Virus record (IMG/VR): IMGVR_UViG_3300028833_003520 | Direction: 5' to 3' (one strand) | From: a virus | Lineage: Duplodnaviria; Caudoviricetes | DNA: 64,000 nucleotides | Part shown: positions 1 through 64,000 of the stretch, in pieces | Layout of the letters: each line of letters opens with the position of its first letter | How positions within the stretch are numbered: position 1 is the stretch's first letter | Program-made: the position numbers and the translations under genes | The notes under the pieces: model-generated | The model's database searches: none | What the model was told of the DNA's origin: nothing | Seen by the model: only the letters and a program-made list of their open reading frames with translations

Positions 1-98
1 CTTCGAGAAAAAATCCGAAGATATTAAAATACCAAAGATTAGTGGCGACAAGATGCTTGAGCAGATTAAAGCCCGACAGGAGAAAGAAGGTAAATCAG

Positions 99-407
99 AT
101 GATAACTGACGCAATAAATCCTGTAGAGACAGGAGTTTGTATGAATTATGCAGTGCAGGACTTTGCATACGGTGTTACCGTTGCTCAAACCGAAACGGAT
201 AATCATACATCAAGACAGTTTGTAGGAGAGGATAATCACAAAATAACCTGTAAGGTTGGTGAGAAAGTGATTATCACTAATAAGGACGCTACTGGAGAGC
301 ATTTATGCGTTGGCGTGATTACTAACTTTGAAGATGATTTCATAGAAGTTGATGGAGCCATTATCGTAAAGTTTGAAGGTATTAGGTATATAGGTAGAAT
401 AGGATAA
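99..407 (+). CDS. hypothetical protein, small beta-rich (SH3/KOW-like), weakly similar to 2048..2344
   Basis: ORF with AGAAGG RBS before ATG 99; KVGEKVIITNK...GVITNF resembles KVGDKVVYANK...GTITGF of 2048..2344. Confidence 0.55.
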   Translation: MITDAINPVETGVCMNYAVQDFAYGVTVAQTETDNHTSRQFVGEDNHKITCKVGEKVIITNKDATGEHLCVGVITNFEDDFIEVDGAIIVKFEGIRYIGRIG

Positions 408-408
408 T

Positions 409-1320
409 ATGAAGAAAACAACTTGTGGTTTTTGTGGTTCGTGGATGGACGCAACCGATGAAAAGTGTCCTTCTTGCGGTGCTACTAATACGAGTTATGT
501 CAGAACGGCTGAAGATACTCCGAAGACTATCGAGGAGTTAAAGAAGTGGTGTTCTGATAATCATTTAGACCTTGCCAATATGCATATTCATATTGGAGAG
601 GACTATAAAGGACCAAAAGCCTTTGGTATCTATAAGGACGGTTCCAATTTTGTTGTTTATAAAAACAAAGATGCAGGCAGTAGGTCTGTTCGCTATGAAG
701 GACCTGACGAGGAGTATGCAGTAAATGAACTTCTTTTGAAGATTAAGAATATGATTCTTACGGCAAAAGAAGCAACATTAAATCCTGATAGCCCAAATCG
801 AAAATATGTCAAAAGTGAAGCAAAAAAGCCAGAGCCTTTGTCTGAGCCAGAGCCTCAGATATATCGTCAAACTAAAAGGTCCGGCTTTGATTGGAACTTT
901 TTAGTTTCGTTAATTCCTGTTGTTCTTCTGATTGCTTTTGTCATCTTTATGGTTGGCAGTTGTAATAGAACAATAGCCATAGGTCTTGAGAATGGTTATT
1001 ATGAGACACAGCCTTCTTATGGTCAGTTTTTCGTTGGTAATTTTAGTTACGAAAATCCAAGCCATTCATATTCGAATGATGACAGTAATACAAATCATAC
1101 TATCCAGTGGAATAACGATGATGATGATAACGATAGTGGTTGGAATTATAGTTATGATGATGATGATGACGATGATTGGGATTATGGTGGTTATGATTAC
1201 GACGACTACGATTACGACGACTACGATTGGGATGGCGGATGGGACTCCGATGATTGGGATGGCGGCTATGATAGTGGCTACGATTACGACAGTGGTTATG
1301 ACTGGGGAAGTGACTGGTAA
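409..1320 (+). CDS. Zn-ribbon membrane protein with Asp/Tyr/Trp/Gly-rich C-terminal tail
   Basis: CGFC...CPSC at N-terminus; one TM helix (FLVSLIPVVLLIAFVIFMVG); tail DYDDYDYDDYDWDGGWDSDDW. Confidence 0.75.
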   Translation: MKKTTCGFCGSWMDATDEKCPSCGATNTSYVRTAEDTPKTIEELKKWCSDNHLDLANMHIHIGEDYKGPKAFGIYKDGSNFVVYKNKDAGSRSVRYEGPDEEYAVNELLLKIKNMILTAKEATLNPDSPNRKYVKSEAKKPEPLSEPEPQIYRQTKRSGFDWNFLVSLIPVVLLIAFVIFMVGSCNRTIAIGLENGYYETQPSYGQFFVGNFSYENPSHSYSNDDSNTNHTIQWNNDDDDNDSGWNYSYDDDDDDDWDYGGYDYDDYDYDDYDWDGGWDSDDWDGGYDSGYDYDSGYDWGSDW

Positions 1321-1354
1321 GGAAGGCAATGTTATTAAGTTAAGGAATTTAGAG

Positions 1355-1795
1355 ATGATAAATTTGAGATTAGACGAAAACAATATAGATGAACTTCTTG
1401 ATTTTTGCGAAGGAAAATATCCGTTAACAAAGGAAATCGCCTGCAATATCTGTGTAGGAACACACCCTGTTAATCCTTGCACGCAGGTATATGGTGCATT
1501 TTGTAATGAAGATGGCAAAAGTGAACTTGTAGCGATAATGACTGCAACATACAGTATTGTATTTCCGCATAGAGATGGTACTCGAATGGTCCATATTAGC
1601 GGAGCATATACAAAAGATAATTTCAGGCATCAAGGATATGCATCGACTTTGCTAAAGGCTATTGAAAGAGATGCAAGGGATTGTTTTCAGGCAGATTACA
1701 TCTGTTGCGATTCTACAGCAAATAGCCTGTACAAGAAAAATGGCTTTCGAGAAGCACCAACTGATGAAACACGATTGTGGAAACAATTGTCTTAA
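1355..1795 (+). CDS. GNAT family N-acetyltransferase
   Basis: Motif A YTKDNFRHQGYASTLL and motif B LYKKNGF; start taken as ATG 1355 because the longer ORF overlaps the low-complexity tail of the upstream gene. Confidence 0.8.
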   Translation: MINLRLDENNIDELLDFCEGKYPLTKEIACNICVGTHPVNPCTQVYGAFCNEDGKSELVAIMTATYSIVFPHRDGTRMVHISGAYTKDNFRHQGYASTLLKAIERDARDCFQADYICCDSTANSLYKKNGFREAPTDETRLWKQLS

Positions 1796-1827
1796 CTTAA
1801 AACATTGGTAAGAAAGGAGATTTTTTT

Positions 1828-2034
1828 ATGGGTAAACGCTCGGCAAGAAAGAAAGCAAAGAAACGCTACTCTTATTATGCCAATAGGGGTCGGGAAATGC
1901 CCCAAAAGCCTGTAAGGTATCATTATACGGAGCATACAAGTAGCAGTTCTTATACAGGTGGTAGTGATGATTTCAATCGCAGACAACAGCAAATTAACGA
2001 TGCTGCGGCTTGCATACCGTTTATGATGATGTAA
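1828..2034 (+). CDS. small basic hypothetical protein
   Basis: Strong AAAGGAG RBS; 68 aa. Confidence 0.6.
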   Translation: MGKRSARKKAKKRYSYYANRGREMPQKPVRYHYTEHTSSSSYTGGSDDFNRRQQQINDAAACIPFMMM

Positions 2035-2047
2035 AGAGGAGTAAAAT

Positions 2048-2344
2048 ATGACTATTGATGTAAGAGATTGTGTTTATGGCGATATTCGCATTATTAACAT
2101 AAACGATTCAGATGAGAGGATTTTATCGGATAACCATAACAACAATATCCTTATCAAAGTAGGTGATAAAGTTGTTTATGCGAATAAGAGTATGTTTTAT
2201 AAGATTATTCGCACAGGTACAATCACTGGATTTGATAAGGAAGACCCGTCAAGGGTACACATTGGTGGTATATCCGTAAGTGTGCCTGGAGAGGCATATA
2301 TAGGTGTTCTAAATCCGACAGATGTAACGGTAAATCTTGAGTGA
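2048..2344 (+). CDS. hypothetical protein
   Basis: GAGGAG RBS; in operon. Confidence 0.65.
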   Translation: MTIDVRDCVYGDIRIININDSDERILSDNHNNNILIKVGDKVVYANKSMFYKIIRTGTITGFDKEDPSRVHIGGISVSVPGEAYIGVLNPTDVTVNLE

Positions 2345-2345
2345 T

Positions 2346-2888
2346 ATGAAGTTGCCAAAAGAATACAACAAGTCATTAAGACAATGGGCAAGAAATGTTG
2401 AAGAAGGCGATTACATTTTAGGTATCGCAGGCGTTTTGTTATCATCATTTATTGCACTTCCTTTCACCGTTAAAATCGTTTTAACGATAATGAAGGATTG
2501 TTGGATTTCAATATGGATTGGTGGCATCTGGTTAGCACTTGTGGTATTGGCAACGATTTCGGCAGTATTTGCGTCCGTTGCGAAAAACGGTATGAAAAAT
2601 GCCGAGAAGATTGTTGAAGAATATGATTGCGAAATAGCCACAGTACAAGATGTGTTATATAGTGGTTCGTCAACAAATCACTATCAGTTTATCTTTAATC
2701 TTAAAGATAAAAAGGATGCCAAAGTTCTCGCTGATATAGTTGATTGGGACGATATAACAGTACATCAAAAGGTTGGCAAAGAGGAATTTTATGTAGTTCA
2801 TATAGGACGATATTACTATGCGATTAAGAGGTCGGCAGACCCGTCATCGTATAGGTTGTTGGGCTTAGGTGAAGATATATTTTCTTGA
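2346..2888 (+). CDS. 2-TM membrane protein, tandem paralogue 1
   Basis: Starts MKLPKEYNKSLR; two hydrophobic helices; EYDC; beta-rich C-terminus. Confidence 0.7.
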   Translation: MKLPKEYNKSLRQWARNVEEGDYILGIAGVLLSSFIALPFTVKIVLTIMKDCWISIWIGGIWLALVVLATISAVFASVAKNGMKNAEKIVEEYDCEIATVQDVLYSGSSTNHYQFIFNLKDKKDAKVLADIVDWDDITVHQKVGKEEFYVVHIGRYYYAIKRSADPSSYRLLGLGEDIFS

Positions 2889-2901
2889 GAGGAGAAGTCT
2901 T

Positions 2902-3423
2902 ATGAATTTACCGTCAGAATACAACGAAAGATTGCGTTATGTAATCAAGAATGAAGCAGGAACTTATGCAGTAATCGTAGGAGTAGCGATGCTTTTGGTA
3001 AGTTATCCTTTTGCTAAACTTGTAGAAGACCTTTTCACAGAGTCGTTTACATCAGTACCAGAGTATGTGATTGTAGCAATTTCCATACTTTTCGTAGGAG
3101 CCGTAGTTGCTCTCTTCATAACGCAGTTGGTATCGCTTTCTTTCTTAAAGAAAGAGGAATATGATTGTCAATTGTGTACTATTAAGAATAAATTCTACAT
3201 TAAGAGCAATCCTGAAGGTGAGAAAGTGTCTTCTTATATATTGGTATTTGAAGAACCAAAAGTTCCAAACGCATTGGTTTCAAAAGAAGTATGGAAGTCA
3301 TCTTTTCAAGGAGACAAATGTTATGTAATCCGTTGTGGTATGTGGACATTTGCTTTCGAGACAGTAGAACGGTCTTCTGATGTGCGTAGATATATTGAGA
3401 ACGGTAAAGAGGTATGGGACTAA
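2902..3423 (+). CDS. 2-TM membrane protein, tandem paralogue 2
   Basis: Starts MNLPSEYNERLR; two TM; EYDC; GAGGAG RBS. Confidence 0.7.
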   Translation: MNLPSEYNERLRYVIKNEAGTYAVIVGVAMLLVSYPFAKLVEDLFTESFTSVPEYVIVAISILFVGAVVALFITQLVSLSFLKKEEYDCQLCTIKNKFYIKSNPEGEKVSSYILVFEEPKVPNALVSKEVWKSSFQGDKCYVIRCGMWTFAFETVERSSDVRRYIENGKEVWD

Positions 3424-3435
3424 AGGAGTGATAAA

Positions 3436-3930
3436 GTGATATTACCGAAAGAATATAACGCTCATCTTAAGCGTTGTGTTAAGCATAAAGATACAGCATT
3501 ATTACTGGTTGGTTCTTTAGGGATAATAGTGGCTACAGGCTTGCTTGTGGTCACTATACCAGTTATGCGTGATAAAAATAGCGATGGTATCTTGAAGTTA
3601 TCTGATATTGGTGCGATAGCGATATTTGCGTGTATGTTGCTCATAACGGTTACAATGGTGATTGTGGCAATAATGTCGCTTATTGCGATTCGAAAAAGTA
3701 AAACGGAATATAAATGTCAATGCTTTGCGTTAAAAAGCAAGGAACTACTCCGTAGTGCTGATGATGGAAATATAAGCGGATATATTCTTTACTTTGAGAA
3801 CAATAAAGGTAAAGAAATAAAGGCTGAACCCTATTCAGGTAGTGTTTGGTATTGGGCGAAGCCTAATGACAAGTTTTACATAGTTACAATAGGGTTCATT
3901 AACTATGCATTCGAGGTGAAAGATATATGA
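3436..3930 (+). CDS. 2-TM membrane protein, tandem paralogue 3
   Basis: GTG start after AAGGAG; MILPKEYNAHLK; two TM; EYKC. Confidence 0.7.
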   Translation: MILPKEYNAHLKRCVKHKDTALLLVGSLGIIVATGLLVVTIPVMRDKNSDGILKLSDIGAIAIFACMLLITVTMVIVAIMSLIAIRKSKTEYKCQCFALKSKELLRSADDGNISGYILYFENNKGKEIKAEPYSGSVWYWAKPNDKFYIVTIGFINYAFEVKDI

Positions 3931-4064
3931 ATACAACTGAAGGCATCATTTTCTTGATAATTCTTGTCGTGATATTAGGAATAATAGTGACAAGCATAAT
4001 TCGTGCCATATTTGAACCATCTTCAACCGAGGACTCTCGGTGCAGAGGTGGACACGATTTTTGA
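3927..4064 (+). CDS. small single-TM protein (45 aa, not in ORF track)
   Basis: GAGGTG RBS; ATGA overlap with upstream stop; MNTTEGIIFLIILVVILGIIVTSII. Confidence 0.5.
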   Translation: MNTTEGIIFLIILVVILGIIVTSIIRAIFEPSSTEDSRCRGGHDF

Positions 4065-4065
4065 G

Positions 4066-4106
4066 AAAAAAAAGAGGGGCATTCCTGTTAAGGAATACCC
4101 CTTTTC
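4066..4106. terminator. bidirectional intrinsic terminator
   Basis: A-tract, GGGGCATTCC...GGAATACCCC stem, T-tract; between convergent genes. Confidence 0.75.
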
Positions 4107-4129
4107 ATTAGCAATCAATGATGAATTGT

Positions 4130-4507
4130 TTAGACTACTTTCTTGATGGGAGCAGGGCGTACCTGTGCGTTAGACACAGTGCCGTGCTTTTCCATCTGCT
4201 TGAGTGCTCTACGATGCTCGTAACGACGCTGTGCGATTGCTTTCGCAACCTGTTCCTCATTCTTCATTGTTGCACCTGCTATACCGCCTGAAATGGCGAA
4301 TATAGCACAAGATACCCATACTCCTGTCCAAGTAGCAGATTCTTCTGCCTTGGTCATAGGAGTGTGCGTCTCATCAGCATAGTCGAAGTGTCCGACATAG
4401 CCTATCATAGCGAAAAAGGCGAGTGTAGCGATGAGTGCTGCAGGTATCATAACGATTCTTAACTTTGTTCTTTCCTTACGTAATCTTGCAAGACTTACAC
4501 GTTTCAT
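4130..4507 (-). CDS. 2-TM membrane protein
   Basis: GAAGGAG RBS before ATG 4507; two hydrophobic segments. Confidence 0.65.
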   Translation of the reverse strand: MKRVSLARLRKERTKLRIVMIPAALIATLAFFAMIGYVGHFDYADETHTPMTKAEESATWTGVWVSCAIFAISGGIAGATMKNEEQVAKAIAQRRYEHRRALKQMEKHGTVSNAQVRPAPIKKVV

Positions 4508-4650
4508 AGCGAGTTTCTCCTTCAAAGATAAGAATGAAGTTCAATAAGAACTAAGCCTTTTATGAAAATACGTGCAGTATTTGAATTGATTAAAGGGAGT
4601 AGTTAGATTAGAAATCCCAAACAAAAAGAACGGCTAATCAAAGCCGTTCC

Positions 4651-6387
4651 TTATATTCTGATAAGACCATTTATTGTCTGTCTCTGAAGGGGTACACAGA
4701 CCTTATCTTGGTCAGGTCCGTGATAACCTGGATTCATCCAATCCTTCAGGTCATAAACGAGGATTAAAGGCTCAGGTTTGAGCATTTTATCACCTGTCCT
4801 TATAGCCTTTGTCCTGCCAGGACAAATCCAACCGCAATCGGTTGTCTCAATTACTGCAAGAAGGTCAGTGATAAATGTGTTTTTACCTTGAAGCGAGCCG
4901 TTAGGCGAGTTCTTCTTAAACCACGCCTTATATCCATCGTAAAGGAATGCAAACGGCAGGACATCCCATACACAGCAAGGTAAGAATTCGTCAACGAATT
5001 GCTTGATAGGGTCGTTGAACATTTTGTAATCGTCCAATGCCGTGACGCATACATCAGGTTCAGAAAGTTCGTAATAGTTCATATTGAGAACTTTCCACAA
5101 AACATATTCGAGAACTTCTGTTCTACCAAGATAGTCATCTTTGATGTATCTTCTTTCGTGACCTGTGAAACACTTGTCAAAGGGCACGAATAATTGTCTT
5201 CTGTAGAATGAGTCGGATTTATCTTTAATTCGAGGCATCTCGTTGATACACTGAACCATAAATCCGTAGAACTGATAGGCGATAGGTGTCTTAAATTTTC
5301 TGTTCAACTGAATGACATCATTCGTGATGATGGCTTTCAGATTGGCAGCCTTGTCGATAAATTCACCGACGTTATTCTCGTCAACGATAATAGCGGTAGC
5401 CTGAAGCAGAGGTTCGAGCATAAAGTCTTTGCTGAAATCCGACAGAGGAATTGAAGCATAACTTTCTTTTCCACAAAGTTGTCTCATCAATTCGCAGAGC
5501 GTACCCTTACCGTTGTTACCTTTGTTGGAATAGAACCAAGCACTCTTGTTCCAACTAACGTGCGGTCTGATAATAGCACCTAAGATTTCCCAAAGGAGAT
5601 TTACGACCTGAGGGTTATCAGACAGTTCGTTCATCCAAGACTCGACATCCCAATCCGTATTATCAATAGGATTGTGGATAACAATGTTCGTGGCGTTAGG
5701 ATTGTAGTTGACACGAGATTTAGCGATGAAAACATACTTTGGGTCAAAATCATAGAGTTGTTTATCGGCATAATTAAAGATGCCGTTATTGACCGCAATC
5801 AAGTCTCTATCGGTGCATCTGACTTTTCTCTCTGCAAGGTCTTTCATTGCCATCTTAACTTCACTTATACCTTTAGAAGTGATGTTGTACTTAAATTGCC
5901 GAATGAGTTCGTTGAAGACATTATCTTTAGTTACATAGATACCCTTGTCGTGACCTTTATCTTGATAGATAGCAAGAAGGTCATACTCAACATCAGCGTT
6001 GGCTCCTGCACAAGCGATACGACAAATAGGGTACATAAACAGCAAAATATCCGCTATCTGCGATTCAGACAGGGAAGAGGGAAGTTGCCATTTTTCGCCT
6101 TTTTCAGCGTTAGCGTTATGTGCCTGGAAACAATCTATTGTAAGACGCAGTAAATCCTGTTGGATTTCTGACGGTGTTTTGCTTTTGTTGAAGAGGTTGC
6201 TCTCAAGATAATGTTTAGTGATGAGTTTCATATAGTCGTCTTTGGAACACAGTTCTGCAGAATTGGATAAATCAGCAAGAACTCTTGTATATTCAAGACC
6301 ATATGTAGCATCAGCATCAACGGTAGTGGCAGTATCAGTTTCAGATTCTAAAATTTCATCAGATACGATATTCTCGTCCTTAGGCAT
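4651..6387 (-). CDS. phage/plasmid D5/P4-type primase-associated SF3 helicase
   Basis: D5_N-like DLIAVNNGIFN; Walker A GNNGKGT; Walker B IIVDE; motif C CINEMP; FYRR arginine finger. Confidence 0.88.
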   Translation of the reverse strand: MPKDENIVSDEILESETDTATTVDADATYGLEYTRVLADLSNSAELCSKDDYMKLITKHYLESNLFNKSKTPSEIQQDLLRLTIDCFQAHNANAEKGEKWQLPSSLSESQIADILLFMYPICRIACAGANADVEYDLLAIYQDKGHDKGIYVTKDNVFNELIRQFKYNITSKGISEVKMAMKDLAERKVRCTDRDLIAVNNGIFNYADKQLYDFDPKYVFIAKSRVNYNPNATNIVIHNPIDNTDWDVESWMNELSDNPQVVNLLWEILGAIIRPHVSWNKSAWFYSNKGNNGKGTLCELMRQLCGKESYASIPLSDFSKDFMLEPLLQATAIIVDENNVGEFIDKAANLKAIITNDVIQLNRKFKTPIAYQFYGFMVQCINEMPRIKDKSDSFYRRQLFVPFDKCFTGHERRYIKDDYLGRTEVLEYVLWKVLNMNYYELSEPDVCVTALDDYKMFNDPIKQFVDEFLPCCVWDVLPFAFLYDGYKAWFKKNSPNGSLQGKNTFITDLLAVIETTDCGWICPGRTKAIRTGDKMLKPEPLILVYDLKDWMNPGYHGPDQDKVCVPLQRQTINGLIRI

Positions 6388-6449
6388 TGTCTATTCTCCT
6401 TTCTCAAGATTTACGCTTTTAAGCAGAGTGCGTAAAACTGCGGTGGTCA

Positions 6450-6647
6450 TCAGGTTTCGACGGAATTATTGTTTATAATCGCATCTACCTGCTCAGAAGA
6501 ATAGATTCTTTGACCGCTTGGGAGAATGTGATGAGGCTTGACTTTACCTTCTTTGTCCCAACGCCTAACTGTTTGCGTAGATGCTCCAATCGCATCTGCA
6601 AACTCGCCTACGGTGTACCAGCGTTTCTTAGTTTCGTTCTGGTCCAT
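6450..6647 (-). CDS. MerR-like/excisionase-type HTH DNA-binding protein
   Basis: YTVGEFADAIGASTQTVRRWDKEG...PSGQRIYS; AAAGGAG RBS; directly upstream of the helicase. Confidence 0.8.
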   Translation of the reverse strand: MDQNETKKRWYTVGEFADAIGASTQTVRRWDKEGKVKPHHILPSGQRIYSSEQVDAIINNNSVET

Positions 6648-7410
6648 ACGCTTCTCCTTTCATAGAATTTGGCTCTTATATAGAGCCGAAAAGCACTTGA
6701 AAAGTGTGATGTTTAGTTACTTAAAGGTATATAAAGTATATCAACCTTTATCAAACGTAACCAAACTATATCATACTTACATATATTCGTCAACATAAAA
6801 TCCTTCAATTTTTAATTGATAAATGAGTAAATTTCGCAGATATAAGTTAATAAAAGAACAAAAAAAAAAAGAGCAAGTGCTCGTGTTCATACCGATAGGG
6901 TCCCTGTCCAAAAGATTGCTATCAGAACGGACTCGAATGAGGAAGTCTGATAAGAAAGTGATAAATGGAGTCAGGGTGGTAAGACGTTATCGAGAAATTT
7001 ACCATTAAATCTGTTGTTCAATGATTCTACGATTTTATCGTGTAAAAACTGGAAAATTTATGAAAAGGTTGGAATTTGGAACAAATTGCAAGCCGAAGGG
7101 TACTTTTTATGACATTTTTCAGTTTTAAGAAAAAGACTATGTGTTCTGAAAGAATCCAGAACATAAATGTGACGGATTTCTTTGGCGAAACGTAAGCGAA
7201 GCCTTTTCAAAATAGAAAAGAAAGAAATGTTATTTTCCGTGTTTATGGAGAGTTTTATTTGTTTCAAAGTTTATCTTATGAAACCAAAAGTAAAAGGATT
7301 TTGATAAAAGGAAAGGATTTTTGATTCTATGTTACAATTTGCAGAATTGCTTGATATATGAGCAAATTGGTGGTAAGGTGAGCATACATATATTGAAAGG
7401 AGAACTGAAG

Positions 7411-7860
7411 ATGAAGAAGTTCAAGTTTATCGTAGCCACAGCACTCATTGGAACAATGATGTTTGGTATGTGTGCGTGTGGGGGTGACAAGACCGATTCT
7501 GATAAGTCAGAGAAGGAAACAGAGGTTGAGGTTACTGTCGAAGAGTCCGAAGTATCTGAAGAGACAGAGGAGACGAAGGGTACTGAAGAGACTGAAGTAC
7601 CTGAGGAAACAGAGCACACCAAGATTGATGAGCACGGTATTCCTGATGATACCAAGCCTGATACAAATAAGCCCGATGGTGCACCTGACTCAACTCACCA
7701 CAGTCTTGAGTATGACGAAGACGGTAGAGTTCTTAAGGATGATGAAGATGATGCAACGCATTACGAAGAAGATGGAGCAAAAGATACTGCTACAACAGCA
7801 TCTATTATCTTTCATCTTGTAGATGGCGATTCAAAGCCTATGCCTCCGAGAAAACTTTAA
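7411..7860 (+). CDS. acidic lipoprotein
   Basis: Signal peptide MKKFKFIVATALIGTMMFGMCAC with lipobox Cys, then an E/T-rich linker. Confidence 0.75.
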   Translation: MKKFKFIVATALIGTMMFGMCACGGDKTDSDKSEKETEVEVTVEESEVSEETEETKGTEETEVPEETEHTKIDEHGIPDDTKPDTNKPDGAPDSTHHSLEYDEDGRVLKDDEDDATHYEEDGAKDTATTASIIFHLVDGDSKPMPPRKL

Positions 7861-7888
7861 TCTTGATATGAGGGTGATTAAGGACAAA

Positions 7889-7922
7889 ATAAAAGGTCGT
7901 TACATAATGTAGCGACCTTTTT
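7889..7922. terminator. bidirectional terminator
   Basis: AAAAGGTCGTTACAT-A-ATGTAGCGACCTTTTT between convergent genes. Confidence 0.75.
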
Positions 7923-7928
7923 CAATGA

Positions 7929-8711
7929 TTAAACTTTGATGAATTTCGTTGCATTCTTGTCGAAGTTATAAGCGGAATCTTTGCTCTTATCTTCGATTTT
8001 AGATTGCTGATTTAATATTTCTAACATCTGATGGATGTGACCTGTTTTGAGGTCGGCATCACTAAGTAGTTTGACGAGTTTATTGTTCTTCTTCTTAATT
8101 TCTTTCTGGATGTCTTTGAGCGATTTATCATCAGGTTTCTCGTTAGGTAAAGCAATCTTTATGGTTGCAAGTGAGTTAGTCAAGTCCTGTATCTCTTTAG
8201 CAAGCGAATTAGCCTCTCCAACAATTTTGCCCACTTCTTCAAGTTTATCGCTCATTCGATGTATGGTGGCTTTTCTTTCGGCTTCTTTGCCGAAGTTCCA
8301 AAATACATAAGCAAAGAGACGCTCGAAGAATAAGAAGAAATTCATTTTAGATTCAACCTTATCTTTGCTGAAAGGTATTACATATTCTTTTGCATCTCTG
8401 CCTATTTCTCTCTTTTCAGAGACAATATAGATGGGTACATAAGCAGGAGAGAGACCTTCTTCTTCAGGTTGAAACATTGATGCAAGCATTGTGATTGAAT
8501 GCATAATGTAGTCATATTCGGTATCACTTAACTCGTCAAGTTTTCCACTTTTGGCAGTATCTAAAAACTCTTTCACAGGATTGTCAATTTCGAGTTTTTG
8601 ACCGATAGCCACATACTCTTTGGCATCTTTCAACTCATCTTCTGTGAGTTGAATACTGGGAATGGGATATTTACCTTCGATAGCATTGTCGGAGTCAAAA
8701 CGTATATACAT
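7929..8711 (-). CDS. hypothetical protein with C-terminal coiled coil
   Basis: 260-aa ORF with GAGGT RBS, in operon with the ClpX-like gene. Confidence 0.65.
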   Translation of the reverse strand: MYIRFDSDNAIEGKYPIPSIQLTEDELKDAKEYVAIGQKLEIDNPVKEFLDTAKSGKLDELSDTEYDYIMHSITMLASMFQPEEEGLSPAYVPIYIVSEKREIGRDAKEYVIPFSKDKVESKMNFFLFFERLFAYVFWNFGKEAERKATIHRMSDKLEEVGKIVGEANSLAKEIQDLTNSLATIKIALPNEKPDDKSLKDIQKEIKKKNNKLVKLLSDADLKTGHIHQMLEILNQQSKIEDKSKDSAYNFDKNATKFIKV

Positions 8712-8721
8712 AATCTTTACC

Positions 8722-9762
8722 TCATTTTAGTTTAATCGTTTTGATATTAGGGTTGTCGAATATCTTATTATTCACTTCCCTCATAACAGCCGTAGTAAGT
8801 GACCTGACACCTGTGCCTTCGTCGAAAGCAGCATTAGCGACTTGTTCGATATATGCGTCGGTGGCAGTAATTTTAATGCCGAATTCTGAGCCGATACGGA
8901 TAAGAGGGGAGTAGGTTTGATTACGCATAATATTAGCGAAATCATTTGCATCAAATTCGTCAATGAAGATAATATCTTCGATACGACCTCTGAGTTCAGG
9001 CGGAAGAATTTTGTTAACCTCGTCTAATGTGGGAACTTTAGCATTCTTTCGGTGTGTTATATCACAATTGGAAAATCCAATACCACTTATACTCGATTGT
9101 GCGTATTGGGCAAAAGAACCTGCAAAGATACAAACAACATCAGTACAGTCTATGGTTTCAATAGTACCATTTTTAGTAGGTCGATAAGGAAAACTCATAC
9201 CCTCAATCATTCGATAAAGTTCAGGCAAAGCAGATGCATTATGTGTATCTTGGAAGTTATTAGTAAGATATTTGTCAAACTCGTCTATTACTAATATAGG
9301 AACCATATTAGGATAATCTTGACTCTTATTTTTAAGAATATAGAGGTTGGCTTGAATATTGTTTTCTCCTGTGTAACTGGAGTTGATACAATTTGCACCG
9401 TCAATGATTTGCATACAAGGGTATATCTTCTCAAGAATACGGAGAAGTTCGGTTTTTCCGCAGCCAGATTGACCTACGGTAAGTAAAGCACCTTTAGGAC
9501 GATATCCGTTAAGGATTCGCCATAAAAAGATGCTGATAGTCTTTTTATAAGTTTCGTTACCGTATAATTGAGCATCAAGGACATCATAAATTTGTTTTGG
9601 TGTCCAGGAAGCGGAAATCTGTGGAATGGGTGTAACAGATTTACGTGCCGAAGTTTTCTTCGATGAGGTTCGGTAGAACGAATCGCCGAGAACTTTGTAC
9701 GGCGTTTTATCTTTCAAAATACTGCTCTTATAAAAAGACACCTGAACCGAAGGTTCTGCCAT
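8722..9762 (-). CDS. ClpX/HslU-like AAA+ ATPase (no Zn-binding domain)
   Basis: Walker A GQSGCGKT; Walker B VIDEFDK; IFAGSF; SGIGF (IGF loop); PELRGRI; GTGVRSL sensor 2. Confidence 0.8.
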   Translation of the reverse strand: MAEPSVQVSFYKSSILKDKTPYKVLGDSFYRTSSKKTSARKSVTPIPQISASWTPKQIYDVLDAQLYGNETYKKTISIFLWRILNGYRPKGALLTVGQSGCGKTELLRILEKIYPCMQIIDGANCINSSYTGENNIQANLYILKNKSQDYPNMVPILVIDEFDKYLTNNFQDTHNASALPELYRMIEGMSFPYRPTKNGTIETIDCTDVVCIFAGSFAQYAQSSISGIGFSNCDITHRKNAKVPTLDEVNKILPPELRGRIEDIIFIDEFDANDFANIMRNQTYSPLIRIGSEFGIKITATDAYIEQVANAAFDEGTGVRSLTTAVMREVNNKIFDNPNIKTIKLK

Positions 9763-9989
9763 AATTTATAATTCTCCTTTGTTATGGAAACTGTTCGTTT
9801 ATGAAAGAATTTTACAATATTTTCGGTGATAAATCAAATGTAGAGATATGCAGATTTATAGCACGATATGTAATAATTTATAACGATAATTATTACTTTA
9901 ATTATTACTTTGTCAGAACAAAGAGAAAATAAAATGTGTGGCAAAATTGAGTGAAAGCAATGACAGGTCTGTGTCAAATGTCAGGTGGG

Positions 9990-11063
9990 TGTTATCATCG
10001 TAATGTAACTTATGCAAAAGGCATTTTACTCCTTAAGAAAGAAAAGGGCAGGGATGTGTGTTACCCCGTCCTTTTCTTTTTGTTAGGCGTGTATTCCAAT
10101 TTTTCCATCGAATGATATAATAGGAGAATCAAAGTCCAAGTTACCTCGCAAGACATTGATAAAAGTGGTATGTTTATTCTTACCAAGTTAGGTTATGAGA
10201 TAGAAGAGTCAAGTCAGCCGCTTGGCTCTTTTATTTTATCAAAGACTGTGGTAGATTAGTTGTTATAGTAGTAGTTTAACTGACGGTAAATATGGACTAC
10301 TTACTGGTTTCCTTTCTATGCAAAGAGCAGTCCGAAGAGGGCTGTTCTTTTAAGTTAGAAGGTGATACAATAGCAATGTAATTAGTTATGCTAACTAACT
10401 TTTTACAATTCAGATACAGATGTATTCTTCATCGAGCATTAAGGACAGAAGGCACTCTGTCCTTTTTGTTTGGTGTATGCTATAATCGGTTCAAGGCTTA
10501 TGATATTAACTCATTCGCCACCTTTCAAAAAAGATGCAAAGAGGACGGTTATTTACCGCCCTTTTTGTTTAGAAGATGTCATTTATTTGATAGAATTGAT
10601 GTTATAATGAATGTATAATTAGAGTAGTCAGGAAAGCCATAAGACTATCTCTTTGGGATTTTGCAGTAAGGGTGGGTATATCCCACCTTTATTGTTTATG
10701 ATATAATCAGTCTGTTGCCATTGCCATTGGTGACGAGAATAAACTTGAGGCACACATATGACGCAAGATAGGCAGAGGTTTTCCTCTGCTTATTTCGTTT
10801 TTACAGATTTGTCCAGGATAAGAAGTAACGCAATTGTAATGCACAAGTGTTATAGTTGTGCTATAATACGATTACTGATTATCTATTCACGACCTTAGGT
10901 ATTTCAGTTTTCAAGATTCGAGATAAAGCAGTCATTAGCAGTCCTTGTGGCTGCTTTTTCTTTTTGGTATAATGATTGTAGAAAGGTGATTACATCATCT
11001 TTTTGTTTCTCATTAACGGCAGGGAAGGACAGGAGCAACATCGCCTGTCCTTTTCTTCGTTTT
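9990..11063 (+). ncRNA. tandem array of nine predicted small RNA transcription units
   Basis: Extended -10 TGnTAnnnT (mostly TGnTATAAT) at 9990, 10113, 10261, 10363, 10478, 10600, 10699, 10859 and 10965; each followed by a unique 40-85 nt body and a GC stem plus U-tract terminator; no credible ORFs. Confidence 0.7.
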
Positions 11064-11173
11064 ACAGTATGAGATTTTATTCTAATACTGGTTTCAATCT
11101 CTTTTACAAGAAAAGAACTCGGCTATCAAAACAATAAGCGACGGTTGTTTCGGAGCATTATTAGTTTTGGGTA

Positions 11174-11377
11174 GGGAAGAATCGGGGACAAAGTAGGGAA
11201 TAGGTGGGGACAAATCGGGGACATTTCAGGGACAATGTGAAGATAGGTGGCTTGAATGTGATTGATTAACATCTCAATGTGAATATCAAAGGCTATTATG
11301 TGAAGAAATGTGATTGAAGCAGCAGATTGATGTGAAGATTTGAGCATCAAATGTGATTAAATAGACGACTGATGTGA
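11174..11377. repeat. helically phased short repeats (centromere/iteron-like)
   Basis: GGGA at 11174, 11185, 11196, 11207, 11218, 11229 (11-bp period); ATGTGA at 11235, 11256, 11277, 11298 and 11308, 11330, 11351, 11372 (21-22-bp period). Confidence 0.75.
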
Positions 11378-11930
11378 ATTTCACGCAGTTTTACACAGAA
11401 AAACTGGTTAAAATTTAGTGATAGGTGCTTTTCTGAGAGGTTATCTCTAAAAAAGTCGCCTATTTTTTCGTGATAACGGTTTGCGAATGGAAATATTCCA
11501 AAAGGAATAATATTATTCTTATAGGAATATTTTTATGACTGACAGGAATATCGTTATTCCTAATAGCATATCCGAACGGCATATTTCGAAGCGTAATTTC
11601 GTCCCAATGTTTTACAGGGAAGGGGATGAGAGTGCTCGTATTGGTATCAGGCGGCGGAATTTTGAAAATTCTCGGCGAGTTTTTGAAATCAGAGAGGTTG
11701 TTTTCGAAATTTACCTCAAAATTTGCACCGAAATTTTTCATAATGAGAAGTGGTTCGGACAGCAAATTATGTATAGAAATGTATGGGCAAAATATGTTTT
11801 ATGTAGATTAAACAGAGTTTTGCAGCGTAATTTTACATCAGAAAGAGGAGCCAAAAAGTGTGTCACGCTCTTGAGCGACTCCAAAAATGTTAAGTTTAAT
11901 GTAGATTAAACCCTTGTTTTTGAGAAAATT

Positions 11931-12291
11931 TTCTATACATTCTATACGTTTCTATACCCCTTTTCTATACATTCTATACACAAGAATCCTTAAATTTAGG
12001 GCTTTATAGCCATTTGTATAGATTGTATAGAAAATATTTAAGTCAATTATAGAGCCTTTTTATTTTTTCGTGTAGCACACTTCCCATTTTTCTCAGTGTA
12101 AATCAAAAGACAATTTTTAAGATAATAAATGACTTGTAAAAATTCTATACTTTCTATACAAAGTACCGCAAACCCTTATAAAATAAGGCTTTGAGGCGTA
12201 TAGAAATGAAATAGCGTTTCTATACATTCTATACACGAACCTCTGAAACGCCTATGAAATAAGGGTTTTGGGCGTATAGAATTTTCTATAC
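11931..12291. repeat. TTCTATAC iteron cluster, candidate replication origin
   Basis: TTCTATAC at 11931, 11940, 11950, 11963, 11972, 12143, 12152, 12218, 12227, 12284; inverted GTATAGAA at 12025, 12198, 12274; bracketing CCTT-A/T-rich-AGG palindromes. Confidence 0.7.
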
Positions 12292-12364
12292 ACGCTTTTA
12301 GCAGGTATTTTCCAGTGTAAAATACCGCAGTTTGATAAGATTCAAATTTTTTTGTGTAATACTA

Positions 12365-12393
12365 TTGACATTATCCATATATGGGATTATAGT
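12365..12393 (+). promoter_or_regulatory. sigmaA-type promoter with CCATATATGG operator (copy 1)
   Basis: TTGACA-ttatCCATATATGGgat-TATAGT, 17-bp spacer. Confidence 0.85.
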
Positions 12394-12584
12394 TCGGATT
12401 AGAGATGGTACTAATCTATATTAGTTATATAGTTAATAGTAAGTACAAAAATTACGAAAAAATTTGAACGAAAACTGTTGACAAGGCTAAAATGGCGTGG
12501 TAACATCAAGTTGATGTAATCAATCGTAAGAGAGATTCATCTACGACAAATTTCAATTCTTTATAAGTAAAGGAGAAAACAGTT

Positions 12585-13121
12585 ATGGCAAACGTAAGAA
12601 AAGACGTAATCGGTCCTGACGGCAAGTCTGGTATGAAGGGCAGAGAAATCATCGCAAGAGTAGTTGAGCGTGACGAAAAGAATGGTAAGGGTTATTATAT
12701 GAATGCCCAGTTGAACCAGTCTTTCGGTAAGCCCGTGAACACAACTTCACAGCCTCATCTCGCAAAGGCTCACTCTTTCAAGGGTAATGACGGTACAGAG
12801 AGAAACTCTTATGATATTCGTCTTGGACCTAAGCAGGTAGAGGCACTCAAGGCTAATTCCAAGTCTTGCACACTCGAAGATGGTTCCACAATCTACGGTT
12901 TCACCGCAGACCTTATGAAGACCAAGGACAACGGACTTATGCCCGACTTTGGTACTCTCAAGCCCACTTCCAAGAAGATTGACGACAAGTCTTGGGCAAA
13001 GCAGTCTGCTACAACTCAGAAGGCTTTCAAGGCTGGTGAGGCACAGCGTGCTGCTAAGGCTGCTGAAAAGACTGCAGAGGCTCCTGCAAAGGATGACGCT
13101 CAGGCAGAAATCGGCGGTTAA
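12585..13121 (+). CDS. hypothetical protein, probably highly expressed
   Basis: AAAGGAG RBS; biased codon usage; own terminator; Ala/Lys-rich tail ending QAEIGG. Confidence 0.8.
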   Translation: MANVRKDVIGPDGKSGMKGREIIARVVERDEKNGKGYYMNAQLNQSFGKPVNTTSQPHLAKAHSFKGNDGTERNSYDIRLGPKQVEALKANSKSCTLEDGSTIYGFTADLMKTKDNGLMPDFGTLKPTSKKIDDKSWAKQSATTQKAFKAGEAQRAAKAAEKTAEAPAKDDAQAEIGG

Positions 13122-13145
13122 TTCGATTACCGATAATTCAACCTA

Positions 13146-13181
13146 TAGCACTCTCACTTCGGTGAGGGTGCTATTTTTTTT
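13146..13181 (+). terminator. intrinsic terminator
   Basis: ATAGCACTCTCAC-TTCG-GTGAGGGTGCTAT-TTTTTTT. Confidence 0.85.
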
Positions 13182-13283
13182 GTCCTGTTTTGGATAATTT
13201 TGTCTTGAAAATTTTAGCCCTTATCGTTAATATCAATTTATGAATATTGTTCATTGAAAATGTTGATAAAGGAGAAGAAAGGC

Positions 13284-13550
13284 GTGGAAAATTTCGCACA
13301 GGAAACGCTTTATGACTTGATGATGGAGCATCCAAATAGACTTGTTAGCAAGTCGTTCATCGAGCAAGGCGTAAATGAGTTATTAGGGGAAATCGAGAAG
13401 ATTGAGGGACGATTAGGAATAACAATGACTGAGGAGCGTAATAGAGTGGATGCCGAACAGAGAACTTGGAAGTATATGACACGCTCTAATGTTTATAATT
13501 CCGTTGAATATTTGAAACGGACCTACTACGACAAATATGGTCGTTTTTAA
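13284..13550 (+). CDS. hypothetical protein
   Basis: RBS before GTG 13284. Confidence 0.55.
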   Translation: MENFAQETLYDLMMEHPNRLVSKSFIEQGVNELLGEIEKIEGRLGITMTEERNRVDAEQRTWKYMTRSNVYNSVEYLKRTYYDKYGRF

Positions 13551-13689
13551 TCCTGATAAAAGACATCGAATGGGTATGCAAGGTACGAATTATGGGACAG
13601 AATTCGCTTGCATACAAGTCCATTATGTGTTAAAATATCCTCATAAATGAATCAAAACAGTAGTTTTGAGAATGTGAGGGTAATACATA

Positions 13690-14160
13690 ATGGCGAACCG
13701 ATGTTTCGGAGTAGATGGATTTTGGGATAGAGTTGAGATTGCGTGTCAGCAGTCTGGTTTATCCAAGGCAGAGATAGCAAGAAGAATGGGTTGCGAACGA
13801 AAGTGCCTTTATGAGAAACAGAATGGCTCTTCTGCAAGTTGGCATTCTGGTAGATTGGTTTCTTTTTGTCAGATTACAGGCGTGTCTGCTGATTGGCTTT
13901 TGGGATTATCTCGAAGGAAGAAGTTGAAGGGGAAGACTACTGACCCGATTAACTTCAGAGTGATTGATACCAAGACTGGTAAGGAACCTTTACTTGACCT
14001 AAACCACGTACTCAAAGAGAAGTGGTTTAAGAATAGTAACCTCATTTGGTGCGACCTGGAAGGTTGGATGATAAATGAAGATGGTTATCTGATACTTGCC
14101 GATGAATGTGGAAATTATGTATATCCTCCGCAGGATAGATTCAGAGTGGAATTTGTTTGA
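13690..14160 (+). CDS. XRE-family HTH regulator with C-terminal beta domain
   Basis: GLSKAEIARRMGCERKCLYEK...FCQITGVSADWLLG. Confidence 0.8.
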   Translation: MANRCFGVDGFWDRVEIACQQSGLSKAEIARRMGCERKCLYEKQNGSSASWHSGRLVSFCQITGVSADWLLGLSRRKKLKGKTTDPINFRVIDTKTGKEPLLDLNHVLKEKWFKNSNLIWCDLEGWMINEDGYLILADECGNYVYPPQDRFRVEFV

Positions 14161-14173
14161 TAGAGGAAGAAAG

Positions 14174-14530
14174 ATGAAGAACGATTCGCAGAACGCAGCA
14201 AATAACGAATTACTCAAGGGTATTTCTGTTAAGGATATTCCTAAGTATAGGCGTGATGCTATTATTTTCTTGCTTCTTTGTGCTCTCGATTCTGCTCTTG
14301 CTGTGTATATGGGCTTTTTAAGTTATAGAGCCTTTCTACGAAGCGAGATGATATGGTCAATGGTGGTTGCTTTATTCTTTATTCTTGATGTAGCCTTTGG
14401 TTATGAAAACTTGCGTAAGTTTTTAACCTGTGTGCGTCTCATCAAGTCTATCAAGTTACTGAAGAAGTATAAAGAAGACCACCCTGAGGAGTACGAAGAA
14501 TATAAGGAAAATCACCCTGAAGATTTTTGA
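14174..14530 (+). CDS. 2-TM membrane protein
   Basis: GAGGA RBS; two hydrophobic helices. Confidence 0.65.
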   Translation: MKNDSQNAANNELLKGISVKDIPKYRRDAIIFLLLCALDSALAVYMGFLSYRAFLRSEMIWSMVVALFFILDVAFGYENLRKFLTCVRLIKSIKLLKKYKEDHPEEYEEYKENHPEDF

Positions 14531-14541
14531 GGATTAACCAA

Positions 14542-14718
14542 ATGAGTCTTGATAAAGCAATACAACACGGTAAGGAGCATAGAAAGCCATACAGACGTGC
14601 TAAGTCTGTTGATAGTCAGTGCAGAAATCACGGTTCTTGTCTTTGGTGTAAAGGCAATAGAACTTATAGGTTTAGGAAAGAAGAAGAGAGGTTAAATCAA
14701 AATGTTGAAGAAGAATGA
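14542..14718 (+). CDS. small Cys/His phage-type protein
   Basis: MSLDKAIQHGKEHRKPY...CRNHGSCLWC; GAGGA RBS. Confidence 0.65.
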   Translation: MSLDKAIQHGKEHRKPYRRAKSVDSQCRNHGSCLWCKGNRTYRFRKEEERLNQNVEEE

Positions 14719-16504
14719 TACTTCGTTGTTTGAGTTAGGCAAGGGTTATGACATCTTTCCTGATAGATGTGCAACATCATCAGTAGATGCTACGTCTATC
14801 GTTGGTCACGTTCTTTTTAGCCAGCCTAAAAAGTGCGATAAGATAGACGCAAAATTTGCAAAGACGATTTCGAAGAAAATAGGTTCAAAGAACCTTAATC
14901 CTGTATTTGCACCTGATGCAATTCCGTATAAGTATAGTAAAGACGGCTACAAGACCGTAGGTGATGTAGTTAGAGAAGATTGGCAGGTAAGATATGGAGC
15001 GTTGCCGACAGGTGCTTTTATCGTAGATACAGAACCGTCGCATAATCTTATCATCAATACTTCTGCAGGAATTGCTGACCACTCTATCTTAAAATCTTAT
15101 GTTGATATGTTTGCTCGTAGTAGAAACAATAACAACATAGTTATTTATGACCGTAAAGGTGAGGCACTTCACTTTTATGGTAAGGAGTTAGAAAAGTACG
15201 GATATGATATCCGAATAATAGATACTATCGGTGCAAGGCGTGATGATGGAACAAGAGTATTTGGTACAGATAAGACTTGCATCACATATAATCCTTTGGC
15301 TTTAGCCGTTAAGTATGCTATTAGAGCAAGGAACGATACACGTTCCGATTGGTGGACAAAGGTTGCTATTGTTGTTAATGACGCTGTTGCTGACTTGATG
15401 TGTCGTTACCCAGAGGGTGGCGACCCATTTCATCCGACTGCGGCATACTATTTGGTCTTAGGACTCATATACGCTTTGATATGGAATGCATTGGAAGACC
15501 TGGCGAACGAGCCTATGGTCAGCAATTATGTTAATCCGTTAACGGATAGTAAATGCGTAGAGATTTTTGAGAGAGTTAATCTTGCGAATGTCTATGACAT
15601 TCTTGTCAAGATAAGAGAGGGTGATTTCAATGGTTTGAACAAACTTGGAATCAAGGTAACTGACGAGGACGATATTTATTCTTTGTTTGAGAATACAATA
15701 TCGAGAATATATGAGAGACCTTATATTGACGAGAAGGGCGAGGAGTATGATTTTAATTCCTCTATACGTCAGTTACTTAAGTATTCGTGGGATATTGCCA
15801 GAGTTTCGTTATGTAGTAACGATATATTCTTTGCAATAAATGAGTTAGCACCGATTGCCGAGATGAGGTTTACCTTAACAGGCATTCGTGGTTCTAATGT
15901 CTTCGATACCGAAGAGTTTGTGGCAGATAATGGTGCAAAGAAACAGATTATTTTCTTTGTCTATGGTGGTTATCAGACCAACTATAGTAGGTATTTTAGG
16001 ACATTTATTCATCAGGTGCTTAACAAAGTGTATGCATCTGTAGCAACTCCGAGAGAGCCAATTAAGGTCAAGGGCACACGTTTTGTCATAGACGACCTTT
16101 CTATGATAATAGATGCACAGCAAGAAGGACATTGGGACAATGCGTTGGACCCCTTGCTTGCTGTTGGGCATCAGTATAATCAGTTATTCACAGTAGCCAC
16201 TTCATCAATAGATATGTTCAGAAGCGTATTTGGTCTGACAAAGGACAAGGATTTCGAGGAGTTTGAGAAGACTGCTCATATTGTGTTCATTAAGAGTGCT
16301 GATGATACTCTTATTGATTATTTTCTTGCACGAGAGAAGAAGTGCCATACTGTAATACCTGAAAGGTTTGGCTATAATGACCTTGCATTTATGGATAGAG
16401 GGTGCAGAGTAATACTGTGTCCTGATGGTACAGCCGTTTGGTGTAAGAACTTGTTTCCTTATACGACACGGTTCAATAACGTAATTTTTTTGACAGTCTT
16501 ATGA
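14702..16504 (+). CDS. degenerate soluble paralogue of the VirD4-like coupling protein
   Basis: Collinear motifs with 21203..25579 (GAFIVDT, YDRKGE, YNPL, GGDP, TRFVIDDL, IVFIKSADD, YNDLAF); no Walker A GK; no TM. Confidence 0.75.
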   Translation: MLKKNDTSLFELGKGYDIFPDRCATSSVDATSIVGHVLFSQPKKCDKIDAKFAKTISKKIGSKNLNPVFAPDAIPYKYSKDGYKTVGDVVREDWQVRYGALPTGAFIVDTEPSHNLIINTSAGIADHSILKSYVDMFARSRNNNNIVIYDRKGEALHFYGKELEKYGYDIRIIDTIGARRDDGTRVFGTDKTCITYNPLALAVKYAIRARNDTRSDWWTKVAIVVNDAVADLMCRYPEGGDPFHPTAAYYLVLGLIYALIWNALEDLANEPMVSNYVNPLTDSKCVEIFERVNLANVYDILVKIREGDFNGLNKLGIKVTDEDDIYSLFENTISRIYERPYIDEKGEEYDFNSSIRQLLKYSWDIARVSLCSNDIFFAINELAPIAEMRFTLTGIRGSNVFDTEEFVADNGAKKQIIFFVYGGYQTNYSRYFRTFIHQVLNKVYASVATPREPIKVKGTRFVIDDLSMIIDAQQEGHWDNALDPLLAVGHQYNQLFTVATSSIDMFRSVFGLTKDKDFEEFEKTAHIVFIKSADDTLIDYFLAREKKCHTVIPERFGYNDLAFMDRGCRVILCPDGTAVWCKNLFPYTTRFNNVIFLTVL

Positions 16505-16637
16505 CAAACAGATTTCAATTTGTTTGCATAATTTTTATCAAAATTATTGAAAATTCATTTTCGATGTGATATTATCCACATTGTGAATTACTGAAACGGC
16601 TTATTTATGAGCCAATTTTTCGAAAGGAAAGTAATAA

Positions 16638-16838
16638 ATGGCGAAGGCAAAAAAGGATGCAAAGTTCTTTACTTGCTACTTAAAGAAAGAACTTGCTGAC
16701 AAAATCGACGTGTATTCAACCGAGAATCATTTGTCAAAAACTGCTATAGTTGAGATTGCTCTCGAAAAATTTTTTGACGAGTCACAATCTACTGCTAATA
16801 ACCTTAATCCTCTCATAAATGAGTCAAAAGTGGACTAA
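16638..16838 (+). CDS. ribbon-helix-helix (CopG-like) regulator
   Basis: FTCYLKKELADKIDVYSTENHLSKTAIVEIALEKFF; flanked by CTCATAAATGAG-like sites. Confidence 0.75.
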   Translation: MAKAKKDAKFFTCYLKKELADKIDVYSTENHLSKTAIVEIALEKFFDESQSTANNLNPLINESKVD

Positions 16839-16888
16839 TTTATGTTGCGGATGCTGTCGCTATATGTTATAATTCTTTCATAAATGAG
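16812..16888 (+). promoter_or_regulatory. promoter of the ClpB-VirD4 operon with CTCATAAATGAG operators
   Basis: CTCATAAATGAG at 16812; TGTTATAAT at 16865; TTCATAAATGAG at 16877. Confidence 0.65.
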
Positions 16889-16921
16889 CAGAAACGAAGT
16901 TTTAAGAGGAGATAGAAAGTA

Positions 16922-18742
16922 ATGCTTTTTGCTGAATCTGATAAAAATTATAAGTATGCACAGGAACATTTTCCTTGCTTGAATACTTTTACACAGCAGT
17001 TGAAAGCACCTGGATTTGAAATTCAGAGCCGTGAGAAAGAGATGGACTCCATCGAAGCGGCTCTTAATCGTCCTGAACTTTGTAACGTGTTACTTTTAGG
17101 AGAGCCTGGCTCTGGTAAGACAGCACTTGTGCAGTCTGTAATGATGCACGATACCAAGAGGCTTTATCTTGAAGTTGACCTTTCCAAGATGATTGCAGAT
17201 ACAAATGACGTTAACGAGATGGCTACAAGGCTTAAGTCCTTGTGCGACGAGGTAACGATATTCCGTAAGGAAATGCAGACTGAACTTGTTCTTTTTATGG
17301 ATGAGTTCCATCAGATTATGATGTTGTCTAATGCGGCGGCTGAAGCAATGAAGCCGTTGCTTGCTGATTCAGGCACACGAGGCGTGCGTATCATAGCAGC
17401 CACAACAGAAGCAGAGTTCAGAATGTATATTGCTCCGAACCAGCCGTTGGTGGAGCGTCTGCAGAGAATCAGACTCAAAGAGTTGGATAAGCAGGCAACT
17501 ATCAATGTTCTTAAGAACAGAGCCAAGATATATGGCGTAGAAGACCAAATCACTGAGTATAACAATATATACGGACTTATCTATGAATATACGCAGAGAT
17601 ATATCCCTGCGAACGCTCAGCCTCGTAAATCATTGCTCGTATTCGATGCGATGATTGGTTGGCATAATTCAAAGGCGAGACCTTTGGATAAGGCACTCCT
17701 TGCTGACGTTATTTATGAGTCAGAAGGTGTCAATGTTACTTTTAGAGTAGATGCTACATCAATCAAGAAGGAACTTGACAAGTATGTATTTGCTCAGGAC
17801 TTTGCGACAAGCGTTATTGAGCAAAGGCTTCAGATTTGTGTTGCTGACCTTAATAATAAGTCAAAGCCTATGAGTTCATTCTTATTCACAGGTTCAACTG
17901 GTGTAGGTAAGACTGAGGTTACGAAGCAGTTAGCCCGAATTCTTTTCGGTGATAATGCGAGAACAAGTCTTATCCGTTTTGATATGACAGAATATGCTAC
18001 AGAGGACTCTCTGGAGAGATTCAGAGCAGAACTTACACAGCGTGTTTGGAATAGACCTTATTCTATCGTTCTTTTGGACGAGATTGAGAAGGCGTGTGCT
18101 CCTGTTACACGAGTTCTCTTGCAGGTTTTGGATGATGGCAGACTTATGGATGAGAATAACCGTGAGGTTTCATTCCTTAACTCGTATATTATCCTTACTA
18201 CCAATGCTGGTAATGAGATTTATAAGACCATTGCCCAGTATTCTCCTGATGATACAGGTTCAGGTAAGGAATTCCATAGGTATGAGAAACTCATCAGACA
18301 GTCTATTTCAAGCACGACAGGTGATAATAGATTCCCTCCTGAGTTGCTTGGACGTATCGACTGTATCGTGCCGTTCCAACCTCTTTCAGAGGAAACGAAG
18401 AAGAAGATTGTTAAGCATAAGTTGGAAGAGTTAATCAAGAAGGTTTCTGATATACACAATGTTGCTCTCAATTATGACCAGAGGGTCATACAGTACATTG
18501 TTGAAGATAACCTTGACTCTGACTCTGATGCAGGTGGTGCACGTACTGCAATCGCTAAACTCGAATCTGAGGTTTATACCGAAGTATCAAGAGTTATCAA
18601 CACTTGCCCTGATGCCATCAGATTGAGAATCGTTGTTGACGGTAAGATGATGTGCGAAGACAAGACGCAACTTGAATCGACGGCTTCTATCAGCGTTAAG
18701 GTTGGCAGTGAGACGAGACAAGTTAAGAAGACCTACTATTAA
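16922..18742 (+). CDS. ClpA/ClpB-like double AAA+ ATPase lacking the N-domain
   Basis: NBD1 GEPGSGKT, LFMDEFH, IAATT, LVERLQ; NBD2 FTGSTGVGKT, RFDMTEY, LLDEIEKA, LLQVLDDGRL, PELLGRID, GAR. Confidence 0.92.
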   Translation: MLFAESDKNYKYAQEHFPCLNTFTQQLKAPGFEIQSREKEMDSIEAALNRPELCNVLLLGEPGSGKTALVQSVMMHDTKRLYLEVDLSKMIADTNDVNEMATRLKSLCDEVTIFRKEMQTELVLFMDEFHQIMMLSNAAAEAMKPLLADSGTRGVRIIAATTEAEFRMYIAPNQPLVERLQRIRLKELDKQATINVLKNRAKIYGVEDQITEYNNIYGLIYEYTQRYIPANAQPRKSLLVFDAMIGWHNSKARPLDKALLADVIYESEGVNVTFRVDATSIKKELDKYVFAQDFATSVIEQRLQICVADLNNKSKPMSSFLFTGSTGVGKTEVTKQLARILFGDNARTSLIRFDMTEYATEDSLERFRAELTQRVWNRPYSIVLLDEIEKACAPVTRVLLQVLDDGRLMDENNREVSFLNSYIILTTNAGNEIYKTIAQYSPDDTGSGKEFHRYEKLIRQSISSTTGDNRFPPELLGRIDCIVPFQPLSEETKKKIVKHKLEELIKKVSDIHNVALNYDQRVIQYIVEDNLDSDSDAGGARTAIAKLESEVYTEVSRVINTCPDAIRLRIVVDGKMMCEDKTQLESTASISVKVGSETRQVKKTYY

Positions 18743-18811
18743 GTAGGATGAGTGGTATATTATTTGTCGAGATAATATAAAAATTAAAACACAGAAAGGA
18801 AAGAAGAATTT

Positions 18812-21103
18812 ATGGGTTTCAGAAAGAAAAACGGAAAGCCTTCAAACGGAACACCTGAATCCGCAGACAAGCCTGCTGTTGCAGCAACGCCTGCAGAGTC
18901 TCCCAAGAAGGCGAAGAAAAAGGGTGTCGGTATGGCTTCCCTGTTTACGGAAACCGTACCTGAACAAGTTTTGGATGAACTCAATAGCAACACTCCCTTC
19001 ATCCTCGACATAGATGGAGAGAAGAAGTATATTGCAGTTCAGTTCACAGCCGAGGCTATTGGTGGTCTCGATAAAAAGACTTCAGCGAAGGATGAGGCTA
19101 AAGGACAGTTGGTTCAGCAACTTGATTCGGGTGCTATTTCCGCTTACTTTACGGCTCAGACTTTGGAAGACGAGGAAATTACCTTTATCCCTAATTCTAC
19201 TTCACTGATGAATGTAGAGGAGTTTGGTCTTGTAAGAAATCTTCCTTGGACATTTGTTACCATTGATGGTGACGGTACTATTGAGAAGACTTCGATTAAG
19301 ACAGGCTTTGATGAGGTCAAGGAAATTCTCGAAGGCAAGAAGAGTATTGACGATGTATTCGAAGGTGCTTTTGTAGGAAAGGATATTCCGACAGATGAAG
19401 CACCTGCAGATGAAGTCAAAGAGGAGCCTGAACTCACCGATATCGACTCAATTCCTTCAGAGATTGTTGACGATGTACCCGAAGGTGATTCTCCTGAAGA
19501 TGGTGAGGACGATGAGGTTCCTGCATTTGAAGAGGAACTTCCTGACGTTGGCGGAGATATGCCGTTAGTAGAAGTTCCTGAGTATGACGATGTTCCCGAA
19601 ACATCTGATTATGATGACATAGGTGGTCTTGATGAAGGCGAGGCTCCCGAAGAGGTAGAGGAAACAACTGATATTCCTTATGATGAAGACAGACCTTTCG
19701 ATTATGACGCAAAGTCTGTTAATGAGGAGATTATCAGACGTTTCTATTCAGATGAACTTGGTCTTGAGGTTTCAACAGAGCCGTTTGATGGTCATTATGT
19801 TCACGGTAACAAGTATCTTCCTTTCGAAGAAAATAGACCTGAAGGTTGGCTTAATAACTATCTCAACGAGATGTGTAGAAATGCCAATATTGAGATGAGC
19901 AGAATTCACGCTGAAAATCTTAATAAGATTAGGCAGTATTATCTCCAGACAATGGCGAAGCACTGTGAGGACATTACGAAGGAACTTGATGTTCAGAATA
20001 TGTCCACAACGTATGGTCAGTATAAGCAGAATATCGACCGTGAGAAGGAAGAGGCTATTGCTCATATTGATGATAAGGTTGCACAGAGGAAACTTGAACT
20101 CAATCAGGATTGGGATAGAAAGTTGTCTGAAGTAGCAGAGCAGGGTGCTCAGGATGCTCGTAATCGTTATCGTGAGAGATACGGAAGACAGCACGATGAT
20201 GACCTTACTCATATTGGACCTATCATCAGAGAAGAGATTGAGTCTAATTACACTCTCGATGTACGTCATCTTAATGAAGACCGTAAGGCAGAGGCTCTTA
20301 AGAGACTTGACTATGCGGTAAACGAGACGCTTGCCGAAGTAAATGTTCTTTATGAGAAGTTACTTGCTGAGGAAATCAAGCGTTACAGAGAGTGGGAAGG
20401 CGATATTCGTGACTATCTCGATGACAACCGTAAGAACGATGTTGCCCACGACCAGGCACTTGCCGAGGAACTCGCACAGAAGACTAAGGCAGATAAGTTG
20501 AATGAGGAATGGACAGCCAAGACTGCTGCTATGACAGAGGAGTTCGAGGCAAAGAAGGCATCTCTGCACGCCGACCTTGAGCGTATGGAGAAAGAGCACG
20601 CACTTGCTCTTAAGAAGCAGAACGACGATTGGCAGGAGAAGTTGGATTCTGAGAAGTCTATCGTTGCGTCACAGCGTGAGCAGATTGACGGACTTATTGA
20701 TAAGTATGCGGCTCTTGACGAGACCAAGAAGAAGGAATACGCATCATTTATTAACGAGTTGAAGAACGAGAAGGAAGCATCAGATAGCAAGTACAAGGAT
20801 ATGATGGAGTCTAATAAGAGTTCCAATCGTGTTGCTTTATTCGCTACGATTATCGGTGTTATCTGTGCTCTGGCAATCGGATTCCTTGCAGGTTATTTCG
20901 TATATGCAAAGATGTCTGCAAAGACAGCCGAAGAGCAGGTTATTGCTGAATATCAGGCTCGTATTGACGAGTTGGAGAGAAAGTATAATCTGACCACAGG
21001 TCAGAATGCAACAGATTCAACTGTAACTGTTACACCTGCTCCGACTGGTACTACTGAGACAACTACTGAGACATCAGAAGCAACATCAGAAACAACTAAC
21101 TAA
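18812..21103 (+). CDS. acidic/coiled-coil protein with C-terminal TM anchor (putative transfer apparatus component)
   Basis: D/E/P-rich linker, long heptad region, TM VALFATIIGVICALAIGFLAGYFVY; lies between the ClpB and VirD4 genes. Confidence 0.7.
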   Translation: MGFRKKNGKPSNGTPESADKPAVAATPAESPKKAKKKGVGMASLFTETVPEQVLDELNSNTPFILDIDGEKKYIAVQFTAEAIGGLDKKTSAKDEAKGQLVQQLDSGAISAYFTAQTLEDEEITFIPNSTSLMNVEEFGLVRNLPWTFVTIDGDGTIEKTSIKTGFDEVKEILEGKKSIDDVFEGAFVGKDIPTDEAPADEVKEEPELTDIDSIPSEIVDDVPEGDSPEDGEDDEVPAFEEELPDVGGDMPLVEVPEYDDVPETSDYDDIGGLDEGEAPEEVEETTDIPYDEDRPFDYDAKSVNEEIIRRFYSDELGLEVSTEPFDGHYVHGNKYLPFEENRPEGWLNNYLNEMCRNANIEMSRIHAENLNKIRQYYLQTMAKHCEDITKELDVQNMSTTYGQYKQNIDREKEEAIAHIDDKVAQRKLELNQDWDRKLSEVAEQGAQDARNRYRERYGRQHDDDLTHIGPIIREEIESNYTLDVRHLNEDRKAEALKRLDYAVNETLAEVNVLYEKLLAEEIKRYREWEGDIRDYLDDNRKNDVAHDQALAEELAQKTKADKLNEEWTAKTAAMTEEFEAKKASLHADLERMEKEHALALKKQNDDWQEKLDSEKSIVASQREQIDGLIDKYAALDETKKKEYASFINELKNEKEASDSKYKDMMESNKSSNRVALFATIIGVICALAIGFLAGYFVYAKMSAKTAEEQVIAEYQARIDELERKYNLTTGQNATDSTVTVTPAPTGTTETTTETSEATSETTN

Positions 21104-21202
21104 TAGTTGGAGAACGGTATATGAACCCATAAGGACATTGGGTGTGGGGCTTTGCATTAAAGTCCCTACACCCTGTTCTTATATACGGAAGGAGAGAAAA
21201 TC

Positions 21203-24200
21203 GTGGCAAAGCGAAATTGGGATTTAGTTCGTAAACAGCAGAACGCTGATAAGTTGCAATATCGTGATGTATATGAAGACCAGCAGATGGAACGAAGCAA
21301 GTTGCCTGCAAAGCAGACAGCGACGGCTCGTACCATATTTGCTATCGTAGTTGCTCTTATGGCTGCAGGTGCAGCGTATGCGATTGCGTGTGTCTTCGGT
21401 TCATTGTTTAGCGGTTTAGGGGATATAGGAAGTACAGATACAGGTTCAGGGGGACAGGGTACTGTCATAGAACAGCCTTCGGAAACCGCTTCATCAACAG
21501 GTGTCAGAATCGAGAGTGGCACTGTTATTAAGGATTCCGTTGTTGTTATCAGTACAACGACAGGTGAGACATTAGATACTTGGGTTTATACGAACCTTGA
21601 TAACGGTGACGTAAGGTATATCTGTGATGCTCATCCTGGTTATTCTTTTGCAACAGAGTATGAAATCGCAGATGGTTACAAAAATGGCGTATGGTATTTA
21701 GATGAAGCCGCACAGCAGAGTGCTACATCAGTTTATTGGGATTACCATACGACGTGGATGACACTTTATCGTGGTGACCCGAACGGGGAACACACGGAAA
21801 TAGATACTTGGGAAAATACAGGTGGTGTTTATGGTGAGCAGTACACTTGCTCTAATCATCCGTCTTTCAGTTTTAGCGACCAAGAATCCGTTGAGGCTCA
21901 TTATGATTCCGAAGGTAATTGGTCAGATACAGTAGTTTCACAAGGTAATGCAGGACAGGAAAGTTCTACAGATAGCGGTGATATGCCGTCTATATCCTTT
22001 GGTGTGGACTGGACTCCTTCATTCGGTAAGATTTTATTTGCAATAGCCGTTGGTGGTATTGTTTTTGCTCTTTTACACACGGCTATGATGCGTAACTTGA
22101 AAGCACAGAATATGCTTTCAGATACCTCTGATATTAACCAATATCAGAACGACCAGCATATTGCTCTCCCTGAAGAAATTCAGGAGAAGTTTGACTGGTT
22201 TCCCGATGTTGGTGCGACCTCGGATGTACAATTCTCGTCAATGATTTCGCATATGGCTCTTTCTAACAAGGGTATTAAGAAAGTCAAGTTCTCGAAGCGT
22301 GCAGATAAGGATATCTACGACGCAGACGGAGATATTGAATACTATAAGGGCGAAGTTCTTCTTGATGATAATGGACAGCCGATTCAAACAGAGGTTCCGA
22401 TGTTTGATGAGCAGTTTATGGAAGACCTTTTTACTGCTTCAGGTGCTCCCCCGAAGGATAAAACGATTCGTAAGTATTACGATGCGACGAAGATTAAGTA
22501 TAATCCTGACGGAAGCAATCGAGATAAACTTGGCAAGTATAACACAGTTGCAGACCTTATCAATGCCGATTGGGAATTGCCTTATTATGAACCTCAAAGA
22601 CCTGCAGGTGCATATATCGTAGATACTGCTCCTGTAAATACGATGGTCTTGGCTATTACCCGTGCAGGTAAAGGTCAGACTGTAATCGAGCCTACGCTCG
22701 ATATGTGGATGCGTGAGAGAAGACCTAACAATATGGTTATAAATGACCCGAAGGGTGAGTTGCTCGTTAAGAACTATGTTAGAGCAACTGTTAGAGGTTT
22801 CCAAGTTGTTCAGTTTAACCTTATCAACGCTATGAAAACCGACATTTATAATCCGTTAGGAATGGCAGCAGAAGCCGCACGAGAAGGAGACTTCACCAAA
22901 TGTGCAATGTACGTCGAGAACATCGCAGATGTATTCTTCCCTCTTGACGGTGGTGATGACCCTGTGTGGCCTAATGCTGCGAACAACGCATTTAAGAGAG
23001 CATCTTATGGTCTTATCGACTATTATCTTGAGGAAGAAAAGGAGTTACGCCTTTTCGCCGAAAGAACGAAGATGGACGAAAAGATACTTGAGGCTAAATT
23101 GGACGAGATGTGGGGTAAAGTTACGCTTTACAACACTTATCAGTTGTTCGTTCAGTTGACTTCGAAGAAGTTAAAGAACCCTTCTGTTGAATTCGCAAAG
23201 AAGGCAAAAGAGGGTGAATATGATAATCTTTCTGATGAGGATTATGATATCGAACTTAATAAGGTTGAGAGACAGTCTTTACTTTGGGAAGACAAGCCTG
23301 AGTGTGACCTGTTGACCTTGTACTTCAATGCAACAGATGCGTTGCCGAGAAACTCAATGAGAACTCTCGTTGCAAACGCAAACAATGCGTTGAAGGCGAT
23401 GGCTGGTGCTGAGAAGATGATGGCATCCGTTTACGGTATTGCTATCACGGCTATGTCGTTCTTCACAGACCCGACGATTTCAACACTGACATCAGGCACA
23501 CCTTCGCAGAATGTTGACCTTGCAGGTCTTTCATTCCCTCGAAGATTAGGCGTAAGATTTAACTCAGACTTCGTGCATAACTATCATCTGATTGGTATGC
23601 AGGCAAAATGGATGAGTTACGAGGACGATAAGTTTACGAAGGAACTCGGTAAAGACTTTTATCACGAAGACCTTATTACAAGAGAAGGTTGGGCAAAGTA
23701 TTACTTCAAGGGCAAGTACCCTAATGATGTTGCTTATGTTAAGTTATCTATCGTTAATCCGAAGACGGAATTGACAATCAGAACATTCTACTTCCAGTTT
23801 AAGAAGAACTATCAGACTTCATTGGACGGACGTAAGTACGTGCTTGACCCTGTACTCAATGAGAAGATAGTTAAGAATGGTATTCTGACAGAGTTGAGAC
23901 CGTTCAGACAGGAGACGAAGGATGGTAAGCAGGTATTAGTACCGCTTGCTATGGGTGAAAAGCCTGATGCGAACACAGTTTATAAGAAAGGTAAGACGAC
24001 TTTTGCTCAGGATAAGATTATCAATATCACTGGCGACTCCACGAGGGGACAGGTTCAGACCAATGCTATTATCAGAACGATGGCTCGTTATGCAGAAAAG
24101 CCGAAGATGGTATTCTTGGTTACACCTCCTCACTTGATGAAGTATGCGAAGTTGATTCTTATTCTTATCAAGCAGTTGGTTGACTTGAACTTCGACCAGT

Positions 24201-25579
24201 CTTATATGACGAAATCCAATCAGAAGCCTCTCTATAAGACGAGATTTATGTTGGATGAGTTAGGTAACCTTCAGTCCGAAGGACACGGTATTTCAGGCTT
24301 TGAAACGATGCTTTCTATCGGTCTTGGTCAGGAACAGCAGTTTACTCTTATCTTGCAGACATTACAGCAGTTGAGAGACGTTTATGGAGACTCTGTTGAT
24401 AAAATCGTTCAGGGTAACACATCTAACATTGTGTTCCTTAAATCAACGGATGACTCAATGCTTGATACTCTGCAGAAAATGTCTGGTACAACGCATAAGT
24501 CTTTTACTGATTCAAAGACAGTAACAAGGGATATGCAGGAGATTTTCCAAGGTATGAGTGCTAACGAAGGTAAGGCATCTTATACGATGACTACTAAGGA
24601 AGTGCCTGTTATTTCGTACAACGATATGGCGTTCATTTCTGAGCGTAATAGTATTGTGTTCCGTGCAGGTGATGCACCGATTTGGAACAGAAACGAGACT
24701 ATCCTTCCGATGTCTTGGAGACTTTTCAAGAATACTATTACACAGCCTGGTAAGGAATATACCTTGCAGACGATACCGACACTTTCTTCGGCTATCGACT
24801 TCGATGTACGTAAGAATCAGCCTGACTTCCAGAAGATGCTTGATAAGCGTATGGCTCAAGCAAATAAGGCTCCTGATGCAAAGAGTTTGTATCAGATGTC
24901 TTATGATTTCACTGATTATCAGATGGAACAGCAGGACCCTGATATTCTCGCAGATGAAATTATGGATATCATTAACACATATATCCGTGAGGCAAATACT
25001 GACGAGGAAGAAGAGGAAGTATTTGACTATGATTTCGGCGAAGACGATATGTGGGGTTTTGCAGAAGATGATAGTTCAACACAGGAAATGGTCAGTGCTA
25101 TCGCTAATGGACAGTCAATCCCTGTTAATGGCGTAGATAAGACCTTTGTAGGTGTTGATAAAACTGCTTCAGAGAAGCGTTTCGCAGGCGGTCTCTTATC
25201 ACCTGATATGCTCGTCAATGCGTCAGGTATAAACCATAGTCTTGATAAAGACATCATTAAGGTTTACACAGATATTAAAGGCGACTTATGGCGTGATACA
25301 GCGTACTTTGTTGTACGCAATGGAGACCTTTATGGTATTAACAATGAGCCTTATATCATTAAGGCAGATAACTCCGAAGCCCTTGAGGTATTGAATAATG
25401 CCGCCAAGGATGAAGATAGTAACGTCTATGGTGACGAGGATATTGATATATCTGAAGTCCATTCATTCGGCACTTATACAGTAACGGATGGTTTCTATCG
25501 CTTCCTTGCAGGGCAGAAGAGGTGGTCTTTCGCAAACGGTAAGTTTGAAGAGGCTATGTATCGACAATTAGATTCGTAA
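21203..25579 (+). CDS. virD4: VirD4/TraG-type type IV coupling protein
   Basis: Two N-terminal TMs flanking an extracellular domain; Walker A AITRAGKGQT; VINDPKGEL; YNPL; Walker B FMLDELGNL; LILQTLQQL...YG; NTSNIVFL. Confidence 0.88.
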   Translation: MAKRNWDLVRKQQNADKLQYRDVYEDQQMERSKLPAKQTATARTIFAIVVALMAAGAAYAIACVFGSLFSGLGDIGSTDTGSGGQGTVIEQPSETASSTGVRIESGTVIKDSVVVISTTTGETLDTWVYTNLDNGDVRYICDAHPGYSFATEYEIADGYKNGVWYLDEAAQQSATSVYWDYHTTWMTLYRGDPNGEHTEIDTWENTGGVYGEQYTCSNHPSFSFSDQESVEAHYDSEGNWSDTVVSQGNAGQESSTDSGDMPSISFGVDWTPSFGKILFAIAVGGIVFALLHTAMMRNLKAQNMLSDTSDINQYQNDQHIALPEEIQEKFDWFPDVGATSDVQFSSMISHMALSNKGIKKVKFSKRADKDIYDADGDIEYYKGEVLLDDNGQPIQTEVPMFDEQFMEDLFTASGAPPKDKTIRKYYDATKIKYNPDGSNRDKLGKYNTVADLINADWELPYYEPQRPAGAYIVDTAPVNTMVLAITRAGKGQTVIEPTLDMWMRERRPNNMVINDPKGELLVKNYVRATVRGFQVVQFNLINAMKTDIYNPLGMAAEAAREGDFTKCAMYVENIADVFFPLDGGDDPVWPNAANNAFKRASYGLIDYYLEEEKELRLFAERTKMDEKILEAKLDEMWGKVTLYNTYQLFVQLTSKKLKNPSVEFAKKAKEGEYDNLSDEDYDIELNKVERQSLLWEDKPECDLLTLYFNATDALPRNSMRTLVANANNALKAMAGAEKMMASVYGIAITAMSFFTDPTISTLTSGTPSQNVDLAGLSFPRRLGVRFNSDFVHNYHLIGMQAKWMSYEDDKFTKELGKDFYHEDLITREGWAKYYFKGKYPNDVAYVKLSIVNPKTELTIRTFYFQFKKNYQTSLDGRKYVLDPVLNEKIVKNGILTELRPFRQETKDGKQVLVPLAMGEKPDANTVYKKGKTTFAQDKIINITGDSTRGQVQTNAIIRTMARYAEKPKMVFLVTPPHLMKYAKLILILIKQLVDLNFDQSYMTKSNQKPLYKTRFMLDELGNLQSEGHGISGFETMLSIGLGQEQQFTLILQTLQQLRDVYGDSVDKIVQGNTSNIVFLKSTDDSMLDTLQKMSGTTHKSFTDSKTVTRDMQEIFQGMSANEGKASYTMTTKEVPVISYNDMAFISERNSIVFRAGDAPIWNRNETILPMSWRLFKNTITQPGKEYTLQTIPTLSSAIDFDVRKNQPDFQKMLDKRMAQANKAPDAKSLYQMSYDFTDYQMEQQDPDILADEIMDIINTYIREANTDEEEEEVFDYDFGEDDMWGFAEDDSSTQEMVSAIANGQSIPVNGVDKTFVGVDKTASEKRFAGGLLSPDMLVNASGINHSLDKDIIKVYTDIKGDLWRDTAYFVVRNGDLYGINNEPYIIKADNSEALEVLNNAAKDEDSNVYGDEDIDISEVHSFGTYTVTDGFYRFLAGQKRWSFANGKFEEAMYRQLDS

Positions 25580-25653
25580 GTGTCCATCATAATTCTTCTT
25601 TTCTTGAGACAGGTTCAGTTTCGGCTGAGCCTGTTTCTACTTTTTAGAGCAAG

Positions 25654-25772
25654 AAAAAAAAAAATCGCCCTTTCATAGAAAGGACGACTTTTTAAGAAAA
25701 GGAAATATATGAGAATATTGATTACTTCTATCAATATTTGTCATTGTTTTTAACGCTGTATTTATTTTACCA
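25654..25772 (-). ncRNA. predicted sRNA with the same architecture as the 10-11 kb array
   Basis: Minus-strand TGGTAAAAT (25772-25764); body containing UUCUCAUAUAUUUCCUUUUCU (anti-AUG/anti-SD); terminator GUCGUCCUUUC-UAU-GAAAGGGCGAU plus U-tract. Confidence 0.5.
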
Positions 25773-25812
25773 TTCTTTGCCACATCTATTTCTGTAAAAA
25801 GTGCAAAATAGA

Positions 25813-25878
25813 CTAATATGCAAGATATTGCTTGTTAAGGGTGATTTTATCGTCTAATATGCAAGATATTGCATATTA
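25813..25878. promoter_or_regulatory. duplicated palindromic operator TAATATGCAA-n4-TTGCATATTA
   Basis: CTAATATGCAAGATATTGC at 25813 and 25854; second copy is a full inverted repeat. Confidence 0.6.
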
Positions 25879-26089
25879 ACATTATTGTCAGATGGCTGAA
25901 TCGCATTTTGTAAATCACCATAAAGATTCAGACAGGCTACCGAAACGAGATAAAACCGTTGAGGGAGAAAAGACGCAAATAGAGACGGCATTCGCGTTGC
26001 CGTGATAATTGCAACTGCGAGAGCCAAACGGTTGCGGATAAGTCTGATACTTTATGTATATTCTGACAATGATTCTTAATAAGTATAAC

Positions 26090-26118
26090 TTGACAATCTC
26101 CATATATGGCGTTATACT
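26090..26118 (+). promoter_or_regulatory. CCATATATGG promoter (copy 2), upstream of the RNAP operon
   Basis: TTGACA-atctCCATATATGGcgt-TATACT. Confidence 0.85.
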
Positions 26119-26185
26119 GACTTCAGTGGGCAAGGCTCACAATTCTGTATGTATTCTTATAATTTTCGAAAGGAGAAATAAGACA

Positions 26186-26812
26186 ATGGCTAAGGAACTT
26201 AAAAAGCAGTCTGGTTCTAAAGAACAGTCTGTGAGCCGTGAGACGAAGAAAGCCCTTGAAAAGCAGGCAGCATTAGTCGAGAAGCAGGCAAAAGACCGTG
26301 AAAAGCAGGTTGCTAAAGAGAAGGCAAAGGGTGTTGGTAAGGCAGGTATTGGTGTACTCAAGATTGCCACAGGTAACCCTATTCTTGCTATAGGCGGTGT
26401 TGCAAATCTCGCAAATGGTGCAGGTAAGACTGCGAAGGCTGAGAAGAATGTCGAGAAGAAGAATGATAAGGCTCTTGCAAAGCAGGAGAAGAAACTTCAG
26501 AAGGCACTCGATAAGGACCTTCAGGGTAAGACTGAAGCAGAGAAGGCTGCAATCAAGGCTGATTTTGAGGCAGAATCTCAGAAGGTTAAGGAAACTCATA
26601 ATCTTGAGCAGTCCACAAATCTCCAGACAACAACTGTTGCTGATATTAAGGCTCAGGAGAAGACGGTCAAGGCGAAGGAAAAGGCTAAAGCCGAGGTTGA
26701 TAAAGCAGAGAAGCGTGACACTCGTGTCAAGAAGGCAGAGAATAAACTCAATGTCAAGCAGATTGAAGCCAATGCTCAGGCACAGGCACAGTCTGACGGT
26801 TACGGTTACTAA
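26186..26812 (+). CDS. Lys/Ala-rich protein with Gly-rich hydrophobic hairpin
   Basis: AAAGGAG RBS before ATG 26186; GVGKAGIGVLKIATGNPILAIGGVANL; architecture like 51515..52189. Confidence 0.75.
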   Translation: MAKELKKQSGSKEQSVSRETKKALEKQAALVEKQAKDREKQVAKEKAKGVGKAGIGVLKIATGNPILAIGGVANLANGAGKTAKAEKNVEKKNDKALAKQEKKLQKALDKDLQGKTEAEKAAIKADFEAESQKVKETHNLEQSTNLQTTTVADIKAQEKTVKAKEKAKAEVDKAEKRDTRVKKAENKLNVKQIEANAQAQAQSDGYGY

Positions 26813-26887
26813 TAACATAACGAAGCGAGGAAGGTGGAGGGAACTTCACCTTCTATCGTATTTCGTTAGATAAGGGGAACAAATTTT

Positions 26888-29800
26888 ATGGCTTATAGCG
26901 TTGCTTATAAAGATTGGTTATTTAACTGCGGTAATCGTAGTGAATATATCATCTATCGTGCAATAGAAGAATTCAGTAGGCAGAGAGAAGAACGGGGCGA
27001 TAGACCCGTTTCTCTTAGTGAGGGAGTCGCTTTGCGTCAGCAGATTCTTAAGAATCTTGAAAGCAATCCCGAAATCAATAGTTATGTTTCTGATGCATAC
27101 GATATAGGTTTGAAGTCACTTTCAAACCGTATTCAGATGAATCCTATCTTGATGTCAATTCAAGCAGAGGGTTCATTTGCGAAGATTTTCGGTGGAAAGT
27201 CTTATGAGAATGTATCGAAGGAACAGTTAGATAGCATTATCGTGACACAGGAAAACAAAGCAAAAGATAGACGAGAATCTTTTATTGAGTCTATCAATGA
27301 GGTTTTGCCTGGCATCGAACTTAATGAAGAAAAGTTCAATAACTTAATTACGACTTATACGAATGCGGTAGTAAGTGTTAGGAACAATGGTTCATATTCT
27401 TATGAGCCTGCGGTGCCTTTGTCACCGTATTGTCCTGCATTTACGACTCGTAGTTTTACTTATAAAAATCCTGCGTTGTCTTTGATGAAGAAGTCAGATA
27501 AGCAAACAGCAGATGGCAATTATGCCGATTTTGTACGCATTTATCATCCGACAAGAGATGATATCGAGGACCAGTACGACGATTTCATTCGTTTCTATAA
27601 GGCGGAGTATGCAACTTTTGGTGAGAATACTAAAGGTCGTGGCGATAGTGCCAAGACCAATATTATTAAGACCGATGTTCCTACTTTCTACACGAATGAA
27701 GATGATTTCTATCTGAATGGTTTGAGAAAATACTTGACAGAAGAAGATGCAGCGAAGGTTATTAAGCATTGTAATCGTTTCGTAGATAGAACAGGCACAC
27801 CTTATAAGCGTGCCAATATGAAGAAAAGTATGGAATTGCTCCAGCGTATCGCTGAGGCTGGTTACGACTATACTATAGTACCGAAAGCAGGCGGTCAGGT
27901 TGATTGCCGTGTTTCCGTGTTGGGTTCTAATTACGATATAAGTATGATACCTCAACCAAACCAGTCCTTTGCGTATAACTTCGGTAGAGTATTTTGTCGT
28001 GAGAGTGGTGTTTCCTATAACCTGAATACACAGAATAAGTCTCCTGAAAAGGGTTACAAATACGAACCCTACGAAGCAAGTGTAACAGATGCTATGAATC
28101 TGTTGAAGTTTGCTATGGGAGAACCTGTTACTGTTGATACAAAGAATAATGTACCTTTAGGTAAGCACCGTTTGATTTCGTTCAACACTCCGAAGGGAAC
28201 AGTATATCGTAATAACGCATATTATAATAAGGGTAATGAGCAGATAAAGAACTTTACTGCTTACTATGGTCGTTCTTCTGACGGTGTAAACGTATTCTTG
28301 AAGGCTAATACTTCTGAGGTTACACCGAAGACGGCTCGTTTTGGTAGGAAAGGCGTTTCAAAGGAAGAAGACGCTGAACTTCATCTTAAAGAGTGGATTG
28401 AGTCTGCAAGACAGACATACACTGACGAGATGGATTTGGAGAATCTTATTCGTGAAGCAAGAGACCATCAGAATGACCCTGATTATGAGTTTAGATTCTC
28501 AGGTGTACCTGAAATCTATGCTATGCAGAAGAATTACTGGAATGTTCTCACAGGCAAAGAGCACGCTCTTGCTAAAGTAGGTCAAGATGACGATGAGTTT
28601 GATGAAGTTGGTGTTGAGAGAGCATATTATGAAGGCTCTCCTGAAGACAAAGTGCGTCAGCATTTTGCAGATTCCATTCATCACGATATCGGCACTTTTG
28701 AGCCTGATGCAAATGGTAAGAGGTATAGCATATATGGTCTTACCAATTATGCTGTAACTGACTTTAACTCAACTCGTTTCAGATTATCTGTTGTAGCAGC
28801 AACTAATCTGTTAGGCTTTAAGCCTGATGAGTTACAAGATACAGATGCTCAAGGCGATAGCGTAAAGAATATGCTTATCCGTTATGATGAAAAGACGGCA
28901 CAGCCTATTTTCCATCACGAGAGCAAATTCGTTCGTAATATGGGTTCCGTTATTAAGGACACTCTTCAGCAGAGTGGTATCGTAATTGAGGATGACGATA
29001 TTACGATTGACGATAACGGTATCGTGCAGTACAAGGGTAAAAAGGTCATTAACGGAGAATTCCGTCGTGACCCGAAGGCTAAGCGATATGGCACAGTTAG
29101 TATCGAAGATGGCTTGGATAAGCCTGAAGAAGTTGTAGGTCATATCGGTCAGATTTTTGCTCCTGAAGGCAAGTACAACACAGTTACAACGAAGTTTGCA
29201 GGCACAAAGAACTATATGTTCGTGCCTGGATATACAGCGAAGATATTGCCACAGAAAGATGGCGAGAATTTGCCTTATGAGGCAAGAACTCGTCTGTTGG
29301 GTTATGAGCAGTTGATGAGTCAGCGAATCAGGTCTCAGTTGCGTAGTGACCTCTTTATGACCATAGATAACTATGATGGTGCAGCATTAGGTATGAACAC
29401 ATCTCTGAATAAGGTTTATACGAACCTTTATGATGTGCGTCATCCTGTGGACTATATCGAGCGTTCAAGGGAAGAGGGAATGGATGACAGTTTCCTTGAG
29501 GCTGTTCTTGCTACAGAGGCACGCAGAGTCAGATATGATAGTGTCTATAAAGAACAGGCGACACTTAATGCTTATTATCAGGCATATACTCATAAGAGTA
29601 CGCTTATTGATGATAGAAATGTCAACCCTCTCACTCTGACAGGCTTTAGAAATATGGCTATTATGACAGAGGAAGGCGATGGGTATTTTGACCCTGATGC
29701 TACTTCCACTGGTATGAACCAAGGTGTTACAAGATACCTTGTCGAGAGTGCAGAAGTATTACCTGACGGTAGTATCAAGCGTGGCGACTTGGATGATAAG

Positions 29801-32800
29801 ACACCTCTGTGTAAGCATCCAGTTATGCATTGGGCAGATTACGTTCCGTTTGACCGTCGCCAGATGGTCTTCAACAACGCAATTAAGGCTCAGTGCATTA
29901 CAGGAAAGGTAAAGACTGCACAGATGACCTTTGGTGGTTGGAACTTTGACGATGGTTTCATCGTTACAAAGCAGTTTGCCGAGACATATAAGGTGCGTAA
30001 TAAAGATGACGTTCTTCGAGATATCGTTGTCGGAGATAAGATTCTCGATAAGAACGGTAACAAGGGTGTTATCTCACTTGTTATCGACCCTGATATGTCT
30101 ATGGAAGAAGCCCGTGAGCAGGGACTTGAAAATGTTCTTGCGATGGTAAAGGCAAACCCTGATATTCAGGTTTATGGTGCTCCATATCCTGCAGTATCTC
30201 GTTTTAACGGTGGTACAGCAAGAGAACTTATGGAGAATCCCTCAGATTTGCATATGCCAGACGGTACTATCAAAGAAGGATGTGTCGGCGAAGCCGAATT
30301 CATCGTTACACATATGGCTGTTGACAAGAAGTCACAGATTTATGACGACCAAGCCTTCGAAGAAGGTAAGGGTAGTAGAGCCTCTGCACAACTTGCTTGG
30401 GCATTGAATGCGAGAGGTGCGGAAGCAATGATGAGAGAGTTCTATTCTGATAATGATAGAGCCTTCACGACAATGCGTGAGTATTTCATCACTTGCGGCT
30501 ATGACTTATCCGAGACAGGTCAGATTATGCGTGGTTATACACCACACCCTGGCGAGGTAAGGAATGTCTTTGCTATGGAAGAAATCGAGAATATGCCGAA
30601 AGAGGGTTTAACTCAGTCGGCTATTCGTTCCAAGGTCTTCGATATGACAAGACAGATTCGTCATTCGGGTGGTTTTATGGAACTTCCGTTCCCGTTGACT
30701 TTCCCGAACGGTACTACTATTCCTCAAGTTCAGATTGAACACGATGTGATAACTGAAGCCGACAAGACTGACGTAAATTACACGAAGGATAGTTGGACAG
30801 TTAACCGTAATGGCAAGGAAATCACATATCATCGTAATCGGGAACTTTTGGATAACGGTGGCTCCAAGTTGGTTGATAGGAAGATTTCTGATGCAAAGAA
30901 GCCTATTTATGCATTGCCTGTAATGAGTTCTCATTTGAGAGTTGACCAGCCTTATCAGGATGGTACAACGATGCTTAACGATTGTACTGAATTCTATCAG
31001 TACATTTACAGAGCAGGTTTGACATATCTTGAAGCAGAGCGTAAAGGTGACAAAGCAGCAATGACAAAGGCTCGTAATGATGCTCAGCGTTTCTTTGATA
31101 GAATCACAGGTGATATTGTCGAGAATAGATTTGAAGACAATAAGCATAACTATTTCAAAGAAGGTTTGATGAGCAACAGAATGCCGAAGTCTTCTAACCC
31201 TGTTTGGACTGCTGACCCTCGACTTGATATTGAGGAAGTCGGTGTTTCGCCAGAAATGGCAGAAAGACTCGAACTTGAAGAGGGTGAAACAGTCTTAACA
31301 TTCCGTAACCCTGTTCTGCGTCCTGAAGGTGTTAGTGCAAAGAAAGTCAAAATCCTTAAGGGTATTGTAGGTATTGCAATTAACCCTGTAATGGATAAGG
31401 GTTATGATGGTGACTTCGATGGTGATACAGTACCTTTGAAGAAATTGCTCACACCTGAAGCAAAGGAAGAGGCTGAAAGACTTTACTCTGTAAAGGCAAC
31501 ACTTTTGGACTATGGTTCAAAAGACGAGGATGGCAACTATGGTCTCTTAATGAATCACGGTCTTGATTTGAAGACTGCTGAATATAATCGTCCTGAACTC
31601 AAAGACCAGTACGATGAGATTACGAAGCGTGTTAATGGATTTGAGAAGGATTATGCAAGCGGAAAACTTTCTTATGAGGAAGTTGATAAGATGCGTGAGC
31701 AGGCTGTTAAGGATTTGAACGATTATGTTCATAAGTGCTTTGAAGGCGGTGTTGGTGAAGCCATTATCAGTTACAAGGATATTTCGTCACACGTTGCTTC
31801 GTGTGAGGAGATTGTTAAATCGGGAGCAAAGGGAAGTTACAGTAAACTTGATGACTATTGTAACTATCTTGGAGCGTCCTACGAATATAATGTGGATGAG
31901 AATGGCGAGAAGACCTCTATTAACCTCGATACTGTTGAAGATTTGGAGACACCTTTTGGTGGCGATAAGGAATCTGCAAGACAGGCATCTATGGCTACGC
32001 AGTATGCAACATCTGTTAAGACGATGGTTGGTGTCGCAGGTAAATCTTCACAGCGTGGTATGAAAGCACTCCGTAACGCTTGCCCTCAAGCCGTTTTGGA
32101 GATGACATACCCTGTTACGCAGGGACTTCTGCAGGCAAAACACGACCCTGTTGACGCAAGGCAGAAGTACGCTACGGTTATGGACTCTGTAAGGTCGCTC
32201 TGGAAGGGTTATAAACTGAATTTAGTTCAGGTTGATATGCTTGACGAAAATGGTCATAAACTCTATGACGAAAACGGTGATACCCGTAAGACAGAGATTT
32301 ATGTCAAGGAGTATGACGATAATCATCAGCCTGTAAGAGCAACAAAAGAAGAGTTTATGGAACAGATGAAAGCCATTTATAGCCGTAAGGATATGCTTAA
32401 TGTTGCTATAAACGATGACTACGTTAAAGAGGTTGCTGATAATCTCGTTGGTTCTGATGGACTTATGAGGAGTGTCGAAGACCCCGATGTAGGAAGTCCT
32501 ATGGACAGACTTGCATATAAGAACGCAGATGTTCGTGCTATCGACCTTCTTGACGATATGGCAAAGAAGGGTGAGAGTATCTTTGATGGTAAGTACAATC
32601 TCGGATTTGCTCCGAGAGCAGTAATGCGTAACATCAATAGAGAGTATCACAATATCAATGCTCGACCTGGCGAGCAGATTAGGGAACTTGATATTATTGC
32701 AAAGAAGGACACTCTGGATAAGAAGGGTACTTCGAAGCCTGTTTATAATCAGGAAGATGTAGAGTTCCGTAAGTCAAAAATCGCCGAATTCGTGGCAGCG

Positions 32801-33298
32801 AAGAGGAAGGTCAGAGAGTTGAACCTCGCATCTAACGGTAAGTATGTCATTTCTGTTGTTCCGACAGAGGACGGTATTGAATCTGAAGATGGTATGAGAG
32901 GCTCTGAAGGTGTTAAAACGGTGAAGGATGTCAATTCTTTTATCGGTAAACACGCAAGGGACGGTGCCGTTACTTTCGAAGATGAGGGAACGACTTTCGC
33001 ATTTACACCAACGAATATCCGTTTGGTTGAGAAAGACGAACCTTATGAGACGAGGGATGGCAAACAAGCCGTTACACCTGCTAATTCTGTAGTAGTTACC
33101 TATGGTAACCCCGACTCTGATTACAGTTACGAGTATCGTTTTACTGTAAAAACAAGAGACGGACAGATTGTAAAGCCGAATATGGCACAGGTAAAGATGG
33201 CGATGAATTCGGAAGATACTCCTCCTGTCAACGGTAGGCGAACAATTGAGACTCCTGACGAGACTCCTAATAAGGATGTTGAGGGTAAAATTCCTTGA
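26888..33298 (+). CDS. single-chain two-barrel DNA-dependent RNA polymerase (fused beta/beta'-like; NCgl1702/YonO-like mobile-element type)
   Basis: beta-like GMNQGVTRYL, GGWNFDDGFIV, GDKILDKNGNKGVIS; beta'-like FRNPVL, catalytic DGDFDGD (nt 31406-31426), KSGAKGS. Confidence 0.9.
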   Translation: MAYSVAYKDWLFNCGNRSEYIIYRAIEEFSRQREERGDRPVSLSEGVALRQQILKNLESNPEINSYVSDAYDIGLKSLSNRIQMNPILMSIQAEGSFAKIFGGKSYENVSKEQLDSIIVTQENKAKDRRESFIESINEVLPGIELNEEKFNNLITTYTNAVVSVRNNGSYSYEPAVPLSPYCPAFTTRSFTYKNPALSLMKKSDKQTADGNYADFVRIYHPTRDDIEDQYDDFIRFYKAEYATFGENTKGRGDSAKTNIIKTDVPTFYTNEDDFYLNGLRKYLTEEDAAKVIKHCNRFVDRTGTPYKRANMKKSMELLQRIAEAGYDYTIVPKAGGQVDCRVSVLGSNYDISMIPQPNQSFAYNFGRVFCRESGVSYNLNTQNKSPEKGYKYEPYEASVTDAMNLLKFAMGEPVTVDTKNNVPLGKHRLISFNTPKGTVYRNNAYYNKGNEQIKNFTAYYGRSSDGVNVFLKANTSEVTPKTARFGRKGVSKEEDAELHLKEWIESARQTYTDEMDLENLIREARDHQNDPDYEFRFSGVPEIYAMQKNYWNVLTGKEHALAKVGQDDDEFDEVGVERAYYEGSPEDKVRQHFADSIHHDIGTFEPDANGKRYSIYGLTNYAVTDFNSTRFRLSVVAATNLLGFKPDELQDTDAQGDSVKNMLIRYDEKTAQPIFHHESKFVRNMGSVIKDTLQQSGIVIEDDDITIDDNGIVQYKGKKVINGEFRRDPKAKRYGTVSIEDGLDKPEEVVGHIGQIFAPEGKYNTVTTKFAGTKNYMFVPGYTAKILPQKDGENLPYEARTRLLGYEQLMSQRIRSQLRSDLFMTIDNYDGAALGMNTSLNKVYTNLYDVRHPVDYIERSREEGMDDSFLEAVLATEARRVRYDSVYKEQATLNAYYQAYTHKSTLIDDRNVNPLTLTGFRNMAIMTEEGDGYFDPDATSTGMNQGVTRYLVESAEVLPDGSIKRGDLDDKTPLCKHPVMHWADYVPFDRRQMVFNNAIKAQCITGKVKTAQMTFGGWNFDDGFIVTKQFAETYKVRNKDDVLRDIVVGDKILDKNGNKGVISLVIDPDMSMEEAREQGLENVLAMVKANPDIQVYGAPYPAVSRFNGGTARELMENPSDLHMPDGTIKEGCVGEAEFIVTHMAVDKKSQIYDDQAFEEGKGSRASAQLAWALNARGAEAMMREFYSDNDRAFTTMREYFITCGYDLSETGQIMRGYTPHPGEVRNVFAMEEIENMPKEGLTQSAIRSKVFDMTRQIRHSGGFMELPFPLTFPNGTTIPQVQIEHDVITEADKTDVNYTKDSWTVNRNGKEITYHRNRELLDNGGSKLVDRKISDAKKPIYALPVMSSHLRVDQPYQDGTTMLNDCTEFYQYIYRAGLTYLEAERKGDKAAMTKARNDAQRFFDRITGDIVENRFEDNKHNYFKEGLMSNRMPKSSNPVWTADPRLDIEEVGVSPEMAERLELEEGETVLTFRNPVLRPEGVSAKKVKILKGIVGIAINPVMDKGYDGDFDGDTVPLKKLLTPEAKEEAERLYSVKATLLDYGSKDEDGNYGLLMNHGLDLKTAEYNRPELKDQYDEITKRVNGFEKDYASGKLSYEEVDKMREQAVKDLNDYVHKCFEGGVGEAIISYKDISSHVASCEEIVKSGAKGSYSKLDDYCNYLGASYEYNVDENGEKTSINLDTVEDLETPFGGDKESARQASMATQYATSVKTMVGVAGKSSQRGMKALRNACPQAVLEMTYPVTQGLLQAKHDPVDARQKYATVMDSVRSLWKGYKLNLVQVDMLDENGHKLYDENGDTRKTEIYVKEYDDNHQPVRATKEEFMEQMKAIYSRKDMLNVAINDDYVKEVADNLVGSDGLMRSVEDPDVGSPMDRLAYKNADVRAIDLLDDMAKKGESIFDGKYNLGFAPRAVMRNINREYHNINARPGEQIRELDIIAKKDTLDKKGTSKPVYNQEDVEFRKSKIAEFVAAKRKVRELNLASNGKYVISVVPTEDGIESEDGMRGSEGVKTVKDVNSFIGKHARDGAVTFEDEGTTFAFTPTNIRLVEKDEPYETRDGKQAVTPANSVVVTYGNPDSDYSYEYRFTVKTRDGQIVKPNMAQVKMAMNSEDTPPVNGRRTIETPDETPNKDVEGKIP

Positions 33299-33405
33299 CA
33301 TATGAGGAAATTCGTGATAGTTTTTAACTATCCGAGAATAAGAAAGTCACACTAAATCGGAATCTTTATTCTTCGGAAAAAGGTTCCGATTTTTCTTGTT
33401 ATCTG

Positions 33406-33434
33406 TTGACTTTCTCCATATATGGTGTTATATT
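33406..33434 (+). promoter_or_regulatory. CCATATATGG promoter (copy 3)
   Basis: TTGACT-ttctCCATATATGGtgt-TATATT. Confidence 0.85.
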
Positions 33435-33484
33435 GACTTTAGTTAATATAGAGCAATACTGTTTGCTTGAAAGGAGATACAGTA

Positions 33485-34501
33485 ATGGCAAATTATCCTG
33501 ATGGTATGTCCAGAGAAGAGTATGAGAAGGCTATGGCTGAAATAATGGCAGAACAAGGCGATACTGCTCCTACTCAGGACGAGATAGATGGTATGGCAGA
33601 GCAACATCACGTCGATTCGATAATGCGTGCTCCTGCAGATTTCGATACAACAAACGATAAAGAGAATTTTGAGCGACTCATTTATGATGTCGGTGTTCAT
33701 TATGATAGTATCAAGTTTGGTGAGTTCGAGAGATGGAATTCAAACGAAACTCAAGACTCTGTAAACGAAGTTCTTGCAAATCGTCTTGTTAATTTCTCTA
33801 AATCTTGGGACCTTTATGGTCACAGAGATGCTTATGATACAGACGAAGAAGCATTTGAGGATATGCGTAAATCCGTTGAGGATTTAGACCAGTTAAAGAA
33901 TATTCACGAGAACCTCTGTGAAGATTTCGAGAATGCTTTTGATACTCCGTCGAAGTGGGTAGATATGATTAAGAGGTCAGATGACCTTTATAATAAACAA
34001 TATGGCGAGATGCCGAAGGAGACAACTATGGTGAATAATGATTACCCTTTAGATAAAAACGGTCAGTTTACTTTCGACTTTACGAAGGAAGTAGCAGAGA
34101 AGTCTGCACCCGAACCGCAGAAAAGTCTTGATGGCAAGACTGCACATAAGATTACTGAAGCGGAAGCAAGGGAGCGTATTGCCCAAGGAGAGTTTTCAAC
34201 TGATGTTGAGCCTTTTATGAGCGACGAAGAGAAGAGCAATGCACTTCTCAGGGAGCAGGAAGAGGCAGAAGACCGTGCTTGGGAAAGACAGCAGGAAGAA
34301 CAGATGAAGAAGGGTAATCAGGATGCTACTGTTAAGCCCACGAACGATTTTAAGCCGTTCAAACCGAGGAGACTTCCTAACGGTGTCACTCAGTACAATG
34401 GTTTCCAAGAGAATGAGAAGGGTGAACTTGTTGATGACGGATTCAGTTTCGAAGAGTATGACAAGGAACCCGAAGACGAGAACGGCGGTCTTGGTGAGTA
34501 A
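33485..34501 (+). CDS. acidic hypothetical protein with RRLP...LGE tail
   Basis: AAAGGAG RBS; KPRRLPNGV...ENGGLGE. Confidence 0.75.
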   Translation: MANYPDGMSREEYEKAMAEIMAEQGDTAPTQDEIDGMAEQHHVDSIMRAPADFDTTNDKENFERLIYDVGVHYDSIKFGEFERWNSNETQDSVNEVLANRLVNFSKSWDLYGHRDAYDTDEEAFEDMRKSVEDLDQLKNIHENLCEDFENAFDTPSKWVDMIKRSDDLYNKQYGEMPKETTMVNNDYPLDKNGQFTFDFTKEVAEKSAPEPQKSLDGKTAHKITEAEARERIAQGEFSTDVEPFMSDEEKSNALLREQEEAEDRAWERQQEEQMKKGNQDATVKPTNDFKPFKPRRLPNGVTQYNGFQENEKGELVDDGFSFEEYDKEPEDENGGLGE

Positions 34502-34531
34502 TTAGTAAATAACGGAAGAGGGACAATAGTT

Positions 34532-36790
34532 ATGGCAGAAACTATTTTTCACGATAATCAGAAACAAGGTGCAAGTGTTCTTGGAACTGTTAAGAACGGT
34601 TACAAGCATAAGTTAACTGCTGAACAGCAGCAAGCACTTGCCGAGATGGTTAAGAAGAAGTCTGACTTACAGATGGATTATATTGATTTTCCTGCAAAAC
34701 ACGCTAAATGGGCAAGTTATGCAGATACACAGGCACAGGTTGATAAGCAGAATCGTATGTATTATGTGGCTTTGCTTGGTATCTGTGCAGTTCCTTTAAG
34801 GCACGGTGTAGATGCTCATTCGATTGCTACTTGTCTTGGTATGTATGCAGGTATTTGTATGGTTAGCCCTGGATTCAGAAAGAACATCAAGGGTATCGTT
34901 GGAGAAGTAATGCTTCCGTATTACGACCAGATACACGATATGTTCCCGAATTCTAAGTTTGCAAAACTGGTTGACAAGGTATTACCCGACAAGAATCAGT
35001 TGCTTATCGAAAAGAATTATGGAAGACTTCCGTTAACACCTGAAACTGCGGCTATGCAGAAGTTAGGGTGGATAGAGAAGGCTTACAAAGATATGCGTGA
35101 GCCTGGTGCCGATGAGGAAACTGTTATGCGTCAGTATAACGATGCTTGCAGAGCGTTAGATGACCTCTGTGAGCGTGATGGTGTTTCCAAAGAGGAAATG
35201 TCACAGAAAATGCAAGCATTTATGATGATGCGTATTCAGGAAAACCCTCAGAATGAGAGGTTTTATGCTGAATTAGATAATGGTTCTGTTACTTTGAGTA
35301 CACAGGACGTTGTTGAGGAAAACCCTGATGGTTTTGTTAGTGTTACTCGTCGTGCTATGCCGACAGAAGTTGATGGTAAGCGTGCTTATTGTTTCTATAA
35401 AGGCAAGAATACTTCTTATGATGGTGATTTTTCACCGAGAAGACCTTCTGCGGCAGAATCTCATAGCCAGAAGATGGGTGAGATTTGTCAGGACTATTGC
35501 CGTACAGTTAAGGATTACAGGGACTTGGGATATGAGTTGCAGTTAAACAATATTCAGTTCAGATTTAGAGATAATGTTGAGTTCTCGAAGTTCTGTGATG
35601 ATTTGGAGTCAGGTATTGGCGAGAACGAAGATTTTTATCGGAATAAATTTGGTATGTCCAAAGACGATTACTTGGCTGGATGCTATGACCTTGTATGTAA
35701 TGATATTACAAGTGCATCAATGGCAAGTTGGATTTTGCAGAAAGATAAGCAGTTGTCTGACCTTGTATCAAGCGAGAAATTAGATGCTTACGATAAGATG
35801 AATGTAAGTACAGAAATTCAGAAGAATTATCAGGGTATGGATATGCTTGTTAGCAAAATCAGAGAGCACGAAGCAAATAAGGCACAACTTGGCATATATG
35901 GTGCATATGCTACTCCGCTTATAGCGTCTGATGATGAGAAGAGAATATTCAATTTCGAAGAAGATACTTCTCTTAACGACGAAGAGCGTCTTATGATGCG
36001 TAATAAGGCTAATAGACAGTATCTCAAGGCTTATTCAGACGCAGTTACGAAGAGATGGCAGTACACGGCTGAGGGTGAGTATGGTAATCTTATTCACTTT
36101 GATTTTGCAACATCTGCAACTAAAGAAGAGCCGACGGCTTCTGTTCAGTTTAGTGGCAGAAACTTCTCTGATGAGAATGATGATGTATCGCCTGATTTGA
36201 ATGTTACACCTATAGATACAGCAAGCGGTGAGAAAGTTGTTCCGAAGTTTACTGAAGAAACATCTATCGAGTTTAATGATAGAGTGCTTGGTCATTTCAC
36301 TTATAGTCCGAAGGAATTTGAGTTGAAGAGCGACAAGCAAGGTCAGTATCTTTACTATATTGGTAGAGCAACTGAAGGCAGAAACATCGAGATACCGCAA
36401 GGTATTAAGTCTTGCCGTTGTATGTTTAAGGATAGACAAGATGTTGTTTCTGCACCTGAAATACCGAATGGTGTTGAGGATTGTAGTGAGATGTTTAGCC
36501 GTTCAGGAATTGAGACACCTCCGAAGATTCCTGGTACTGTTCATAATTGTCAGTATATGTTCTCTGAATGTACGAGCCTTACAAAAGTTCCTGCCGTTCC
36601 TTCATCTGTTACACAGACGAACGGTATGTTTAGTGCTTGTAAAACAAGTATTCAGAAACAGGGTGAAGATGTTATTAGGTATAGAAATAAGGAGTATGAT
36701 ATAGTTCTCGATTTGATGACTCATCAGAAGAACAATCAGAACGATATGGCAGACGATTTTGCGTCAATGTACGGTAGTTTTATCAATTAA
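34532..36790 (+). CDS. protein with hydrophobic N-terminal segments and C-terminal BspA/DUF285-like leucine-rich repeats
   Basis: Repeats IPQGIKSCRCMF, IPNGVEDCSEMF, IPGTVHNCQYMFSECTSL, VPSSVTQTNGMF. Confidence 0.7.
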   Translation: MAETIFHDNQKQGASVLGTVKNGYKHKLTAEQQQALAEMVKKKSDLQMDYIDFPAKHAKWASYADTQAQVDKQNRMYYVALLGICAVPLRHGVDAHSIATCLGMYAGICMVSPGFRKNIKGIVGEVMLPYYDQIHDMFPNSKFAKLVDKVLPDKNQLLIEKNYGRLPLTPETAAMQKLGWIEKAYKDMREPGADEETVMRQYNDACRALDDLCERDGVSKEEMSQKMQAFMMMRIQENPQNERFYAELDNGSVTLSTQDVVEENPDGFVSVTRRAMPTEVDGKRAYCFYKGKNTSYDGDFSPRRPSAAESHSQKMGEICQDYCRTVKDYRDLGYELQLNNIQFRFRDNVEFSKFCDDLESGIGENEDFYRNKFGMSKDDYLAGCYDLVCNDITSASMASWILQKDKQLSDLVSSEKLDAYDKMNVSTEIQKNYQGMDMLVSKIREHEANKAQLGIYGAYATPLIASDDEKRIFNFEEDTSLNDEERLMMRNKANRQYLKAYSDAVTKRWQYTAEGEYGNLIHFDFATSATKEEPTASVQFSGRNFSDENDDVSPDLNVTPIDTASGEKVVPKFTEETSIEFNDRVLGHFTYSPKEFELKSDKQGQYLYYIGRATEGRNIEIPQGIKSCRCMFKDRQDVVSAPEIPNGVEDCSEMFSRSGIETPPKIPGTVHNCQYMFSECTSLTKVPAVPSSVTQTNGMFSACKTSIQKQGEDVIRYRNKEYDIVLDLMTHQKNNQNDMADDFASMYGSFIN

Positions 36791-36803
36791 GGATGTGATG
36801 TAA

Positions 36804-37352
36804 ATGTCGAAGAAGGATTTAAGGCGAAAGTTACCACAGACTACGGGGGATGGAACTGACAATTCTAATTGGCAGGACGATTCACACGAGCAGATTTCGC
36901 TTGCAATGGGTAGTGAAGAATATAAGGAGTTCTTACACGATAATCAAATGCAGTCAAAGACTGATTTCGACGAGGTACGTCGTTTTGAGATTGCTAAAAC
37001 TCAAAAAGACAGAGTGCGTGATAAGCACAATAAGGCTACAGACCACGACGAACACGAGCGTGAGCGTACATATAACGAGGCACACGCCAAAGTTATGCGT
37101 GAAGTCGGTACTGATAAGCAGAAGAAGATGAAGACAAAGTTGAATCAGCGTCAAGCGTATGCTCATATCAAGAAGGAAGACCAGGATAGTAAAGCCGTCT
37201 CGACTGCAAGGAAAGAGGCTGAAAAGACGGAAAGTCCTGAAGATGATAAGCAAGTAAGACGCAATATGCCGAAGACTTTGGAAACACTTAAATACAATGA
37301 CGGAGTGACTGAAGATGATTATCTTCCTAAGGCACTCAGGAAATATACATAA
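36804..37352 (+). CDS. charged hypothetical protein
   Basis: In operon; LRRKLP near N-terminus and VRRNMPKTL near C-terminus. Confidence 0.7.
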   Translation: MSKKDLRRKLPQTTGDGTDNSNWQDDSHEQISLAMGSEEYKEFLHDNQMQSKTDFDEVRRFEIAKTQKDRVRDKHNKATDHDEHERERTYNEAHAKVMREVGTDKQKKMKTKLNQRQAYAHIKKEDQDSKAVSTARKEAEKTESPEDDKQVRRNMPKTLETLKYNDGVTEDDYLPKALRKYT

Positions 37353-37366
37353 AGGAGAGTCATATT

Positions 37367-39346
37367 ATGGCGACAAGAGACCAGTTGGGAACCGATGCAA
37401 TTCTTACAGATGCTCAGAAGCAGTATAACAAAGAGCATCGTATGGATAATGCGAAGAAATCGGCAAATGCTGTAAAGGAGAAGATGAACGCTATTGCAGA
37501 AAGGGAATCAGAGCGTTATAACGCTCACCCTGTACTTCATCCTATGAGAAATATGCTCATTATGAAGGGTGTTCAGTATGGTGCTTCTGCAGCGATTTCT
37601 GCGGCGGCAGTTACGGCTCCTGTTGTATATGTGAATCATCGAATGAACAAGAACTTCAAACAGGAGTTCAATGGAATGGGTATGATGAAGTATGCAAAGG
37701 AATATAAGAAAGGCTATAAGAAGGCTGTTAAGGCTGGAAATATGGCTTTTGAAACCGATAAGGACTTTGGACTTACCGAAATGAAATTCGGTGAATATAC
37801 AGGTATTAAGTTACAGAAGGATTCGGAGAACTGGCGTACAACTGTCCTTTCTTGGTTTGACGCAGATGATGAGGCTCAGCGTCTTAATGACCGTGATAAC
37901 GATATAAGACGGCACGAGGCACATATGGCATTCGAGCGTGAAAAAGCCGAAGAAGAGATGCGTAAGCGTAAAGAGGAAATGCGTAAGATGGCAATTCCTA
38001 TGATGGCTTCTGAATTCTTTAGAAATCCTATGATTATTAGGCATTTGGCAGGTCTTAATTCAACTGCGGCACCTAATATGGCAGGATATGAGAATGATTT
38101 CTTCAATAATGCCGCACCGTTTACTAAGGCAGAAGCAATGCCACAGGAAAATACAGCGAAGCCACAGTCTGCTCCTGCAATGAAGGATGTTACTCCTAAT
38201 CAAGCAGATACGGCAGAGCCGATTGTTTATGGTAACGCTCCTGAAGCCAAGCCTCTGCTTGGTGCAGGTAATCAAGTAGTATCTCCGTTACCTGAATTCT
38301 GTGATGATTATCAGGTCGTGCAGATGTCTCCGCAGGTTTTGGAAGCATATACTTCTATGCAAGGCGAGTTTGCTCAAAACTCACCGCTTTATGCTCAGGC
38401 TGCATTGAGACAGCGTACAGACTGGTACGGTCTTCCCGATGGCACATTGGTTGAAGACCTTCAGACATTACAGAGTGCAATGTATTTGCAGTATATGATG
38501 GCAAATATGGCAGACGGTTCTATCACTACTATGAATGATATGGAGTGGTATCAGAACCGTTTCACAGACCATTGGACTGAGTTTGAGCAGACAGCGTTAA
38601 TGCCGAAGTATGGTGATAGGATTAAGGCATTCTATGAATCCAAGAATAAGACACCTTCAAAGGCAGAGCAGATTATGATTGATTCAAACGAGCACAAGTA
38701 TCAGGCTATTGAGCGTGGTACAGAGCCGAAGATTGCTATTGAATCTGCTCGTAAAGAGTCTTCAGTAGGTTTAGGCAGATATGCCGCAAAGACTATAGCA
38801 GATGTATTTGCAGAAGCGGCAGCAAGACATCAGTTCGAAGAGAAGGGAACTATTCCTGTTGCTATCGAACAGAAAGGCGAGGCTATCGCATTGCCTGACA
38901 ATTCTATGAAAGAGAATGATATGCCAGTAGTCGCTGTAAATAGTCTTCCTGAAAAGACGAATGATATGCCAGTAGTCGCTGTAAATAGTCTTCCTGAGAA
39001 GACGAATGAGATGCCTGTAGTGTCTGTGAATGCTCTTCCTGATAAGTCAGGTGGTATGCCTGTAGTTATCAGACCGAACGAAGCGACGGTTGAAGATAAG
39101 GATAAATCGGTAGTGGCTGAAGCAGGTGAGGATGAAGTCAAGGATGATAAGATTGGAACAACGAATGTTGGTTCAGAGAAGAAGAAAGAACATCGTAAAG
39201 TTCCTGCAGGCATAGCGGCTATAGCAAGTGAAGCAAGGAACTTGGATAAGGCATCTAACTATGTTGATGCTGTTCGTAACAGAGATGAAATGAAAGATGT
39301 TCCTGCAGTAAATGAAGCAATAAAAGATAGTGGAATGCAAATGTAA
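37367..39346 (+). CDS. hypothetical protein with internal 15-aa repeats
   Basis: AAAGGAG RBS; NDMPVVAVNSLPEKT repeats; tail HRKVP...SGMQM. Confidence 0.75.
   Translation: MATRDQLGTDAILTDAQKQYNKEHRMDNAKKSANAVKEKMNAIAERESERYNAHPVLHPMRNMLIMKGVQYGASAAISAAAVTAPVVYVNHRMNKNFKQEFNGMGMMKYAKEYKKGYKKAVKAGNMAFETDKDFGLTEMKFGEYTGIKLQKDSENWRTTVLSWFDADDEAQRLNDRDNDIRRHEAHMAFEREKAEEEMRKRKEEMRKMAIPMMASEFFRNPMIIRHLAGLNSTAAPNMAGYENDFFNNAAPFTKAEAMPQENTAKPQSAPAMKDVTPNQADTAEPIVYGNAPEAKPLLGAGNQVVSPLPEFCDDYQVVQMSPQVLEAYTSMQGEFAQNSPLYAQAALRQRTDWYGLPDGTLVEDLQTLQSAMYLQYMMANMADGSITTMNDMEWYQNRFTDHWTEFEQTALMPKYGDRIKAFYESKNKTPSKAEQIMIDSNEHKYQAIERGTEPKIAIESARKESSVGLGRYAAKTIADVFAEAAARHQFEEKGTIPVAIEQKGEAIALPDNSMKENDMPVVAVNSLPEKTNDMPVVAVNSLPEKTNEMPVVSVNALPDKSGGMPVVIRPNEATVEDKDKSVVAEAGEDEVKDDKIGTTNVGSEKKKEHRKVPAGIAAIASEARNLDKASNYVDAVRNRDEMKDVPAVNEAIKDSGMQM
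38914..39066 (+). repeat. 45-bp in-frame tandem repeat (~3.3 copies)
   Basis: gaatgatatgccagtagtcgctgtaaatagtcttcctgaaaagac twice, then degenerate copies. Confidence 0.85.
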
Positions 39347-39545
39347 CCTCGTTGGTCAGTTTTTACAAAATAAAAATCCGTATTCTGTATAGCAGGTACG
39401 GATTTTTATTTGGAGTTTGACTTTCATTTTATATTAGTATATACTTGTTTATGAGCAGATTTTGCATTTATCTAATCATATCCACCACACGATTATCCAG
39501 GGGTTTTACAGGGGAATATGTAGAACAAAGGAGAAGACAAAGGAT

Positions 39546-39875
39546 ATGGCAAACAAGAAGAAGGTTAACCCTAAAAAGCCTTCCACAAAGGTAACGAACG
39601 GGAAAGTAACTCGTAAGATGCTCCTCAAAGAAATGGCTCGTCGAAGTGGAGCAGACAGCGAGACGACAATGGCGGTTTTCACATCAATGATAGATGTCAT
39701 TGTTGAAAATGTACGGGACGGTTCGACTGTAAGTATTACAGGATTAGGAAATTTCTATCTTCAGAAGCACAAGGGACATCCTGTGCAGTTTGAGTCCAGT
39801 ACAAACCACGTTGAGGACTATAATGTACTTAAGTTCTCGGCTTCGGATGCTTTGAATAAGAGATTAAGAGAGTAA
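39546..39875 (+). CDS. HU/IHF-like DNA-binding protein
   Basis: VSITGLGNFYL...VLKFSASDALNKRL; basic N-terminal extension. Confidence 0.8.
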   Translation: MANKKKVNPKKPSTKVTNGKVTRKMLLKEMARRSGADSETTMAVFTSMIDVIVENVRDGSTVSITGLGNFYLQKHKGHPVQFESSTNHVEDYNVLKFSASDALNKRLRE

Positions 39876-40041
39876 GATTTGCTCGGTATTACATAACACA
39901 AAATAGGCATTGTCGGTGTTTGATAATGCCTATTGTTTTGCTTTCATAAAATAGTGAAAATGCTCATAAATGAGTTGATTTACGGTATTTTGTATGTTAT
40001 AATTGCATTCGTAAAGATGTTGTTTTAGAAAGGAAATTTGT

Positions 40042-40785
40042 ATGAAAAAGACAAATCAGCCAATTTCAGAAGATGCTAAGTCATCTTCTATCTCTAAATC
40101 TCTTGTTGCTTTAATTGTAATTGCCGTAGCCGTTGTAGGTGTTGGTGTTGGTTTATTTATTAAGATTCAGAATGACCAGAATAAAGCCATTGCTCTCAAT
40201 GAAGCAGGTTTTCCTGTAAATGGTGAGACAATTCCTTCTGAATATCTTGATGCTGCTCACGGAATCGTTGAGAGTAGAGTAACAACACCGCCTCTTCGTG
40301 ATTATTCACTTACTATCCCCAGTGATGGTGATATGGAATTCGAGTTCAAAGATTCTTATGCTTACGGAACCATTGATTATATCGGTTCAAGCGATGTTTA
40401 TGAGCACGTAATCGGTACAGGTAATACATATATCCACTATAAGATGGTTATGACGTTAAGTGACGTTTATGCTTTGAATATAGGCACTGCATCATTTGTT
40501 TTTAATGATACATCAAGGAGTGGAGATGTTAAAATCAGAGTAAACGACGGGGATTGGGTCAATCCTTCGGAGTGTGCTGATTTACGAAGTGGTGATGTTG
40601 TTGAAGTTCTGATTTATACGGATAAGATTGATGATGTTTTCACTATTTATTGGGCATCTCCTGATGGTACACAGACAGCAACAATCGTACCTGAGACTGT
40701 TGCAGGACCTTCTAATGAAACAGCAGAGCCTAATGAAACTTCAACTACTGAAACCGCCGAATCGACGGAAGGAGATAAAGGTTAA
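40042..40785 (+). CDS. membrane-anchored extracellular protein
   Basis: N-terminal TM; beta-rich domain; E/T-rich tail. Confidence 0.7.
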   Translation: MKKTNQPISEDAKSSSISKSLVALIVIAVAVVGVGVGLFIKIQNDQNKAIALNEAGFPVNGETIPSEYLDAAHGIVESRVTTPPLRDYSLTIPSDGDMEFEFKDSYAYGTIDYIGSSDVYEHVIGTGNTYIHYKMVMTLSDVYALNIGTASFVFNDTSRSGDVKIRVNDGDWVNPSECADLRSGDVVEVLIYTDKIDDVFTIYWASPDGTQTATIVPETVAGPSNETAEPNETSTTETAESTEGDKG

Positions 40786-41378
40786 TGAAGGAGTCAGTTA
40801 TCAAAACCGTATATATTGCTTTTATCACAGTTTTGTTTGCGATAGCCTGTGTTATAGGCGGAATGTGTATAAGATATAATCGCATACCTGAAGCAATGGT
40901 AATTATCGGTTCATCACTGGTTGTCTTTTTGGTTTCAATGTTTCTACTGTTCACTCAAAAGAGTGCCGACAAGAAACTTGAAGAAGCAAAACTGATGGCT
41001 GAAGCAGGCGATTTTCTTATGAAGTCGAATGGTTGGATTACTCAGTTGACAGATGCAACTACTTTTGAACCTCGTCTTGCTTGTGGTAATGGAAGTATTG
41101 TTTTTCATAAGAACGGTTTCTTTATTTACGTTAATGAACAGTATGGTCAGAAAATCAATTACAGAGATTACTTAAGTTATGACGATATAACGGATGTGTA
41201 TGAGGATAACTTTGTTTACGACGGTGAAGAACAGATATATTTATGTATCAAAGTTGATGGTAAGACAATTCGCTTGACGATTGACTCGCAACTTAAACTG
41301 ATGGCAACTGAGGATATCTTAAACAAGCAGACAAACTATAGGTTTGATGAAGGCGAAGAGAAAGAAGACGACTCTTGA
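40785..41378 (+). CDS. 2-TM membrane protein
   Basis: Two N-terminal hydrophobic helices; translationally coupled (TAATG). Confidence 0.7.
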   Translation: MKESVIKTVYIAFITVLFAIACVIGGMCIRYNRIPEAMVIIGSSLVVFLVSMFLLFTQKSADKKLEEAKLMAEAGDFLMKSNGWITQLTDATTFEPRLACGNGSIVFHKNGFFIYVNEQYGQKINYRDYLSYDDITDVYEDNFVYDGEEQIYLCIKVDGKTIRLTIDSQLKLMATEDILNKQTNYRFDEGEEKEDDS

Positions 41379-41414
41379 GTCGAGCGTACTCTGTCGCTAT
41401 AATAATTGTGGTAT

Positions 41415-41432
41415 CAACTCATTTATGAGTTG
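41415..41432. promoter_or_regulatory. palindromic operator CAACTCATTTATGAGTTG upstream of hup
   Basis: Inverted repeat just after TGTCGCTATAAT (-10). Confidence 0.65.
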
Positions 41433-41459
41433 AAATAAATAAACAAAGGAGAAATCAAA

Positions 41460-41744
41460 ATGAACAAAGGTGAACTTTTTGACGCAGTATTTGAGGCGAC
41501 CGCAAAAGATGGTGGCTCCAAGGCGGCAAATGACAGAAAGGTACAGGCTGTACTTGATGTTATCGCAAAGACAGTAGCAAGTGGTGAGGAAGTTGCTATT
41601 GCAAACTTCGGAACATTCAAGCCTGTAAAGAGAGCCGCAAGAAAATCTCGTAATGTTCTGACAGGCGAGACGATTCAGGTTCCTGAGAAGATTGTTCCTA
41701 AATTCACACCTGGTAAGGCTTTCAAAGAGTCTGTGAACAAGTAA
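41460..41744 (+). CDS. hup: HU family DNA-binding protein
   Basis: MNKGEL...GEEVAIANFGTF...RAARKSRNVLTGETIQVPEKIVPKFTPGKAFKESVN. Confidence 0.92.
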   Translation: MNKGELFDAVFEATAKDGGSKAANDRKVQAVLDVIAKTVASGEEVAIANFGTFKPVKRAARKSRNVLTGETIQVPEKIVPKFTPGKAFKESVNK

Positions 41745-41839
41745 TCTTTCTAATAACAAATCTTTATGAGTGCTCGTTTATGTGTTATATTCGATATATC
41801 CATAAATGAGCATTTCATTAGAAAGATAGGAGCGATATT

Positions 41840-42475
41840 ATGAGTGAATTTGATTTTTCTGTGGATATTTTGGACTTCGATAATGATGGTTTTTACAAGC
41901 CTTCAAAAATTGAAGATTGTAAATTCGATGAAGTTATTCCATTTCGTAAAGCACACGGCGAGAGTTTTCTCCCGATGGATGTTGAACGTATCAATGCGTC
42001 AATCGTTAAAGAGTGCGATAAATTAGTAAAAGTGTATGAAACTAAGGTTTCTTATAACGAAGCAACTCGTGACTGGTTAATTGATGTTAAGGATTATATG
42101 AATGGTCGTGATTTCAATGATGATAGTGTCGAAAATAGTTATAAGAGTGACATCATTGAAAGAGGTTTTACTCCCGAAAATATAGACGAGCATATTGATA
42201 AAGCAAAGCAAGATATAGAAGACGGTAAGCAGACTGTTAAGGATGCTGAAAAGGACTTCTATGAAAGAGTATGGAAGACTGAGGGTGAACTATGTGCAGC
42301 ATCAGGACATAATCTTGATAAAGCGACTTTCGAGTATCTTGGTAGTTCATACGAAGAGTTTAGGGTAAAGAAACTGAAAGACCATCAGGCGAAGATGGAA
42401 TCTCGAATGAAAAGAGCAGATAATCTCACTTCTAATATCGTCAAGGAGACTGAAGATGATAAACAGAAGGAGTGA
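41840..42475 (+). CDS. hypothetical protein, tail ESRMKRADNL...DDKQKE
   Basis: AGGAG RBS; 211 aa. Confidence 0.7.
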   Translation: MSEFDFSVDILDFDNDGFYKPSKIEDCKFDEVIPFRKAHGESFLPMDVERINASIVKECDKLVKVYETKVSYNEATRDWLIDVKDYMNGRDFNDDSVENSYKSDIIERGFTPENIDEHIDKAKQDIEDGKQTVKDAEKDFYERVWKTEGELCAASGHNLDKATFEYLGSSYEEFRVKKLKDHQAKMESRMKRADNLTSNIVKETEDDKQKE

Positions 42476-42480
42476 CGATT

Positions 42481-43158
42481 ATGAGTCAAACAAACAGTTT
42501 TTTATCCCAAAACCGCCCTGCTCGTGGTGAAATTTTTTATGTTGTTCCTCAGGGTGAGGAAGTTAAGTTAGGAGAATTTGTCGGTGGCAGACCTGCTATT
42601 ATCGTTTCAAACGATATGAATAACGAGTTCAACGGTGTTGTTGAAGTAGTTTATATGACGAGGGAAGGTCATCATAAGAATGATTTGCCAACAGATGTAA
42701 AAATTCTCTCTACTGGACAGGCTTCGATAGCACTCTGTAATCAGATTTACACGGTTCATAAGAAGCGTATTGGTAAATATGTAGGACAGTGTACTATTTC
42801 TGAAATGAAAGCCATTGACAAAGCACTATCTGTCGGACTTTGTATGGACACAATTTTCAATCAGAAGAATATTGTCGAGACTCTTGATGAGTGGAAGAAA
42901 CGAGTGCGTCTGGAACCTGATGCAGATGAGATTGAAAACATTCCGTATGTTGAGCCGACTGAAGAAGAATTAGCGAAGGCTAAAGAAGCGAAAGAAAGAG
43001 CGAAAGTCCAGACAGTTCAGGCAAAAGAATCGGTTAAAAATAATGAAGCCGAGAATTCTGAAGCCATTATTAAATTGACGACAGAGCGAGATTTGTATAA
43101 GCAAATGTATCAAGAACTGTTAGCCAAGTGCGTTAAGGCTGGCGTGGATATCAGTTAA
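42481..43158 (+). CDS. PemK/MazF-like endoribonuclease domain with coiled-coil extension
   Basis: RGEIFYV...GGRPAIIVSNDMNN...VVEVVYMT...ALCNQIYTVHKKRIGKYVG...EMKAIDKALSVGL. Confidence 0.85.
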   Translation: MSQTNSFLSQNRPARGEIFYVVPQGEEVKLGEFVGGRPAIIVSNDMNNEFNGVVEVVYMTREGHHKNDLPTDVKILSTGQASIALCNQIYTVHKKRIGKYVGQCTISEMKAIDKALSVGLCMDTIFNQKNIVETLDEWKKRVRLEPDADEIENIPYVEPTEEELAKAKEAKERAKVQTVQAKESVKNNEAENSEAIIKLTTERDLYKQMYQELLAKCVKAGVDIS

Positions 43159-43170
43159 GGAGCGTATGTT

Positions 43171-43362
43171 ATGGCGAAAAAGAAGAAGACAAAGCGTACA
43201 ATAACTCCTGAGCATCTTAAGGCTATGCAAGAAGGCAAGGCAAAGGCAGCAAGACATCGTAAGATTGTTGCAGATGCAGAAGGACTTGAAAAGCGTATGC
43301 GAGACGCAGAGCGAGAATCTGCAAAGCCTGTAAAGATAGGCAGAAAAAGGCATAGGTACTAA
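43171..43362 (+). CDS. small basic protein
   Basis: AAGGAG RBS; K/R-rich. Confidence 0.65.
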   Translation: MAKKKKTKRTITPEHLKAMQEGKAKAARHRKIVADAEGLEKRMRDAERESAKPVKIGRKRHRY

Positions 43363-43438
43363 TAAGCAAATGCTTGATATATCAAAAGTATTTGTCTTAT
43401 AATTACAAAGAAATCTTGAAGAAAGGAGATAATAACGA

Positions 43439-43753
43439 ATGTGTTATCTGAGAGTGGTTTGCGAATACAATGGTGAGAAAATCGGCGTTGAACGAACACT
43501 TACAAACACTTTTACAAATAACAATGGTGACGGTGTTATTGAGGAAGTGAAGTTCGTTCTTGGTAATATTCTTTACGGTATCGAAGTTCAGAATCATTGG
43601 TTTGTAACAGATGAAATCTTCAATATTCTTAAGCAGGATATGGAAGAGACTGGTAAGGCTCCTAAAGAGGATGCTGCTACAACACTTTATGAGGGCTATA
43701 TTTACGGCGTTTACTTTAGTATTAAGCACCTTTATAAGTCTTCTATTCTTTAA
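43439..43753 (+). CDS. hypothetical protein
   Basis: AAAGGAG RBS. Confidence 0.65.
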   Translation: MCYLRVVCEYNGEKIGVERTLTNTFTNNNGDGVIEEVKFVLGNILYGIEVQNHWFVTDEIFNILKQDMEETGKAPKEDAATTLYEGYIYGVYFSIKHLYKSSIL

Positions 43754-43807
43754 CGAATTTACAAGAGTAACGGGTTTGTCGGTGTTTGATGAACCCGTTA
43801 TTTTTGG

Positions 43808-43836
43808 TTGACTTTATCCATATATGGTGCTATAGT
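43808..43836 (+). promoter_or_regulatory. CCATATATGG promoter (copy 4)
   Basis: TTGACT-ttatCCATATATGGtgc-TATAGT. Confidence 0.85.
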
Positions 43837-43877
43837 AATTTCGTAGTACAAGTTTCTGTTTAAGGAGGAAAACTTTT

Positions 43878-44423
43878 ATGGCAGATGATAACAGGCAGGA
43901 AATGATTGATTTACGTCAATCTATTAACCTTCTTAATACCACTATCGAAGGACTTCAGAGTGAAGTTAAGAAGATGAACGAGCGTCTCGATAAGATTTCT
44001 GAGAATACTAAGGACACAGTTACGGCTGTTAAAGAGAATACTCAGTACACTGTTAAGTCGGGTAACTCTATTGTTAGTGCTGTTGATAAGAATACTGAGG
44101 CAACGAAGAATGGTGCTGAAAGAGTAGCAGGCGTTGTTCTCGAAGGTTCTGAGGCTCGTAGGGCGTTCTTTGACCAAATTTTAGCGGCTCAGAGACAGCA
44201 GCAGATGGCGAACGGTGGTCCTGGTATTGCAAAGGAAAGCCTCAATGCTGACCAGTTAAAGCATTTTGCTTCACTTGGTAAGACAGCAGACGACCTTCCT
44301 GCAAACATTAAGTTGGCAGATGGCGTTAACGGTAAGAAAGGTGTGAACCTTAATATCCGTCAGAGACGTACTCCTGATGTTCCCACAAGTGGTGAGGGAC
44401 CTGCTTCTCCGCAGATGGAGTAA
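43878..44423 (+). CDS. coiled-coil protein with RRTPDVP...QME tail
   Basis: AAGGAGG RBS; own terminator at 44443-44473. Confidence 0.75.
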   Translation: MADDNRQEMIDLRQSINLLNTTIEGLQSEVKKMNERLDKISENTKDTVTAVKENTQYTVKSGNSIVSAVDKNTEATKNGAERVAGVVLEGSEARRAFFDQILAAQRQQQMANGGPGIAKESLNADQLKHFASLGKTADDLPANIKLADGVNGKKGVNLNIRQRRTPDVPTSGEGPASPQME

Positions 44424-44479
44424 TCAATCTAAAACACTTATAGTAAGGGCTTATCGTAAGGTAAGCCCTTATTTATGGG

Positions 44480-44508
44480 TTGACTTTCTCCATATATGGC
44501 GTTATACT
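44480..44508 (+). promoter_or_regulatory. CCATATATGG promoter (copy 5)
   Basis: TTGACT-ttctCCATATATGGcgt-TATACT. Confidence 0.85.
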
Positions 44509-44547
44509 GATTTTAAGTTAAAAATCTATGTTTGAAGGAGATAGATT

Positions 44548-46140
44548 ATGAAGTATTCTTGCAATAATACGACTTTCAACGGTGTTCGTGTAAACGATAC
44601 TATTGATGAGTTTAGACGAGATAAATATACGAATGAAGATTATAAAGGGTACTTTGCTCGTCTTGTAGCCGTAGGCGAGAGACCGTATGATGTTCAAAAG
44701 ATTGGTGCTTCCAATGAGCGTTGTGATGCGGCGATTGCTATATTCTCAGAGCACGAGCCTTACAGGGCTATTTATGCTGTACCGCTTCCTGAAAAGTATG
44801 GTGAGTATGAGCGTGAAGATGGCACAAAAACTGCAAAGTTTAATAAGCCGTTATCAGAGTTCTGGGAGAAAGCAAGGAACTATAATATCGAAATCAATGA
44901 GAATAATCCGTTCATTGTTGATGCCAAGTTTAAGATAAAAGTTGGTAATACCAATGTCACTTATAATGGTCCTGTTGCTGTTACATCAAGATGGAACATC
45001 AATGATGATTTCAAGGGTTGTGTTGATGAGAAGACAGGCAAGACAAATTTAGATAATGTTAATGATGTTATGTATAAACATCAGAATAGTCTGATTTGCA
45101 CTTGTCTTGAAGACAATGGTATGTTCAAAAAGGGCAATATCATTGTGGCTGAACCTGGTGGCATCTATGATGTCAGTGTTAATAAGGTTTATACAGGCAA
45201 CAACAAAGGCACAAAGGAATATCTTGACTTTGTGGGTGATGTTGAAGCCAATCGTTATGAGTCTATCTCGAAGATGAGAGCCGATGCAAAACAGGCAAGA
45301 CACGAAGCCTATGAAGCAGAGGTATTGAGACTTAAGAGATATCAACGTGAGGCTGGTCTTGAAGGTCGTACAGCGTTTGAGAACAACGATACACCGTATG
45401 CAAAGATTACTTTGCGTGATATGAGAGACGATATGGTATCGCCTTATTACAAAGGTTATGTCGCTCTTGTAGATAAGCCTGGTTATCGTGACGGAGAATA
45501 TGACGAATATTATCGTCTTAAGAACTTAAAGACTGATTTGGCAGACCATAGATTAACTATGGGTGGTCGTGATTATGTCAACGGTGATTGGATGTCAGTT
45601 TACGAAGATAATCTCTTTGTAGATGAAGTCATCACAAAAGACCATCCTGAATATGCAAAATGTCAGGCTTTGGAAAAGCAGTTTGACGATATGCACGCTA
45701 ACGCACCTTATGAAATTACGGGTGTTATTTACGGTATTGATGCAACTTATGCTGATTATGATAAGGATAAGGTATATCCTCATTATGAACAGATTGAGGA
45801 GAAGACTTGGACTCCTAAAGATGTGCATTCTCTTGAGGATGCAGAGAAGTGGATTCTTAAGAATCACCCTGATTATTATATCGGATTTAGTGCATCGCAA
45901 AAGTGCCCAAGCGGTAATTTCCGTTGTGGAGCCGTACCTGGCTTCTATGGAAGAGAGGTAAGCGAAACTTATGAATCTCGAAGGAAATTTGCACAAGCAG
46001 AGGCAGATAAGTTAGGTGTTACTCTTGGACCTGTAGAACACGACAAAGACGGTAAGTTAATCGCACCTTCTTCAAGAAGAAGACTTCCTGATGTTCCGAA
46101 TGCAGGAGTTGATAATGATAAACAATATGGAGAGGAGTAA
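44548..46140 (+). CDS. multidomain hypothetical protein with RRRLPDVP...QYGEE tail
   Basis: GAAGGAG RBS; 530 aa. Confidence 0.75.
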   Translation: MKYSCNNTTFNGVRVNDTIDEFRRDKYTNEDYKGYFARLVAVGERPYDVQKIGASNERCDAAIAIFSEHEPYRAIYAVPLPEKYGEYEREDGTKTAKFNKPLSEFWEKARNYNIEINENNPFIVDAKFKIKVGNTNVTYNGPVAVTSRWNINDDFKGCVDEKTGKTNLDNVNDVMYKHQNSLICTCLEDNGMFKKGNIIVAEPGGIYDVSVNKVYTGNNKGTKEYLDFVGDVEANRYESISKMRADAKQARHEAYEAEVLRLKRYQREAGLEGRTAFENNDTPYAKITLRDMRDDMVSPYYKGYVALVDKPGYRDGEYDEYYRLKNLKTDLADHRLTMGGRDYVNGDWMSVYEDNLFVDEVITKDHPEYAKCQALEKQFDDMHANAPYEITGVIYGIDATYADYDKDKVYPHYEQIEEKTWTPKDVHSLEDAEKWILKNHPDYYIGFSASQKCPSGNFRCGAVPGFYGREVSETYESRRKFAQAEADKLGVTLGPVEHDKDGKLIAPSSRRRLPDVPNAGVDNDKQYGEE

Positions 46141-46145
46141 ATAAA

Positions 46146-46505
46146 ATGGCTAACGAGAATGTTGCATACACCATATTCAAAGATAGTCACGGACGTGAAA
46201 AGTTTCGTGGTCTTTGGGATAACAACGGTGTTCCAACGCCTGTTGAAGTTAGACTTGATTATGGTAAGCATAAATGGACTGATAAAGAGATTATGTCTCT
46301 TCTGAAAGGCGAGGAAGTCCAATTAGACTCGTTTGAAACGAAGGGTGGTAATCAGATGCCTATTTCGGGCAAACTCGGTCCTCAGTCTTATATGGGTCGC
46401 CCATATATAGGCTTTGTAAGGACAGATGCAGAAGCCACAAAACGAAGACTCCCTGAAGTTGGTGGAGTAGAACCTACACAGCCTCAGGCAGAAATGGAGG
46501 GATAA
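46146..46505 (+). CDS. topoisomerase C-terminal-repeat (Toprim_Crpt/DUF3945-like) small protein with KRRLP tail
   Basis: WTDKEIMSLLKGEEVQLDSFETKGGNQMPISGKL resembles the repeat consensus, recalled by eye. Confidence 0.55.
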   Translation: MANENVAYTIFKDSHGREKFRGLWDNNGVPTPVEVRLDYGKHKWTDKEIMSLLKGEEVQLDSFETKGGNQMPISGKLGPQSYMGRPYIGFVRTDAEATKRRLPEVGGVEPTQPQAEMEG

Positions 46506-46509
46506 GCCT

Positions 46510-47124
46510 ATGTCTTCTGAATCTTTACGTCCAGATAATCCACAAAAGTCAATGCCATTTAGATTGGTTGATTTACAGAGACCAAGAAACGGTATTGATT
46601 TAACTCGCAGAAGTGTTATTTACGAAGGTCAGGAATATTTCGTAAGAATTGGTGCATATTCAAAAGGACAGATGGCGTTGCGTTTTGAAGCGAAGAATGC
46701 GGAAGCATTCAAGCCAGGTGTTGTCCAGAGTTCTGTTAAGCCTATCAGGGTTACTTGGAACTTGGGTAACTATATAGGAAGAGAACGTCCTATGCCGAAG
46801 AATAGCAGTTTTTTGAATACGCCCGAATTTCCTGGCATTGAGGATTTTGTTATGAGTACGGGAGTAGCAAAACCTGTACTTCGTAATGGAGAACAAGTTG
46901 TACGCTGTCATAGAGCCAACAATGAGTGGTATCCTGCTTATGAATTTGACGAGAAGAAGTTGAGAATATTAGACCCCGAAGGGTATGAGCGTTATTCTCA
47001 ATCTTATGATAGGCAGGCAGCCGAGGAAGAGAAGATGAAGACAGCAAGGCTGTCAAGACGACACGGTTCTTGTCCTCAGTTGGAAACATATGACGAGGTT
47101 GTCTTGGACGACGCACAGTTCTAA
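46510..47124 (+). CDS. DUF4313-like protein
   Basis: Y..GQMALRF...VTWNL...SFLN..EFPGIEDFV..TGVAKP...YPAYEFDEKKL...PEGYERY, recalled by eye. Confidence 0.55.
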   Translation: MSSESLRPDNPQKSMPFRLVDLQRPRNGIDLTRRSVIYEGQEYFVRIGAYSKGQMALRFEAKNAEAFKPGVVQSSVKPIRVTWNLGNYIGRERPMPKNSSFLNTPEFPGIEDFVMSTGVAKPVLRNGEQVVRCHRANNEWYPAYEFDEKKLRILDPEGYERYSQSYDRQAAEEEKMKTARLSRRHGSCPQLETYDEVVLDDAQF

Positions 47125-47209
47125 AAGCCTTTATTTTATTAGTTGTCAAATACTCATTTATATGGTAAAATCTCCTTATAAATGAGTATTTTTTATTGGA
47201 GTTAGTGAG

Positions 47210-47353
47210 ATGATTGTAGCACTTATATTAACGATTGTTGGATTGTTTTCTGCATCGTATTTCGTGACAGATTGTTTTTGGAAGCGTGATTTCAAAAAGA
47301 TGGAACGAGAAGCAACACCAGAGTGTAAGTGTAAGGTTACTCCAATAAGATAA
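47210..47353 (+). CDS. small single-TM protein (47 aa, not in ORF track)
   Basis: GGAG RBS; MIVALILTIVGLFSASYFV. Confidence 0.5.
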   Translation: MIVALILTIVGLFSASYFVTDCFWKRDFKKMEREATPECKCKVTPIR

Positions 47354-47364
47354 GGAGTTTAGAG

Positions 47365-48465
47365 ATGAATATAAAGTGCCCACATTGTAATAAGCAGTTC
47401 TCGTTGGATTCGTCTGATGCGTCTGAGATTATATCTCAGGTAAGAACGAGCGAATTTGAGAGCGAAGTTAACAGACGAGTAAATAGCGAAGTTAAGGTCG
47501 CTGTTATGGAGAGTAAGCAAGACTCTATGTCGAAGATTTCTGACCTTCAGATTGCCTTAAAGCAGGCTGAAAGTGAGAAAGAATTGGCAGTTATTAAAGC
47601 CGAAACCGCTTTGCGTGCGGATTATGAAGCCAAGTTAAGGGATAAGCAGACCGAACTCGATTACTATAAGGATTTCAAGACGAAGCAGTCAACCAAAATG
47701 GTTGGCGAGTCTTTGGAGCGTTATTGTTCTGACGAGTTCAACAAAGTGCGTATGATGGCGTTCCCGAACGCTTACTTTGAGAAGGATAACGAAGTGTCAA
47801 AAACTGGTTCAAAGGGCGACTTTGTTTACAGAGAATTTGACGAGGAAGGCGTAGAACTTCTGTCTATTATGTTCGAAATGAAGAACGAAATGGACACAAC
47901 TGAGAAGAAGCACAAGAATGAGGATTTTTTCAAAGAACTTGATAAAGATAGAAAGGAGAAGAATTGCGAATACGCAATTTTGGTATCGCTTCTTGAAGCA
48001 GATAGTCCTTTATATAATCAAGGAATTGTGGACGTATCATATAAATATGATAAGATGTACGTAGTTCGCCCTCAATTCTTTATAGCGATTATCAGTGTTT
48101 TGAGAAACGCTGCTTTGGCATCTTTGGAGACAAAGCGAGAACTTCAGAGAGTTCGTAATCAGAATATTGATATAACGAACTTTGAGGCTGAACTGAATAA
48201 ATTCAAAGACGGGTTTGCCTACAATTATACTCAAGCATCGAAGCGTTTTAACGAGGCAATAGACGAGATAGATAAGACGATTGCTCATCTGCAGAAGGTT
48301 AAAGATGCATTGACAAATTGTGATAGACAGTTAAGGCTTGCAAACGACAAGGCTGACGGCATAACAATTAAGAGGCTTTGTAGGAATAATCCGACGATGA
48401 GTGAAAAGTTCAAGGAGTTACGAGAGAATGGAGAAACAAATACACAGGTGCCCGATTTGCCATAA
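47365..48465 (+). CDS. DUF2130 family protein
   Basis: IKCPHC...; STKMVGESLE..C..EFN..R..AFPNAYFEKDN; GSKGDF; SIMFEMKNE; KMYVVRPQFF. Confidence 0.8.
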   Translation: MNIKCPHCNKQFSLDSSDASEIISQVRTSEFESEVNRRVNSEVKVAVMESKQDSMSKISDLQIALKQAESEKELAVIKAETALRADYEAKLRDKQTELDYYKDFKTKQSTKMVGESLERYCSDEFNKVRMMAFPNAYFEKDNEVSKTGSKGDFVYREFDEEGVELLSIMFEMKNEMDTTEKKHKNEDFFKELDKDRKEKNCEYAILVSLLEADSPLYNQGIVDVSYKYDKMYVVRPQFFIAIISVLRNAALASLETKRELQRVRNQNIDITNFEAELNKFKDGFAYNYTQASKRFNEAIDEIDKTIAHLQKVKDALTNCDRQLRLANDKADGITIKRLCRNNPTMSEKFKELRENGETNTQVPDLP

Positions 48466-48628
48466 CGAGAGAATGGAAGTTGGAGTATGTTATCGAAAAT
48501 ATGATGTGTTTGCGTATAACATATATTGCCCGAAATGCAATTTCACAGGTAGGTCGTATAGGATGCGATATAAAGCGATTGATAAGTGGAATGCATTGTG
48601 TAAACAATTTGAATCTGCGGCTGTATAA
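48428..48628 (+). CDS. Lar-like Zn-ribbon (restriction-alleviation family) protein
   Basis: CPIC...IYCPKC...KAIDKWN. Confidence 0.6.
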   Translation: MEKQIHRCPICHNERMEVGVCYRKYDVFAYNIYCPKCNFTGRSYRMRYKAIDKWNALCKQFESAAV

Positions 48629-48664
48629 CGGCGGTGGAAATATATCCTGAGGGGGATTAGGAAA

Positions 48665-48937
48665 ATGAAAAAGAGGAAGATGAAGGAAAGTACGGTGCAG
48701 TTACTTGGTGCATTATTTTTCTTTCTTTGGGGAACAATGCTGTTAATCGGCGGAATACTTGATGTGCCTATTTGTTCATATTACGGATGGGTCAATTGGC
48801 TTGTTGATAAACTGGGAGTGTCAGTGGTCTGTACGGCGTGTGCATTGTTCTGTTATGTTCTGTCAGGCGTTTGTGTTAAACAAGCGTTTGAAGAACAGAA
48901 GAACGAATTAAAAGAAGCATCGGTATCTGATACTTAA
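48665..48937 (+). CDS. 2-TM membrane protein
   Basis: Two hydrophobic helices. Confidence 0.6.
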   Translation: MKKRKMKESTVQLLGALFFFLWGTMLLIGGILDVPICSYYGWVNWLVDKLGVSVVCTACALFCYVLSGVCVKQAFEEQKNELKEASVSDT

Positions 48938-49013
48938 TTACGACTAACCAAACTTTATACTCATCTCACGAAATTAGAACTGTGTCGGTGTTTGATGCAG
49001 TTCTAATTTTTGA

Positions 49014-49042
49014 TTGACAATCTCCATATATGGCGTTATACT
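49014..49042 (+). promoter_or_regulatory. CCATATATGG promoter (copy 6)
   Basis: TTGACA-atctCCATATATGGcgt-TATACT. Confidence 0.85.
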
Positions 49043-49089
49043 AATTTTAAGTTGTAAAACTATGTTTTGACTTAAAAGGAGAATTTAAT

Positions 49090-49407
49090 ATGGCATTTTC
49101 ACAGTCATCATTGAATAGTCATAAAGATTTGGCAACAAGTGGTATTTCTGAAGAAGAATGGATGAAAGACGATTCTTTGGTTAAAACAAGTGATTTAACT
49201 GAGGAACAGAAGGTTCGTCTTGATAAGATAATGCAACCACCTGTATCAAGATTTAATTCACAGATACGTAAGCGTTTGCAAACTTCTCCAAGACAGGAGA
49301 GGTCAGATTTTATCATTATAAATGAGAAGCCGTCTAATAGAAGGCTGCCTAACTTACCTTCACAATTGACGAGTGATAGAGATTTAGGAGACGATTTTGA
49401 TGGATAA
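49090..49407 (+). CDS. small protein with NRRLPNLP tail
   Basis: AAAGGAG RBS. Confidence 0.7.
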   Translation: MAFSQSSLNSHKDLATSGISEEEWMKDDSLVKTSDLTEEQKVRLDKIMQPPVSRFNSQIRKRLQTSPRQERSDFIIINEKPSNRRLPNLPSQLTSDRDLGDDFDG

Positions 49408-49410
49408 GGC

Positions 49411-49435
49411 TATGGCGTTATACTGATTTTAAGTT
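49411..49435 (+). promoter_or_regulatory. 3' half copy of the CCATATATGG promoter
   Basis: TATGGCGTTATACTGATTTTAAGTT, identical to 44495-44519. Confidence 0.7.
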
Positions 49436-49465
49436 GGGAATCTATGAGCAAGAGAGGAAAAGTCT

Positions 49466-50266
49466 ATGACAAGTAATAACCGTCAATTAAAAGCAACACC
49501 TTCTGGTGGTGATATGAACAGCAAAGAACCTAATATGTTTACGTTCTATGTTGATAATTACGGTAGTTATCCTCAAAATAAGCCTGACAGTATCGCTCTG
49601 TATGGTAAAGAGAATATTCCGTTCTTGAAGGATAAGAGCATTGATGAAATCAAGAATGCTCATATGTACTGGGGCAGTGATGAGGCGAGAAGTAGGGAAC
49701 TTTTAGGTATGTATAACGGTGATACGATGGTACTTTTCGGTGATATTGAAAAGTTACCTACAGAGTATAAGCACGATGCCGAATTGATGACACCAAAGTA
49801 TGTTGCAGAGCGTGTACAGAAATCGAAGATGATGAATGTGTATGCTCCTGATGATTTATCGAAAAACTCTTTTTATCTTATTACTTTGGGTAGCAAGGAC
49901 GAAGATGGTGAGGTTTTCCCTGGCATTGAGAGATTTAATCCTGACTATGAGGGAGAGAGTGTTGATGATATTACAAATCATCTTTGTGAGTTCCTTTCAC
50001 AGACAGACAAGGCTTATGTAGATAATCAGAAGTGGGTTCACGAAGTTTACGAAGGAAAAGACCAAGTTTTCGGTAAGTATGTTAACGATATTAGTGATAA
50101 AACGATGAATAAAATCTATGAGGAAATCAAGGGCTATGGTAAGGCATCAGAGATACCTACCATTAAGTCACAGGTAGTAGATTTAAGAAAGAGTCAGAGG
50201 GCAAATCGTAGATTGCCTGATGTACCCGATGTGCAGAATGATAATGAAAAGCAATGTGGAGAGTGA
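49466..50266 (+). CDS. hypothetical protein with NRRLPDVP...QCGE tail
   Basis: GAGG RBS; 266 aa. Confidence 0.75.
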   Translation: MTSNNRQLKATPSGGDMNSKEPNMFTFYVDNYGSYPQNKPDSIALYGKENIPFLKDKSIDEIKNAHMYWGSDEARSRELLGMYNGDTMVLFGDIEKLPTEYKHDAELMTPKYVAERVQKSKMMNVYAPDDLSKNSFYLITLGSKDEDGEVFPGIERFNPDYEGESVDDITNHLCEFLSQTDKAYVDNQKWVHEVYEGKDQVFGKYVNDISDKTMNKIYEEIKGYGKASEIPTIKSQVVDLRKSQRANRRLPDVPDVQNDNEKQCGE

Positions 50267-50280
50267 AAGGAGATTAGCGT

Positions 50281-51510
50281 ATGCCTAATTACAAGAGAGG
50301 TCGTATGGGACCTGATAAGTATTTTGATTACTTAGTAGAGCAAGATGAACAGCGTGTTCGTAATGAGAAGGTCGATTCTATACGAGAGACTATCTTTGGA
50401 CCTGCATCATATCAGTCACAGGCAGACGAGGAAAGAACTCAGAGGCAAACAGAGTTTGCTAAACTTGTCCTTGACGGTAAGATGGACTATAGCAGAGCCA
50501 AAGCCAATTATGTTAATAAAAACACGGCTGTAGATTACGAGTGGTTAGCCACGAGAACTGATTCTCAATTGAACAAAGGATTGTTTCTTCGACAGAGATT
50601 TCAGCAGGATGCAAGCGAAGATGAATCCGCTTTGAAGAAGAATATTGAGAATATTAAGAATGAACCCTGTGTATATTTGAGTACGTGCCGTGAGTTACGT
50701 ATAGAGCCAACATCGAATCGTAGCGAAGTGCTTAAACATAAGAGCGATTATGTAGCGTCCTTTGATACGGATGAGGAAGACTTTTTGCGTAAAAAGGCGG
50801 CTGAGTTGGAGTCAAATCCTAATCAGTTGAAAGATTATCTGAGTGTGGCTGCACAGGAAGAGATAATGGATATGCGTGCCAGTGATGAGTGGGTGAAGGC
50901 AAATGGCGGCATACATTTGGATAATGCTAAAAAGTATGGCGAAGGCATTAGACATTTGGATGAGCCGATTCGTTATATGAGCAAATCGTCACAGCAGATG
51001 TTTTATCAGTCCATTATGGATTATATGAAGGAGTCTGCGTTGGGTCCTGATAAGAATCATCCGCTATTTGATAGACCACATAGTTTCACACCTGACCAAG
51101 AAGCAGAATTGCTTTGTAGGTCTAATAAGTGGTATGCGAAGGATTTTGATGCGGCGTATGATACGGCATTCCATAAAGACGGACCTTTGTTCCCGTATCA
51201 GTTTGTTAATCACAGTGGTATGAAACTTAATGAGCAGATGGTTCGTATTCCTGATGATAAGTTACCGAAGGAGCGTTCTTACTTTACAGGTAAATTTGCG
51301 TCTTTGGGATATATTAAACCGAATCCCGATACTGAGAGTGCAATGAAGAAGCAAGAAGGTAGTGCACGTAGGATGCCTGAAACTCTTGCAGATATTCAGC
51401 CGAACCCTGATAGCGTAACGAATAAGCAAGATGATAGTGCACGCAGGATGCCTAAAACTCTTGCAGATATTAAACCGAATCCGAATAACGGTATGCAGTT
51501 AGGAGAGTAA
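50281..51510 (+). CDS. hypothetical protein with duplicated SARRMP tail ending QLGE
   Basis: AAAGGAG RBS; 75-bp duplication in the 3' end. Confidence 0.75.
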   Translation: MPNYKRGRMGPDKYFDYLVEQDEQRVRNEKVDSIRETIFGPASYQSQADEERTQRQTEFAKLVLDGKMDYSRAKANYVNKNTAVDYEWLATRTDSQLNKGLFLRQRFQQDASEDESALKKNIENIKNEPCVYLSTCRELRIEPTSNRSEVLKHKSDYVASFDTDEEDFLRKKAAELESNPNQLKDYLSVAAQEEIMDMRASDEWVKANGGIHLDNAKKYGEGIRHLDEPIRYMSKSSQQMFYQSIMDYMKESALGPDKNHPLFDRPHSFTPDQEAELLCRSNKWYAKDFDAAYDTAFHKDGPLFPYQFVNHSGMKLNEQMVRIPDDKLPKERSYFTGKFASLGYIKPNPDTESAMKKQEGSARRMPETLADIQPNPDSVTNKQDDSARRMPKTLADIKPNPNNGMQLGE

Positions 51511-51514
51511 TGAT

Positions 51515-52189
51515 ATGGCTAATAAAAAAGCGAAGAAGAGTCTTGCCAAGACGAATACGAAGCCGTCTGTTAAGAAGTCAAATGGTGGTGAATCCAAGAC
51601 TGTAGCGAGTGAGCGAAAGGAAGAGATGAACCTCGATTTAGGTGTCTATGCTGATGGTACTCCGAAGGATGATAAGTTTGCAAAGGCAAAGCAGTTGAAG
51701 GACAAGGGTAATAAGGATGTTACTGATGGCGTTGTAAATCAAGCCAAGAATGCACCTGGACTTGCCATTGGTATTCTCACGACCGCAGGTACTTTAGGCG
51801 GTGGAGCCGTTGTTGGTGTACCGATGATAGTCGGTGCGGCACCTGGTATTATCAAAGGCAAGTATCAGGAAACGAAGGGCAAGATTGAGTTGGCTCAGAG
51901 TGGAATAGAAGCCAATAAGGTTATGAAAGATAATGATATGACGAAGGAAGAAAAGAAGGCGGCTCGTCGTGAGTTAGCCGAGTACAATAAGGATTCAGTC
52001 AAGCGTGCTATTAAGTCCAAGCCTGAGGAAGTTAAGAAGACTCTTGATGATACGAAGGATGCTTTAAGTCAGATTGCAGAGGAAACGAAGAAGTCTGATG
52101 TACACGCAAAGCGTGTAAAACAGGCTAATAGCAGATTGAGTATTCCTGAAACAAGTTCAGTAAACAAGGGTGTTGAACTTGGCGAATAA
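51515..52189 (+). CDS. Lys-rich protein with Gly-rich hydrophobic hairpin, tail KRVKQA...ELGE
   Basis: APGLAIGILTTAGTLGGGAVVGVPMIVGAAPG; architecture like 26186..26812. Confidence 0.75.
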   Translation: MANKKAKKSLAKTNTKPSVKKSNGGESKTVASERKEEMNLDLGVYADGTPKDDKFAKAKQLKDKGNKDVTDGVVNQAKNAPGLAIGILTTAGTLGGGAVVGVPMIVGAAPGIIKGKYQETKGKIELAQSGIEANKVMKDNDMTKEEKKAARRELAEYNKDSVKRAIKSKPEEVKKTLDDTKDALSQIAEETKKSDVHAKRVKQANSRLSIPETSSVNKGVELGE

Positions 52190-52329
52190 GCCGAGAATAT
52201 AAAGTACAGTGTTGGCGTAAATAGTCTGGGTGCATAGTCGCTCAGACTATTTATTTTGAAAAATGTTGACAAAACTATGGTTTTATCTATATAATTGATT
52301 TCAAGAATAGGGAAAGAGAGGTGATAGAA

Positions 52330-52710
52330 ATGGCAAGACCTAAAAAGGACGGACATTCAATCAATGTATATCTTGATGAAATGCAGTATAAGAATTTGGC
52401 TGCATTTGCTACTATGTCAGGTATGACAAAGACCTCTATTCTTGAAGAGGCTTTGAAGCGTTTTCTGGCTCCTTATTGTGAGGACGAGGAAATTAAAGCC
52501 GTACCTGCATTGCTTATCAAGGGCAATTCTGAACTTGATAAGAAGATGGCAGAAAACGAGGGTAGAGAGGTTACGATTACTGAGACTCCTTGTTTTGTAT
52601 TAAGTCAGGAAACGGTCTTTAATCAGCCTTATTATCGAATTTATGAACCGTCAATATCTCAGATGATGAAGGTTCCGATAGAACATATTAGGTTTCCTTC
52701 GAAATCTTGA
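52330..52710 (+). CDS. ribbon-helix-helix regulator with C-terminal domain
   Basis: MARPKKDGHSINVYLDEMQYKNLAAFATMSGMTKTSILEEALKRFL; own TTGACA/TATAAT promoter at 52265. Confidence 0.75.
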   Translation: MARPKKDGHSINVYLDEMQYKNLAAFATMSGMTKTSILEEALKRFLAPYCEDEEIKAVPALLIKGNSELDKKMAENEGREVTITETPCFVLSQETVFNQPYYRIYEPSISQMMKVPIEHIRFPSKS

Positions 52711-52716
52711 TTTACA

Positions 52717-52745
52717 TTGACAATCTCCATATATGGCGTTATACT
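52717..52745 (+). promoter_or_regulatory. CCATATATGG promoter (copy 7)
   Basis: TTGACA-atctCCATATATGGcgt-TATACT. Confidence 0.85.
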
Positions 52746-52787
52746 GTTTTTATAGTATGACGCCATATTTTTATTGAAAGGAAGTCA

Positions 52788-54140
52788 TTGAGTATGGAAG
52801 AAAAAGATATTAAAACTTTATCGTTAGACTATAATTTGTCGCTCGAAGAGCAGACAAAACAGATAAAGGATTATGCTAAAACGGTTAAGGATAGGTCTTT
52901 CCGAGTACAGTATAAAAACAACGAAGAATTCGTTGATTGTGTAAGCATTGTTGATTCGAATAGACGTGTTGATGCTTATGGTAAAGAGCATCCCCTTCCA
53001 CACGTAAAACCGTTTTCAGTTGTTGACGTTTGGTATGAGAATGATGTCAATGGTAGAGGAACAGAGTTACTTGAAGACCAAATGTCAATAGACGGCGTAG
53101 CAGAAGAATATAAGAACCAATCTGATTGGCAGAAGGATGTGTATATGTCAAAAGCAGTAAAGAGTAGCGATTCAGTTTTTGCATATACACAAGAGGATGT
53201 TAAGACTATTGAGCATTTAACTCCTGGTCAGATGAGTGATATGAATAGACGGATTAAACGCACTTTGTTTTTGAATGCTGATTCAAATCTTTCGCAGCAA
53301 TCAATGGCAATAAACAAGTTTGCAAAGAATGGTAATTTTGGCACGTTTTTCGTGGAATATGTTGATAAAGACGGTTTTTGTGTTGATTCAACGATGGCTG
53401 TGGATTTGAGAAAGAATCTGGAAGACGAACCTGATAGGTTTGACTTTTATGGTGATGACCGTCTTGCCAGAAACGTAAGCGTGAGTGAGTTCGTTGAACT
53501 TCGTGAGAAACAGCCGTTTTCACCTAATCACGAACTTACAATGACATCGTATAAAGGTTATGCTGATGAGAAGGCTTTTCAGGAGAATAAGGGTGTTGAT
53601 GTATGCTACCTTTATGATGAGAAAAGGAAGGCTAATAAGCCTGTTCTTTTTATCACTTCTGTAAAGGAACGTGACGGTTTTATTAAACCTCATTCGAACG
53701 GTGGTACAAAATTTGATGGCGAAGCCTATAAATCAAGGCTACCGTATCAGTATAAAGATTGGAAGGTTTTCTTCCACGAGTCTTATGATGATGTGACATC
53801 TGCTATGGCTGCTATGAAAGAGCGTATGGATTCGTTTAGTAAATATAGTCGTACACCTGATTGGAAACAGATGGTGGACTATTATGGTGTAAAATGTACA
53901 AGTGTAGTAGCAGATGTTTATGATAAGAGATTACCTAAGATGTTCAATGAAAATTGCATTGTGAATACAAATGTGGCTTCGAAGAAAGGCGGTATTCCAA
54001 CGACGAATGTTCAGCGTGGTAACGATGAACCAAGGAAGTCAGGAATGCCGACTACAAATGTTAATCCAGAGAAGCCAAAGCGTAGATTACCTTCTATGCC
54101 GACGACAAGTGCAGATAGTGAATGTCAGTTAGGAGAGTAA
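52788..54140 (+). CDS. hypothetical protein with internal duplication and KRRLPSMP...QLGE tail
   Basis: GAAAGGA RBS; LSLDYNLSLEEQ.. / LNADSNLSQQS.. repeat. Confidence 0.75.
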   Translation: MSMEEKDIKTLSLDYNLSLEEQTKQIKDYAKTVKDRSFRVQYKNNEEFVDCVSIVDSNRRVDAYGKEHPLPHVKPFSVVDVWYENDVNGRGTELLEDQMSIDGVAEEYKNQSDWQKDVYMSKAVKSSDSVFAYTQEDVKTIEHLTPGQMSDMNRRIKRTLFLNADSNLSQQSMAINKFAKNGNFGTFFVEYVDKDGFCVDSTMAVDLRKNLEDEPDRFDFYGDDRLARNVSVSEFVELREKQPFSPNHELTMTSYKGYADEKAFQENKGVDVCYLYDEKRKANKPVLFITSVKERDGFIKPHSNGGTKFDGEAYKSRLPYQYKDWKVFFHESYDDVTSAMAAMKERMDSFSKYSRTPDWKQMVDYYGVKCTSVVADVYDKRLPKMFNENCIVNTNVASKKGGIPTTNVQRGNDEPRKSGMPTTNVNPEKPKRRLPSMPTTSADSECQLGE

Positions 54141-54142
54141 GT

Positions 54143-55015
54143 ATGAGTGTTATTACAGTTCACGGTGTTAAAGGTACTGTTGGTGATAAACCGTTATTTG
54201 ATAAGTTAGTTGAAGATGGTGTTATTCACGAAGGAACTTTATGGTCACCGAAGCGTAAACAGGAAGTTCAGTTTAACAGTATTCTTGATTATCAGAAGTG
54301 CACGGATGCAGTCAAGGCTATGATTGCTGAACGCTGTGCGAATGATGTGCTAAAGTTTCGTAAGAATAATGAAGGCAGAGTTACTGAAGCAGATATCGAA
54401 GAGTATGCGAAGCATTCGAGTGTTGAGCAGTTCAATATGCCTGTTAGCAAGGGTAATGATGGTTCTGTGGTATGGTCTTTGAATTATTGTTATGATGACA
54501 CACCTTTAACGGCAATAAGTACACTTTATCCTGATACACGGTTTGAGTATTATGCAAGCACTGAAGGACATTTAGACACATCTTGTTATGTAAAGAACGA
54601 TAAGTTGTGTAATAAAGATGGTAAGTATTTTGACAAGTATATGCTTGTCAATAAGAGTGCTATCCGAAAAGTGCGAGATAGTGATTCTATGCAAGTTAAT
54701 ATATGGGTGGATTCAAAGGACAAACAGTCTGCAAAATTCTATGTTAAGGAAGATGCAGTTGAGGTGTCTGATTTGACTGGAACTCATAGTTGGCAAGCAG
54801 ATAAGCGTAAGATATTTATCGAAGATAAGAGTAAACCGATTACGCTGTATCGAACACTGGAGAATGGTGAGCGTTCTAAGGAAGAGTGGATGCTTGACGA
54901 TTTAGTCAAAGCAGTCGATGACTGTAAGAACGATTATCGGAAGCGTAAAGCAGAAGAGAAGGCAAATCAGATAACTGGTCCACAGACTGATAATCAGCAG
55001 CAGATTGGAGAGTGA
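54143..55015 (+). CDS. hypothetical protein, tail RKRKAEEKA...QIGE
   Basis: RBS supplied by the upstream GGAGAG (Gly-Glu) codons. Confidence 0.75.
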   Translation: MSVITVHGVKGTVGDKPLFDKLVEDGVIHEGTLWSPKRKQEVQFNSILDYQKCTDAVKAMIAERCANDVLKFRKNNEGRVTEADIEEYAKHSSVEQFNMPVSKGNDGSVVWSLNYCYDDTPLTAISTLYPDTRFEYYASTEGHLDTSCYVKNDKLCNKDGKYFDKYMLVNKSAIRKVRDSDSMQVNIWVDSKDKQSAKFYVKEDAVEVSDLTGTHSWQADKRKIFIEDKSKPITLYRTLENGERSKEEWMLDDLVKAVDDCKNDYRKRKAEEKANQITGPQTDNQQQIGE

Positions 55016-55019
55016 CAGT

Positions 55020-55331
55020 ATGAGTGGTTTTATTTTAACAACGAAGTCAGGTAGTATTTACACCTTTGAGAAGAACAAGGATAATCCGTATCACACAATG
55101 TCGAGTGAAAAATTCGGTAAGAAAGAAGTGAGTGTTGATAGTGCAGTTATGTGTGGTGCTCCTTTTCAGTTTACTTGCACCGATAATGAGATGAATGGCG
55201 ATTTGAGAGGTAAGCCGATTAGAACATCTGTTGTTGAAAAGATTAGATGTTTTGATGACCAACCGAGAAGACTTCCTGATGTGCCTATACAGCAGACTGG
55301 ATATTCGGCACAGCAGGGTTATGGTGAGTAA
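55020..55331 (+). CDS. small protein with PRRLPDVP...GYGE tail
   Basis: Last gene of the + strand block. Confidence 0.7.
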   Translation: MSGFILTTKSGSIYTFEKNKDNPYHTMSSEKFGKKEVSVDSAVMCGAPFQFTCTDNEMNGDLRGKPIRTSVVEKIRCFDDQPRRLPDVPIQQTGYSAQQGYGE

Positions 55332-55373
55332 AAAAAAAAAGAGAGGCAACTCGATTGAGTTGTCTCTCTTTTT
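55330..55373. terminator. bidirectional terminator at the convergence of the two transcription blocks
   Basis: A11-GAGAGGCAACTC-gatt-GAGTTGTCTCTC-T5. Confidence 0.85.
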
Positions 55374-55375
55374 GC

Positions 55376-55555
55376 TTAACGTCTTTCCTTTAAGAAAGTC
55401 TTGCTATCCATTCCGTTCATATCGGCGGCACGTTTGATAATCTTTTTCTTATCACCGTGAACGCCAGGAATGGGAGTCTGCTTGGGGTCCGAGGCACTGC
55501 AGATGCCGTATTCTTTTGAACCCTTAATTTTTACGATATCGTAAGTTAATGCCAT
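55376..55555 (-). CDS. small protein (59 aa, not in ORF track)
   Basis: MALTYDIVKIKGSKEYGICSASDPKQTPIPGVHGDKKKIIKRAADMNGMDSKTFLKERR; AGAAAGGA upstream. Confidence 0.55.
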   Translation of the reverse strand: MALTYDIVKIKGSKEYGICSASDPKQTPIPGVHGDKKKIIKRAADMNGMDSKTFLKERR

Positions 55556-55610
55556 TCACATATGTTTTCCTTTCTTTAGATTTGATGAAAGACGTATTCA
55601 TTACATCAAG

Positions 55611-55700
55611 ACTACTGATTTAAGGAAGTTGCCTCTCGCTCTGGACAGCGTTCATAACTCAATATTAGGGCAACCTATCTTCCAGCCTTAAATCAGCACT
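55611..55700 (-). ncRNA. small structured RNA element with possible pseudoknot in the 5' leader
   Basis: CTGATTTAAGG/CCTTAAATCAG outer stem, GTTGCC/GGCAAC inner stem, CGCT/AGCG hairpin whose loop can pair with CTGGA. Confidence 0.45.
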
Positions 55701-55717
55701 ATTCATATAATGAGGCT

Positions 55718-55756
55718 AAAAAAATAGACCATACGGTTTTCCGTATAGTCTATTTT
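55718..55756 (-). terminator. intrinsic terminator of the large ncRNA
   Basis: AAAATAGACTATACGG-AAAA-CCGTATGGTCTATTTTTTT on the minus strand. Confidence 0.8.
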
Positions 55757-55777
55757 AGGGTAGAAGGGTTGGAATCG

Positions 55778-56464
55778 TCAATTAACATTACAGTATATTA
55801 TATCTGGCTTTTTATCACCTACACCATCTGCACTACTGTTTATCACGCTAATAGGAACACAAGTCTGAGCATAGGCAGGCAACTCCTATACTTCTTGCGT
55901 TGAGCCGAGGCTCCATAGCCTATGAGGGATTGATACCCCCAGCCGTCACCCACTTGGACGAATCCAAGCAAAACCATTCAGAAGAAGTAGGGATATTTCA
56001 TATTCCTAAAAAATCGTCATCTTCTTCCGCCTTGGGCTACAGACAAGTGTGGCTTGCGTTATAGTCACCATTACAGTGACATCACGGCGAATCATCTTGG
56101 GGTGCATTCCCAACAGAGCATCCTCATTTGCGGTGAGGTGGGTAGTAATTAGACGAGTCTAATACTACGCTTATTGGGTTATTCTCCCACAGGGAGCGTC
56201 TATTGCGATGACCACAAGCCCACTTACGCTAACATCATACAGGTGTGTGCTATGTCCCGTGAAACGAATATTGTTATACCGCTTGAACGATGGTCACCCA
56301 AGAATCGACAGTTCCAAATGGAAACCCAAATGGAAGAGCGACGTTCAAATTGCCCACAAGAGAAGTATCCTTCTCTATCAGGCTTTTTCGGTGGGACGTA
56401 CCTCAGCAGGGTGGTTAACCCTTCGTGCACTGAGTTACATATAACACACTGTAATGTCAATTCA
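55778..56464 (-). ncRNA. large (~690 nt) structured ncRNA, ROOL-like candidate
   Basis: 5' and 3' ends form a ~24-bp helix whose three mismatches are G-U only on the minus strand; many internal hairpins; raised GC; no credible ORF; own terminator. The family name is a guess from size and context. Confidence 0.7.
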
Positions 56465-56602
56465 CAACAAAAGTTTTATGAAAAACCGAGTAGGTTTTGA
56501 ATTTAAGGGGACAAAAAGAGGGAGATTTCTCTCCCTCTTAATGCTCCGAAGTTTTCACAGAATGTTTGGAACAATATGTATCAACTGTTCTGTGAACTTC
56601 AC

Positions 56603-57607
56603 TTACTGTATTCTTCCGTTAGATGCTTTAACAAGCAGGGGATAAGCAATCTTCATTACTTCGACCATCTGAGGATGAGGCTTGCCTGTAACACCGTGAC
56701 AACGAAGGTTTACGATATGCTGCCACTCACGTTCAGTAGCCGTGATGAAAATCTCGGTCTTGAGTGAGTTAGGCAGTACGCTACGAGCCTCTTGCGGTGT
56801 AGCACCTTTCTCAATGAGTTCGAAGTAAGCCTTTTCACAAGCCTTGCAAGCATTCTTCCAAATCTTGTATTCCTCGCTACTTGTATTCCAGTAGAAAGGT
56901 TCAATGACAGTGATTTCTTCACCGAACTGACCTTTTGTATAGTTGCAGTAGCGTGTGGATTCCTGACCGAAAGATGCAGGTCTGTGTCGCACGAATTCGT
57001 GAGAAACTCCTCTGTCACAAGTGAAAAGAACTGTGTGAACGATGAAATCGGAAGGTTCATCTCCAGAAATTGTGTTAGCAACTTCGTCACGAGGGACAAC
57101 TCTGACAAGAGGACTCTCGTTAAGTTCTTTCTCAATGATAGAGAAGGACATTACGTTATCTTCCTTACAAGTTTCGGTAATTGCAGGGAAGAGTTCAGGG
57201 TAAGCGGCGTGAAGAGCGTGCTGAATGCCGTGTCCGTCACCGACAACAATACCTGTATTAACGAAATCCATCCAAGTGCGGAATGAAGCCATAACGATGC
57301 CTGATACTTCGTCAAATTTCATATAGTTACGCATTGCGTAACGAGGATGCTGGTCAGCGTGTGCAGTCATTGTTGCCCAAATATCTTTCGCAAGATTCTT
57401 TCTGCGGTCGATATAGGCAAGATAGATGTCCTCGTGTTCGAGCATAGCACCGTGCTTGTGTGCAGCGAGACCTTTGACAAATCCGACGGCAGATTCGGGC
57501 GTAATCTTGTCTTCAGACTTGTAACAAGTGCGTCCGACCTTTTCGATAAAGGCATAGGGATGCACATTGTGTTCAATCAGTTGAGCATTAGGTTTGATAA
57601 TGTTCAT
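56603..57607 (-). CDS. thyX: flavin-dependent thymidylate synthase
   Basis: GRTCYKS; HGAMLEH; DRGVSHEFVRHRPASFGQESTRY (RHRx7S); EARSVLPN; HPQM. Confidence 0.93.
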   Translation of the reverse strand: MNIIKPNAQLIEHNVHPYAFIEKVGRTCYKSEDKITPESAVGFVKGLAAHKHGAMLEHEDIYLAYIDRRKNLAKDIWATMTAHADQHPRYAMRNYMKFDEVSGIVMASFRTWMDFVNTGIVVGDGHGIQHALHAAYPELFPAITETCKEDNVMSFSIIEKELNESPLVRVVPRDEVANTISGDEPSDFIVHTVLFTCDRGVSHEFVRHRPASFGQESTRYCNYTKGQFGEEITVIEPFYWNTSSEEYKIWKNACKACEKAYFELIEKGATPQEARSVLPNSLKTEIFITATEREWQHIVNLRCHGVTGKPHPQMVEVMKIAYPLLVKASNGRIQ

Positions 57608-57625
57608 AGTGTATTTTGTCCTTTC

Positions 57626-57892
57626 TTATAAAATGCTACCATCGGGATTGAGAACTGTTTTTCCTATCTTGGTGATTTTGTTGGTATCACCTTCAACAGC
57701 AAGAATCATAGACGAGTTTATCTGATATGAACCGTCGATGTATTCGCCGTCTTTGAGAGGCAGTTTCTCAATGTTTTCGTTTACTGTAGCAATAGCCTCG
57801 TCAAGAGACTTTGCTTTTACAGTAACAGTGGAGTACATACTCCATTCAACAGGAATTGTATAATCCTTGATTTCATTATTCGGATTCGACAT
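57626..57892 (-). CDS. small hypothetical protein (PcfM/DpnD-like TVTVKAKSLDEA)
   Basis: AAGGAGG RBS before ATG 57892. Confidence 0.6.
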   Translation of the reverse strand: MSNPNNEIKDYTIPVEWSMYSTVTVKAKSLDEAIATVNENIEKLPLKDGEYIDGSYQINSSMILAVEGDTNKITKIGKTVLNPDGSIL

Positions 57893-58805
57893 CGGTTTCG
57901 TCCTCCTTGGATTCCTGATTATCTGTTGAATCATCGGAATCTTCTTGTTCTTCATTACCGTCGAGTATGCGTTTTACAGTGATAAACTCGGCAATGCCTG
58001 TTTGTTTATTGGTGTGCTGAAGTCTAAAAATCATATCGTTATCAGTATTCTTCTTGATTTTAGAGAATATCTGATATGGAAGGTAAATGATTTTGACGAA
58101 ATTTCTCTTGGCGTTTCTCTTTTCCATAAGCGAGGAGATGCCTGCGATGATTATGGAAAGAATAATAATGAGTACGATAATGCCTATGAGAGTAACAATA
58201 ACACCGTTTTTAGTATTATCAGCATTGGCTTTCAAATCACCTATGGTCATATAGTTTGTATAGAAGTCTGTGAATAGCGTCAGAGACGGCATTACATAAG
58301 TCACATTATAGACTTCGTTAGTATTCATATCTGTTATGACCAATTCAAATGCAATAGCATTGTTGTCTTTCTCATAGTCATATAATGACTTGAAAGAAAT
58401 GTTTGTATAAACCATTGCATTGCTGACGGTGTACCCGTACACGGATGATATGTTGCCGACATTCTCGAATCGTTGCGTAGCCTGATTCGTTTTATCGACT
58501 CGCATTGTAGCGTTAATTTGATATGAATGGTCCATATCAATCGGAATAATCTCTGCGAGATTTTTCAGAGCAATCGCCAAATGAGAATCGTCGGTATAAA
58601 GATTGTCATAGAAGGTGAAGTATTTGGTATTCGCTTCGAACCAAATAGTATCACCATCTGCAACATATCCATTCGTGGTACTATCCGTCGTAATGACAGT
58701 ATTACCTTCATCACCTTCATCGGCAAGGACTGTCATAGACGGGGCAAAAAGAACAATAGAAGTGAAGAGAAGAATACTGGTCAATTTTGCAAGTGTTTTT
58801 CTCAT
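57876..58805 (-). CDS. secreted, membrane-anchored protein
   Basis: Signal peptide MRKTLAKLTSILLFTSIVLFAPSMTVLA; second TM near residue 200. Confidence 0.7.
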   Translation of the reverse strand: MRKTLAKLTSILLFTSIVLFAPSMTVLADEGDEGNTVITTDSTTNGYVADGDTIWFEANTKYFTFYDNLYTDDSHLAIALKNLAEIIPIDMDHSYQINATMRVDKTNQATQRFENVGNISSVYGYTVSNAMVYTNISFKSLYDYEKDNNAIAFELVITDMNTNEVYNVTYVMPSLTLFTDFYTNYMTIGDLKANADNTKNGVIVTLIGIIVLIIILSIIIAGISSLMEKRNAKRNFVKIIYLPYQIFSKIKKNTDNDMIFRLQHTNKQTGIAEFITVKRILDGNEEQEDSDDSTDNQESKEDETDVESE

Positions 58806-58820
58806 TGTGTGTGTTTCCTT

Positions 58821-58979
58821 TCATTTTTCTTTTTGACGAAAATCAAGTTCTGAACAGAGTGCATCGTAGTAATCTTCGTTTGCGAAGAGTTCCTCAGTAT
58901 TGTTGTTGAGGCGTTGCAACTCTGTAAGAATGTCTCTGTAAGAGAGTTTCTTGATTTTTATGTAGAGTTCTGATTGCAT
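58821..58979 (-). CDS. small protein (52 aa, not in ORF track)
   Basis: AGAAAGGG RBS; MQSELYIKIKKLSYRDILTELQRLNN; fills the gap in the operon. Confidence 0.55.
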   Translation of the reverse strand: MQSELYIKIKKLSYRDILTELQRLNNNTEELFANEDYYDALCSELDFRQKEK

Positions 58980-58994
58980 TGAAATGCCCTTTCT

Positions 58995-59381
58995 TTAATT
59001 GATGTAGGTAGCGATACATATAGCGGCGTATGTGCCGTATATTGTATCATTTTTGTCAATGCCTGGGATAGTAGAATCGGTGCGTTCTACGAAGATTTCT
59101 AAGGATTCGTAATATTCGGCTTGCCAAATCTTAGCATAGGTATCGCAAATGTCTTGAAGAGTTGGATTCTTGAAAGTCCATTCATCAATAGCCTTGTTTG
59201 CGGCATATTCAGCGTTACTCGAATATTCTTCTTTTCTTGCGTCTTCCCAAAGGAATTCATCATCGTTTTCGCCGTTGAAATCAGCGTCGAAATCTGCAAG
59301 GTCTGTAAGGAAGGCAATAAGACCTTCTTTCGAACTGATGTTTCGGACGATTAGATTTGAGTGTTCAACATATCTTGACAT
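58995..59381 (-). CDS. acidic hypothetical protein
   Basis: AAGGAAGGA RBS. Confidence 0.65.
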   Translation of the reverse strand: MSRYVEHSNLIVRNISSKEGLIAFLTDLADFDADFNGENDDEFLWEDARKEEYSSNAEYAANKAIDEWTFKNPTLQDICDTYAKIWQAEYYESLEIFVERTDSTIPGIDKNDTIYGTYAAICIATYIN

Positions 59382-59383
59382 AA

Positions 59384-60268
59384 TTATTCCTTCCTTACGA
59401 GATTGCAAATGGTGACGTAGTTAAGGATGCCTGCATCATTAAAACGAGTCATCATAAATTCATCGTCTTCCATCAAGTTGCAAATCCATTCGACAGTTGT
59501 TTCGTCAACGGAATCGTAGCGGATTTGATGACATAAACATCTGATTGCTTCTTTATTGGCTTCTCGTATTTTTTCGTATGCTTCGTGTAAAGCAGCATAT
59601 TCAGAGTCACCTTTGCGTTTACCTTGAACGACACCCTTAAAATAGCCAATGATATATTTCTTTATATCTTTGGTAGAAAGGTTTAAGGGATTAGTAAAGC
59701 ATTGCTCAATGCCTTCTTTTATCGTGGTGCCCTGTTTAGGTGTTATGTGAATATCTACTGAAGCACAGATTTCGTAAATAGTGTAGAATAACTCATCTTC
59801 GGATAAGACATTTAGTTCTTCTTGCTCATCTTCACAGATGTGCATTTCAGTATCGAAATCTTCTGCTGTTAAGGTGCCACTGTTACGATTTGGTATTTTG
59901 GGTTCTTCAGAATCCCAGTTCTGATTATCGTTACCAAGAGGAGATTCAAGAGAAGTATCTTCATTTACATCTTGGTCAAAGATGGAGACTTGGTACGATT
60001 CAGATTTTTTTTCGTCGGCACCGATTGAGTAAAACGCTTTGGCGAAGGAACTTGATGGAGTTTCTTGTGTTTTTGATTTTGTCTTCTTCGGTGTTTCGTC
60101 ATCAGGTTCAAGCATTGCTTTTCTCTTCTTTTTAGAAGTCTTTGGTTTGCTTGCAACGTGATTGAAAGCATCTGCAAATGACCTGCTGCTATTACCGAGA
60201 ATGTTTCCTGATGACTTACCTTTAGATGAAGAAAGACTGTTAAAAGCATCAGCGAATGATTTACTCAT
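59384..60268 (-). CDS. hypothetical protein with SFADAFN repeats
   Basis: SFADAFN twice and SFAKAFY in a disordered N-terminal half. Confidence 0.7.
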   Translation of the reverse strand: MSKSFADAFNSLSSSKGKSSGNILGNSSRSFADAFNHVASKPKTSKKKRKAMLEPDDETPKKTKSKTQETPSSSFAKAFYSIGADEKKSESYQVSIFDQDVNEDTSLESPLGNDNQNWDSEEPKIPNRNSGTLTAEDFDTEMHICEDEQEELNVLSEDELFYTIYEICASVDIHITPKQGTTIKEGIEQCFTNPLNLSTKDIKKYIIGYFKGVVQGKRKGDSEYAALHEAYEKIREANKEAIRCLCHQIRYDSVDETTVEWICNLMEDDEFMMTRFNDAGILNYVTICNLVRKE

Positions 60269-60286
60269 AAGTCGTTACTCCTTTCT

Positions 60287-60577
60287 TTATAGGTTTTGAG
60301 AGGAAAAAGCAGGAATAGCAGATTGAATTGTTGAAACAATGATGCGTCTGAAGAATTCGTATCGAGGTTGTGTGTCGCAGTTGAATGGACCGCTTACAAC
60401 TTTGATAGCGAGGTTTGCAGTTTCAACACATTCGTCAACGAAGCGAGAGTCTTCTTTCATAGCGTCATTTCTGAAGTGTAGAACACAGGATATACGATTC
60501 ATATCCTTCATTGTCAAGACAATGTTTTTCCTGATTTCTTTTTCTGTGAGAGTAGAGAGATTGACGCACTTGCTCAT
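60287..60577 (-). CDS. hypothetical protein
   Basis: GAAGGAG RBS; overlap with upstream stop. Confidence 0.65.
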   Translation of the reverse strand: MSKCVNLSTLTEKEIRKNIVLTMKDMNRISCVLHFRNDAMKEDSRFVDECVETANLAIKVVSGPFNCDTQPRYEFFRRIIVSTIQSAIPAFSSQNL

Positions 60578-61059
60578 ACGGCATCTTCTCCTTCTGTATC
60601 ATCATCATTAGGAGTGCCGTACTCGTTAAGAAGATTATCAATATTAGCCCAATAATCGAGATTGCAGTCGTATTTGCCGTTAGCGTAAGCACGAGCAGCC
60701 TCTATACATTTTTCAGGCGTGATGATAATATTGTTGTCTTCTGCAGTTCTTTCAATATCTTCTTTGACATACTGTGCTCGTCTTTCACGGAAGCATTCCT
60801 CAATGGTCTCGTCAGAGAGCCATTCAAGAGGAATTGTGAATCGAGCATTTGATTCAAAGTATTCAGAGAAAGAAGAATACCAATTCTCACCAAGGCAAGC
60901 GTTTACGTCTTCATCGGTGCGAATGGTGAAATTCTTGAAATCATTTGTGCCGACAAGGTATGTCTTACCTTCTGTCCAAAATGATTTATTTTCTTCTGAA
61001 TATGACTTGATACACTTTGCTTCAAAAGTGTATCGGTAAGGTGATAAAGAGTTGCCCAT
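60574..61059 (-). CDS. hypothetical protein
   Basis: AAAGGAG RBS; in operon. Confidence 0.65.
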   Translation of the reverse strand: MGNSLSPYRYTFEAKCIKSYSEENKSFWTEGKTYLVGTNDFKNFTIRTDEDVNACLGENWYSSFSEYFESNARFTIPLEWLSDETIEECFRERRAQYVKEDIERTAEDNNIIITPEKCIEAARAYANGKYDCNLDYWANIDNLLNEYGTPNDDDTEGEDAV

Positions 61060-61061
61060 AA

Positions 61062-61820
61062 TTAGTCTCCTTTACCTATGTAGTTTGGATTATTTGACAT
61101 ACATCTTGTCGGGTTCCTTTTTGCCCAAGCATTAAGGTCTGACAAGTCGCTGTCAATACCGTGTCTTGCAAAGACCTCTGCGAACATATTCTTCTGTTCG
61201 GGGTGATTACTCAGATAGTATTCTATGCAGAAGCCTTTAAGTGCGATGAGCGTTTGAGAAAGACTGTTCTGTGATGTTGTAGTGTAACTACTGTAAGTAC
61301 CACCTAAATAACCTCTGACGATATTGTCGAATCCATCAGTTTCATAGCCATTAGCGATATGATGATGGTGGAGTTCGTTAGGGTCATTAGTCTTGTAGAA
61401 GTTAGGTGTGTATGATGTAGGCAAGTCTTTCCATAACTTATCAGAGCGTTTCTTGAGGTCAAGGAACTGCTCATAAGTCCATCCCTGCTTGCAGAAGTAG
61501 CGATAAAGTGCAGCAGGGAGTTCTTCAAAGTTATTTGAAGTAACGGCACGACAGAATTCGTGTTTTACAGGACTGTCAATATCGTTGACGTAATAACTGG
61601 TTGAGTATGGAGCCGATTCGCCGTGTTTTGCACGAAGATTGTCGGTTCCAACGATAAGAGCGTCAAGACAGATATTGATGCATTCTGCTTCGGTTTCTGC
61701 CTTGATTTCCTTTTCAAGAGCAGCGGATTCTGCCTGAAGACAAGCGACTTCTTTGGTTTTCTTGTCGAGTTTTGTCTGCATCTTCTTTAACTGCTTCAGT
61801 TTTTCTTCTGTAGTAGGCAT
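61062..61820 (-). CDS. hypothetical protein, N-terminal coiled coil
   Basis: GAAAGGA RBS. Confidence 0.65.
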   Translation of the reverse strand: MPTTEEKLKQLKKMQTKLDKKTKEVACLQAESAALEKEIKAETEAECINICLDALIVGTDNLRAKHGESAPYSTSYYVNDIDSPVKHEFCRAVTSNNFEELPAALYRYFCKQGWTYEQFLDLKKRSDKLWKDLPTSYTPNFYKTNDPNELHHHHIANGYETDGFDNIVRGYLGGTYSSYTTTSQNSLSQTLIALKGFCIEYYLSNHPEQKNMFAEVFARHGIDSDLSDLNAWAKRNPTRCMSNNPNYIGKGD

Positions 61821-61822
61821 AG

Positions 61823-62248
61823 TTATTTCCTTTCGAGTAGGTGAGAGTAATCTTTGATGAACTGACCTTTGGATAAGACCACAAGGGTAGAGACGGAAGA
61901 AAGTATTTCTTTCGTTTCATTATATTCTTCTTCTGTTGGAACGAAGTTACCTTGTTTTCGCTCATCCAAAGTATCTATGCAATCTTGATAGGTACTTTGA
62001 ATGAAAGCGAGGTCTATAAGGTCAGGGCAGTAATGGTTGATGAAAATGTTACCGAACTTTTTTTCTTTGATTCGTACTTGTTTAGCGTACTCTGTTTCAA
62101 TTTCGGCAAAAGTGACTTCGTGAGCATTTATGCCATAACTTGAAAATCTATATTGGTGCATAAAGTAATGAAAATCAAAGTCGTGGAATTCGGGGTGTGA
62201 AGCACAAATGGTGCTTTTACCTGTTCCATAGAAACCATAAATTATCAT
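61823..62248 (-). CDS. small P-loop kinase-like protein
   Basis: MIIYGFYGTGKST Walker A at the N-terminus. Confidence 0.7.
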   Translation of the reverse strand: MIIYGFYGTGKSTICASHPEFHDFDFHYFMHQYRFSSYGINAHEVTFAEIETEYAKQVRIKEKKFGNIFINHYCPDLIDLAFIQSTYQDCIDTLDERKQGNFVPTEEEYNETKEILSSVSTLVVLSKGQFIKDYSHLLERK

Positions 62249-63168
62249 ATAGTGACCGTCCTGTAGAGTACATATGCTCCAAATCGCTGAACGGCTTTGT
62301 CGATAAATTCGGAACAAATTTCGTAAACAATGCCGAAGCGATTCTTATTTGTCGTAGCCTGTAACAAGTTACAAGAGCCTCCGAACTGGTCAAGACATAT
62401 ATCTCCTTCTTCAGTTAGGTTACCGATGAGATACTCATAGAGGGCAATAGGTTTTTCCGCCTGATGATGTTTCTCTCTTGTCGGCAAAAGAACCTCAATT
62501 TCATATTTGAGGATTTCTTTTGTCTGATAACCTGCAATTCCAGGGCGAGAGAGTTTTCTCGGTTTGCCCTTTGTGAAGATGATTAACTGCTGAACACCTT
62601 TGGTGGTCTTGCCAGTGTTGATTGTACCTTCGGGGGCGTTACGCCAAATGCAGTGGGTGTAATACTTAAGACCACACTGGTCAGCAAATTTCTTTACTTG
62701 GTACAAGTATTCCCAATTTGTTGCACTTTCGACGGGAAGGAACTCAACAAGGTAAGCACCGTCCTTAAGGACTCTGGCTTTTTCCTTGAAGTCTTCAAGG
62801 GAATACTGAAATACATCGTATTCAGCAAAGCCTTTTTGATTACCTGACTTGTGAGCCTTCTTGTCTTCCCAAGGGTGGTCGGTAATGATGCAGTCGATAG
62901 ATGCATCTTCGATTTCGGCGAGTTTTCTTCCGTCACCTTCGATGAGAAGGGAACAGGACTTTTCGCCTTTGAGCATATATACGCCTTTGCATACACGCTG
63001 AAAGTCGTCTTCGTGGCGATATATGACTGCACGAGCCGATTCGTGGACGGTATCGCTATTTGAGACATAATTGCTATTGTCGATAGCATTATAGATTTCT
63101 TTAAGAGTGCTGACACCACCTGTGCAGCCTGACATAAAGTTAATGATAACTTCTCGTAATGTACGCAT
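62245..63168 (-). CDS. amino (N4C/N6A) DNA methyltransferase, beta order, with N-terminal winged-helix
   Basis: IDCIITDHPW (motif IV variant); ARVLKDG; HQAEKP..L; ICLDQFGGS (motif I); N-terminal TLKEIY...VHESARAVIY. Confidence 0.8.
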   Translation of the reverse strand: MRTLREVIINFMSGCTGGVSTLKEIYNAIDNSNYVSNSDTVHESARAVIYRHEDDFQRVCKGVYMLKGEKSCSLLIEGDGRKLAEIEDASIDCIITDHPWEDKKAHKSGNQKGFAEYDVFQYSLEDFKEKARVLKDGAYLVEFLPVESATNWEYLYQVKKFADQCGLKYYTHCIWRNAPEGTINTGKTTKGVQQLIIFTKGKPRKLSRPGIAGYQTKEILKYEIEVLLPTREKHHQAEKPIALYEYLIGNLTEEGDICLDQFGGSCNLLQATTNKNRFGIVYEICSEFIDKAVQRFGAYVLYRTVTI

Positions 63169-63182
63169 TGTTTTCTCCTTGA

Positions 63183-63665
63183 TTAGATGTTGTAAAGGGA
63201 AAAATTCCAAGCATTTCCCAATTCGTAGTACAAACCCCAATAAGAGAAGTAGTTGTTCAGGCGACTTCTTGTACGCCAATCTTCATCCCAACCTTCGTTA
63301 AGAAGGTGGTATAGACGACCTTCGGTGGAAACGGAGAGGTACTCGCCGTTGTAATCGAAGAAGTCGTTGGGGTCAAGTGGACAAATGTACCACGTATAAA
63401 TTTTGCCGTTATGGTTATGTTCTACTTTTTCGAAAGAGATATTTTTGCTTCTGCAATATGAATATTCTCTTGCTTCGTCTTGGCAACAGAACCATTGATT
63501 CTTGTAGTGGTAGTAAACACGAGTGTCAAAGAATAGTTCGTTGTCGATGAGGTATCTCAGAAGACCTTCTGCCATCTTTTTGATGTTGTCAGGTGTTCTT
63601 GAAAGACGCTCGTTGATGTTAGTACATCTTGTGCTAAATTTAGTCGGTATGTAACCTTGACTCAT
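63183..63665 (-). CDS. hypothetical protein
   Basis: AGAAAGGG RBS; 160 aa. Confidence 0.65.
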   Translation of the reverse strand: MSQGYIPTKFSTRCTNINERLSRTPDNIKKMAEGLLRYLIDNELFFDTRVYYHYKNQWFCCQDEAREYSYCRSKNISFEKVEHNHNGKIYTWYICPLDPNDFFDYNGEYLSVSTEGRLYHLLNEGWDEDWRTRSRLNNYFSYWGLYYELGNAWNFSLYNI

Positions 63666-63679
63666 AATGTACCCTTTCT

Positions 63680-63775
63680 ACGCCTCCAGAATGCCCGTAG
63701 AGCGTTTGTAAGCGTTCAGACGTGTCTGGTTATGTCTAAAGCGTTAAAACGCACTACAGGGGCAATTATGGACGT
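63680..63775. other. long imperfect intergenic hairpin (single-strand origin or ssDNA promoter candidate)
   Basis: TCCAGAATGCCCGTAGAGCGTTT ... AAACGCACTACAGGGGCAATTATGGA arms; no U-tract. Confidence 0.45.
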
Positions 63776-63999
63776 TATGAGGCGGTTGTCTTGTCTTTGG
63801 ACTGTTTGACAGGTATATCAGCGATTTGTTTGTTTATCTGCTTACTCATAGTTAAGAGCGAACGATACTTGTTAAGTTCACCCTTAAGAGTGTCAATCTC
63901 GTTCTCAAGAAGATTGATGTAATCATCTTTGGAGATTTCTTGTGAGGGAGCAGAAACAAGCGGATTTGCCTTTGTATCAGTTGTCCAAAGTGTTTGTTT
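63775..63999 (-). CDS. 3' end of a gene truncated by the window edge
   Basis: Open frame KQTLWTTD...DDYINLLENEIDTLKGELNKY...KTTAS-stop. Confidence 0.6.
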   Translation of the reverse strand, partial: KQTLWTTDTKANPLVSAPSQEISKDDYINLLENEIDTLKGELNKYRSLLTMSKQINKQIADIPVKQSKDKTTAS

Positions 64000-64000
64000 C

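Follow-up and report, generated by a model that had tools for sequence, protein, structure and literature searches.

The control of plasmid replication by antisense RNA is textbook knowledge, and the RNAs that exert it are single species encoded opposite their targets. The CopA/CopT system of plasmid R1 and the Inc RNA of ColIb-P9 both provide antisense control of plasmid replication genes. Further members of this group are RNAII of pMV158, an antisense controller of the replication gene repB (PMC4485353), and the FinP-like RepX RNA, which likewise provides antisense control of a plasmid replication gene (PMC8136791). The locus described here resembles these counter-transcript RNAs in fitting a promoter, stem-loops and a terminator within about 100 nt, and in presenting what look like short, constitutive plasmid RNAs directed against a replication-gene leader or ribosome-binding site, a configuration that would give a copy-number-proportional inhibitor. 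Complementarity to the leader of a replication gene is found as three imperfect blocks in one unit (w8) and as a perfect 13-mer in a related plasmid (L007). Counter-transcript RNAs, however, are transcribed from the opposite strand of their targets and are perfectly complementary to them, whereas w8 is encoded ~4.5 kb from the start of the primase gene, does not overlap it on the opposite strand (10859-10965 versus 6369-6412) and matches it in imperfect blocks. The array also differs in consisting of nine unrelated units, of which others are apparently aimed at other genes.

Two other types of small RNA invite comparison. LhrC1-5 of Listeria are tandem sRNA genes with their own promoters and terminators, and their C/U-rich open segments bind Shine-Dalgarno (SD) regions. 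The likeness here is that of side-by-side small-RNA genes, each with a promoter and a terminator; the LhrC genes, however, are chromosomal paralogues with one sequence and one regulon, whereas the bodies of the present array are unrelated to each other, plasmid-borne and subject to turnover between close relatives. SR1, which acts on ahrC, is a trans-acting sRNA of Bacillota that blocks ribosome binding (PMC1935000). Like SR1-type sRNAs, the units described here are trans-encoded, form independent transcription units and show imperfect, multi-block pairing round the initiation region, but SR1-type sRNAs are single chromosomal genes that respond to signals, and they have no sequence or structure homology to the plasmid array. 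We did not find a natural plasmid array of unrelated sRNA genes described in the literature.

We propose, with a probability of roughly 0.5, that the array consists of nine separate small-RNA genes and that their products are trans-encoded antisense RNAs which dose the plasmid's own genes. A detached panel of nine RNAs would depart from textbook antisense control, all the more as some of them match the primase of the plasmid itself and genes near by, and as the composition of the panel changes between close relatives.

The stretch of DNA analysed, referred to as the window (64,000 nucleotides), occurs in identical form within a 243,497-bp contig of a sheep gut/rumen metagenome (JGI 3300031992), and a near-identical copy of it is present on a second contig. 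Encoded on it are a 1458-aa coupling protein of the VirD4/TraG type, a D5-type primase/helicase, a ClpB-like ATPase, a 2136-aa protein with a match to an RNA-polymerase Rpb1 domain, a DNA methylase, ThyX and a ROOL RNA. Large actinobacterial plasmids have coupling proteins that share 54-58% identity with this one; an example is pGKT2 of Gordonia, where the same gene order adjoins a MobL relaxase. On account of this identity and gene order we treat the element as a large conjugative plasmid (MobL/VirD4-type, ~243 kb). The promoters and the low G+C content suggest a host belonging to the Bacillota. Phage and plasmid nucleotide searches with the array region gave no match, and scans for related loci that used the neighbouring AAA protein as query turned up none in viral or genome contigs; homologues of this protein at ~50% occur in other contexts, without arrays. 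A metagenome scan with a 178-aa neighbour protein was likewise without a match. The idea that this neighbour is an RNA chaperone was dropped, as its model reached a pLDDT of 74 and Foldseek returned nothing at E<=0.001, the matches being weak and SSB/OB-like.

The array occupies positions 9990-11063 on the + strand, where nine back-to-back promoter-to-terminator cassettes (w1 to w9; Table 1) fill 1.1 kb of protein-free DNA within a non-coding region (9763-12584) that is flanked by divergent gene blocks. A preliminary description of this DNA had proposed nine consecutive units, each made up of an extended -10 promoter, a unique body and a terminator, and all nine were recovered, both by a scan for TGnTAnnnT boxes with at most one mismatch to TATAAT and by a detector that pairs such an extended -10 box with a strong hairpin and T-run 35-140 nt downstream. 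An extended -10 box is present in every cassette (perfect TGnTATAAT in five), and units 6 and 8 carry two overlapping boxes each. The enrichment is pronounced: 11 boxes lie on the + strand within 9990-10973, compared with 26 on the same strand in the remaining 63 kb (0.4 per kb outside the array), and a single box is found on the - strand of the array. The detector finds only two matches outside the array when both strands of the 64 kb are searched (128 kb of strand). The terminator hairpins of the nine cassettes range from -11 to -21 kcal/mol and all have one orientation. A generic sigma-70 scan that requires a -35 box sees few of the nine promoters, which are therefore best described as extended -10 promoters without good -35 boxes.

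Table 1. Cassettes, their internal segments and candidate target regions, in window coordinates.
Feature	Coordinates	Strand	Detector span	Details
w1	9990..10085	+	9990/10081	-10 TGTTATCAT at 9990-9998; predicted start ~10005; terminator 10036-10081
w1 putative seed AUUUUACUCCUU	10023-10034	+		Complementary to SD-to-start region of gene 2048
w2	10113..10240	+	10113/10236	-10 TGATATAAT; predicted RNA ~110 nt; terminator 10198-10236; no supported target in the window
w3	10261..10354	+	10261/10350	-10 TGTTATAGT; terminator 10322-10350
w3 5' segment CUGACGGUAAAU	10280-10291	+		Complementary to gene 2902
w3 conserved 17-nt core	10302-10318	+		Common to unit g of L007
w4	10363..10474	+	10363/10471	-10 TGATACAAT; terminator 10434-10471; several indels among strain variants
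w5	10478..10572	+	10478/10566	-10 TGCTATAAT; terminator 10538-10566; anti-SD-like CGCCACCUUUC in open linker
w6	10588..10698	+	10600/10695	Two -10 boxes, 10588 and 10600; terminator 10663-10695
w7	10699..10804	+	10699/10799	-10 TGATATAAT; terminator 10760-10799; most variable unit among strains
w8	10848..10965	+	10859/10962	-10 boxes 10848 and 10859; terminator 10920-10962
w8 block CCUUAGGUAUU	10893-10903	+		Predicted to pair with primase start-codon block
w8 conserved core UUUUCAAGAUUCG	10908-10920	+		Open linker
w9	10965..11063	+	10965/11054	-10 TGGTATAAT; terminator 11023-11054
w9 conserved core UUUGUUUCUCAU	11002-11013	+		Common to unit c of L007
D5-type primase/helicase gene	4651-6387	-		Pfam and PHROG primase matches
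Primase initiation region, candidate w8 target	6369..6412	-		AAUCUUGAGAA just 5' of SD; AAUGCCUAAGG over start codon
SD and codons 2-5 of gene 2902-3423, candidate w3 target	2887..2917	+		Predicted duplex; gene product 173 aa, no known family
SD-to-start of gene 2048-2344, candidate w1 target	2036..2047	+		Predicted 12-bp duplex; predicted gene, 98 aa

The RNAs predicted from these cassettes measure 76-110 nt and fold in silico into a 5' stem-loop, an unpaired linker and the terminator. Their bodies are mutually unrelated (best local score 18, inside the shuffle range). Direct repeats common to the units are absent, the recurring elements being the -10 boxes and generic terminator tails, and there are no regularly spaced, near-identical repeats between the units of the kind that make up CRISPR or other repeat-spacer arrays, in agreement with the earlier statement that this is not a CRISPR array. 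ARAGORN found no tRNA in the array, and Rfam 15, which includes LhrC, RsaE and SR1, gave no family match even at permissive thresholds, the best score being 27 bits against a threshold of 54 and belonging to a eukaryotic snoRNA. No credible open reading frame with an SD was found inside the predicted transcripts of the nine cassettes on either strand; those of 20-76 aa that do occur in the array cross terminators or promoters and have no SD at an in-transcript start. A small hydrophobic toxin frame with an SD and an overlapping RNA, as in type I toxin-antitoxin systems, was not seen, and no genes are encoded opposite the array. As predicted in silico, the units have the build of trans-encoded sRNA genes, with their own promoter and Rho-independent terminator round a short non-coding body.

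Contigs from RNA libraries (two metatranscriptome runs) cover 10020-10444 and 10511-11183; they are shallow, bridge units and terminators, carry no strand or end information and may derive from DNA carry-over. Cover of the array in these contigs is ~2x that of the flanks, with the same shallowness and possible carry-over, and the lack of cover at 9613-10019 and 11184-11544 is uninformative.

Relatives of the locus were located through two conserved neighbour proteins of 600 and 178 aa. The closest comparison is offered by L007, a related 222-kb plasmid contig whose neighbouring genes are ~70-80% identical in nucleotide sequence and in which the corresponding locus has seven similarly built cassettes, also on the same strand. 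BLAST detects no similarity between the two arrays. Exact-word comparison reveals three common cores, namely a 17-mer in w3 and unit g (Lg), a 13-mer in w8 and unit b (Lb) and a 12-mer in w9 and unit c (Lc), the longest word shared in 200 shuffles being 13 nt; the sequence flanking these cores is unalignable between the two plasmids. In the predicted folds the w8 core lies wholly in the unpaired linker, as does most of the w9 core, and part of the w3 core is taken up by a weak 5' stem-loop. The adjacency of w8 and w9 is kept by units b and c, and w3/g has moved. Conserved, accessible segments of 17, 13 and 12 nt amid divergent homologues are what is found in sRNAs, and short cores in cassettes that have otherwise been replaced form the pattern that would be expected of base-pairing seeds.

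Comparison of unit number across related elements, as the preliminary description had advised, gives nine units against seven in L007, in a different order, and none in three other relatives. The array is absent from the locus in these more distant relatives (L018, L021 and L023) and in L101, and the downstream operator-like TTCTATAC repeats are kept. That three relatives manage without an array at this locus is an observation that counts against the main reading. Judged from these comparisons, the array is an accessory locus with fast turnover.

Each body was compared with the region from -35 to +20 of 57 predicted gene starts in the window (our own start predictions), the 64 kb screened being about a quarter of the plasmid. 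Against 300-400 dinucleotide shuffles, the best duplexes had family-wise p-values of 0.0125 for w8, 0.0125 for w3 and 0.010 for w1, each about 0.01 and obtained with an energy model without kinetics. Three control sets were used (reverse-complemented targets, gene interiors and the opposite strand of the sRNAs), and for w1, w3, w4 and w8 the best initiation-region duplex was 4-14 kcal/mol stronger than any control; the initiation-region duplexes of the other five units were no stronger than the controls. The same trend emerged when the bodies were compared with the entire window by unbiased BLAST: five of the 20 strongest hits lay on the correct strand and no more than 25 nt from a start, a location expected for ~2%.

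The most extensive of these matches is that between w8 and the leader of the D5-type primase, a collinear but imperfect three-block complement in which UUUUCAAGAUU, from the conserved core, can pair with AAUCUUGAGAA, CCUUAGGUAUU with AAUGCCUAAGG, and a third short block follows next to these. The predicted duplex has an energy of -32.2 kcal/mol, which 0 of 1000 shuffles equalled for this pair, and the cofold gain is -18.8 kcal/mol (p<=0.007). By this prediction w8 pairs around the SD of the primase and not with the SD itself. In the case of w3, 12 nt of the 5' segment are perfectly complementary to codons 2-5 of gene 2902 and the anti-SD core can pair with the SD of the same gene (cofold gain -15.8, p<=0.007). 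The third candidate, w1 with gene 2048, contains an 11-nt exact match that is also the top unbiased hit of w1 (cofold p=0.03). All three pairs are retained when cofolding takes self-structure into account. Two further pairs, w4 with gene 50281 and w1 with gene 60577, had good duplex energies but were rejected, as they did not withstand the inclusion of self-structure. The preliminary description had reported no exact targets within the window; this is right for full-length exact matches, and partial, statistically supported matches do exist at three gene starts. It had also proposed a comparison with shuffled bodies, by which w8, w3 and w1 do better than the shuffles and w2, w4-w7 and w9 have no supported target within the 64 kb; for w5 a specific target was sought and not found.

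The primase leader also stands out in the second plasmid. Within 21 kb of L007, the sequence that best matches its primase leader in antisense is a perfect 13-mer of cassette Lc, and the position of this match in the leader corresponds to that of the w8 block. This site differs between the two primase leaders (GA in one plasmid, AU in the other), and the sRNA of each plasmid fits its own version. In the array-less relatives no antisense match of this kind to the primase leader was found. Pairing of Lb, which has the w8 core, with the L007 primase leader is not significant (p=0.18). Complementarity to mRNA beyond chance is thus seen for w8, w3, w1 and Lc. A 13-nt perfect match of Lg to gene 9734 of L007 was set aside, being of borderline significance (p=0.05 and 0.11) and not conserved at the ortholog in the window, gene 13690, the leader of which is not complementary to the conserved 17-nt core.

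The collinearity of w8, w3 and w1 with the antisense of gene 5' ends is also what duplicates of those ends would display, and in w8 the equivalents of the SD and the ATG are degraded, such that w8 could alternatively be a direct copy of the primase 5' end in the course of decay. The cassettes might on these grounds be non-functional relics of this type or, as a 20-codon frame behind AGGTGG in unit b of L007 could hint, genes for micro-peptides on one strand or the other. We hold either to be very improbable: all nine units retain an extended -10 box (five perfect TGnTATAAT) and a strong terminator in one orientation, the transcript offers no start codon for the conserved FKIR-frame segment of w8, and minus-strand readings of the conserved cores have no SD or start at a usable distance. 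Moreover, Lc fits the version of the primase leader that is specific to its lineage, a correspondence that a relic would not maintain.

Directly downstream of the array, at 11170-11400, are two sets of iteron-like repeats, one of the GGGGAC type and one of the ATGTGAA/ATGTGAT type, which may be the replication origin. A conserved operator-repeat region also lies downstream, and all nine units point in this direction. Given this position and orientation, and the tight termination of each unit, the array could instead act at the level of DNA or transcription, as a row of strong promoters and terminators that opens or primes the origin, soaks up RNA polymerase or insulates the origin from divergent transcription. 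Such a role is improbable in our judgement, as it leaves three observations unexplained: the retention of short internal cores alone between two plasmids whose promoters and terminators have been replaced, the complementarity of these bodies to gene starts, and the lack of an array in relatives that have the same operator region.

A separate question is whether the RNAs, if made, have their main targets outside the plasmid. The preliminary description saw in the bodies mirror images of ribosome-binding sites and proposed host, defence or competitor mRNAs as targets. All five motifs that it quoted are present, and the anti-SD-like open segments of w3 and w5 exceed shuffled sequences (p=0.01 each); the remaining units do not clearly do so, unit 2 being marginal (p=0.06), unit 1 not significant (p=0.12) and units 6 and 9 indistinguishable from shuffles. 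Silencing of host, defence-system or competitor mRNAs by the same sRNA genes, for example of host PNPase after transfer, would be compatible with plasmid targets, and the extended -10 promoters and low G+C are compatible with a host of the Bacillota. The 17-nt core common to w3 and Lg is complementary over 17 of 17 positions to the SD-to-start region of pnp in seven Lachnospiraceae MAGs and one metagenome contig (records L034, L040, L044, L049, L052, L054, L061 and L137), and also matches single Lachnospiraceae leaders of an MCGIAGF-type amidotransferase and an Obg-like GTPase. The 17-mer is, however, SD-like, and of its 40 genome hits roughly one in three falls on the leader of an unrelated gene from an unrelated phylum, so that a leader match somewhere among 185,579 genomes is expected by chance and the pnp match of unit 3 is not significant on its own. 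In viral contigs and metagenomes the hits of the 17-mer were chance ones within coding DNA, apart from one pnp leader and one amidotransferase leader. The MAGs with the pnp match come mostly from mouse or human gut and have ~50% G+C, and are not from rumen. In five of the Lachnospiraceae genomes with a pnp hit, segments of w5, w8 and w9 matched no better than a reversed-pattern control, and BLAST of the whole array against 301 Lachnospiraceae genomes returned mostly look-alikes of terminators and promoters, the 12 places inspected not being gene starts. With an SD-like core, no targets for w5, w8 or w9 in those genomes and noise in the family-wide BLAST, the pnp match is not counted as evidence and is kept as a lead. 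Foreign mRNAs as the main targets are therefore unlikely in our estimation. What endures of the earlier proposal is the idea of a trans-acting antisense battery with cassette turnover, which agrees with the architecture, the second array at the same locus, the short cores and the differences in cassette number and order. Its choice of targets found no support: matching to Lachnospiraceae start regions stayed at the level of chance or noise by all three approaches, and the targets with the best support belong to the plasmid itself, the D5-type primase foremost among them.

We return, then, to trans-encoded antisense control of the plasmid's own genes, in which transcription, pairing in vivo, repression and a link to copy number or establishment are what we infer. 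Each cassette, equipped with an extended -10 promoter of host type and an intrinsic terminator, would give rise to a separate RNA of ~76-110 nt, which would expose a short unpaired segment between the 5' hairpin and the terminator. At least some of these RNAs would pair in trans with the initiation regions of plasmid mRNAs and thereby block ribosome binding, the candidate pairs being w8 with the D5 primase, w3 with gene 2902 and w1 with gene 2048. Since the promoters look constitutive and are located on the plasmid, the level of RNA should follow plasmid copy number. In principle the array would in this way resemble classical antisense copy control, with the difference that the inhibitors are located at a distance from their targets and form a whole panel. 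On entry into a new cell the targets would be free and expressed in a burst, to be damped as the RNAs accumulate.

A bolder extension, which we put forward as a speculation that is rather unlikely to hold in full, would make the array an evolvable silencer library. Gene 5' ends would be copied between a promoter and a terminator and transcribed in antisense, and the copy would then be trimmed to specific blocks, with the generic anti-SD part dropped. The result would be a programmable, copy-number-sensing layer over replication and establishment genes, and differing sRNA-leader pairs could serve as an RNA-based code of incompatibility or identity.

Should the main reading be true, large conjugative plasmids can run a multi-target, trans-acting RNA layer, and there would be a testable route to the setting of copy number, or to the timing of expression after transfer, in giant plasmids of uncultured gut Bacillota. 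The units would then also be natural, compact and orthogonal silencing cassettes. Complementarity to targets may provide a functional lead for ORF-free cassette arrays on mobile DNA. Variation among strains is unevenly spread along the array: in strain X4, w8 and w9 show 0 changes in ~230 nt, and w7 with its spacer shows 10 in 120 nt.

The conserved core of unit 3, a 17-nt word common to the third small-RNA cassette of the array and unit g of L007 (a related 222-kb plasmid contig with seven such cassettes at the same locus), is the exact complement of a pnp leader sequence, UAGAAAGGAAACCAGUAUAUG, which is conserved within a clade of uncultured gut Lachnospiraceae (the metagenome-assembled genomes and metagenome contig L034, L040, L044, L049, L052, L054, L061 and L137). 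We treat this sequence match as a lead that may point to a host target, and do not count it as evidence. The features surrounding the array, and their counterparts in related elements, are compiled in the table.

Features around the array and in related elements
Feature	Element	Position	Strand	Remarks
Iteron-like direct repeats, two families	Window	11170-11400		Directly downstream of small-RNA array
GGGGAC-type iteron-like repeats	Window	11170-11235		
ATGTGAA/ATGTGAT-type iteron-like repeats	Window	11233-11383		
TTCTATAC(A) repeats	Window	11925-12300		About 12 copies, direct and inverted; upstream of 178-aa gene
TTCTATAC(A) repeat region	L007	3036-3432		
TTCTATAC(A) repeat region	L101	1760-2240		
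178-aa protein gene	Window	12585-13121		First gene past non-coding region
Giant coupling protein gene	Window	21203-25579		
Single promoter-terminator cassette	Window	25659-25772	-	Gap past coupling-protein gene
Similar lone cassette	L007	7219-7387	+	
Similar lone cassette	L007	7399-7481	-	
Similar lone cassette	L007	12366-12467	+	
2136-aa ORF	Window	26888-33298		Sole domain match RNA polymerase Rpb1 domain-2, E 1.7e-8
ROOL RNA, full-length	Window	55787-56458	-	198 bits (gathering score 99)
608-aa protein	L023	2919-4745		RNA polymerase alpha-CTD and sigma-70 region 4 matches
Poly(A) polymerase / CCA-adding-type enzyme	L007	4967-6355		2.3 kb downstream of L007 small-RNA array

The iteron-like repeat region may be the vegetative origin, and further along lie the TTCTATAC(A) repeats, which are kept in all of the relatives examined, including those that have no array, and which resemble a series of operators or partition sites for some DNA-binding protein. 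The 178-aa protein encoded beyond them is likewise present in all relatives (41-71% identity) and belongs to no Pfam family; its predicted model is rich in beta structure and carries a long helix at the C terminus. The structural matches to this model are weak, SSB/OB-like rows only (E>0.06). In L023, the most distant relative, the array position is occupied by the 608-aa protein, and the poly(A) polymerase or CCA-adding-type enzyme of L007 could have a bearing on small-RNA turnover.

Outside the array, the lone cassette of the window may represent a further small RNA. The neighbouring coupling protein shares 54-58% identity with plasmid versions in Streptomyces, Gordonia (pGKT2) and Rhodococcus, a surprisingly close kinship for a rumen element with 40% G+C. 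A search of the phage collection with the 2136-aa ORF returned no match. The order in which the genes for an AAA ATPase, an ~800-aa protein and the coupling protein follow one another is conserved across phyla.

Follow-up and report, generated by a model that had tools for sequence, protein, structure and literature searches.

A single, near-identical promoter stands ahead of nearly all tail-tagged operons of this element, a giant rumen conjugative plasmid. Each full copy carries the 10-bp palindrome CCATATATGG inside its spacer. We propose, with moderate confidence and from sequence features, that these are housekeeping-sigma promoters with a spacer operator for one dimeric, most likely element-encoded repressor that would switch the operons together. 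The tail-tagged genes would then probably form one switchable cargo set.

Promoter copies in the window

The window (the whole stretch of 64,000 nucleotides that was analysed) was scanned with the 29-bp pattern TTGACW-N3-TCCATATATGG-N3-TATANT. Up to three mismatches were permitted, yet all seven matches have none; all lie on the + strand, and 100 shuffles gave 0 matches. The seven full copies with a palindrome in a 17-bp spacer that the earlier note had described are thus exact at every start (12365, 26090, 33406, 43808, 44480, 49014 and 52717). When the 11-mer TCCATATATGG was searched with at most one mismatch, it matched at the same seven sites only (0.9 expected). An eighth full copy lies on the + strand 5.4 kb upstream, at window coordinate -5407, in locus L144, which is identical to the window across the overlap; a tail-bearing gene follows it. 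Eight promoters with the palindrome at -25 to -16, which we call class 1, are therefore found inside 74 kb. The window copies and the features around them are:

12365..12393, + strand: class-1 promoter copy with TTGACA, a 17-bp spacer holding CCATATATGG, and TATAGT; ahead of gene 12585
26090..26118, + strand: class-1 promoter copy; ahead of 26186 (208 aa) and the RNA-polymerase-like gene 26888-33298 (2136 aa)
33406..33434, + strand: class-1 promoter copy with a TGn extended -10, immediately 3' of the RNA-polymerase gene; ahead of 33485-39346
43808..43836, + strand: class-1 promoter copy with a TGn extended -10 and a terminator hairpin directly 5'; ahead of the single-gene unit 43878-44423
43878..44423, + strand: tail-bearing gene (181 aa, ...RQRRTPDVP...PQME)
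44480..44508, + strand: class-1 promoter copy; ahead of 44548-47124
44548..47124, + strand: three-gene operon with two full tails (RRLPDVP...YGEE and RRLPEV...EMEG) and one partial tail
49014..49042, + strand: class-1 promoter copy with a terminator hairpin 5'; ahead of 49090 and, via read-through, of 49466-52189
49090..52189, + strand: four tail-bearing genes (49090, 49466, 50281 and 51515)
49411..49436, + strand: 3' half copy, running from the palindrome centre through TATACT into the conserved leader
52330..52710, + strand: gene for an RHH protein (126 aa); a separate consensus promoter, TTGACA-18-TATAAT, precedes it at 52266-52295
52717..52745, + strand: class-1 promoter copy, 7 bp past the stop codon of RHH 52330; ahead of 52788-55331
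52731..52768, + strand: 17-bp inverted repeat, found at copy 52717 alone (single-strand folding z = -4.3)
52788..55331, + strand: three-gene operon whose products end in ...QLGE, ...QIGE and ...GYGE

A start codon with a ribosome-binding site lies 33-61 nt 3' of each copy, the exception being copy 12365 (185 nt), whose leader contains another promoter-like site, TTGACA-17-TAACAT. The half copy at 49411, also picked out by the earlier note, is real: it repeats TATGGCGTTATACTGATTTTAAGTTG from a breakpoint at the palindrome centre, is devoid of the -35 and of the left half-site, and has a weak -35-like TTGATG 16 bp 5'. Gene 49090 is flanked by 26-bp direct repeats. In the leader of copy 52717 the right half-operator and the -10 recur inverted, which gives a third half-site, ACGCCATAT.

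A second operator class, CTCATWWATGAG, marks non-tail units, the ClpB-coupling-protein operon included, and would provide separate control of the transfer machine and of housekeeping units. The unit headed by copy 12365 may end before gene 13690, since this gene comes with a class-2 site and probably with a promoter of its own.

Tail-tagged products, transcripts and conservation

With tails of the type RRLPxVP...GE, whose definitions were drawn up after inspection of the data, 9 of the 23 genes of motif-headed units have a C-terminal RR.P box, against 1 of the 41 others (Fisher p = 2e-4), and either this box or a ...GE end is present in 13/23 against 1/41 (Fisher p = 1e-6); tested per unit, again with post hoc tails, the link gives p = 5e-4 to 3e-6. 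The downstream genes are not paralogues, and their likeness is confined to the tails. The same link is seen in the MAG G001 and in L028, L048 and L140, there with different tail sequences, so that the idea of a DNA signal and a protein signal marking one gene set holds and extends to related elements. The first products behind 12365 (...AEIGG) and 26090 (...DGYGY) have weak tails only. Gene 41840, presented earlier as tagged, has no RR.P box and ends in ...DDKQKE, and its tail is unconvincing.

RNA contigs from two sheep-rumen studies have 5' ends 19-30 nt past the -10 boxes, a hint that transcripts begin just 3' of the class-1 promoters, given that such contigs cannot fix the true transcription start and that DNA carry-over in the libraries is possible. 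The palindrome-free promoters 39417, 39975 and 47143 have RNA contigs with the same offset. Over gene 43878, the contigs run from 43858, 43868 or 43873 to 44434 or 44448 and reach 5-15 times the depth of their neighbours (X1, X3 and X4), the deepest among class-1 units. For unit 44548 the first contig positions are 44530 (X1) and 44538 (X2), each with an adapter cap, and the last ones fall at 47097-47147; positions 44449-44528 are covered by none of the RNA contigs listed, a kind of gap that is not evidence alone. From copy 49014, contigs extend from 49040 or 49061 to 52130 or 52215, spanning the half copy, and copy 52717 is bridged by a contig that begins at 52354. Apart from the much deeper 43878, class-1 units have depths like those of neighbouring units; hence their promoters are not shut off in these samples.

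In all, 36 non-redundant copies were collected from at least six elements (the window plasmid, L140, L141, L048, the MAG G001 and JAEEGL rumen contigs), those in other elements having mostly been located via the motif search itself, a bias removed only in part. Coupling-protein identities are 81-83%, 69-75% and 60% for L140, L141 and G001, respectively. The spacer is 17 bp in 36/36 copies, TTGAC and T-CCATATATGG are invariant (TTGAC and TAnnnT each in 34/34 register-0 copies), and the only variable parts are the spacer flanks and positions 3-5 of the -10. Among the 12 sites of G001, all 10 mismatches fall at -10 positions 3-4 and none in the -35 or the core. Across 230 kb of family DNA, 54 TTGAC-N18-TAnnnT sites divide into 34 with a perfect core and 20 with at least five mismatches, with no intermediates. 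Two G001 promoters have the palindrome displaced by 3 bp, touching the -10 and still within the 17-bp spacer.

Several copies in relatives occupy syntenic positions, 3' of the coupling-protein gene or 3' of the RNA-polymerase gene: copy 26090 has counterparts in L140 and in G001 contig C363, and copy 33406 in L140, L024 and G001 contig C180. It is retained there despite RNA-polymerase identities of only ~28-60%, and related elements have different cargo proteins and even a different tail sequence. Since the downstream genes are not paralogous and the conserved leader is not common to different elements, selection acts on the -35 to -10 region.

When GTDB species genomes (genome_contigs) were scanned for the promoter, it turned up only on element contigs of G001 and as singletons in unrelated taxa, and no host chromosomal regulon of this promoter was seen in that set. 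The G001 palindromes (19/19) are on contigs of just 1.6-7.2 kb; most of these contigs read as element fragments, and two of the palindromes are in apparent coding sequence. The matches in Sphingobium, Victivallaceae, Phycisphaerae, Sebaldella, Faecousia, Clostridiaceae and Eubacteriales contigs were rejected as unrelated single promoters. Such singletons show merely that similar palindromes can serve ArsR-type or XRE-type proteins as operators. The pattern scan of viral_contigs gave 0 matches, and a literature search returned no match for the palindrome as a plasmid operator. Queried with the plasmid RNA polymerase, PLSDB plasmids yielded distant homologues only (24-33% identity) and no close annotated relative, while the phage collection and a single-protein scan of genome_contigs yielded no match; an alignment-based scan of genome_contigs gave 80 loci, mostly from Actinobacteria, with the motif in 0.

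A putative operator inside the core promoter

From TTGACA, the 17-bp spacing, TAnnnT and a purine 7 nt 3' of the -10 (6/7 window copies), we infer that, with its housekeeping sigma, the host polymerase has an intrinsically strong promoter in every copy. The sigmaA-type promoters proposed by the earlier note ahead of tail-protein operons are supported by these features: the hexamers are 17 bp apart in all copies, and variation follows the sigma-70 pattern, with the -11 A and the -7 T fixed and the inner -10 free. The palindrome at -25 to -16 would be the operator of one sequence-specific dimeric regulator; most likely the element itself encodes this protein, which would most likely repress by blocking polymerase binding or opening. 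All operons with a class-1 promoter, that is those for tail-tagged proteins and for the plasmid RNA polymerase, would be switched jointly. With its 3-bp displacement in two G001 promoters, the palindrome is easier to reconcile with steric occlusion than with an activator that depends on geometry. Against the proposal stand the activity of class-1 promoters in the rumen samples and the length of the palindrome, 10 bp being little for a classical HTH dimer.

As for the single regulator that the earlier note placed in the spacer, a dimeric binder would suit the palindrome, and the evidence supports none of the named candidates (13690, 52330 and 6450). The XRE protein 13690 has 55-67% identical homologues in contigs without CCATATATGG, ~190-220 kb phage-like contigs where they lie between DnaB and primase genes, and 13690 was not found in the L141 locus, where the promoter is retained. 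MerR-like 6450 is a 65-aa excisionase-type HTH protein beside a primase gene, with no nearby site and no dimerisation helix. RHH 52330 is a candidate by position alone, and its own promoter is free of the palindrome. A 59% homologue in L048 is motif-flanked; homologues of 45-49% occur on contigs without the motif, one group of them two genes 5' of a T4-type portal gene, where the 665-aa neighbour matches no Pfam family and does not resemble gene 52788. Searches of G001 for RHH 52330, XRE 13690 and both orthologues of RHH 16638 gave nothing meaningful, which in this fragmentary MAG does not imply absence. No DNA-binding gene was seen demonstrably 3' of the motif, and therefore no autoregulatory loop, which also counts against the proposal.

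A MerR-type mechanism was rejected, as the dyad operator that such a regulator untwists lies in an over-long spacer of 19-20 bp and all copies have 17 bp. A single-strand hairpin promoter of the Frpo type, in which a long hairpin of the transferred strand restores the -35 and -10 as duplex, was also rejected as a trait of the class: with the + strand folded, copies 52717 (z = -4.3) and 33406 (z = -2.9) alone fold well, five of the seven have z = -0.4 to -1.6, and the structure is not shared.

Instead of a repressor, the palindrome could bind an activating or architectural protein, such as the HU-family products of 39462 and 41460 or another bending dimer, that would raise cargo expression jointly. 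A CC-(A/T)6-GG pattern suits minor-groove bending proteins, and the ATATAT centre is flexible. The window has two HU-family genes, RNA contigs over 39462 are the deepest in two runs, and the rumen samples show expression of class-1 units. Yet both hexamers and their spacing are already consensus, so that no activator is needed, a shift of 3 bp, as in two promoters of G001, would turn an activator through ~100 degrees, and HU homologues were not found on the related contigs examined; we regard this as unlikely. It is rather improbable that the palindrome is read by a host-encoded transcription factor, with the timing of cargo expression left to a borrowed host signal. Mobile elements do embed host regulator sites in their own promoters, and in unrelated MAGs chromosomal regulator genes of the ArsR and XRE types have similar extended palindromes in their promoters; however, no species genome scanned has a chromosomal promoter set, the G001 palindromes sit on short contigs that mostly read as element fragments, and the motif is retained in elements from different samples.

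Promoter and terminator hairpin might also serve as recombination sites of mobile cassettes that shuffle cargo operons inside one element and from one element to another, the copies being kept alike by gene conversion. This has a precedent in the PeSL cassettes, promoter/stem-loop modules of T4-type phages (PMC2839356, PMC4122927), where a conserved promoter-plus-hairpin likewise flanks variable genes. The half copy, broken at the palindrome centre, resembles a recombination scar beside the direct repeats around 49090; terminator hairpins lie directly 5' of 43808 and 49014; cargo changes among relatives while promoter places do not; and contig L048 begins and terminates within the same promoter. 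Gene conversion would, however, homogenise the flanks too, and these vary freely while the 10-bp core never does, among elements whose coupling proteins are 60-83% identical. PeSLs lack an invariant internal palindrome, and for our element circle formation or exchange would be conjectural. We consider cassette exchange rather improbable as the explanation of the motif. It is compatible with the proposed repressor and not exclusive of it.

Very unlikely, in our view, is recognition of the sites by the element's single-chain RNA polymerase, alone or with host sigma, in a self-contained unit firing in a new recipient. The gene for this polymerase is motif-driven, and motif-flanked in five elements, its product terminates in a tail-like sequence, and ~900 of its N-terminal residues are without assignment. 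The hexamers, spacing and tolerated changes nevertheless follow the housekeeping-sigma pattern, single-stranded DNA folding reveals no common hairpin of the injected-phage-polymerase kind, and L143 has the polymerase (36% identity) with no motif within 24 kb, while L141 (37%) has the motif. Being made from a class-1 promoter and having a tail-like end, the polymerase could act in the recipient before any plasmid protein is made there. There is thus a slight chance that the palindrome is the address by which it, or a co-delivered factor, fires the cargo regulon in a new recipient, which, if true, would be a transferable, self-priming transcription circuit.

Comparison with known regulons

The proposed repressor system resembles KorA/OA of the IncP-1 plasmids RP4/RK2, in which a 12-bp symmetric KorA operator is found at seven promoters of RP4 (PMC2665229). 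In both cases one conjugative plasmid has a short perfect palindrome in the core of about seven strong promoters of the sigma-70 type, and a second operator class (KorB/OB there, class 2 here) serves other operons. The operator is mid-spacer here and at the -10 in RP4, the host is not a proteobacterium, the sequences are unrelated, and the regulon consists of tail-tagged proteins instead of replication, partition and transfer genes. These large uncultured rumen plasmids appear to run at least two operator-defined regulons, one for cargo and the RNA polymerase and one for the ClpB-coupling-protein operon and other non-tail units, a logic comparable to that of the best-studied proteobacterial plasmids. 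In R388, strong promoters are held down by plasmid-encoded repressors, and a transcription burst follows transfer (PMC3937220). Near-consensus promoters with putative repressor-type sites in the core promoter are found here too, and a burst in the fresh recipient followed by shut-down would be expected by analogy; unlike the six repressors in negative-feedback loops of R388, no feedback loop and no repressor gene was found on our element.

At the Pant promoter of phage P22, the ribbon-helix-helix repressors Arc and Mnt bind between -35 and -10. The operator is likewise within the spacer here, a dimeric repressor of small size could plausibly read it, and the element has RHH genes; P22 offers one promoter, in contrast to a dispersed regulon here, where the RHH link is positional only. 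Among secretion substrates, hrp-box and PIP-box promoters head type III effectors. Legionella Icm/Dot effector genes have PmrA and CpxR sites upstream (PMC2701608). As in these regulons, a cis DNA element and a terminal protein signal co-occur on one gene set (window, G001, L028, L048 and L140), which makes the promoter a means of listing candidate cargo. Effector regulons differ in being chromosomal, in pathogens, with proven translocation and known regulators, whereas ours is on a conjugative plasmid with candidate cargo and has its cis element as a putative operator inside the core promoter. The promoter is a second mark of candidate cargo, in DNA and independent of the protein tail, and as it stays constant while tails differ among relatives, it is usable across the plasmid family. 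It also provides an experimental handle, with one 10-bp site for mutation and one DNA bait for the regulator.

A repeated promoter in the plasmid and its relatives

The promoters that we call class 1 follow a 29-bp pattern, TTGACW-N3-TCCATATATGG-N3-TATANT, with the 10-bp palindrome CCATATATGG in a 17-bp spacer. Our window scan tolerated three mismatches and nonetheless returned seven exact matches, all on the + strand (12365, 26090, 33406, 43808, 44480, 49014 and 52717), against 0 in shuffled sequence, which bears out the seven full copies claimed in an earlier note. When the 11-mer core was searched at one mismatch, no other site was found in the window; decayed copies are therefore absent. 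The half copy claimed at 49411 is also real: positions 49411-49436 reproduce the right palindrome half, the TATACT box and 12 nt from the start of the 44480/49014 leader, and identity to the full promoters ends at the palindrome centre. An eighth class-1 copy lies at window coordinate -5407, in a locus (L144) that has the same sequence as the window in the overlap and reaches 9.6 kb further left. It precedes a gene of 501 aa ending ...KKRRLPD...ELEL; five further genes with tails form an operon in the same locus, with a promoter beyond its edge.

Start codons follow the class-1 copies at 33-61 nt and have good ribosome-binding sites; the exception in distance is 12365, with a 185-nt leader that contains a second promoter-like site. 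Terminator hairpins directly precede copies 43808 and 49014. In the 52717 leader, and at no other copy, the right half-operator and the -10 box are repeated inverted, giving a third half-site. A single-strand hairpin promoter as a feature of the class was not supported by folding.

Features close to class-1 promoters
12477-12505: second promoter-like site in the 12365 leader, TTGACA-17-TAACAT
43762-43806: terminator-like hairpin, loop TGTCGGTGTTTGAT
48984-49013: terminator-like hairpin, same loop, unrelated stem
39902-39934: terminator-like hairpin, same loop, unrelated stem
52731-52768: perfect 17-bp inverted repeat, only at promoter 52717, directly after the RHH 52330 gene

The spacer of the 12477-12505 site contains ATGGCGT, a match to the right flank of the operator. 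Two of the TGTCGGTGTTTGAT-loop hairpins are directly upstream of class-1 promoters and one is upstream of the 40042 promoter.

The window is part of a 243.5-kb element; from 12.5 to 55.3 kb all genes are carried by the + strand, and many window proteins have no Pfam match.

Proteins encoded by the plasmid
Type IV coupling protein, 1458 aa
ClpB-like ATPase, two-ring
RNA-polymerase-like protein (RNAP), 2136 aa
Two HU-family proteins and a MazF toxin

Relatives were found by pattern scans of public genomes and metagenomes, then by coupling-protein and RNAP searches. Class-1 promoters are present in L140, a 222-kb scaffold with a coupling protein 81-83% identical, in L141 (69-75%), in L048, in the fragmented metagenome-assembled genome G001 (60%; 19 palindromes versus 1 in the reversed control) and on about ten rumen contigs (JAEEGL...). 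Together with the window plasmid, this amounts to 36 non-redundant promoters. Some copies are syntenic: after the coupling-protein gene (L140, G001 contig C363), before the small gene preceding RNAP (L140, L141) and directly after the RNAP gene (L140, L024, G001 contig C180). RNAP identity among these elements is just ~28-60%. The class-1 observation is thus well founded and holds across a family of elements. In the more distant L142 and L143 (coupling protein 62-68% identical), the 10 kb on each side contain no CCATATATGG.

The repeated promoter seems to interrupt assemblies: L048 begins and ends inside it. G001 is labelled Candidatus Limenecus (Melainabacteria, Gastranaerophilales) and includes 17 or more short contigs from a related element (C87-C404; L031-L050, L131-L135), pointing either to the host or to mis-binning. 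Unlike the window copies, ClpB-like and coupling-protein homologues of relatives contain LAGLIDADG (intein-type) insertions (L141 4601-7504, L142 4742-7636; P0126, P0130, P0139). The pairing of a large coupling protein with a single-chain RNAP (window 21203-33298) is widespread in Actinobacteria (loci L052-L130, H1-H3), for example in Streptomyces, Arthrobacter, Microbacterium and Plantibacter, in which both searches hit the same genome contig; no class-1 promoter was found in the Actinobacteria RNAP loci scanned.

Promoters and protein tails

Products of class-1 units carry, ~20 residues before the C-terminus, a basic-proline box (RRLPxVP or close variants), and their terminal residues are mostly hydrophobic-Gly-Glu. 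In the window, the box occurs in 9/23 genes of motif-headed units and in 1/41 other genes (Fisher p = 2e-4), and the box or the ending in 13/23 versus 1/41 (p = 1e-6); these tail rules were drawn up post hoc on data already seen, and genes of one operon are not independent. Tested by unit, the association gave p = 5e-4 with the strict rule and 3e-6 with the lenient one. Promoter and tail thus pick out the same gene set, as had been proposed. In an all-against-all BLASTP, genes behind different copies are joined only via their tails and are not paralogues; therefore, the repetition of the promoter is not a by-product of operon duplication.

The window-type tail (RRLPxVP...GE) is also found in L140 and L048. 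In G001 and the JAEEGL contigs, the tail is of another flavour, with hydrophobic-Met-x-Lys ~20 residues before an acidic end. The association of promoter class with a C-terminal tail is therefore kept where the tail itself differs in sequence. L143, which has no class-1 promoter, has the tail PxGMVDxLS...DxF. Loci compared for their tails include L143 16208-22778, L028 and L131. The promoter identifies the putative cargo set without recourse to the tails and makes the cargo hypothesis testable.

Possible readers of the palindrome

Among 34 copies in the window register, no variation is seen in TTGAC, the T preceding the palindrome or any of the ten palindrome positions; the -10 box is TAnnnT in 34/34 with its inner positions free, and the three positions flanking the T-CCATATATGG block at either end are freely variable. 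When two mismatches per site were permitted anywhere in G001, the mismatches numbered ten, and every one fell at -10 positions 3 and 4. Selecting on the hexamers only (TTGAC-N18-TAnnnT, 230 kb of family DNA) yielded 34 sites with a perfect core and 20 others differing at five or more of the ten core positions, with no intermediates. Such a pattern would be expected if recognition by a housekeeping sigma factor were combined with a second, highly specific reader of the palindrome. Had recent copying acted alone, the spacer flanks and the leader would also be uniform; as the flanks vary and the class-1 leader is not common to different elements, it does not by itself account for the conservation.

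Our best reading is that class 1 would be a strong housekeeping-sigma promoter with, in its spacer, an operator for one dimeric repressor, probably element-encoded, so that the cargo operons would come under joint control. As regulation, this varies a known plasmid theme: the parallel with RP4 lies in one operator at several promoters of a plasmid, the KorA operator being present at seven RP4 promoters (PMC2665229), and that with R388 in strong repressed promoters, which give a burst after transfer (PMC3937220). The earlier note had proposed a host sigmaA promoter under a single element-encoded regulator. The promoter part holds, the variation being sigma-70-like, and a single regulator can reasonably be inferred; the regulators named there are not borne out.

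This reading has four rivals. The palindrome may instead bind a protein that activates transcription or bends DNA, for which the HU-like proteins are examples. In two G001 promoters, the palindrome sits 3 bp further downstream, touching the -10 box, while the spacer is still 17 bp; this shift would be tolerated by a reader that merely obstructs, but not by one facing the polymerase from a fixed side. Recognition of class-1 sites by the plasmid's own RNAP is a further rival. A host factor is possible, but a genome_contigs scan of GTDB species genomes found no chromosomal set of such promoters, and all G001 palindromes are on short contigs of 1.6-7.2 kb. Finally, promoter cassettes may stay alike as recombination sites, in the fashion of T4-type phages (PMC2839356, PMC4122927); the half copy at 49411 speaks for this, and it is compatible with the repressor reading.

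None of the candidate regulators examined emerged as the reader of the palindrome. XRE 13690 has an N-terminal helix-turn-helix (HTH) that is clear by eye, with sub-threshold Pfam matches. Its 72 homologue clusters are 44-99% identical, mostly 55-67%, and in three homologues inspected (among L136-L139) the neighbours are DnaB and primase genes, one on each side, in phage-like replication modules; the scaffolds measure 44-196 kb, and the inspected loci lack the palindrome. Its counterpart in L140 consists of the HTH part only, and the L141 locus, with its class-1 promoter, yielded no homologue. These observations go against its proposed role, and the gene (13690-14160) looks less like a dedicated regulator of the window plasmid than like part of a module common to phages and plasmids. 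Other homologues are on contigs of up to 220 kb.

RHH 52330 has its location in its favour: the gene stops 7 bp upstream of promoter 52717, and a homologue (59%) in L048 sits between two class-1 copies. Against it, the two closest of its 51 family clusters (45-49% identity) are on contigs that lack the palindrome, with a T4-type portal gene two genes downstream in one case, and its own promoter, TTGACA-18-TATAAT, has no palindrome. Its paralogue RHH 16638 is surrounded by class-2 sites. MerR-like 6450 is likewise not retained: it is an excisionase-type HTH protein whose gene is next to the primase gene, with no palindrome less than 5 kb away. The 17-bp spacer rules out a MerR-type mechanism.

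Class-2 sites and RNA contigs

A second operator-like site, class 2, was detected at non-tail units: in the window, CTCATWWATGAG occurs 8 times at one mismatch or fewer versus 0.84 expected, and ATAAATGAG 11 times versus 1.2 expected.

Class-2 sites in the window
13640, 16600, 16812, 16877, 39963, 41418, 41802, 47153/47175 and 6819: operator-like

These sites are near the promoters of 13690, 16638, the ClpB-to-coupling-protein operon (16922 onward), 40042, 41460, 41840 and 47365. Outside the window, the site is also present in L140, L141, L025 and L134; L142 and L143 have degenerate versions of it. The element thus seems to have two regulons: class 2 takes in the non-tail units, the ClpB-coupling-protein operon among them, and class 1 the cargo and RNAP.

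In four sheep-rumen metatranscriptome runs (two samples, two studies; assembled contigs only, at least 99% identity), contig boundaries fit the predicted units.

RNA contigs at class-1 promoters
43808: starts 43858/43868/43873, ends 44434/44448, depth 5-15x that of neighbouring contigs in three runs
44480: starts 44530 and 44538, both adapter-capped, ends 47097-47147
49014: starts 49040/49061, reaching 52130/52215 and crossing the half copy

Contigs at class-1 promoters start 19-30 nt past the -10 box, except 49040, which is inside it, although contigs cannot fix a transcription start. At three nearby palindrome-free promoter-like sites, 39417 (start 39470), 39975 (40032) and 47143 (47190, 47213), the offset is similar (19-42 nt), which suggests that it stems from ordinary 5'-end loss. 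Promoters 43808 and 52717 are bridged by RNA contigs. These data give hints only, and DNA carry-over is possible in the libraries, yet the sharp depth steps at gene ends favour RNA. They also show some activity of class-1 units in the rumen.

Just downstream of the last class-1 operon lies a ROOL RNA.

RNA gene
55787-56458, - strand: full-length ROOL RNA (Rfam RF03087, 198 bits versus a threshold of 99)

Follow-up and report, generated by a model that had tools for sequence, protein, structure and literature searches.

Why should a mobile element end many otherwise unrelated proteins in the same way? In the 64,000-nt stretch of DNA analyzed here (the window), a C-terminal tail is common to at least nine, and probably about 18, unrelated and mostly soluble proteins of an element of roughly 240 kb. 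A sequence-only reading had proposed that these proteins, the RNA polymerase apparently among them, are cargo for a VirD4-type coupling protein, with a degradation tag or a particle-packaging signal as alternatives.

The class I tail

Counts were made on 68 greedy, non-overlapping open reading frames (ORFs) of at least 60 aa from the window, totaling 18,516 residues. The motif R-R-[LMTI]-P occurs 10 times, in nine of these 68 ORFs (genes are named by their starts; distances are to the C terminus).

33467-34501, + strand: 344 aa; tail 34367..34501, R-R-L-P 44 aa before the end; ends L-G-E
43878-44423, + strand: 181 aa; tail 44364..44423, R-R-T-P-D-V-P 19 aa before the end
44548-46140, + strand: 530 aa; tail 46078..46140, R-R-L-P-D-V-P 20 aa before the end; ends Y-G-E-E
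46146-46505, + strand: 119 aa; tail 46443..46505, R-R-L-P-E-V 20 aa before the end
49090-49407, + strand: 105 aa; tail 49339..49407, R-R-L-P-N-L-P 22 aa before the end
49466-50266, + strand: 266 aa; tail 50207..50266, R-R-L-P-D-V-P 19 aa before the end; ends C-G-E
50281-51510, + strand: 409 aa; duplicated tail 51367..51510, R-R-M-P twice, 47 and 22 aa before the end; ends L-G-E
52788-54140, + strand: 450 aa; tail 54081..54140, R-R-L-P-S-M-P 19 aa before the end; ends L-G-E
55020-55331 (start also given as 55005), + strand: tail 55266..55331, R-R-L-P-D-V-P 21 aa before the end; ends Y-G-E

All 10 copies lie within the C-terminal 50 residues and none in the remaining 15,116 residues (Fisher p 4e-8), and within-protein shuffles yielded a mean of 0.08 tagged proteins, with a maximum of 2. 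Counted from the first Arg, the distances to the C terminus are 19, 19, 19, 20, 20, 21, 22, 22, 44, and 47, so that 8 of the 10 copies stand 19 to 22 residues before it. Hydrophobic-Gly-[Glu/Gly], with an optional further Glu, forms the C-terminal end of nine proteins versus 0.37 expected (p 2e-10). The class I tail is thereby confirmed as real, far beyond chance, as the sequence-only reading had held.

The Arg, Leu, and Pro codons of the motif vary synonymously between copies; the motif is therefore not a DNA repeat, and selection acts on the peptide. At the very end of the genes, the terminal codons of 44548, 46146, 50281, 52788, and 54122 double as the Shine-Dalgarno sequence of the next gene, 2 to 5 nt away, and the codons of the K-E end of 41840 do likewise. 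The overlap in these six genes had been overlooked in the sequence-only reading.

Five terminal Gly-Glu pairs that coincide with a Shine-Dalgarno sequence, and the local tail duplication in 50281, would suit a tail with no function of its own, arising as a side effect where ribosome-binding sites overlap, linkers are of low complexity, or gene ends were recently duplicated. However, the terminal G-E or G-G of 33467, 51515, 55005, and 12585 is written in other codons, with no close downstream gene: the G-E codons of 33467 and 51515 are not a Shine-Dalgarno sequence, and 3' of gene 55020-55331 lies a terminator-like hairpin and no gene. The terminal motif is thus selected at the protein level despite the overlaps. 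Moreover, the stop codon comes about 60 nt after the proline motif, whose codons vary, tails are kept in orthologues and across phyla at body identities under 31%, and both motif statistics and shuffles place the counts far from chance. The by-product explanation is thus largely refuted, and we give it hardly any credence.

Weaker tails and the RNA polymerase

Further genes carry a variant class I tail or a class II tail, in which a basic stretch of the R-V-K-x-A type takes the place of the proline motif.

36804-37352, + strand: variant tail 37257..37352, R-R-N-M-P-K-T-L 31 aa before the end
37367-39346, + strand: variant tail 39194..39346, R-K-V-P 50 aa before the end
46510-47124, + strand: variant tail 47056..47124, R-R-H-G-S-C-P 22 aa before the end; kept in the orthologue
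26888-33298, + strand: giant RNA polymerase (2136 aa); degenerate tail 33236..33298, R-R-T-I-E-T-P 20 aa before the end
51515-52189, + strand: class II tail 52109..52189, R-V-K-Q-A, then degenerate R-L-S-I-P; ends L-G-E
26054-26812, + strand: class II tail 26720..26812, R-V-K-K-A-E-N-K-L; ends G-Y-G-Y; kept in the orthologue
41840-42475, + strand: weak class II tail 42401..42475, the K-E end being the next gene's Shine-Dalgarno sequence
54143-55015 (start also given as 54122), + strand: class II tail 54938..55015, basic patch; ends I-G-E, overlapping the next Shine-Dalgarno sequence
12585-13121, + strand: class II tail 13044..13121, basic Ala-rich stretch; ends I-G-G

None of these nine tails, all put forward earlier, is significant individually, but they are kept in orthologues in every case compared (all but 54122). 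The tail of 36804 is 90% identical to that of its orthologue, versus 68% in the body, and its counterpart at the related locus L102 (matched by synteny and tail similarity) reads R-R-L-P-K-E-L; for 51515, the values are 70% and 47%. The orthologue of 37367 ends in Q-L-G-L. In the 12585 family, tails ending in P-A-V-G are kept in 22 actinobacterial loci at body identities under 31%, and the member at locus L008 ends in E-V-G.

The RNA polymerase gene matches Pfam Rpb1_2, and its place among the tagged proteins is upheld by its homologues. The tail is degenerate here; the orthologue retains R-R-S-I-E-T-P and has M-G-E-G at its end, and more distant homologues carry R-R-[VML]-P-N-V-P ... G-L-G-E, which is the canonical tag. 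Actinobacterial homologues have a matching version in two parts, [RS]-R-P-x-Y-T-P-S ... D-D-Y-G-M-G-Y, and hydrophobic-Gly-x ends 50 of 62 distinct tails of the family, from related, mostly actinobacterial loci.

Since some phages, such as N4, carry an RNA polymerase within the virion, the tail might load its carriers into vesicles or phage-like particles, and among the element's replication and nucleotide genes there are phage-like ones, for a D5-type primase-helicase, a methylase, and ThyX. Nevertheless, ten of the block's large proteins, including seven tagged ones, gave no PHROGs match and hence no phage structural family; a comparison of the RNA polymerase with 50,697 phage records was likewise negative; and the relatives, which have MobL relaxases and VirD4, are plasmids or chromosomal islands. 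A packaging signal, already an alternative in the sequence-only reading, now fares worse and appears very improbable.

No tag was detected on either HU protein, on PemK, DUF2130, ThyX, VirD4, or the ClpB-like ATPase, or on any minus-strand gene, and class I carriers have neither a signal peptide nor a transmembrane (TM) segment. The earlier observation thus stands for HU, ThyX, and the minus-strand genes, but not strictly for membrane proteins: a hydrophobic segment is present at the N terminus of 26054 and possibly at that of 51515, which may place both of these class II carriers in a membrane.

Tails in relatives

In an element whose VirD4 is 87% identical, orthologues retain the tails, and the tail scored a higher identity than the body in 9 of 13 tagged pairs (80% versus 51% for 33467; 50% versus 23% for 49466); the orthologue of 43878 keeps R-R-I-P-E-T-P. 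The tail is conserved in relatives across two bacterial phyla. It is also modular: the C-terminal domain of 44548 has 114 relatives, distant ones, of which about 17 have R-x-[LMV]-P 19 to 26 residues before the end, and many short relatives lack any tail. On the complete 182-kb Gordonia plasmid pGKT2, a strict terminal pattern matches 5 of 766 ORFs, all at 53 to 83 kb on the VirD4 strand; this pattern was built from the same five proteins, and only its absence elsewhere is informative. A Gordonia LysM protein carries the tail and lacks a signal peptide. No clear tag was seen in the stretches examined of more distant Firmicutes relatives (VirD4 57 to 59% identical) and of Staphylococcus and Lactococcus plasmids.

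The terminal part differs between lineages, with G-P-[QE]-L-G-[GA] in Gordonia and E-G-P-S-L and I-G-M-T-L in Paenibacillus, and within one element it is common to the RNA polymerase and its neighbors, also at L102. Such lineage-specific dialects fit a reader that coevolves with the element.

These dialects fit poorly with conserved host proteases, and thereby bear on the idea of a degron that marks briefly needed proteins (early or establishment proteins, the RNA polymerase) for timed destruction or remodeling by a host AAA+ protease or by the element's ClpX-like or ClpB-like ATPase. Free-carboxylate C-terminal tags are the classic signals of ClpX and ClpA, the tails are polar and disordered-looking by composition, and the element encodes a ClpX-like ATPase (8722-9762) besides the ClpB-like one. 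However, no ClpX-like homologue is present on the Gordonia, Rhodococcus, and Staphylococcus plasmids, the first two of which carry the tag, and this weakens the alternative, in the ClpX-based form that had been suggested. No ClpP-type protease gene was found in the window, and the ClpB-like ATPase lacks pore loops. In addition, known ClpX tags have nonpolar ends, whereas Gly-Glu, Gly-Gly, or Gly-Tyr closes the tails seen here, and a proline motif at a fixed distance has no counterpart in known degrons. We therefore consider a degron improbable.

The transfer module and the proposed reading of the tail

Four untagged proteins are encoded upstream of the RNA polymerase.

14702..16504, + strand: soluble paralogue of the VirD4 ATPase domain, Walker A and B degenerate; possibly an adaptor
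16922..18742, + strand: ClpB-like double AAA+ ATPase, 606 aa; N-domain, middle domain, and pore loops all missing
18812..21103, + strand: conserved coiled-coil protein, 763 aa, one TM segment near the C terminus; between ATPase and VirD4
21203..25579, + strand: oversized VirD4-type coupling protein, 1458 aa (Pfam, TM scan, and folds)

In VirD4, a variable outside loop separates two TM segments (43-70 and 272-296); the ATPase that follows is cytoplasmic and has an all-alpha domain, an inserted beta-sandwich at about 775-971, and domains at the C terminus. VirD4 has 783 relatives at E<=1e-30. The VirD4 subfamily and the RNA polymerase occur on the same 13 of 72,556 plasmids, and in about 80 species synteny links the RNA polymerase to VirD4, the 763-aa protein, and the ClpB-like ATPase. 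The tag thus co-occurs with a conserved trio of oversized VirD4, ClpB-like ATPase, and giant RNA polymerase, which makes it plausible, albeit unproven, that the tagged proteins are cargo.

Several results complicate export. Four complete plasmids of the family gave no match to the VirB4-type models Pfam AAA_10, CagE_TrbE_VirB, and DUF87, so the channel is not recognizable as a canonical type IV secretion system (T4SS), and MOB-suite did not type these plasmids as conjugative. MobL relaxases of relatives (the element's own lies outside the window) show no clear tag; a relaxase being the canonical T4SS substrate and the only type of protein that is expected to cross, this counts against export. 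Passage through a T4SS requires unfolding (PMC5826034), and the ClpB-like ATPase had been proposed as the unfoldase. That role is not supported: the D1 and D2 pore-loop tyrosines are absent, the D2 loop being deleted, and a G-Y-V-G loop is missing from all 85 family members; the obvious means of unfolding a 2136-aa cargo is thereby gone.

An ATPase without pore loops resembles a remodeler more than a threader and, like the untagged relaxases, would suit a docking tag that serves no export and tethers the element's proteins to one common partner, such as a plasmid-specific transcription or replication factory or scaffold, the HU-like proteins, or a host factor, so that RNA polymerase and accessory proteins gather on the DNA of the element. 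Indeed, the RNA polymerase is the most conserved carrier and shares synteny with two genes of the HU family and a conserved 752-aa protein. Polyproline-binding modules have a class I consensus, basic-x-hydrophobic-P-x-hydrophobic-P, which 5 of the 9 tails in the window fit, a type of contact typical of assembly. On the other hand, no candidate partner emerged; the VirD4 insert is a generic beta-sandwich and not an SH3-like fold; signals for secretion or degradation are where a free C terminus at a fixed distance from a motif is more typically needed; the cell-wall-acting LysM protein is tagged without a signal peptide; and the dialects speak against a conserved host partner. We regard such docking as rather unlikely, if less so than a degron.

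We give about an even chance to the reading of the tail as an address label for the element's DNA-transfer machine, by which the tagged proteins are exported. The tail has two parts: a basic proline motif, R-R-[LM]-P-[DN]-[VTI]-[PS], and, at a fixed distance of about 20 residues after it, a free C terminus in which polar or acidic residues precede a hydrophobic or aromatic residue and Gly. A single element-encoded receptor within the conserved transfer module would read the label, presumably the oversized VirD4, perhaps with its paralogue, the soluble pseudo-ATPase, or with the 763-aa membrane-anchored protein. Tagged proteins, including the RNA polymerase, would thus be brought to the machine and exported, probably into the recipient alongside DNA. 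What stands of the earlier proposal is a protein-level tag, present on the RNA polymerase and linked to the VirD4 module in two phyla; the ClpB-like unfoldase does not.

Plasmid proteins are transferred by conjugative T4SSs, and T4SS substrates bear short, disordered, Arg-containing C-terminal signals (PMC8406263). The final residues of a substrate can be recognized by FtsK-like secretion ATPases, as EccC ATPase3 does with the L-S-S-Q-M-G-F of EsxB (PMC6954902). The tail resembles known C-terminal secretion signals in its position at the extreme C terminus, its polar, disordered-looking character, and its Arg content.

The C-terminal tail in the window

A shared C-terminal tail marks proteins of a co-directional plus-strand gene block that extends from 12585 to 55331 in the window, whose G+C content is about 40%. 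Pfam recognises few members of this block; besides the ClpB-like ATPase, the VirD4-type coupling protein and the RNA polymerase, it matches two HU-family proteins, a PemK toxin domain and DUF2130. Genes for a primase-helicase of the D5 type, a ClpX-like ATPase, a DNA methylase and ThyX lie in the flanks, on the minus strand. A 243.5-kb contig carries a VirD4 that is identical to the window's across the region searched.

Features of the window (coordinates, strand, description)
2337-3930, plus strand: tandem array of three paralogues (about 165-185 aa), each product starting with an L-P-x-E-Y-N motif
14702-16504, plus strand: 600-aa soluble paralogue of the VirD4 cytoplasmic ATPase
16922-18742, plus strand: ClpB-like double AAA+ ATPase (Pfam)
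21203-25579, plus strand: VirD4-type coupling protein, 1458 aa (Pfam T4SS-DNA_transf, TraG-D_C, TrwB_AAD_bind)
26888-33298, plus strand: RNA polymerase, 2136 aa, fused beta/beta'-type two-barrel (match to Pfam Rpb1 domain-2, Rpb1_2)
34532-36790, plus strand: gene for a 752-aa protein, following the RNA polymerase gene; conserved in 55 related loci
51367-51510, plus strand, in gene 50281: two tandem copies of the tail motif, R-R-M-P-[EK]-T-L-A-D-I-x-P-N-P, 25 residues apart

Genes are named here by their start coordinates. Class I tails combine a motif of the R-R-[LMTI]-P type with the C terminus, and class II tails (genes 51515, 26054, 41840, 54122/54143 and 12585) have a basic stretch of the R-V-K-x-A type instead. 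A count over 68 non-overlapping ORFs, with 18,516 residues in total, gave 10 matches to R-R-[LMTI]-P in nine proteins. All of them fall in the final 50 residues of a protein, with none in the remaining 15,116 residues (Fisher 4e-8), and eight of the 10 lie 19-22 residues before the C terminus. Shuffling of residues within each protein yielded a mean of 0.08 proteins tagged in this way, and hydrophobic-Gly-[Glu/Gly] ends were observed in nine proteins versus 0.37 expected. Pooled over all tail sets, the core is R-R-[LM]-P-[DN]-[VTI]-[PS], with a modal distance to the end of 20 residues.

The Arg, Leu and Pro codons vary between motif copies; the repeat is therefore in the peptide and not in the DNA, which rules out a DNA-repeat explanation. 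In five genes, the terminal Gly-Glu codons (GGAGAG) double as a ribosome-binding site for the gene that follows, whose start lies 2-5 nt further on. In genes 33467, 51515, 55005 and 12585, the terminal codons differ and no gene follows, and thus the terminal motif is selected as protein too. An explanation by ribosome-binding sites covers the five Gly-Glu pairs and leaves the other ends and the proline motif unaccounted for.

The tail occupies the extreme C terminus as a polar, non-globular stretch with basic residues, the location of T4SS translocation signals, and, as for these signals, it is common to several unrelated proteins encoded together with a VirD4-type coupling protein. Hydrophobic segments are absent from all nine class I carriers; among the class II proteins, 26054 has one and 51515 perhaps does. 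Searches for what the tagged proteins do yielded only two Pfam matches, both below threshold, DUF948 (43878) and DUF4313 (46510), and no match in PHROGs, NCBIfam, PDB sequences or the ESM Atlas.

In a comparison element from bovine metagenomes, walked over 31 kb and encoding an 87% identical VirD4, orthologues retain the tails: the anchor residues are kept while the linker drifts. The last 30 residues are more similar than the body in nine of 13 tagged pairs (80% versus 51%, 90% versus 68% and 70% versus 47% identity, for example). The statistics and this conservation together exclude that the tail is a by-product, and they bear out the sequence-only reading in its observation of a shared tail, enriched at C termini relative to shuffled proteins and kept in orthologues. 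The tail is real, conserved and unexplained.

The orthologue of the 50281 protein continues for 37 residues past the end of the window protein and has a different C terminus. Relatives of the 752-aa protein have acidic-aromatic ends (E-D-Y-Q-P-A, D-F-N-L-G) and the window copy ends in M-Y-G-S-F-I-N; it was absent from the original list of tagged proteins.

Tails and terminal dialects in relatives

The tail of the window's RNA polymerase is degenerate (R-R-T-I-E-T-P, 20 residues before the end), and the orthologue retains this degenerate motif and ends in M-G-E-G. More distant RNA polymerases carry the canonical tag, as in R-R-V-P-N-V-P ... G-L-G-E and R-R-M-P-N-V-P ... D-F-G-D. In a third lineage, locus L102, class I or class II tails are found on the RNA polymerase and five of its neighbors. 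The same locus encodes (16318-17319, minus strand) a tagged protein of 333 aa (R-R-M-P-N-V ... D-F-G-D) in which a CdiA-CT RNase A toxin domain scores just below threshold (Pfam, 25.3 bits where 27 is the cut-off). Its gene start is overlapped from upstream by a small ORF (17316-17669, minus strand). The two may be a tagged toxin and a small partner gene.

The VirD4 has 783 relatives at E<=1e-30, and the closest ones in complete plasmids are actinobacterial (Streptomyces, Gordonia and Rhodococcus, 54-58% identity). This VirD4 subfamily and the RNA polymerase co-occur on the same 13 of 72,556 plasmids. A scan of species genomes found 80 loci, mostly in Actinomycetota with a few Firmicutes assemblies, all with the same gene order: ClpB-like ATPase, 763-aa protein, VirD4 and RNA polymerase. 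The tails of the RNA polymerases at these mostly actinobacterial loci follow the same two-part plan, [RS]-R-P-x-Y-T-P-S ... D-D-Y-G-M-G-Y, and 50 of the 62 distinct RNA polymerase tails have hydrophobic-Gly-x ends. The family of the 12585 protein keeps its basic stretch and P-A-V-G end at less than 31% body identity.

An exhaustive search with the 44548 protein recovered 116 relatives of its C-terminal domain. With the query's two near relatives set aside, R-x-[LMV]-P is found 19-26 residues from the end in about 17 of 114, and many short members have no tail. Since the domain occurs both with and without it, the tail is a modular addition.

On Gordonia plasmid pGKT2, five proteins including the RNA polymerase end in G-P-[QE]-[LM]-[GS]-[GA] or nearly so, and one of the tail-bearing proteins is a LysM protein without a signal peptide. 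A strict terminal pattern matches five of the 766 ORFs of this 182-kb plasmid, all at 53-83 kb and on the VirD4 strand; the pattern having been derived from these five proteins, only its absence from the rest of the plasmid is informative. No obvious common tail was seen on Staphylococcus and Lactococcus plasmids, which carry the same trio of VirD4, ClpB-like ATPase and giant RNA polymerase with a VirD4 about 32-34% identical. The terminal dialect varies between lineages and is common to the proteins within one element; this pattern fits a reader that would be encoded by the element itself.

Near the plasmid ssb of two related loci, small hypothetical proteins (L001, 38082-38396, minus strand; L004, 36491-36778, minus strand) end in E-E-P-P-F or P-E-S-P-F. 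These ends resemble the D-E-P-P-F tip of SSB, and the proteins may mimic the SSB tail.

Candidate readers, rival explanations and transfer machinery

The genomic company of the tag points to the VirD4 module as its candidate reader. The VirD4 is oversized: two transmembrane helices flank a variable extracytoplasmic loop of about 200 aa, and the cytoplasmic part is predicted to contain an all-alpha domain, a beta-sandwich insert (approximately residues 775-971, within the ATPase domain) and conserved C-terminal domains. The fold of the whole cytoplasmic part was poorly predicted (pLDDT 57.6), and a complex predicted from residues 550-1458 of VirD4 and the 40 C-terminal residues of the 44548 protein scored 0.11, which gives no verdict and counts neither way. 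Several VirD4 homologues (P0033, P0034, P0050, P0068 and others among those examined) contain intein-type homing-endonuclease domains (PF14528, PF05204).

A serious rival to reading by the VirD4 module is that the tail is a docking tag for an intracellular hub. Class I polyproline ligands have the form basic-x-hydrophobic-P-x-hydrophobic-P; the proline motif fits this SH3-type consensus, exactly so in five of nine window tails. However, no reader domain for such a tag was found in the VirD4 beta insert, the one candidate that was tested. Its fold is confidently predicted (pLDDT 90.7), but an SH3-type reader in this insert was rejected: the fold is a generic beta-sandwich, with no Foldseek match at E<=0.001 and only generic beta-sandwiches in VIA (best Z 6.7).

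The 14702-16504 product, 27% identical to the VirD4 over two stretches, lacks a transmembrane segment. The Gly-Lys of its Walker A and the acidic pair of its Walker B are degenerate, Pfam does not recognise it, and it was found in close relatives L006 and L007 only. This paralogue could be an adaptor.

The ClpB-like ATPase (606 aa) has two AAA+ modules with intact Walker A and Walker B motifs in both rings. In ClpB, Hsp104 and ClpA unfoldases, pore-loop tyrosines of the K-Y-R-G type in D1 and of the G-Y-V-G type in D2 grip the polypeptide. Aligned with Hsp101, the ClpB-like ATPase has a replaced D1 pore loop without the tyrosine, and a 12-residue deletion removes the D2 G-Y-V-G loop; none of the 85 family members from loci L001-L089 has a G-[YF]-[VI]-G loop. 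Its first Walker A already lies at residue 60, which leaves no room for an N-terminal substrate domain, and the chain is about 250-300 residues shorter than those of ClpB and Hsp101, which implies that it has no coiled-coil middle domain. The proposal that this ATPase unfolds the cargo is therefore not borne out: both pore loops are missing, throughout the family, and it is not a standard unfoldase.

The sequence-only reading had also offered two alternatives to a cargo tag. One of them, a degron for the element's ClpX-like ATPase, is weakened and now unlikely, since the ATPase does not co-occur with the tag (the Gordonia and Rhodococcus plasmids that carry the tag encode no homologue of it) and no ClpP was found in the window. 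The other, a signal for packaging into particles, finds no support: ten large proteins of the block have no match in PHROGs, and the RNA polymerase is unmatched in phage records.

As to the channel, four complete plasmids carry the trio: Gordonia pGKT2, Rhodococcus pGS01, S. epidermidis pHD75-1_1 and Lactococcus pJM1A. None of them matches Pfam AAA_10 (PF12846), CagE_TrbE_VirB (PF03135) or DUF87 (PF01935), the models that normally find VirB4, and the window likewise has no Pfam match to a VirB4-type ATPase. MOB-suite types the four plasmids as mobilizable or non-mobilizable, none as conjugative. The channel is thus either unknown in kind or very divergent. A MobL relaxase adjoins the module in relatives, although none lies inside the window. 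The relaxase is the universal T4SS substrate, and signals inside the protein are often used by relaxases. No clear tag is seen on MobL tails from about 60 relatives.

The proposal of a cargo tag for a VirD4 system is partly supported, in its link to the VirD4 module; the lack of VirB4 matches in complete relatives, the MobL tails without a clear tag and the missing pore loops of the ClpB-like ATPase speak against the full model. In our best reading, to which we give an even chance, the tail serves as an address label, and the transfer module of the element reads it. A more far-reaching and rather doubtful possibility is that a widespread family of Gram-positive megaplasmids and islands of Actinomycetota and Bacillota injects a defined set of at least 15 tagged proteins into recipient cells with their DNA, including their own 2000-residue RNA polymerase, through a non-canonical machine built on the oversized VirD4. 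The export signal would be the bipartite tail, in which about 20 residues separate R-R-L-P-x-x-P from a hydrophobic-Gly C terminus, and the imported RNA polymerase would transcribe the incoming DNA, as in phage N4.

To our knowledge, it is essentially unknown which proteins accompany DNA in Gram-positive conjugation and how they are selected, and no consensus signal has been described. Our search of the literature on plasmid RNA polymerases in conjugation, on the motif and on MobL/VirD4 systems in actinobacteria found no description of the tag. If the proposal is true, the bipartite tail would be the first linear signal for export in Gram-positive conjugation to be sharply defined. The tag is short, sharply defined, modular and conserved, which makes the long-standing question of cargo directly testable. 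Should export hold, the tag would provide a cargo list for hundreds of uncharacterised elements of soil actinomycetes and gut or rumen Firmicutes, as well as a portable delivery tag, and it would imply, surprisingly, that a plasmid enters a new host together with an RNA polymerase of its own. Should it be a docking tag or a degron instead, it would still define a co-regulated set of proteins around an unstudied plasmid RNA polymerase.

Comparison with known systems

By analogy, the tail would work like the C-terminal signals of secretion substrates. Agrobacterium VirE2, VirE3 and VirF have Arg-containing C-terminal signals for translocation by VirB/VirD4. Like these, the tail is short, unstructured and at the extreme C terminus, has Arg residues that look essential, and marks unrelated proteins encoded beside a VirD4-type protein. 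Plasmid proteins are also co-transferred with DNA by conjugative T4SSs such as that of the F-like pED208 (PMC8406263). Unlike the Agrobacterium and F-like signals, the tail has a sharp consensus, with a proline motif at a fixed distance of about 20 residues from the end and a defined terminal hydrophobic-Gly; the systems differ as well in the Gram-positive hosts, the large presumed cargo set with an RNA polymerase, the lack of a canonical VirB4 in complete relatives and the untagged MobL of relatives.

The Dot/Icm signal of Legionella and Coxiella, a Glu-rich E-block with a hydrophobic residue near position -3, is carried by hundreds of unrelated substrates and recognised by DotM, a part of the coupling complex. 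Similarly, polar or acidic residues make up the last 20 or so positions of the tail, and a hydrophobic one stands 2-4 positions before the end. The Dot/Icm signal is, however, a compositional bias without an R-R-L-P anchor and belongs to Gram-negative type IVB systems; no DotM-like protein was identified for the tag system.

In type VII secretion, EspC is bound by the AAA+ ATPase EccA. The tag system shares with type VII the same two phyla, Actinomycetota and Bacillota, and an accessory AAA+ ATPase beside the main one. The most striking match in terminal residues is EsxB, whose C-terminal L-S-S-Q-M-G-F binds to the third of the FtsK-like ATPase domains in EccC (PMC6954902). This end (Q/hydrophobic/Gly/aromatic), read by an ATPase of the FtsK/HerA superfamily, compares with tag ends such as Q-L-G-E, Y-G-M-G-Y and E-G-M-G-F, a likeness that may be coincidental. 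Type VII substrates are helical hairpins of the WXG100 type with a Y-x-x-x-[DE] motif, and their partner is EccC or EssC. The tag carriers are large and diverse rather than WXG100 hairpins, and the ATPase is a T4SS coupling protein rather than EccC.

The XVIPCD domains of Xanthomonas T4SS toxins are bound by the all-alpha domain of VirD4 (PMC8740702). The tag system resembles this in that unrelated proteins encoded with one VirD4 carry the same kind of C-terminal module; the XVIPCD receptor is an inserted VirD4 domain. Whereas the XVIPCD is a folded domain of about 120 residues, the tail is a linear motif of about 25, and the VirD4 of the tag system has extra domains, the beta-sandwich insert and the C-terminal region.

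Phage N4 injects its virion RNA polymerase, a T7-like single-subunit enzyme, with its genome by the capsid route. Like N4, the element would bring in a very large RNA polymerase of its own along with its DNA, and transcription of the first genes would not have to rely on the host enzyme. Its polymerase is instead of the fused beta/beta' two-barrel type, and the presumed delivery would go through a conjugation-type machine. The tail stands apart from the T4SS, Dot/Icm, XVIPCD and EsxB signals in three ways: its motif is linear, bipartite and sharp, with fixed spacing; the presumed cargo set is large and has an RNA polymerase among its members; and it occurs on Gram-positive elements without a recognisable VirB4.

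Follow-up and report, generated by a model that had tools for sequence, protein, structure and literature searches.

Our results show that a giant RNA polymerase (RNAP), in which beta-type and beta'-type parts share one chain, is a fixed part of a distinctive gene module. The module consists of a Clp-like AAA+ ATPase, a coiled-coil protein, a giant VirD4, the RNAP and a protein of about 750 aa, and it is shared by large plasmids and by elements of ICE type, in Clostridia as well as Actinomycetota. The tail of the RNAP, P0001, resembles a tag on other proteins of the element. Hence, the RNAP may be shipped into new hosts together with the DNA. Table 1 lists the features of the window, by which we mean the whole stretch of 64,000 nucleotides that was analyzed.

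Table 1. Features of the transfer module and of the RNAP gene in the window.
Feature	Position	Strand	Details
Second Clp-type AAA+ gene in the window	8722..9762		domain scan
Two-ring Clp/Hsp100-type AAA+ ATPase, 606 aa	16922..18742	+	conserved module member
763-aa coiled-coil protein	18812..21103	+	conserved between AAA+ and coupling protein
VirD4/TraG-type coupling protein, 1458 aa	21203..25579	+	PF02534 3.8e-20, PF12696, PF10412
Intrinsic-terminator-like hairpin	25606..25637	+	closes coupling-protein operon ahead of RNAP operon
Promoter of small-ORF and RNAP operon	26090..26118	+	TTGACA, 17-nt spacer holding CCATATATGG, TATACT
208-aa Lys/Ala/Glu-rich protein	26186..26812	+	co-transcribed with RNAP; kept in rumen relative
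Giant single-chain beta-beta' RNAP gene (P0001)	26888..33298	+	2136 aa, ATG start, RBS AAGGGG
N-terminal region, residues 1-680	26888..28927	+	confident model; residues 170-680 conserved family-wide
Beta-like part, residues ~680-1190	28925..30457	+	weak beta N-terminal-lobe match, then beta-type double-psi barrel ~970-1150
Beta'-like part, residues ~1208-1915	30509..32632	+	Pfam, alignment, model, Foldseek, profile
Variable C-terminal tail, residues 1916-2136	32633..33295	+	alignable in closest relatives only; bipartite tag-like tip, RRTIETP at -20
752-aa protein, no family assigned	34532..36790	+	conserved downstream of RNAP

The identity of P0001 as an RNAP is solid. All motifs that the original prediction had read from the sequence are indeed present in a single chain: GWNFDDG (residues 1017-1023) and GDK..GNKGV (1049-1061) of beta type, followed by RNPVL (1473-1477), DGDFDGD (1507-1513) and SGAKGS (1645-1650) of beta' type. 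Pfam domain PF00623 (Rpb1 domain 2) scores 35.4 bits on P0001, with a cut-off of 25.3, and a profile of the RNAP family matches beta'/Rpb1 chains in the PDB (E 1e-12 to 1e-9). There are more than 480 homologues, from Actinomycetota and Clostridia. Across 53 of them that we aligned, the three Asp of DFDGD and both K1051 and K1059 of GDK..GNKG are invariant, as are R1473, P1475, T1744, Q1745, K1751 and H1752. With its catalytic residues intact, P0001 is, to judge from its sequence, probably an active single-polypeptide DNA-dependent RNAP. Also as predicted, no alpha or sigma gene was found in the window: none of the about 50 ORFs scanned with Pfam has a sigma or alpha domain.

The predicted structures are confident (AlphaFold pLDDT 87.8 and 84.4; core model (AF2) pLDDT 87.8, pTM 0.86) and contain both double-psi barrels expected of such an enzyme. 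The architecture is that of the C-terminal half of beta (a barrel without flap) fused to an almost complete beta', with a family-specific 680-aa N-terminal module in front. The first barrel (model residues 91-270) holds GWNFDDG and GDK..GNKGV and aligns to cellular beta/Rpb2-type chains and to the beta-like chains of phiKZ and AR9 (Z 13.8-14.6, rmsd 2.3-3.2). The flap/SBHM insert is absent from it; only about 25 aa separate GWNFDDG from GDK, and the barrel is compact in the model. The beta'-like part has a clamp-like start, a barrel with RNPVL and DGDFDGD at 1432-1540, and then SGAKGS. The model further shows a bridge-helix-like stretch at 1707-1724 and, between two long helices, a trigger-loop-like TQGLLQAKH at 1744-1752 (TQx5KH). 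In VIA-align the core model reaches Z 15.6-16.2 to Rpb1, A' and vaccinia Rpo147 over 350-520 residues, isolated DPBB domains align to model residues 553-660 (Z 9-10), and the best Foldseek matches are bacterial beta' (E 1e-13). A PolD-like DNA polymerase was rejected as the main reading: PolD reaches Z 8.6 versus 16 for RNAP subunits, and the position at which beta' contacts the NTP 2'-OH is occupied by an invariant Arg, which also opposes it.

In front of this core, residues 170-900 are conserved across the RNAP family. The original prediction had left about 900 N-terminal residues unassigned, which holds for residues 1-680 but not for residues ~680-920, which weakly match the N-terminal part of beta (VIA-align of 678-919, Z 5.2-6.0). 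A small alpha/beta domain at 300-415 has weak VIA-align matches (Z up to 8). The N-terminal 919 residues gave nothing in the PDB at E <= 0.001 (Foldseek, with the domains folded together), and an ESM Atlas feature search with residues 1-680 gave no usable match. Residues 1-680 thus appear to match no known fold, which, from searches of this kind, does not prove a new one.

The family has already been named bioinformatically. Like P0001, NCgl1702-like proteins carry both barrels in one chain, beta-type before beta'-type, without an SBHM/flap insert in the beta barrel (PMC7824862). Their genes, too, are found on mobile elements of Gram-positive hosts, actinobacteria among them; the comparison is with the published description of the family. 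In the literature on this family we found neither the VirD4 synteny, nor the N-terminal 680-aa module, nor the C-terminal tag described, and no biochemically characterized member.

P0001 is not especially similar to YonO or to crAss-like enzymes, which the original prediction had named as examples: it matches cellular subunits best, more than 500 of its residues can be aligned to beta', and it retains a motif that resembles the trigger loop. Like P0001, YonO of the Bacillus prophage SPbeta has both barrels of a DNA-dependent RNAP in a single chain, belongs to a mobile element and does without sigma, alpha and flap. However, YonO measures about 100 kDa and lacks trigger-loop homology and most msRNAP domains (PMC5467207), whereas P0001 has 2136 aa, aligns to beta'/Rpb1 over more than 500 residues, keeps an invariant TQx5KH and lies in a transfer module, not among late phage genes. 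Cellular beta and beta' (Z 14-16) share with P0001 the order of the two parts, the catalytic residues, the bridge helix and the trigger-loop-like element. P0001 differs from them in having no flap, a much reduced N-terminal half of beta and no alpha, omega or sigma partner in sight, while it adds the 680-aa module and a tail with the tag; the sequences are only 10-23% identical. Fused subunits as such are known, from the natural beta::beta' of Helicobacter and from the Rpb2::Rpb1 protein Orf6 of the yeast plasmid pGKL2 (PMC2919709).

The original prediction had also placed the RNAP next to a conjugation-type coupling protein, and this link turned out to be conserved across two phyla. The coupling protein has two TM segments, a Walker A motif (TRAGKGQT) at about residue 486 and a conserved C-terminal domain. 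In 70 of 74 loci it is the immediate upstream neighbor of the RNAP and has the same orientation. Of these 74 loci, 50 contain the AAA+ gene, 65 the 763-aa protein and 58, downstream, the 752-aa protein. Starting from the coupling protein instead, the RNAP is found downstream in 48 of 58 metagenome loci. Coupling proteins of Clostridia and Streptomyces are 58% identical. Neither plasmids nor phages gave a megablast match to the 24 kb around the RNAP gene, and the 208-aa protein has no family match. Homologues of P0001 lie on plasmids, among them Gordonia pGKT2, whose gene order is identical to that of the window module and which is reported to pass from one genus to another (Jung et al. 2011, cited in PMC5640721). 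The nature of the whole machine is uncertain, because five complete relatives yielded no canonical VirB4 (AAA_10) and a relaxase only weakly, in one of them; this counts against delivery.

The RNAP operon shares its regulation with this module. The pattern TTGACA-N4-CCATATATGG occurs seven times in the window (0.04 expected), and the seven copies stand in front of the transfer operon, that of the RNAP and five operons of tagged proteins. The RNAP thus lies behind a promoter of the class that serves the tagged proteins, the "cargo promoter" of the original prediction; a relative (L075) has the same promoter. The class is sigma-A-like, with a CCATATATGG spacer, and the regulon has an operator-like palindrome in common. 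No second promoter class was seen among the operon heads in the window. The promoters of these operons resemble common sigma-A promoters, so there is no obvious need for the RNAP in bulk transcription, a point that weighs against delivery.

What the tagged proteins share is a short C-terminal motif. R[RK][LMT]P stands at -19 to -22 in eight unrelated, soluble, signal-peptide-free proteins of the window, compared with 0.25 expected. The predicted RR-containing tail of the RNAP is there: at -20, RRTIETP (residues 2117-2123) loosely follows RR[LMT]P, and the canonical RR[LMTV]P occurs in orthologues. The tail in the window nevertheless deviates, with RRTIETP instead of RR[LM]P and an end in GKIP instead of xGE, which counts against delivery. 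A rumen orthologue (59% identical) keeps GRRSIETPEE and ends in GDMGEG. Among 121 RNAP homologues, 21 have the strict tag at -32 to -15, where 0.13 would be expected, and the tails of homologues have a mean charge of +2.4 followed by -3.6 (internal controls -1.0 and -0.7). This shared basic-then-acidic tail is present and enriched, and is a candidate signal for the coupling protein. In the 20-kb flanks of actinobacterial loci the strict RR-x-P tag is not clearly enriched (8 of about 1050 ORFs versus about 2.4 expected) and may therefore be specific to one lineage. Another tail, TR[SN]IIE[ST]VDY...DLEL, recurs in actinobacterial loci on a small conserved protein and resembles the RRTIETPDE of the RNAP; these cases form one orthologous family and not many independent ones. 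A complex prediction for the last 60 RNAP residues and the coupling protein (465-1200 and 1296-1458, 28-row alignment) gave a score of 0.00 (mark 0.32), which speaks neither for nor against binding. In none of the papers that we found is this tail linked to type IV secretion.

We observe an RNAP fold with intact catalytic residues, a gene order that is conserved, a shared class of promoter and a tail motif, and from these we build what we consider the most likely working model, in four steps. Host RNAP would make the enzyme in the donor, from the sigma-A-type promoter that is co-regulated with the transfer and tagged-protein operons. The coupling protein would recognize it through the basic-then-acidic C-terminal tail. 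The AAA+ ATPase would unfold it, and the RNAP would enter the recipient together with the DNA. There, with no need for host sigma factors, it would initiate RNA chains on the incoming element, either for early transcription or for priming of the complementary strand. The model supposes the activity of the RNAP, its template, its translocation and the timing. We regard delivery into recipients along these lines as plausible, if somewhat short of what we would expect to see confirmed. More tentative is the fuller proposal that a near-complete, cell-type beta-beta' RNAP is itself cargo of the coupling protein, unfolded by the Clp-like ATPase and injected with the DNA and about ten tail-tagged soluble proteins, for sigma-independent first transcription or priming in Clostridia and Actinomycetota, as a plasmid counterpart of virion RNAPs.

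Virion RNAPs (N4 vRNAP, phi14:2 gp66, P23-45 gp96) resemble P0001 in this proposed role: the polymerase enters a new host with the DNA and starts transcription without host factors. N4 vRNAP belongs to an unrelated fold class. The crAss-like phi14:2 gp66 (6vr4) and P23-45 gp96 (8h2m), the latter joined to the tape measure, likewise have two barrels in one chain; P0001 matches them with Z 7.3 and 11.0, respectively, both below the cellular subunits. The proposed vehicle of P0001 is a conjugative coupling protein, not a virion. The other precedents, besides virion RNAPs, are the transferred primases Sog (R64) and TraC (RP4), large nucleotide polymerases of transfer regions that are moved into recipients and act on incoming ssDNA (PMC5512222). 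They are Toprim primases of Gram-negative plasmids, whereas P0001 is a two-barrel RNAP of Gram-positive elements whose transfer is so far a proposal.

One could also argue that the RNAP never leaves the cell that makes it and transcribes some genes of the element from promoters of its own, as YonO, a proven phage transcriptase, does with late genes (PMC5467207). The adjacency to the coupling protein would then reflect co-regulation and not transport. The shared operator-like palindrome of the regulon and the deviating tail in the window fit this view, and promoter recognition could be built into the enzyme in the form of its 680-aa N-terminal module. However, all seven operon heads in the window look sigma-A-like, and a resident enzyme leaves unexplained both why the gene almost always lies beside the coupling protein, in different phyla, and why orthologues carry the same tag as unrelated soluble proteins. 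We think this explanation somewhat less likely than delivery. A role in the donor as a primase or R-loop maker, with short RNAs at or near oriT that prime the replacement strand or open the duplex for the relaxase, is improbable. The gene does lie within a transfer module, and two-barrel enzymes can use single-stranded templates (QDE-1 aligns to the core model with Z 14.5), but P0001 has retained a clamp, a bridge helix and a trigger-loop-like element, as is typical of enzymes for processive transcription. The element also encodes a D5-type primase-helicase, which counts against a priming role of the RNAP; priming in the element may not need to depend on it.

The tails themselves can be read in another way. 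C-terminal tags are classic Clp degrons, and the window contains two Clp-type AAA+ genes, so the shared tails could be degrons or assembly tags read by the Clp-like ATPases of the element, with the RNAP as one regulated client. Against this, the AAA+ of the module lacks the IGF/IGL loop for ClpP docking, no protease gene was found nearby, and the tag co-occurs with a VirD4-type ATPase in one regulon; we consider it slightly less probable even than the donor primase. Finally, the gene is carried by 26 IMG/VR contigs that are filed as viral, some of them with terminal repeats, and two-barrel virion RNAPs do exist. That P0001 is the virion RNAP of an unrecognized phage or phage-plasmid is nevertheless very improbable. 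The original prediction would have yielded to a virion module that better explains the RNAP, and neither the window nor five complete relatives yielded one: HK97 capsid, TerL and portal are unmatched in the records of the five relatives (111-198 kb), and 19 neighboring proteins have no PHROG structural match. At 1e-5, tblastn with P0001 matched none of 50,697 phage records; its matches lie on plasmids, pGKT2 included.

To our knowledge, single-chain relatives of cellular RNAP are rare, and YonO alone has been studied. The P0001 family keeps far more of the cellular enzyme and hence offers a compact model for beta and beta' without alpha, omega and sigma. It is also a candidate source of rifampicin-insensitive transcription in mobile elements. 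If the shared tail does act in transfer, it would represent a new secretion signal and mark out a group of effector proteins of no known function. Gordonia pGKT2, which carries the module and for which laboratory transfer is reported at second hand, would be a tractable model. If the RNAP is transferred, then conjugation joins phage infection as a route by which DNA carries its own transcription machine. This could help to explain how one module, with so similar a coupling protein, spreads between phyla that have different promoters.

The reading best supported by our results is that the window encodes a predicted active, sigma-independent RNA polymerase (RNAP) that belongs to a transfer module. 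All motifs quoted in the original prediction are present in the 2136-residue translation of one open frame (see table), whose sole Pfam match is Rpb1 domain 2 (35.4 bits against a curated cut-off of 25.3). The expected lack of an alpha or sigma gene was borne out as well, since a Pfam scan of about 50 window ORFs found no such domain.

Positions of features in the window, in nucleotides, or in residues where stated (Z values for the core model are from a search independent of Foldseek)
Feature	Position	Strand	Remarks
D5-type primase-helicase	4651-6387	-	
Row of short units, each closed by a strong terminator hairpin	9990-11063	+	no credible ORF
AATGTGA-type repeat run	11240-11380		
TTCTATAC-type repeats, many copies	11900-12300	+	just upstream of first transfer-operon promoter
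Shared promoter, transfer operon	12365	+	
600-aa protein	14702-16504	+	no Pfam hit; weak VirD4-like CD1115 family match, E 1.8e-6
Coupling protein	21203-25579	+	VirD4/TraG, 1458 aa
Terminator of coupling-protein operon	25606-25637		
CTAATATGCAAGATATTGC, two copies 42 nt apart	25812-25872	+	second copy runs on into palindrome
RNAP operon promoter, near-consensus	26090-26118	+	TTGACA, 17-nt spacer, TATACT; shared promoter at 26090
RNAP gene	26888-33298	+	single open frame
Shared promoters, five operons with tail-bearing first products	33406, 43808, 44480, 49014, 52717	+	
Tagged proteins, at least eight	33467-55331	+	
Looser tag versions	36804, 51515, 54122		
HU-like DNA-binding protein	39462-39875	+	
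PemK/MazF toxin domain	42472-43158	+	with 100-aa extension
ROOL RNA, full-length (Rfam RF03087)	55787-56458	-	198 bits vs gathering score 99, E 4e-43; in gap separating + strand gene arm from - strand arm
ThyX	56603-57607	-	
GWNFDDG	RNAP residue 1017		
GDK..GNKGV	RNAP residue 1049		
RNPVL	RNAP residue 1473		
DGDFDGD	RNAP residue 1507		
SGAKGS	RNAP residue 1645		
RRTIETP	RNAP residue 2117		20 residues before C-terminus
Match to second-largest subunits	core model residues 1-308		Z 13.8-14.6, 151-257 aligned
Match to Rpb1, archaeal A', vaccinia and Pol IV largest subunits	core model residues 329-1035		Z 15.6-16.2, 350-520 aligned

The predicted fold of the catalytic core agrees with this reading. 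Residues 880–1950 were aligned with 52 homologues and folded, which gave a confident model (mean pLDDT 87.8, pTM 0.86). The top Foldseek matches are bacterial beta' chains (E about 1e-13). In the independent search the matches to second-largest subunits comprise the beta-like chains of phiKZ and AR9, plastid and Xanthomonas beta, and Pol I A135. Because the model matches subunits of both types, both of the double-psi barrels that the original prediction called for are present. Single-chain relatives follow at lower Z: QDE-1 (14.5), P74 gp62 (11.1), P23-45 gp96 (11.0), RDR2 (10.3), PolD (8.6) and crAss gp66 (7.3). The flap insert is absent from the beta barrel, where GWNFDDG and GDK lie only about 25 residues apart. 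In the beta' part, the homologue alignment shows the Arg-Pro of the RNPVL segment and three aspartates to be invariant across the family, as is a bridge-helix-like helix at 1707–1724. A helix-loop-helix at 1744–1752 carries an invariant TQx5KH, spaced as in the bacterial trigger loop, and both motif and model suggest that it is trigger-loop-like. YonO, by contrast with this enzyme, shows no trigger-loop homology and is missing most msRNAP domains (PMC5467207).

The N-terminus of about 900 residues was noted as unassigned. This holds for residues 1–680, for which structure and feature searches gave no clear match, but not entirely for residues 678–919, which weakly resemble the N-terminal part of beta (Z 5.2–6.0). 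The model of residues 1–919 is confident (pLDDT 84.4), and residues 170–900 are kept family-wide at 25–31% identity with invariant positions. The conserved region is a real module, which might recognize promoters or templates, or dock to the transfer machine.

The association with a conjugation-type coupling protein is close whichever of the two genes is taken as the starting point. The coupling protein lies directly upstream of the RNAP on the same strand in 70 of 74 loci. The two-ring Clp-type AAA+ ATPase and the coiled-coil protein, whose genes precede that of the coupling protein, and a 750-aa downstream protein are also kept. When metagenome loci were collected from the coupling protein instead, the RNAP followed immediately in 48 of 58, and most of the remainder had less than 3 kb of downstream sequence. 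When the low-GC, Clostridia-type element of the window is compared with the high-GC elements of Streptomyces and Arthrobacter, about 58% of some 1200 coupling-protein residues are identical, far above the 36% of the RNAP in the comparison with Streptomyces. The coupling protein is thereby much better conserved than the proteins next to it. Such conservation suggests either recent cross-phylum spread or very strong constraint. By tblastn, a 600-aa protein of the window maps onto genes for the coupling protein in other loci with 22–26% identity, and it probably represents a second VirD4-like protein that has diverged.

Our search of 5.8 billion proteins yielded, among the candidates scored, 481 relatives at E ≤ 0.001. 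Most are 1800–1950 residues long and 35–45% identical over RNAP residues 170–1915; outside the nearest relatives, the last 200 residues cannot be aligned. Among named sources, a bovine rumen metagenome comes closest (59% identity), and its gene order and promoter are the same. A survey restricted to a single genome for each species turned up 72 loci. The majority are from Actinomycetota (Streptomyces, Arthrobacter, Microbacterium, Kribbella, Nocardiopsis and others) and a few from Lachnospiraceae or Clostridia MAGs. The gene is also present in plasmid records, among them those of Streptomyces, Rhodococcus fascians and Gordonia pGKT2, and weaker matches occur on Staphylococcus and Lactococcus plasmids; phage records gave no match.

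The RR-containing tail of the RNAP noted in the original prediction carries RRTIETP, which taken alone is a loose match to a tag on other proteins of the window. In its tighter form, R[RK][LMT]P, this tag occurs 19 to 22 residues before the C-terminus in eight window ORFs (0.25 expected from the internal rate). The tagged proteins are soluble, free of signal peptides and of family matches, and end mostly in xGE. Of 121 members of the RNAP family, 21 have the strict motif between −32 and −15 (0.13 expected) and 36 end in [LFYMI]G[DE]. The average family tail is basic (+2.4) and then acidic (−3.6), unlike internal windows. In the 59%-identical rumen orthologue, GRRSIETPEE is retained and the last residues are GDMGEG, and the tips of actinobacterial RNAPs are of the D-Y-[EG]-[ML]-G type. 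Taken together, the enrichment, the charge pattern and the orthologue tails indicate that the bipartite tail is a trait of the RNAP family; in Clostridia-type elements it is the same tag that the unrelated proteins bear. Downstream of actinobacterial RNAPs, a small conserved protein has the tail TR[SN]IIE[ST]VDY...DLEL.

The RNAP was also predicted to lie downstream of a cargo promoter, and one promoter class indeed heads the RNAP operon, the transfer operon and five operons of tagged proteins. Its form is TTGACA/T, N4, CCATATATGG, N3, TATAcT, with seven copies on the + strand of the window against 0.04 expected; two copies occur in the rumen relative (L075). In the RNAP operon the promoter is followed by a Lys/Ala-rich ORF of 208 aa and then the RNAP. 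The palindrome CCATATATGG, which the spacer contains, resembles an operator site for a single dimeric regulator, and host sigma-A RNAP would presumably read the promoter, controlled by a repressor or activator that all copies have in common. The CTAATATGCAAGATATTGC pair is a possible regulator site, located within the 470 nt that separate the coupling-protein terminator from the RNAP operon promoter. The TTCTATAC-type repeats are iteron-like or oriT-like.

In IMG/VR, 26 contigs with the RNAP gene (67–198 kb) are filed as viral, several of them with terminal repeats and rated complete. We searched five complete ones (111–198 kb, with terminal repeats) and found no match to HK97 capsid, TerL or portal, nor did 19 proteins neighbouring the RNAP have a structural match in PHROG. 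The full virion module that could have offered a better explanation was not matched in either set. As far as can be seen, the RNAP is not a virion enzyme, and the 26 contigs are probably plasmids filed as viruses. The same five relatives contain no clear AAA_10 VirB4, and only one has a weak relaxase match, so we are dealing with a machine that is divergent overall. The case for calling it a conjugation system comes mainly from the coupling protein and from pGKT2, which carries the module and for which transfer out of Gordonia into Rhodococcus and Nocardia is reported (Jung et al. 2011, as cited in PMC5640721).

A fuller model, in which the RNAP would be recognized as a substrate by the coupling protein, unfolded by the AAA+ ATPase and act in the recipient on incoming DNA, is tentative, and we regard its three steps together as possible rather than probable. 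That the enzyme is purely a resident transcriptase we consider somewhat less likely still. Smaller shares fall to an unrecognised virus, to a donor-side role as a primase or at R-loops, and to tails that are degrons; the AAA+ ATPase, with its pair of Walker modules and without a ClpP-docking loop, is a better match for an unfoldase than for the partner of a protease. These readings overlap and are not fully exclusive. If the fuller model holds, the RNAP would be akin in function to virion RNAPs and to Sog and TraC, primases that are themselves transferred (PMC5512222).

In our full-text literature searches, no paper turned up that connects a two-barrel RNAP with a coupling protein or reports on the tail. 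The family itself, putatively NCgl1702-like, has already been named by bioinformatics. Within known kinds of system, what is new is the fixed place of the RNAP in a cross-phylum transfer module, together with its tag.
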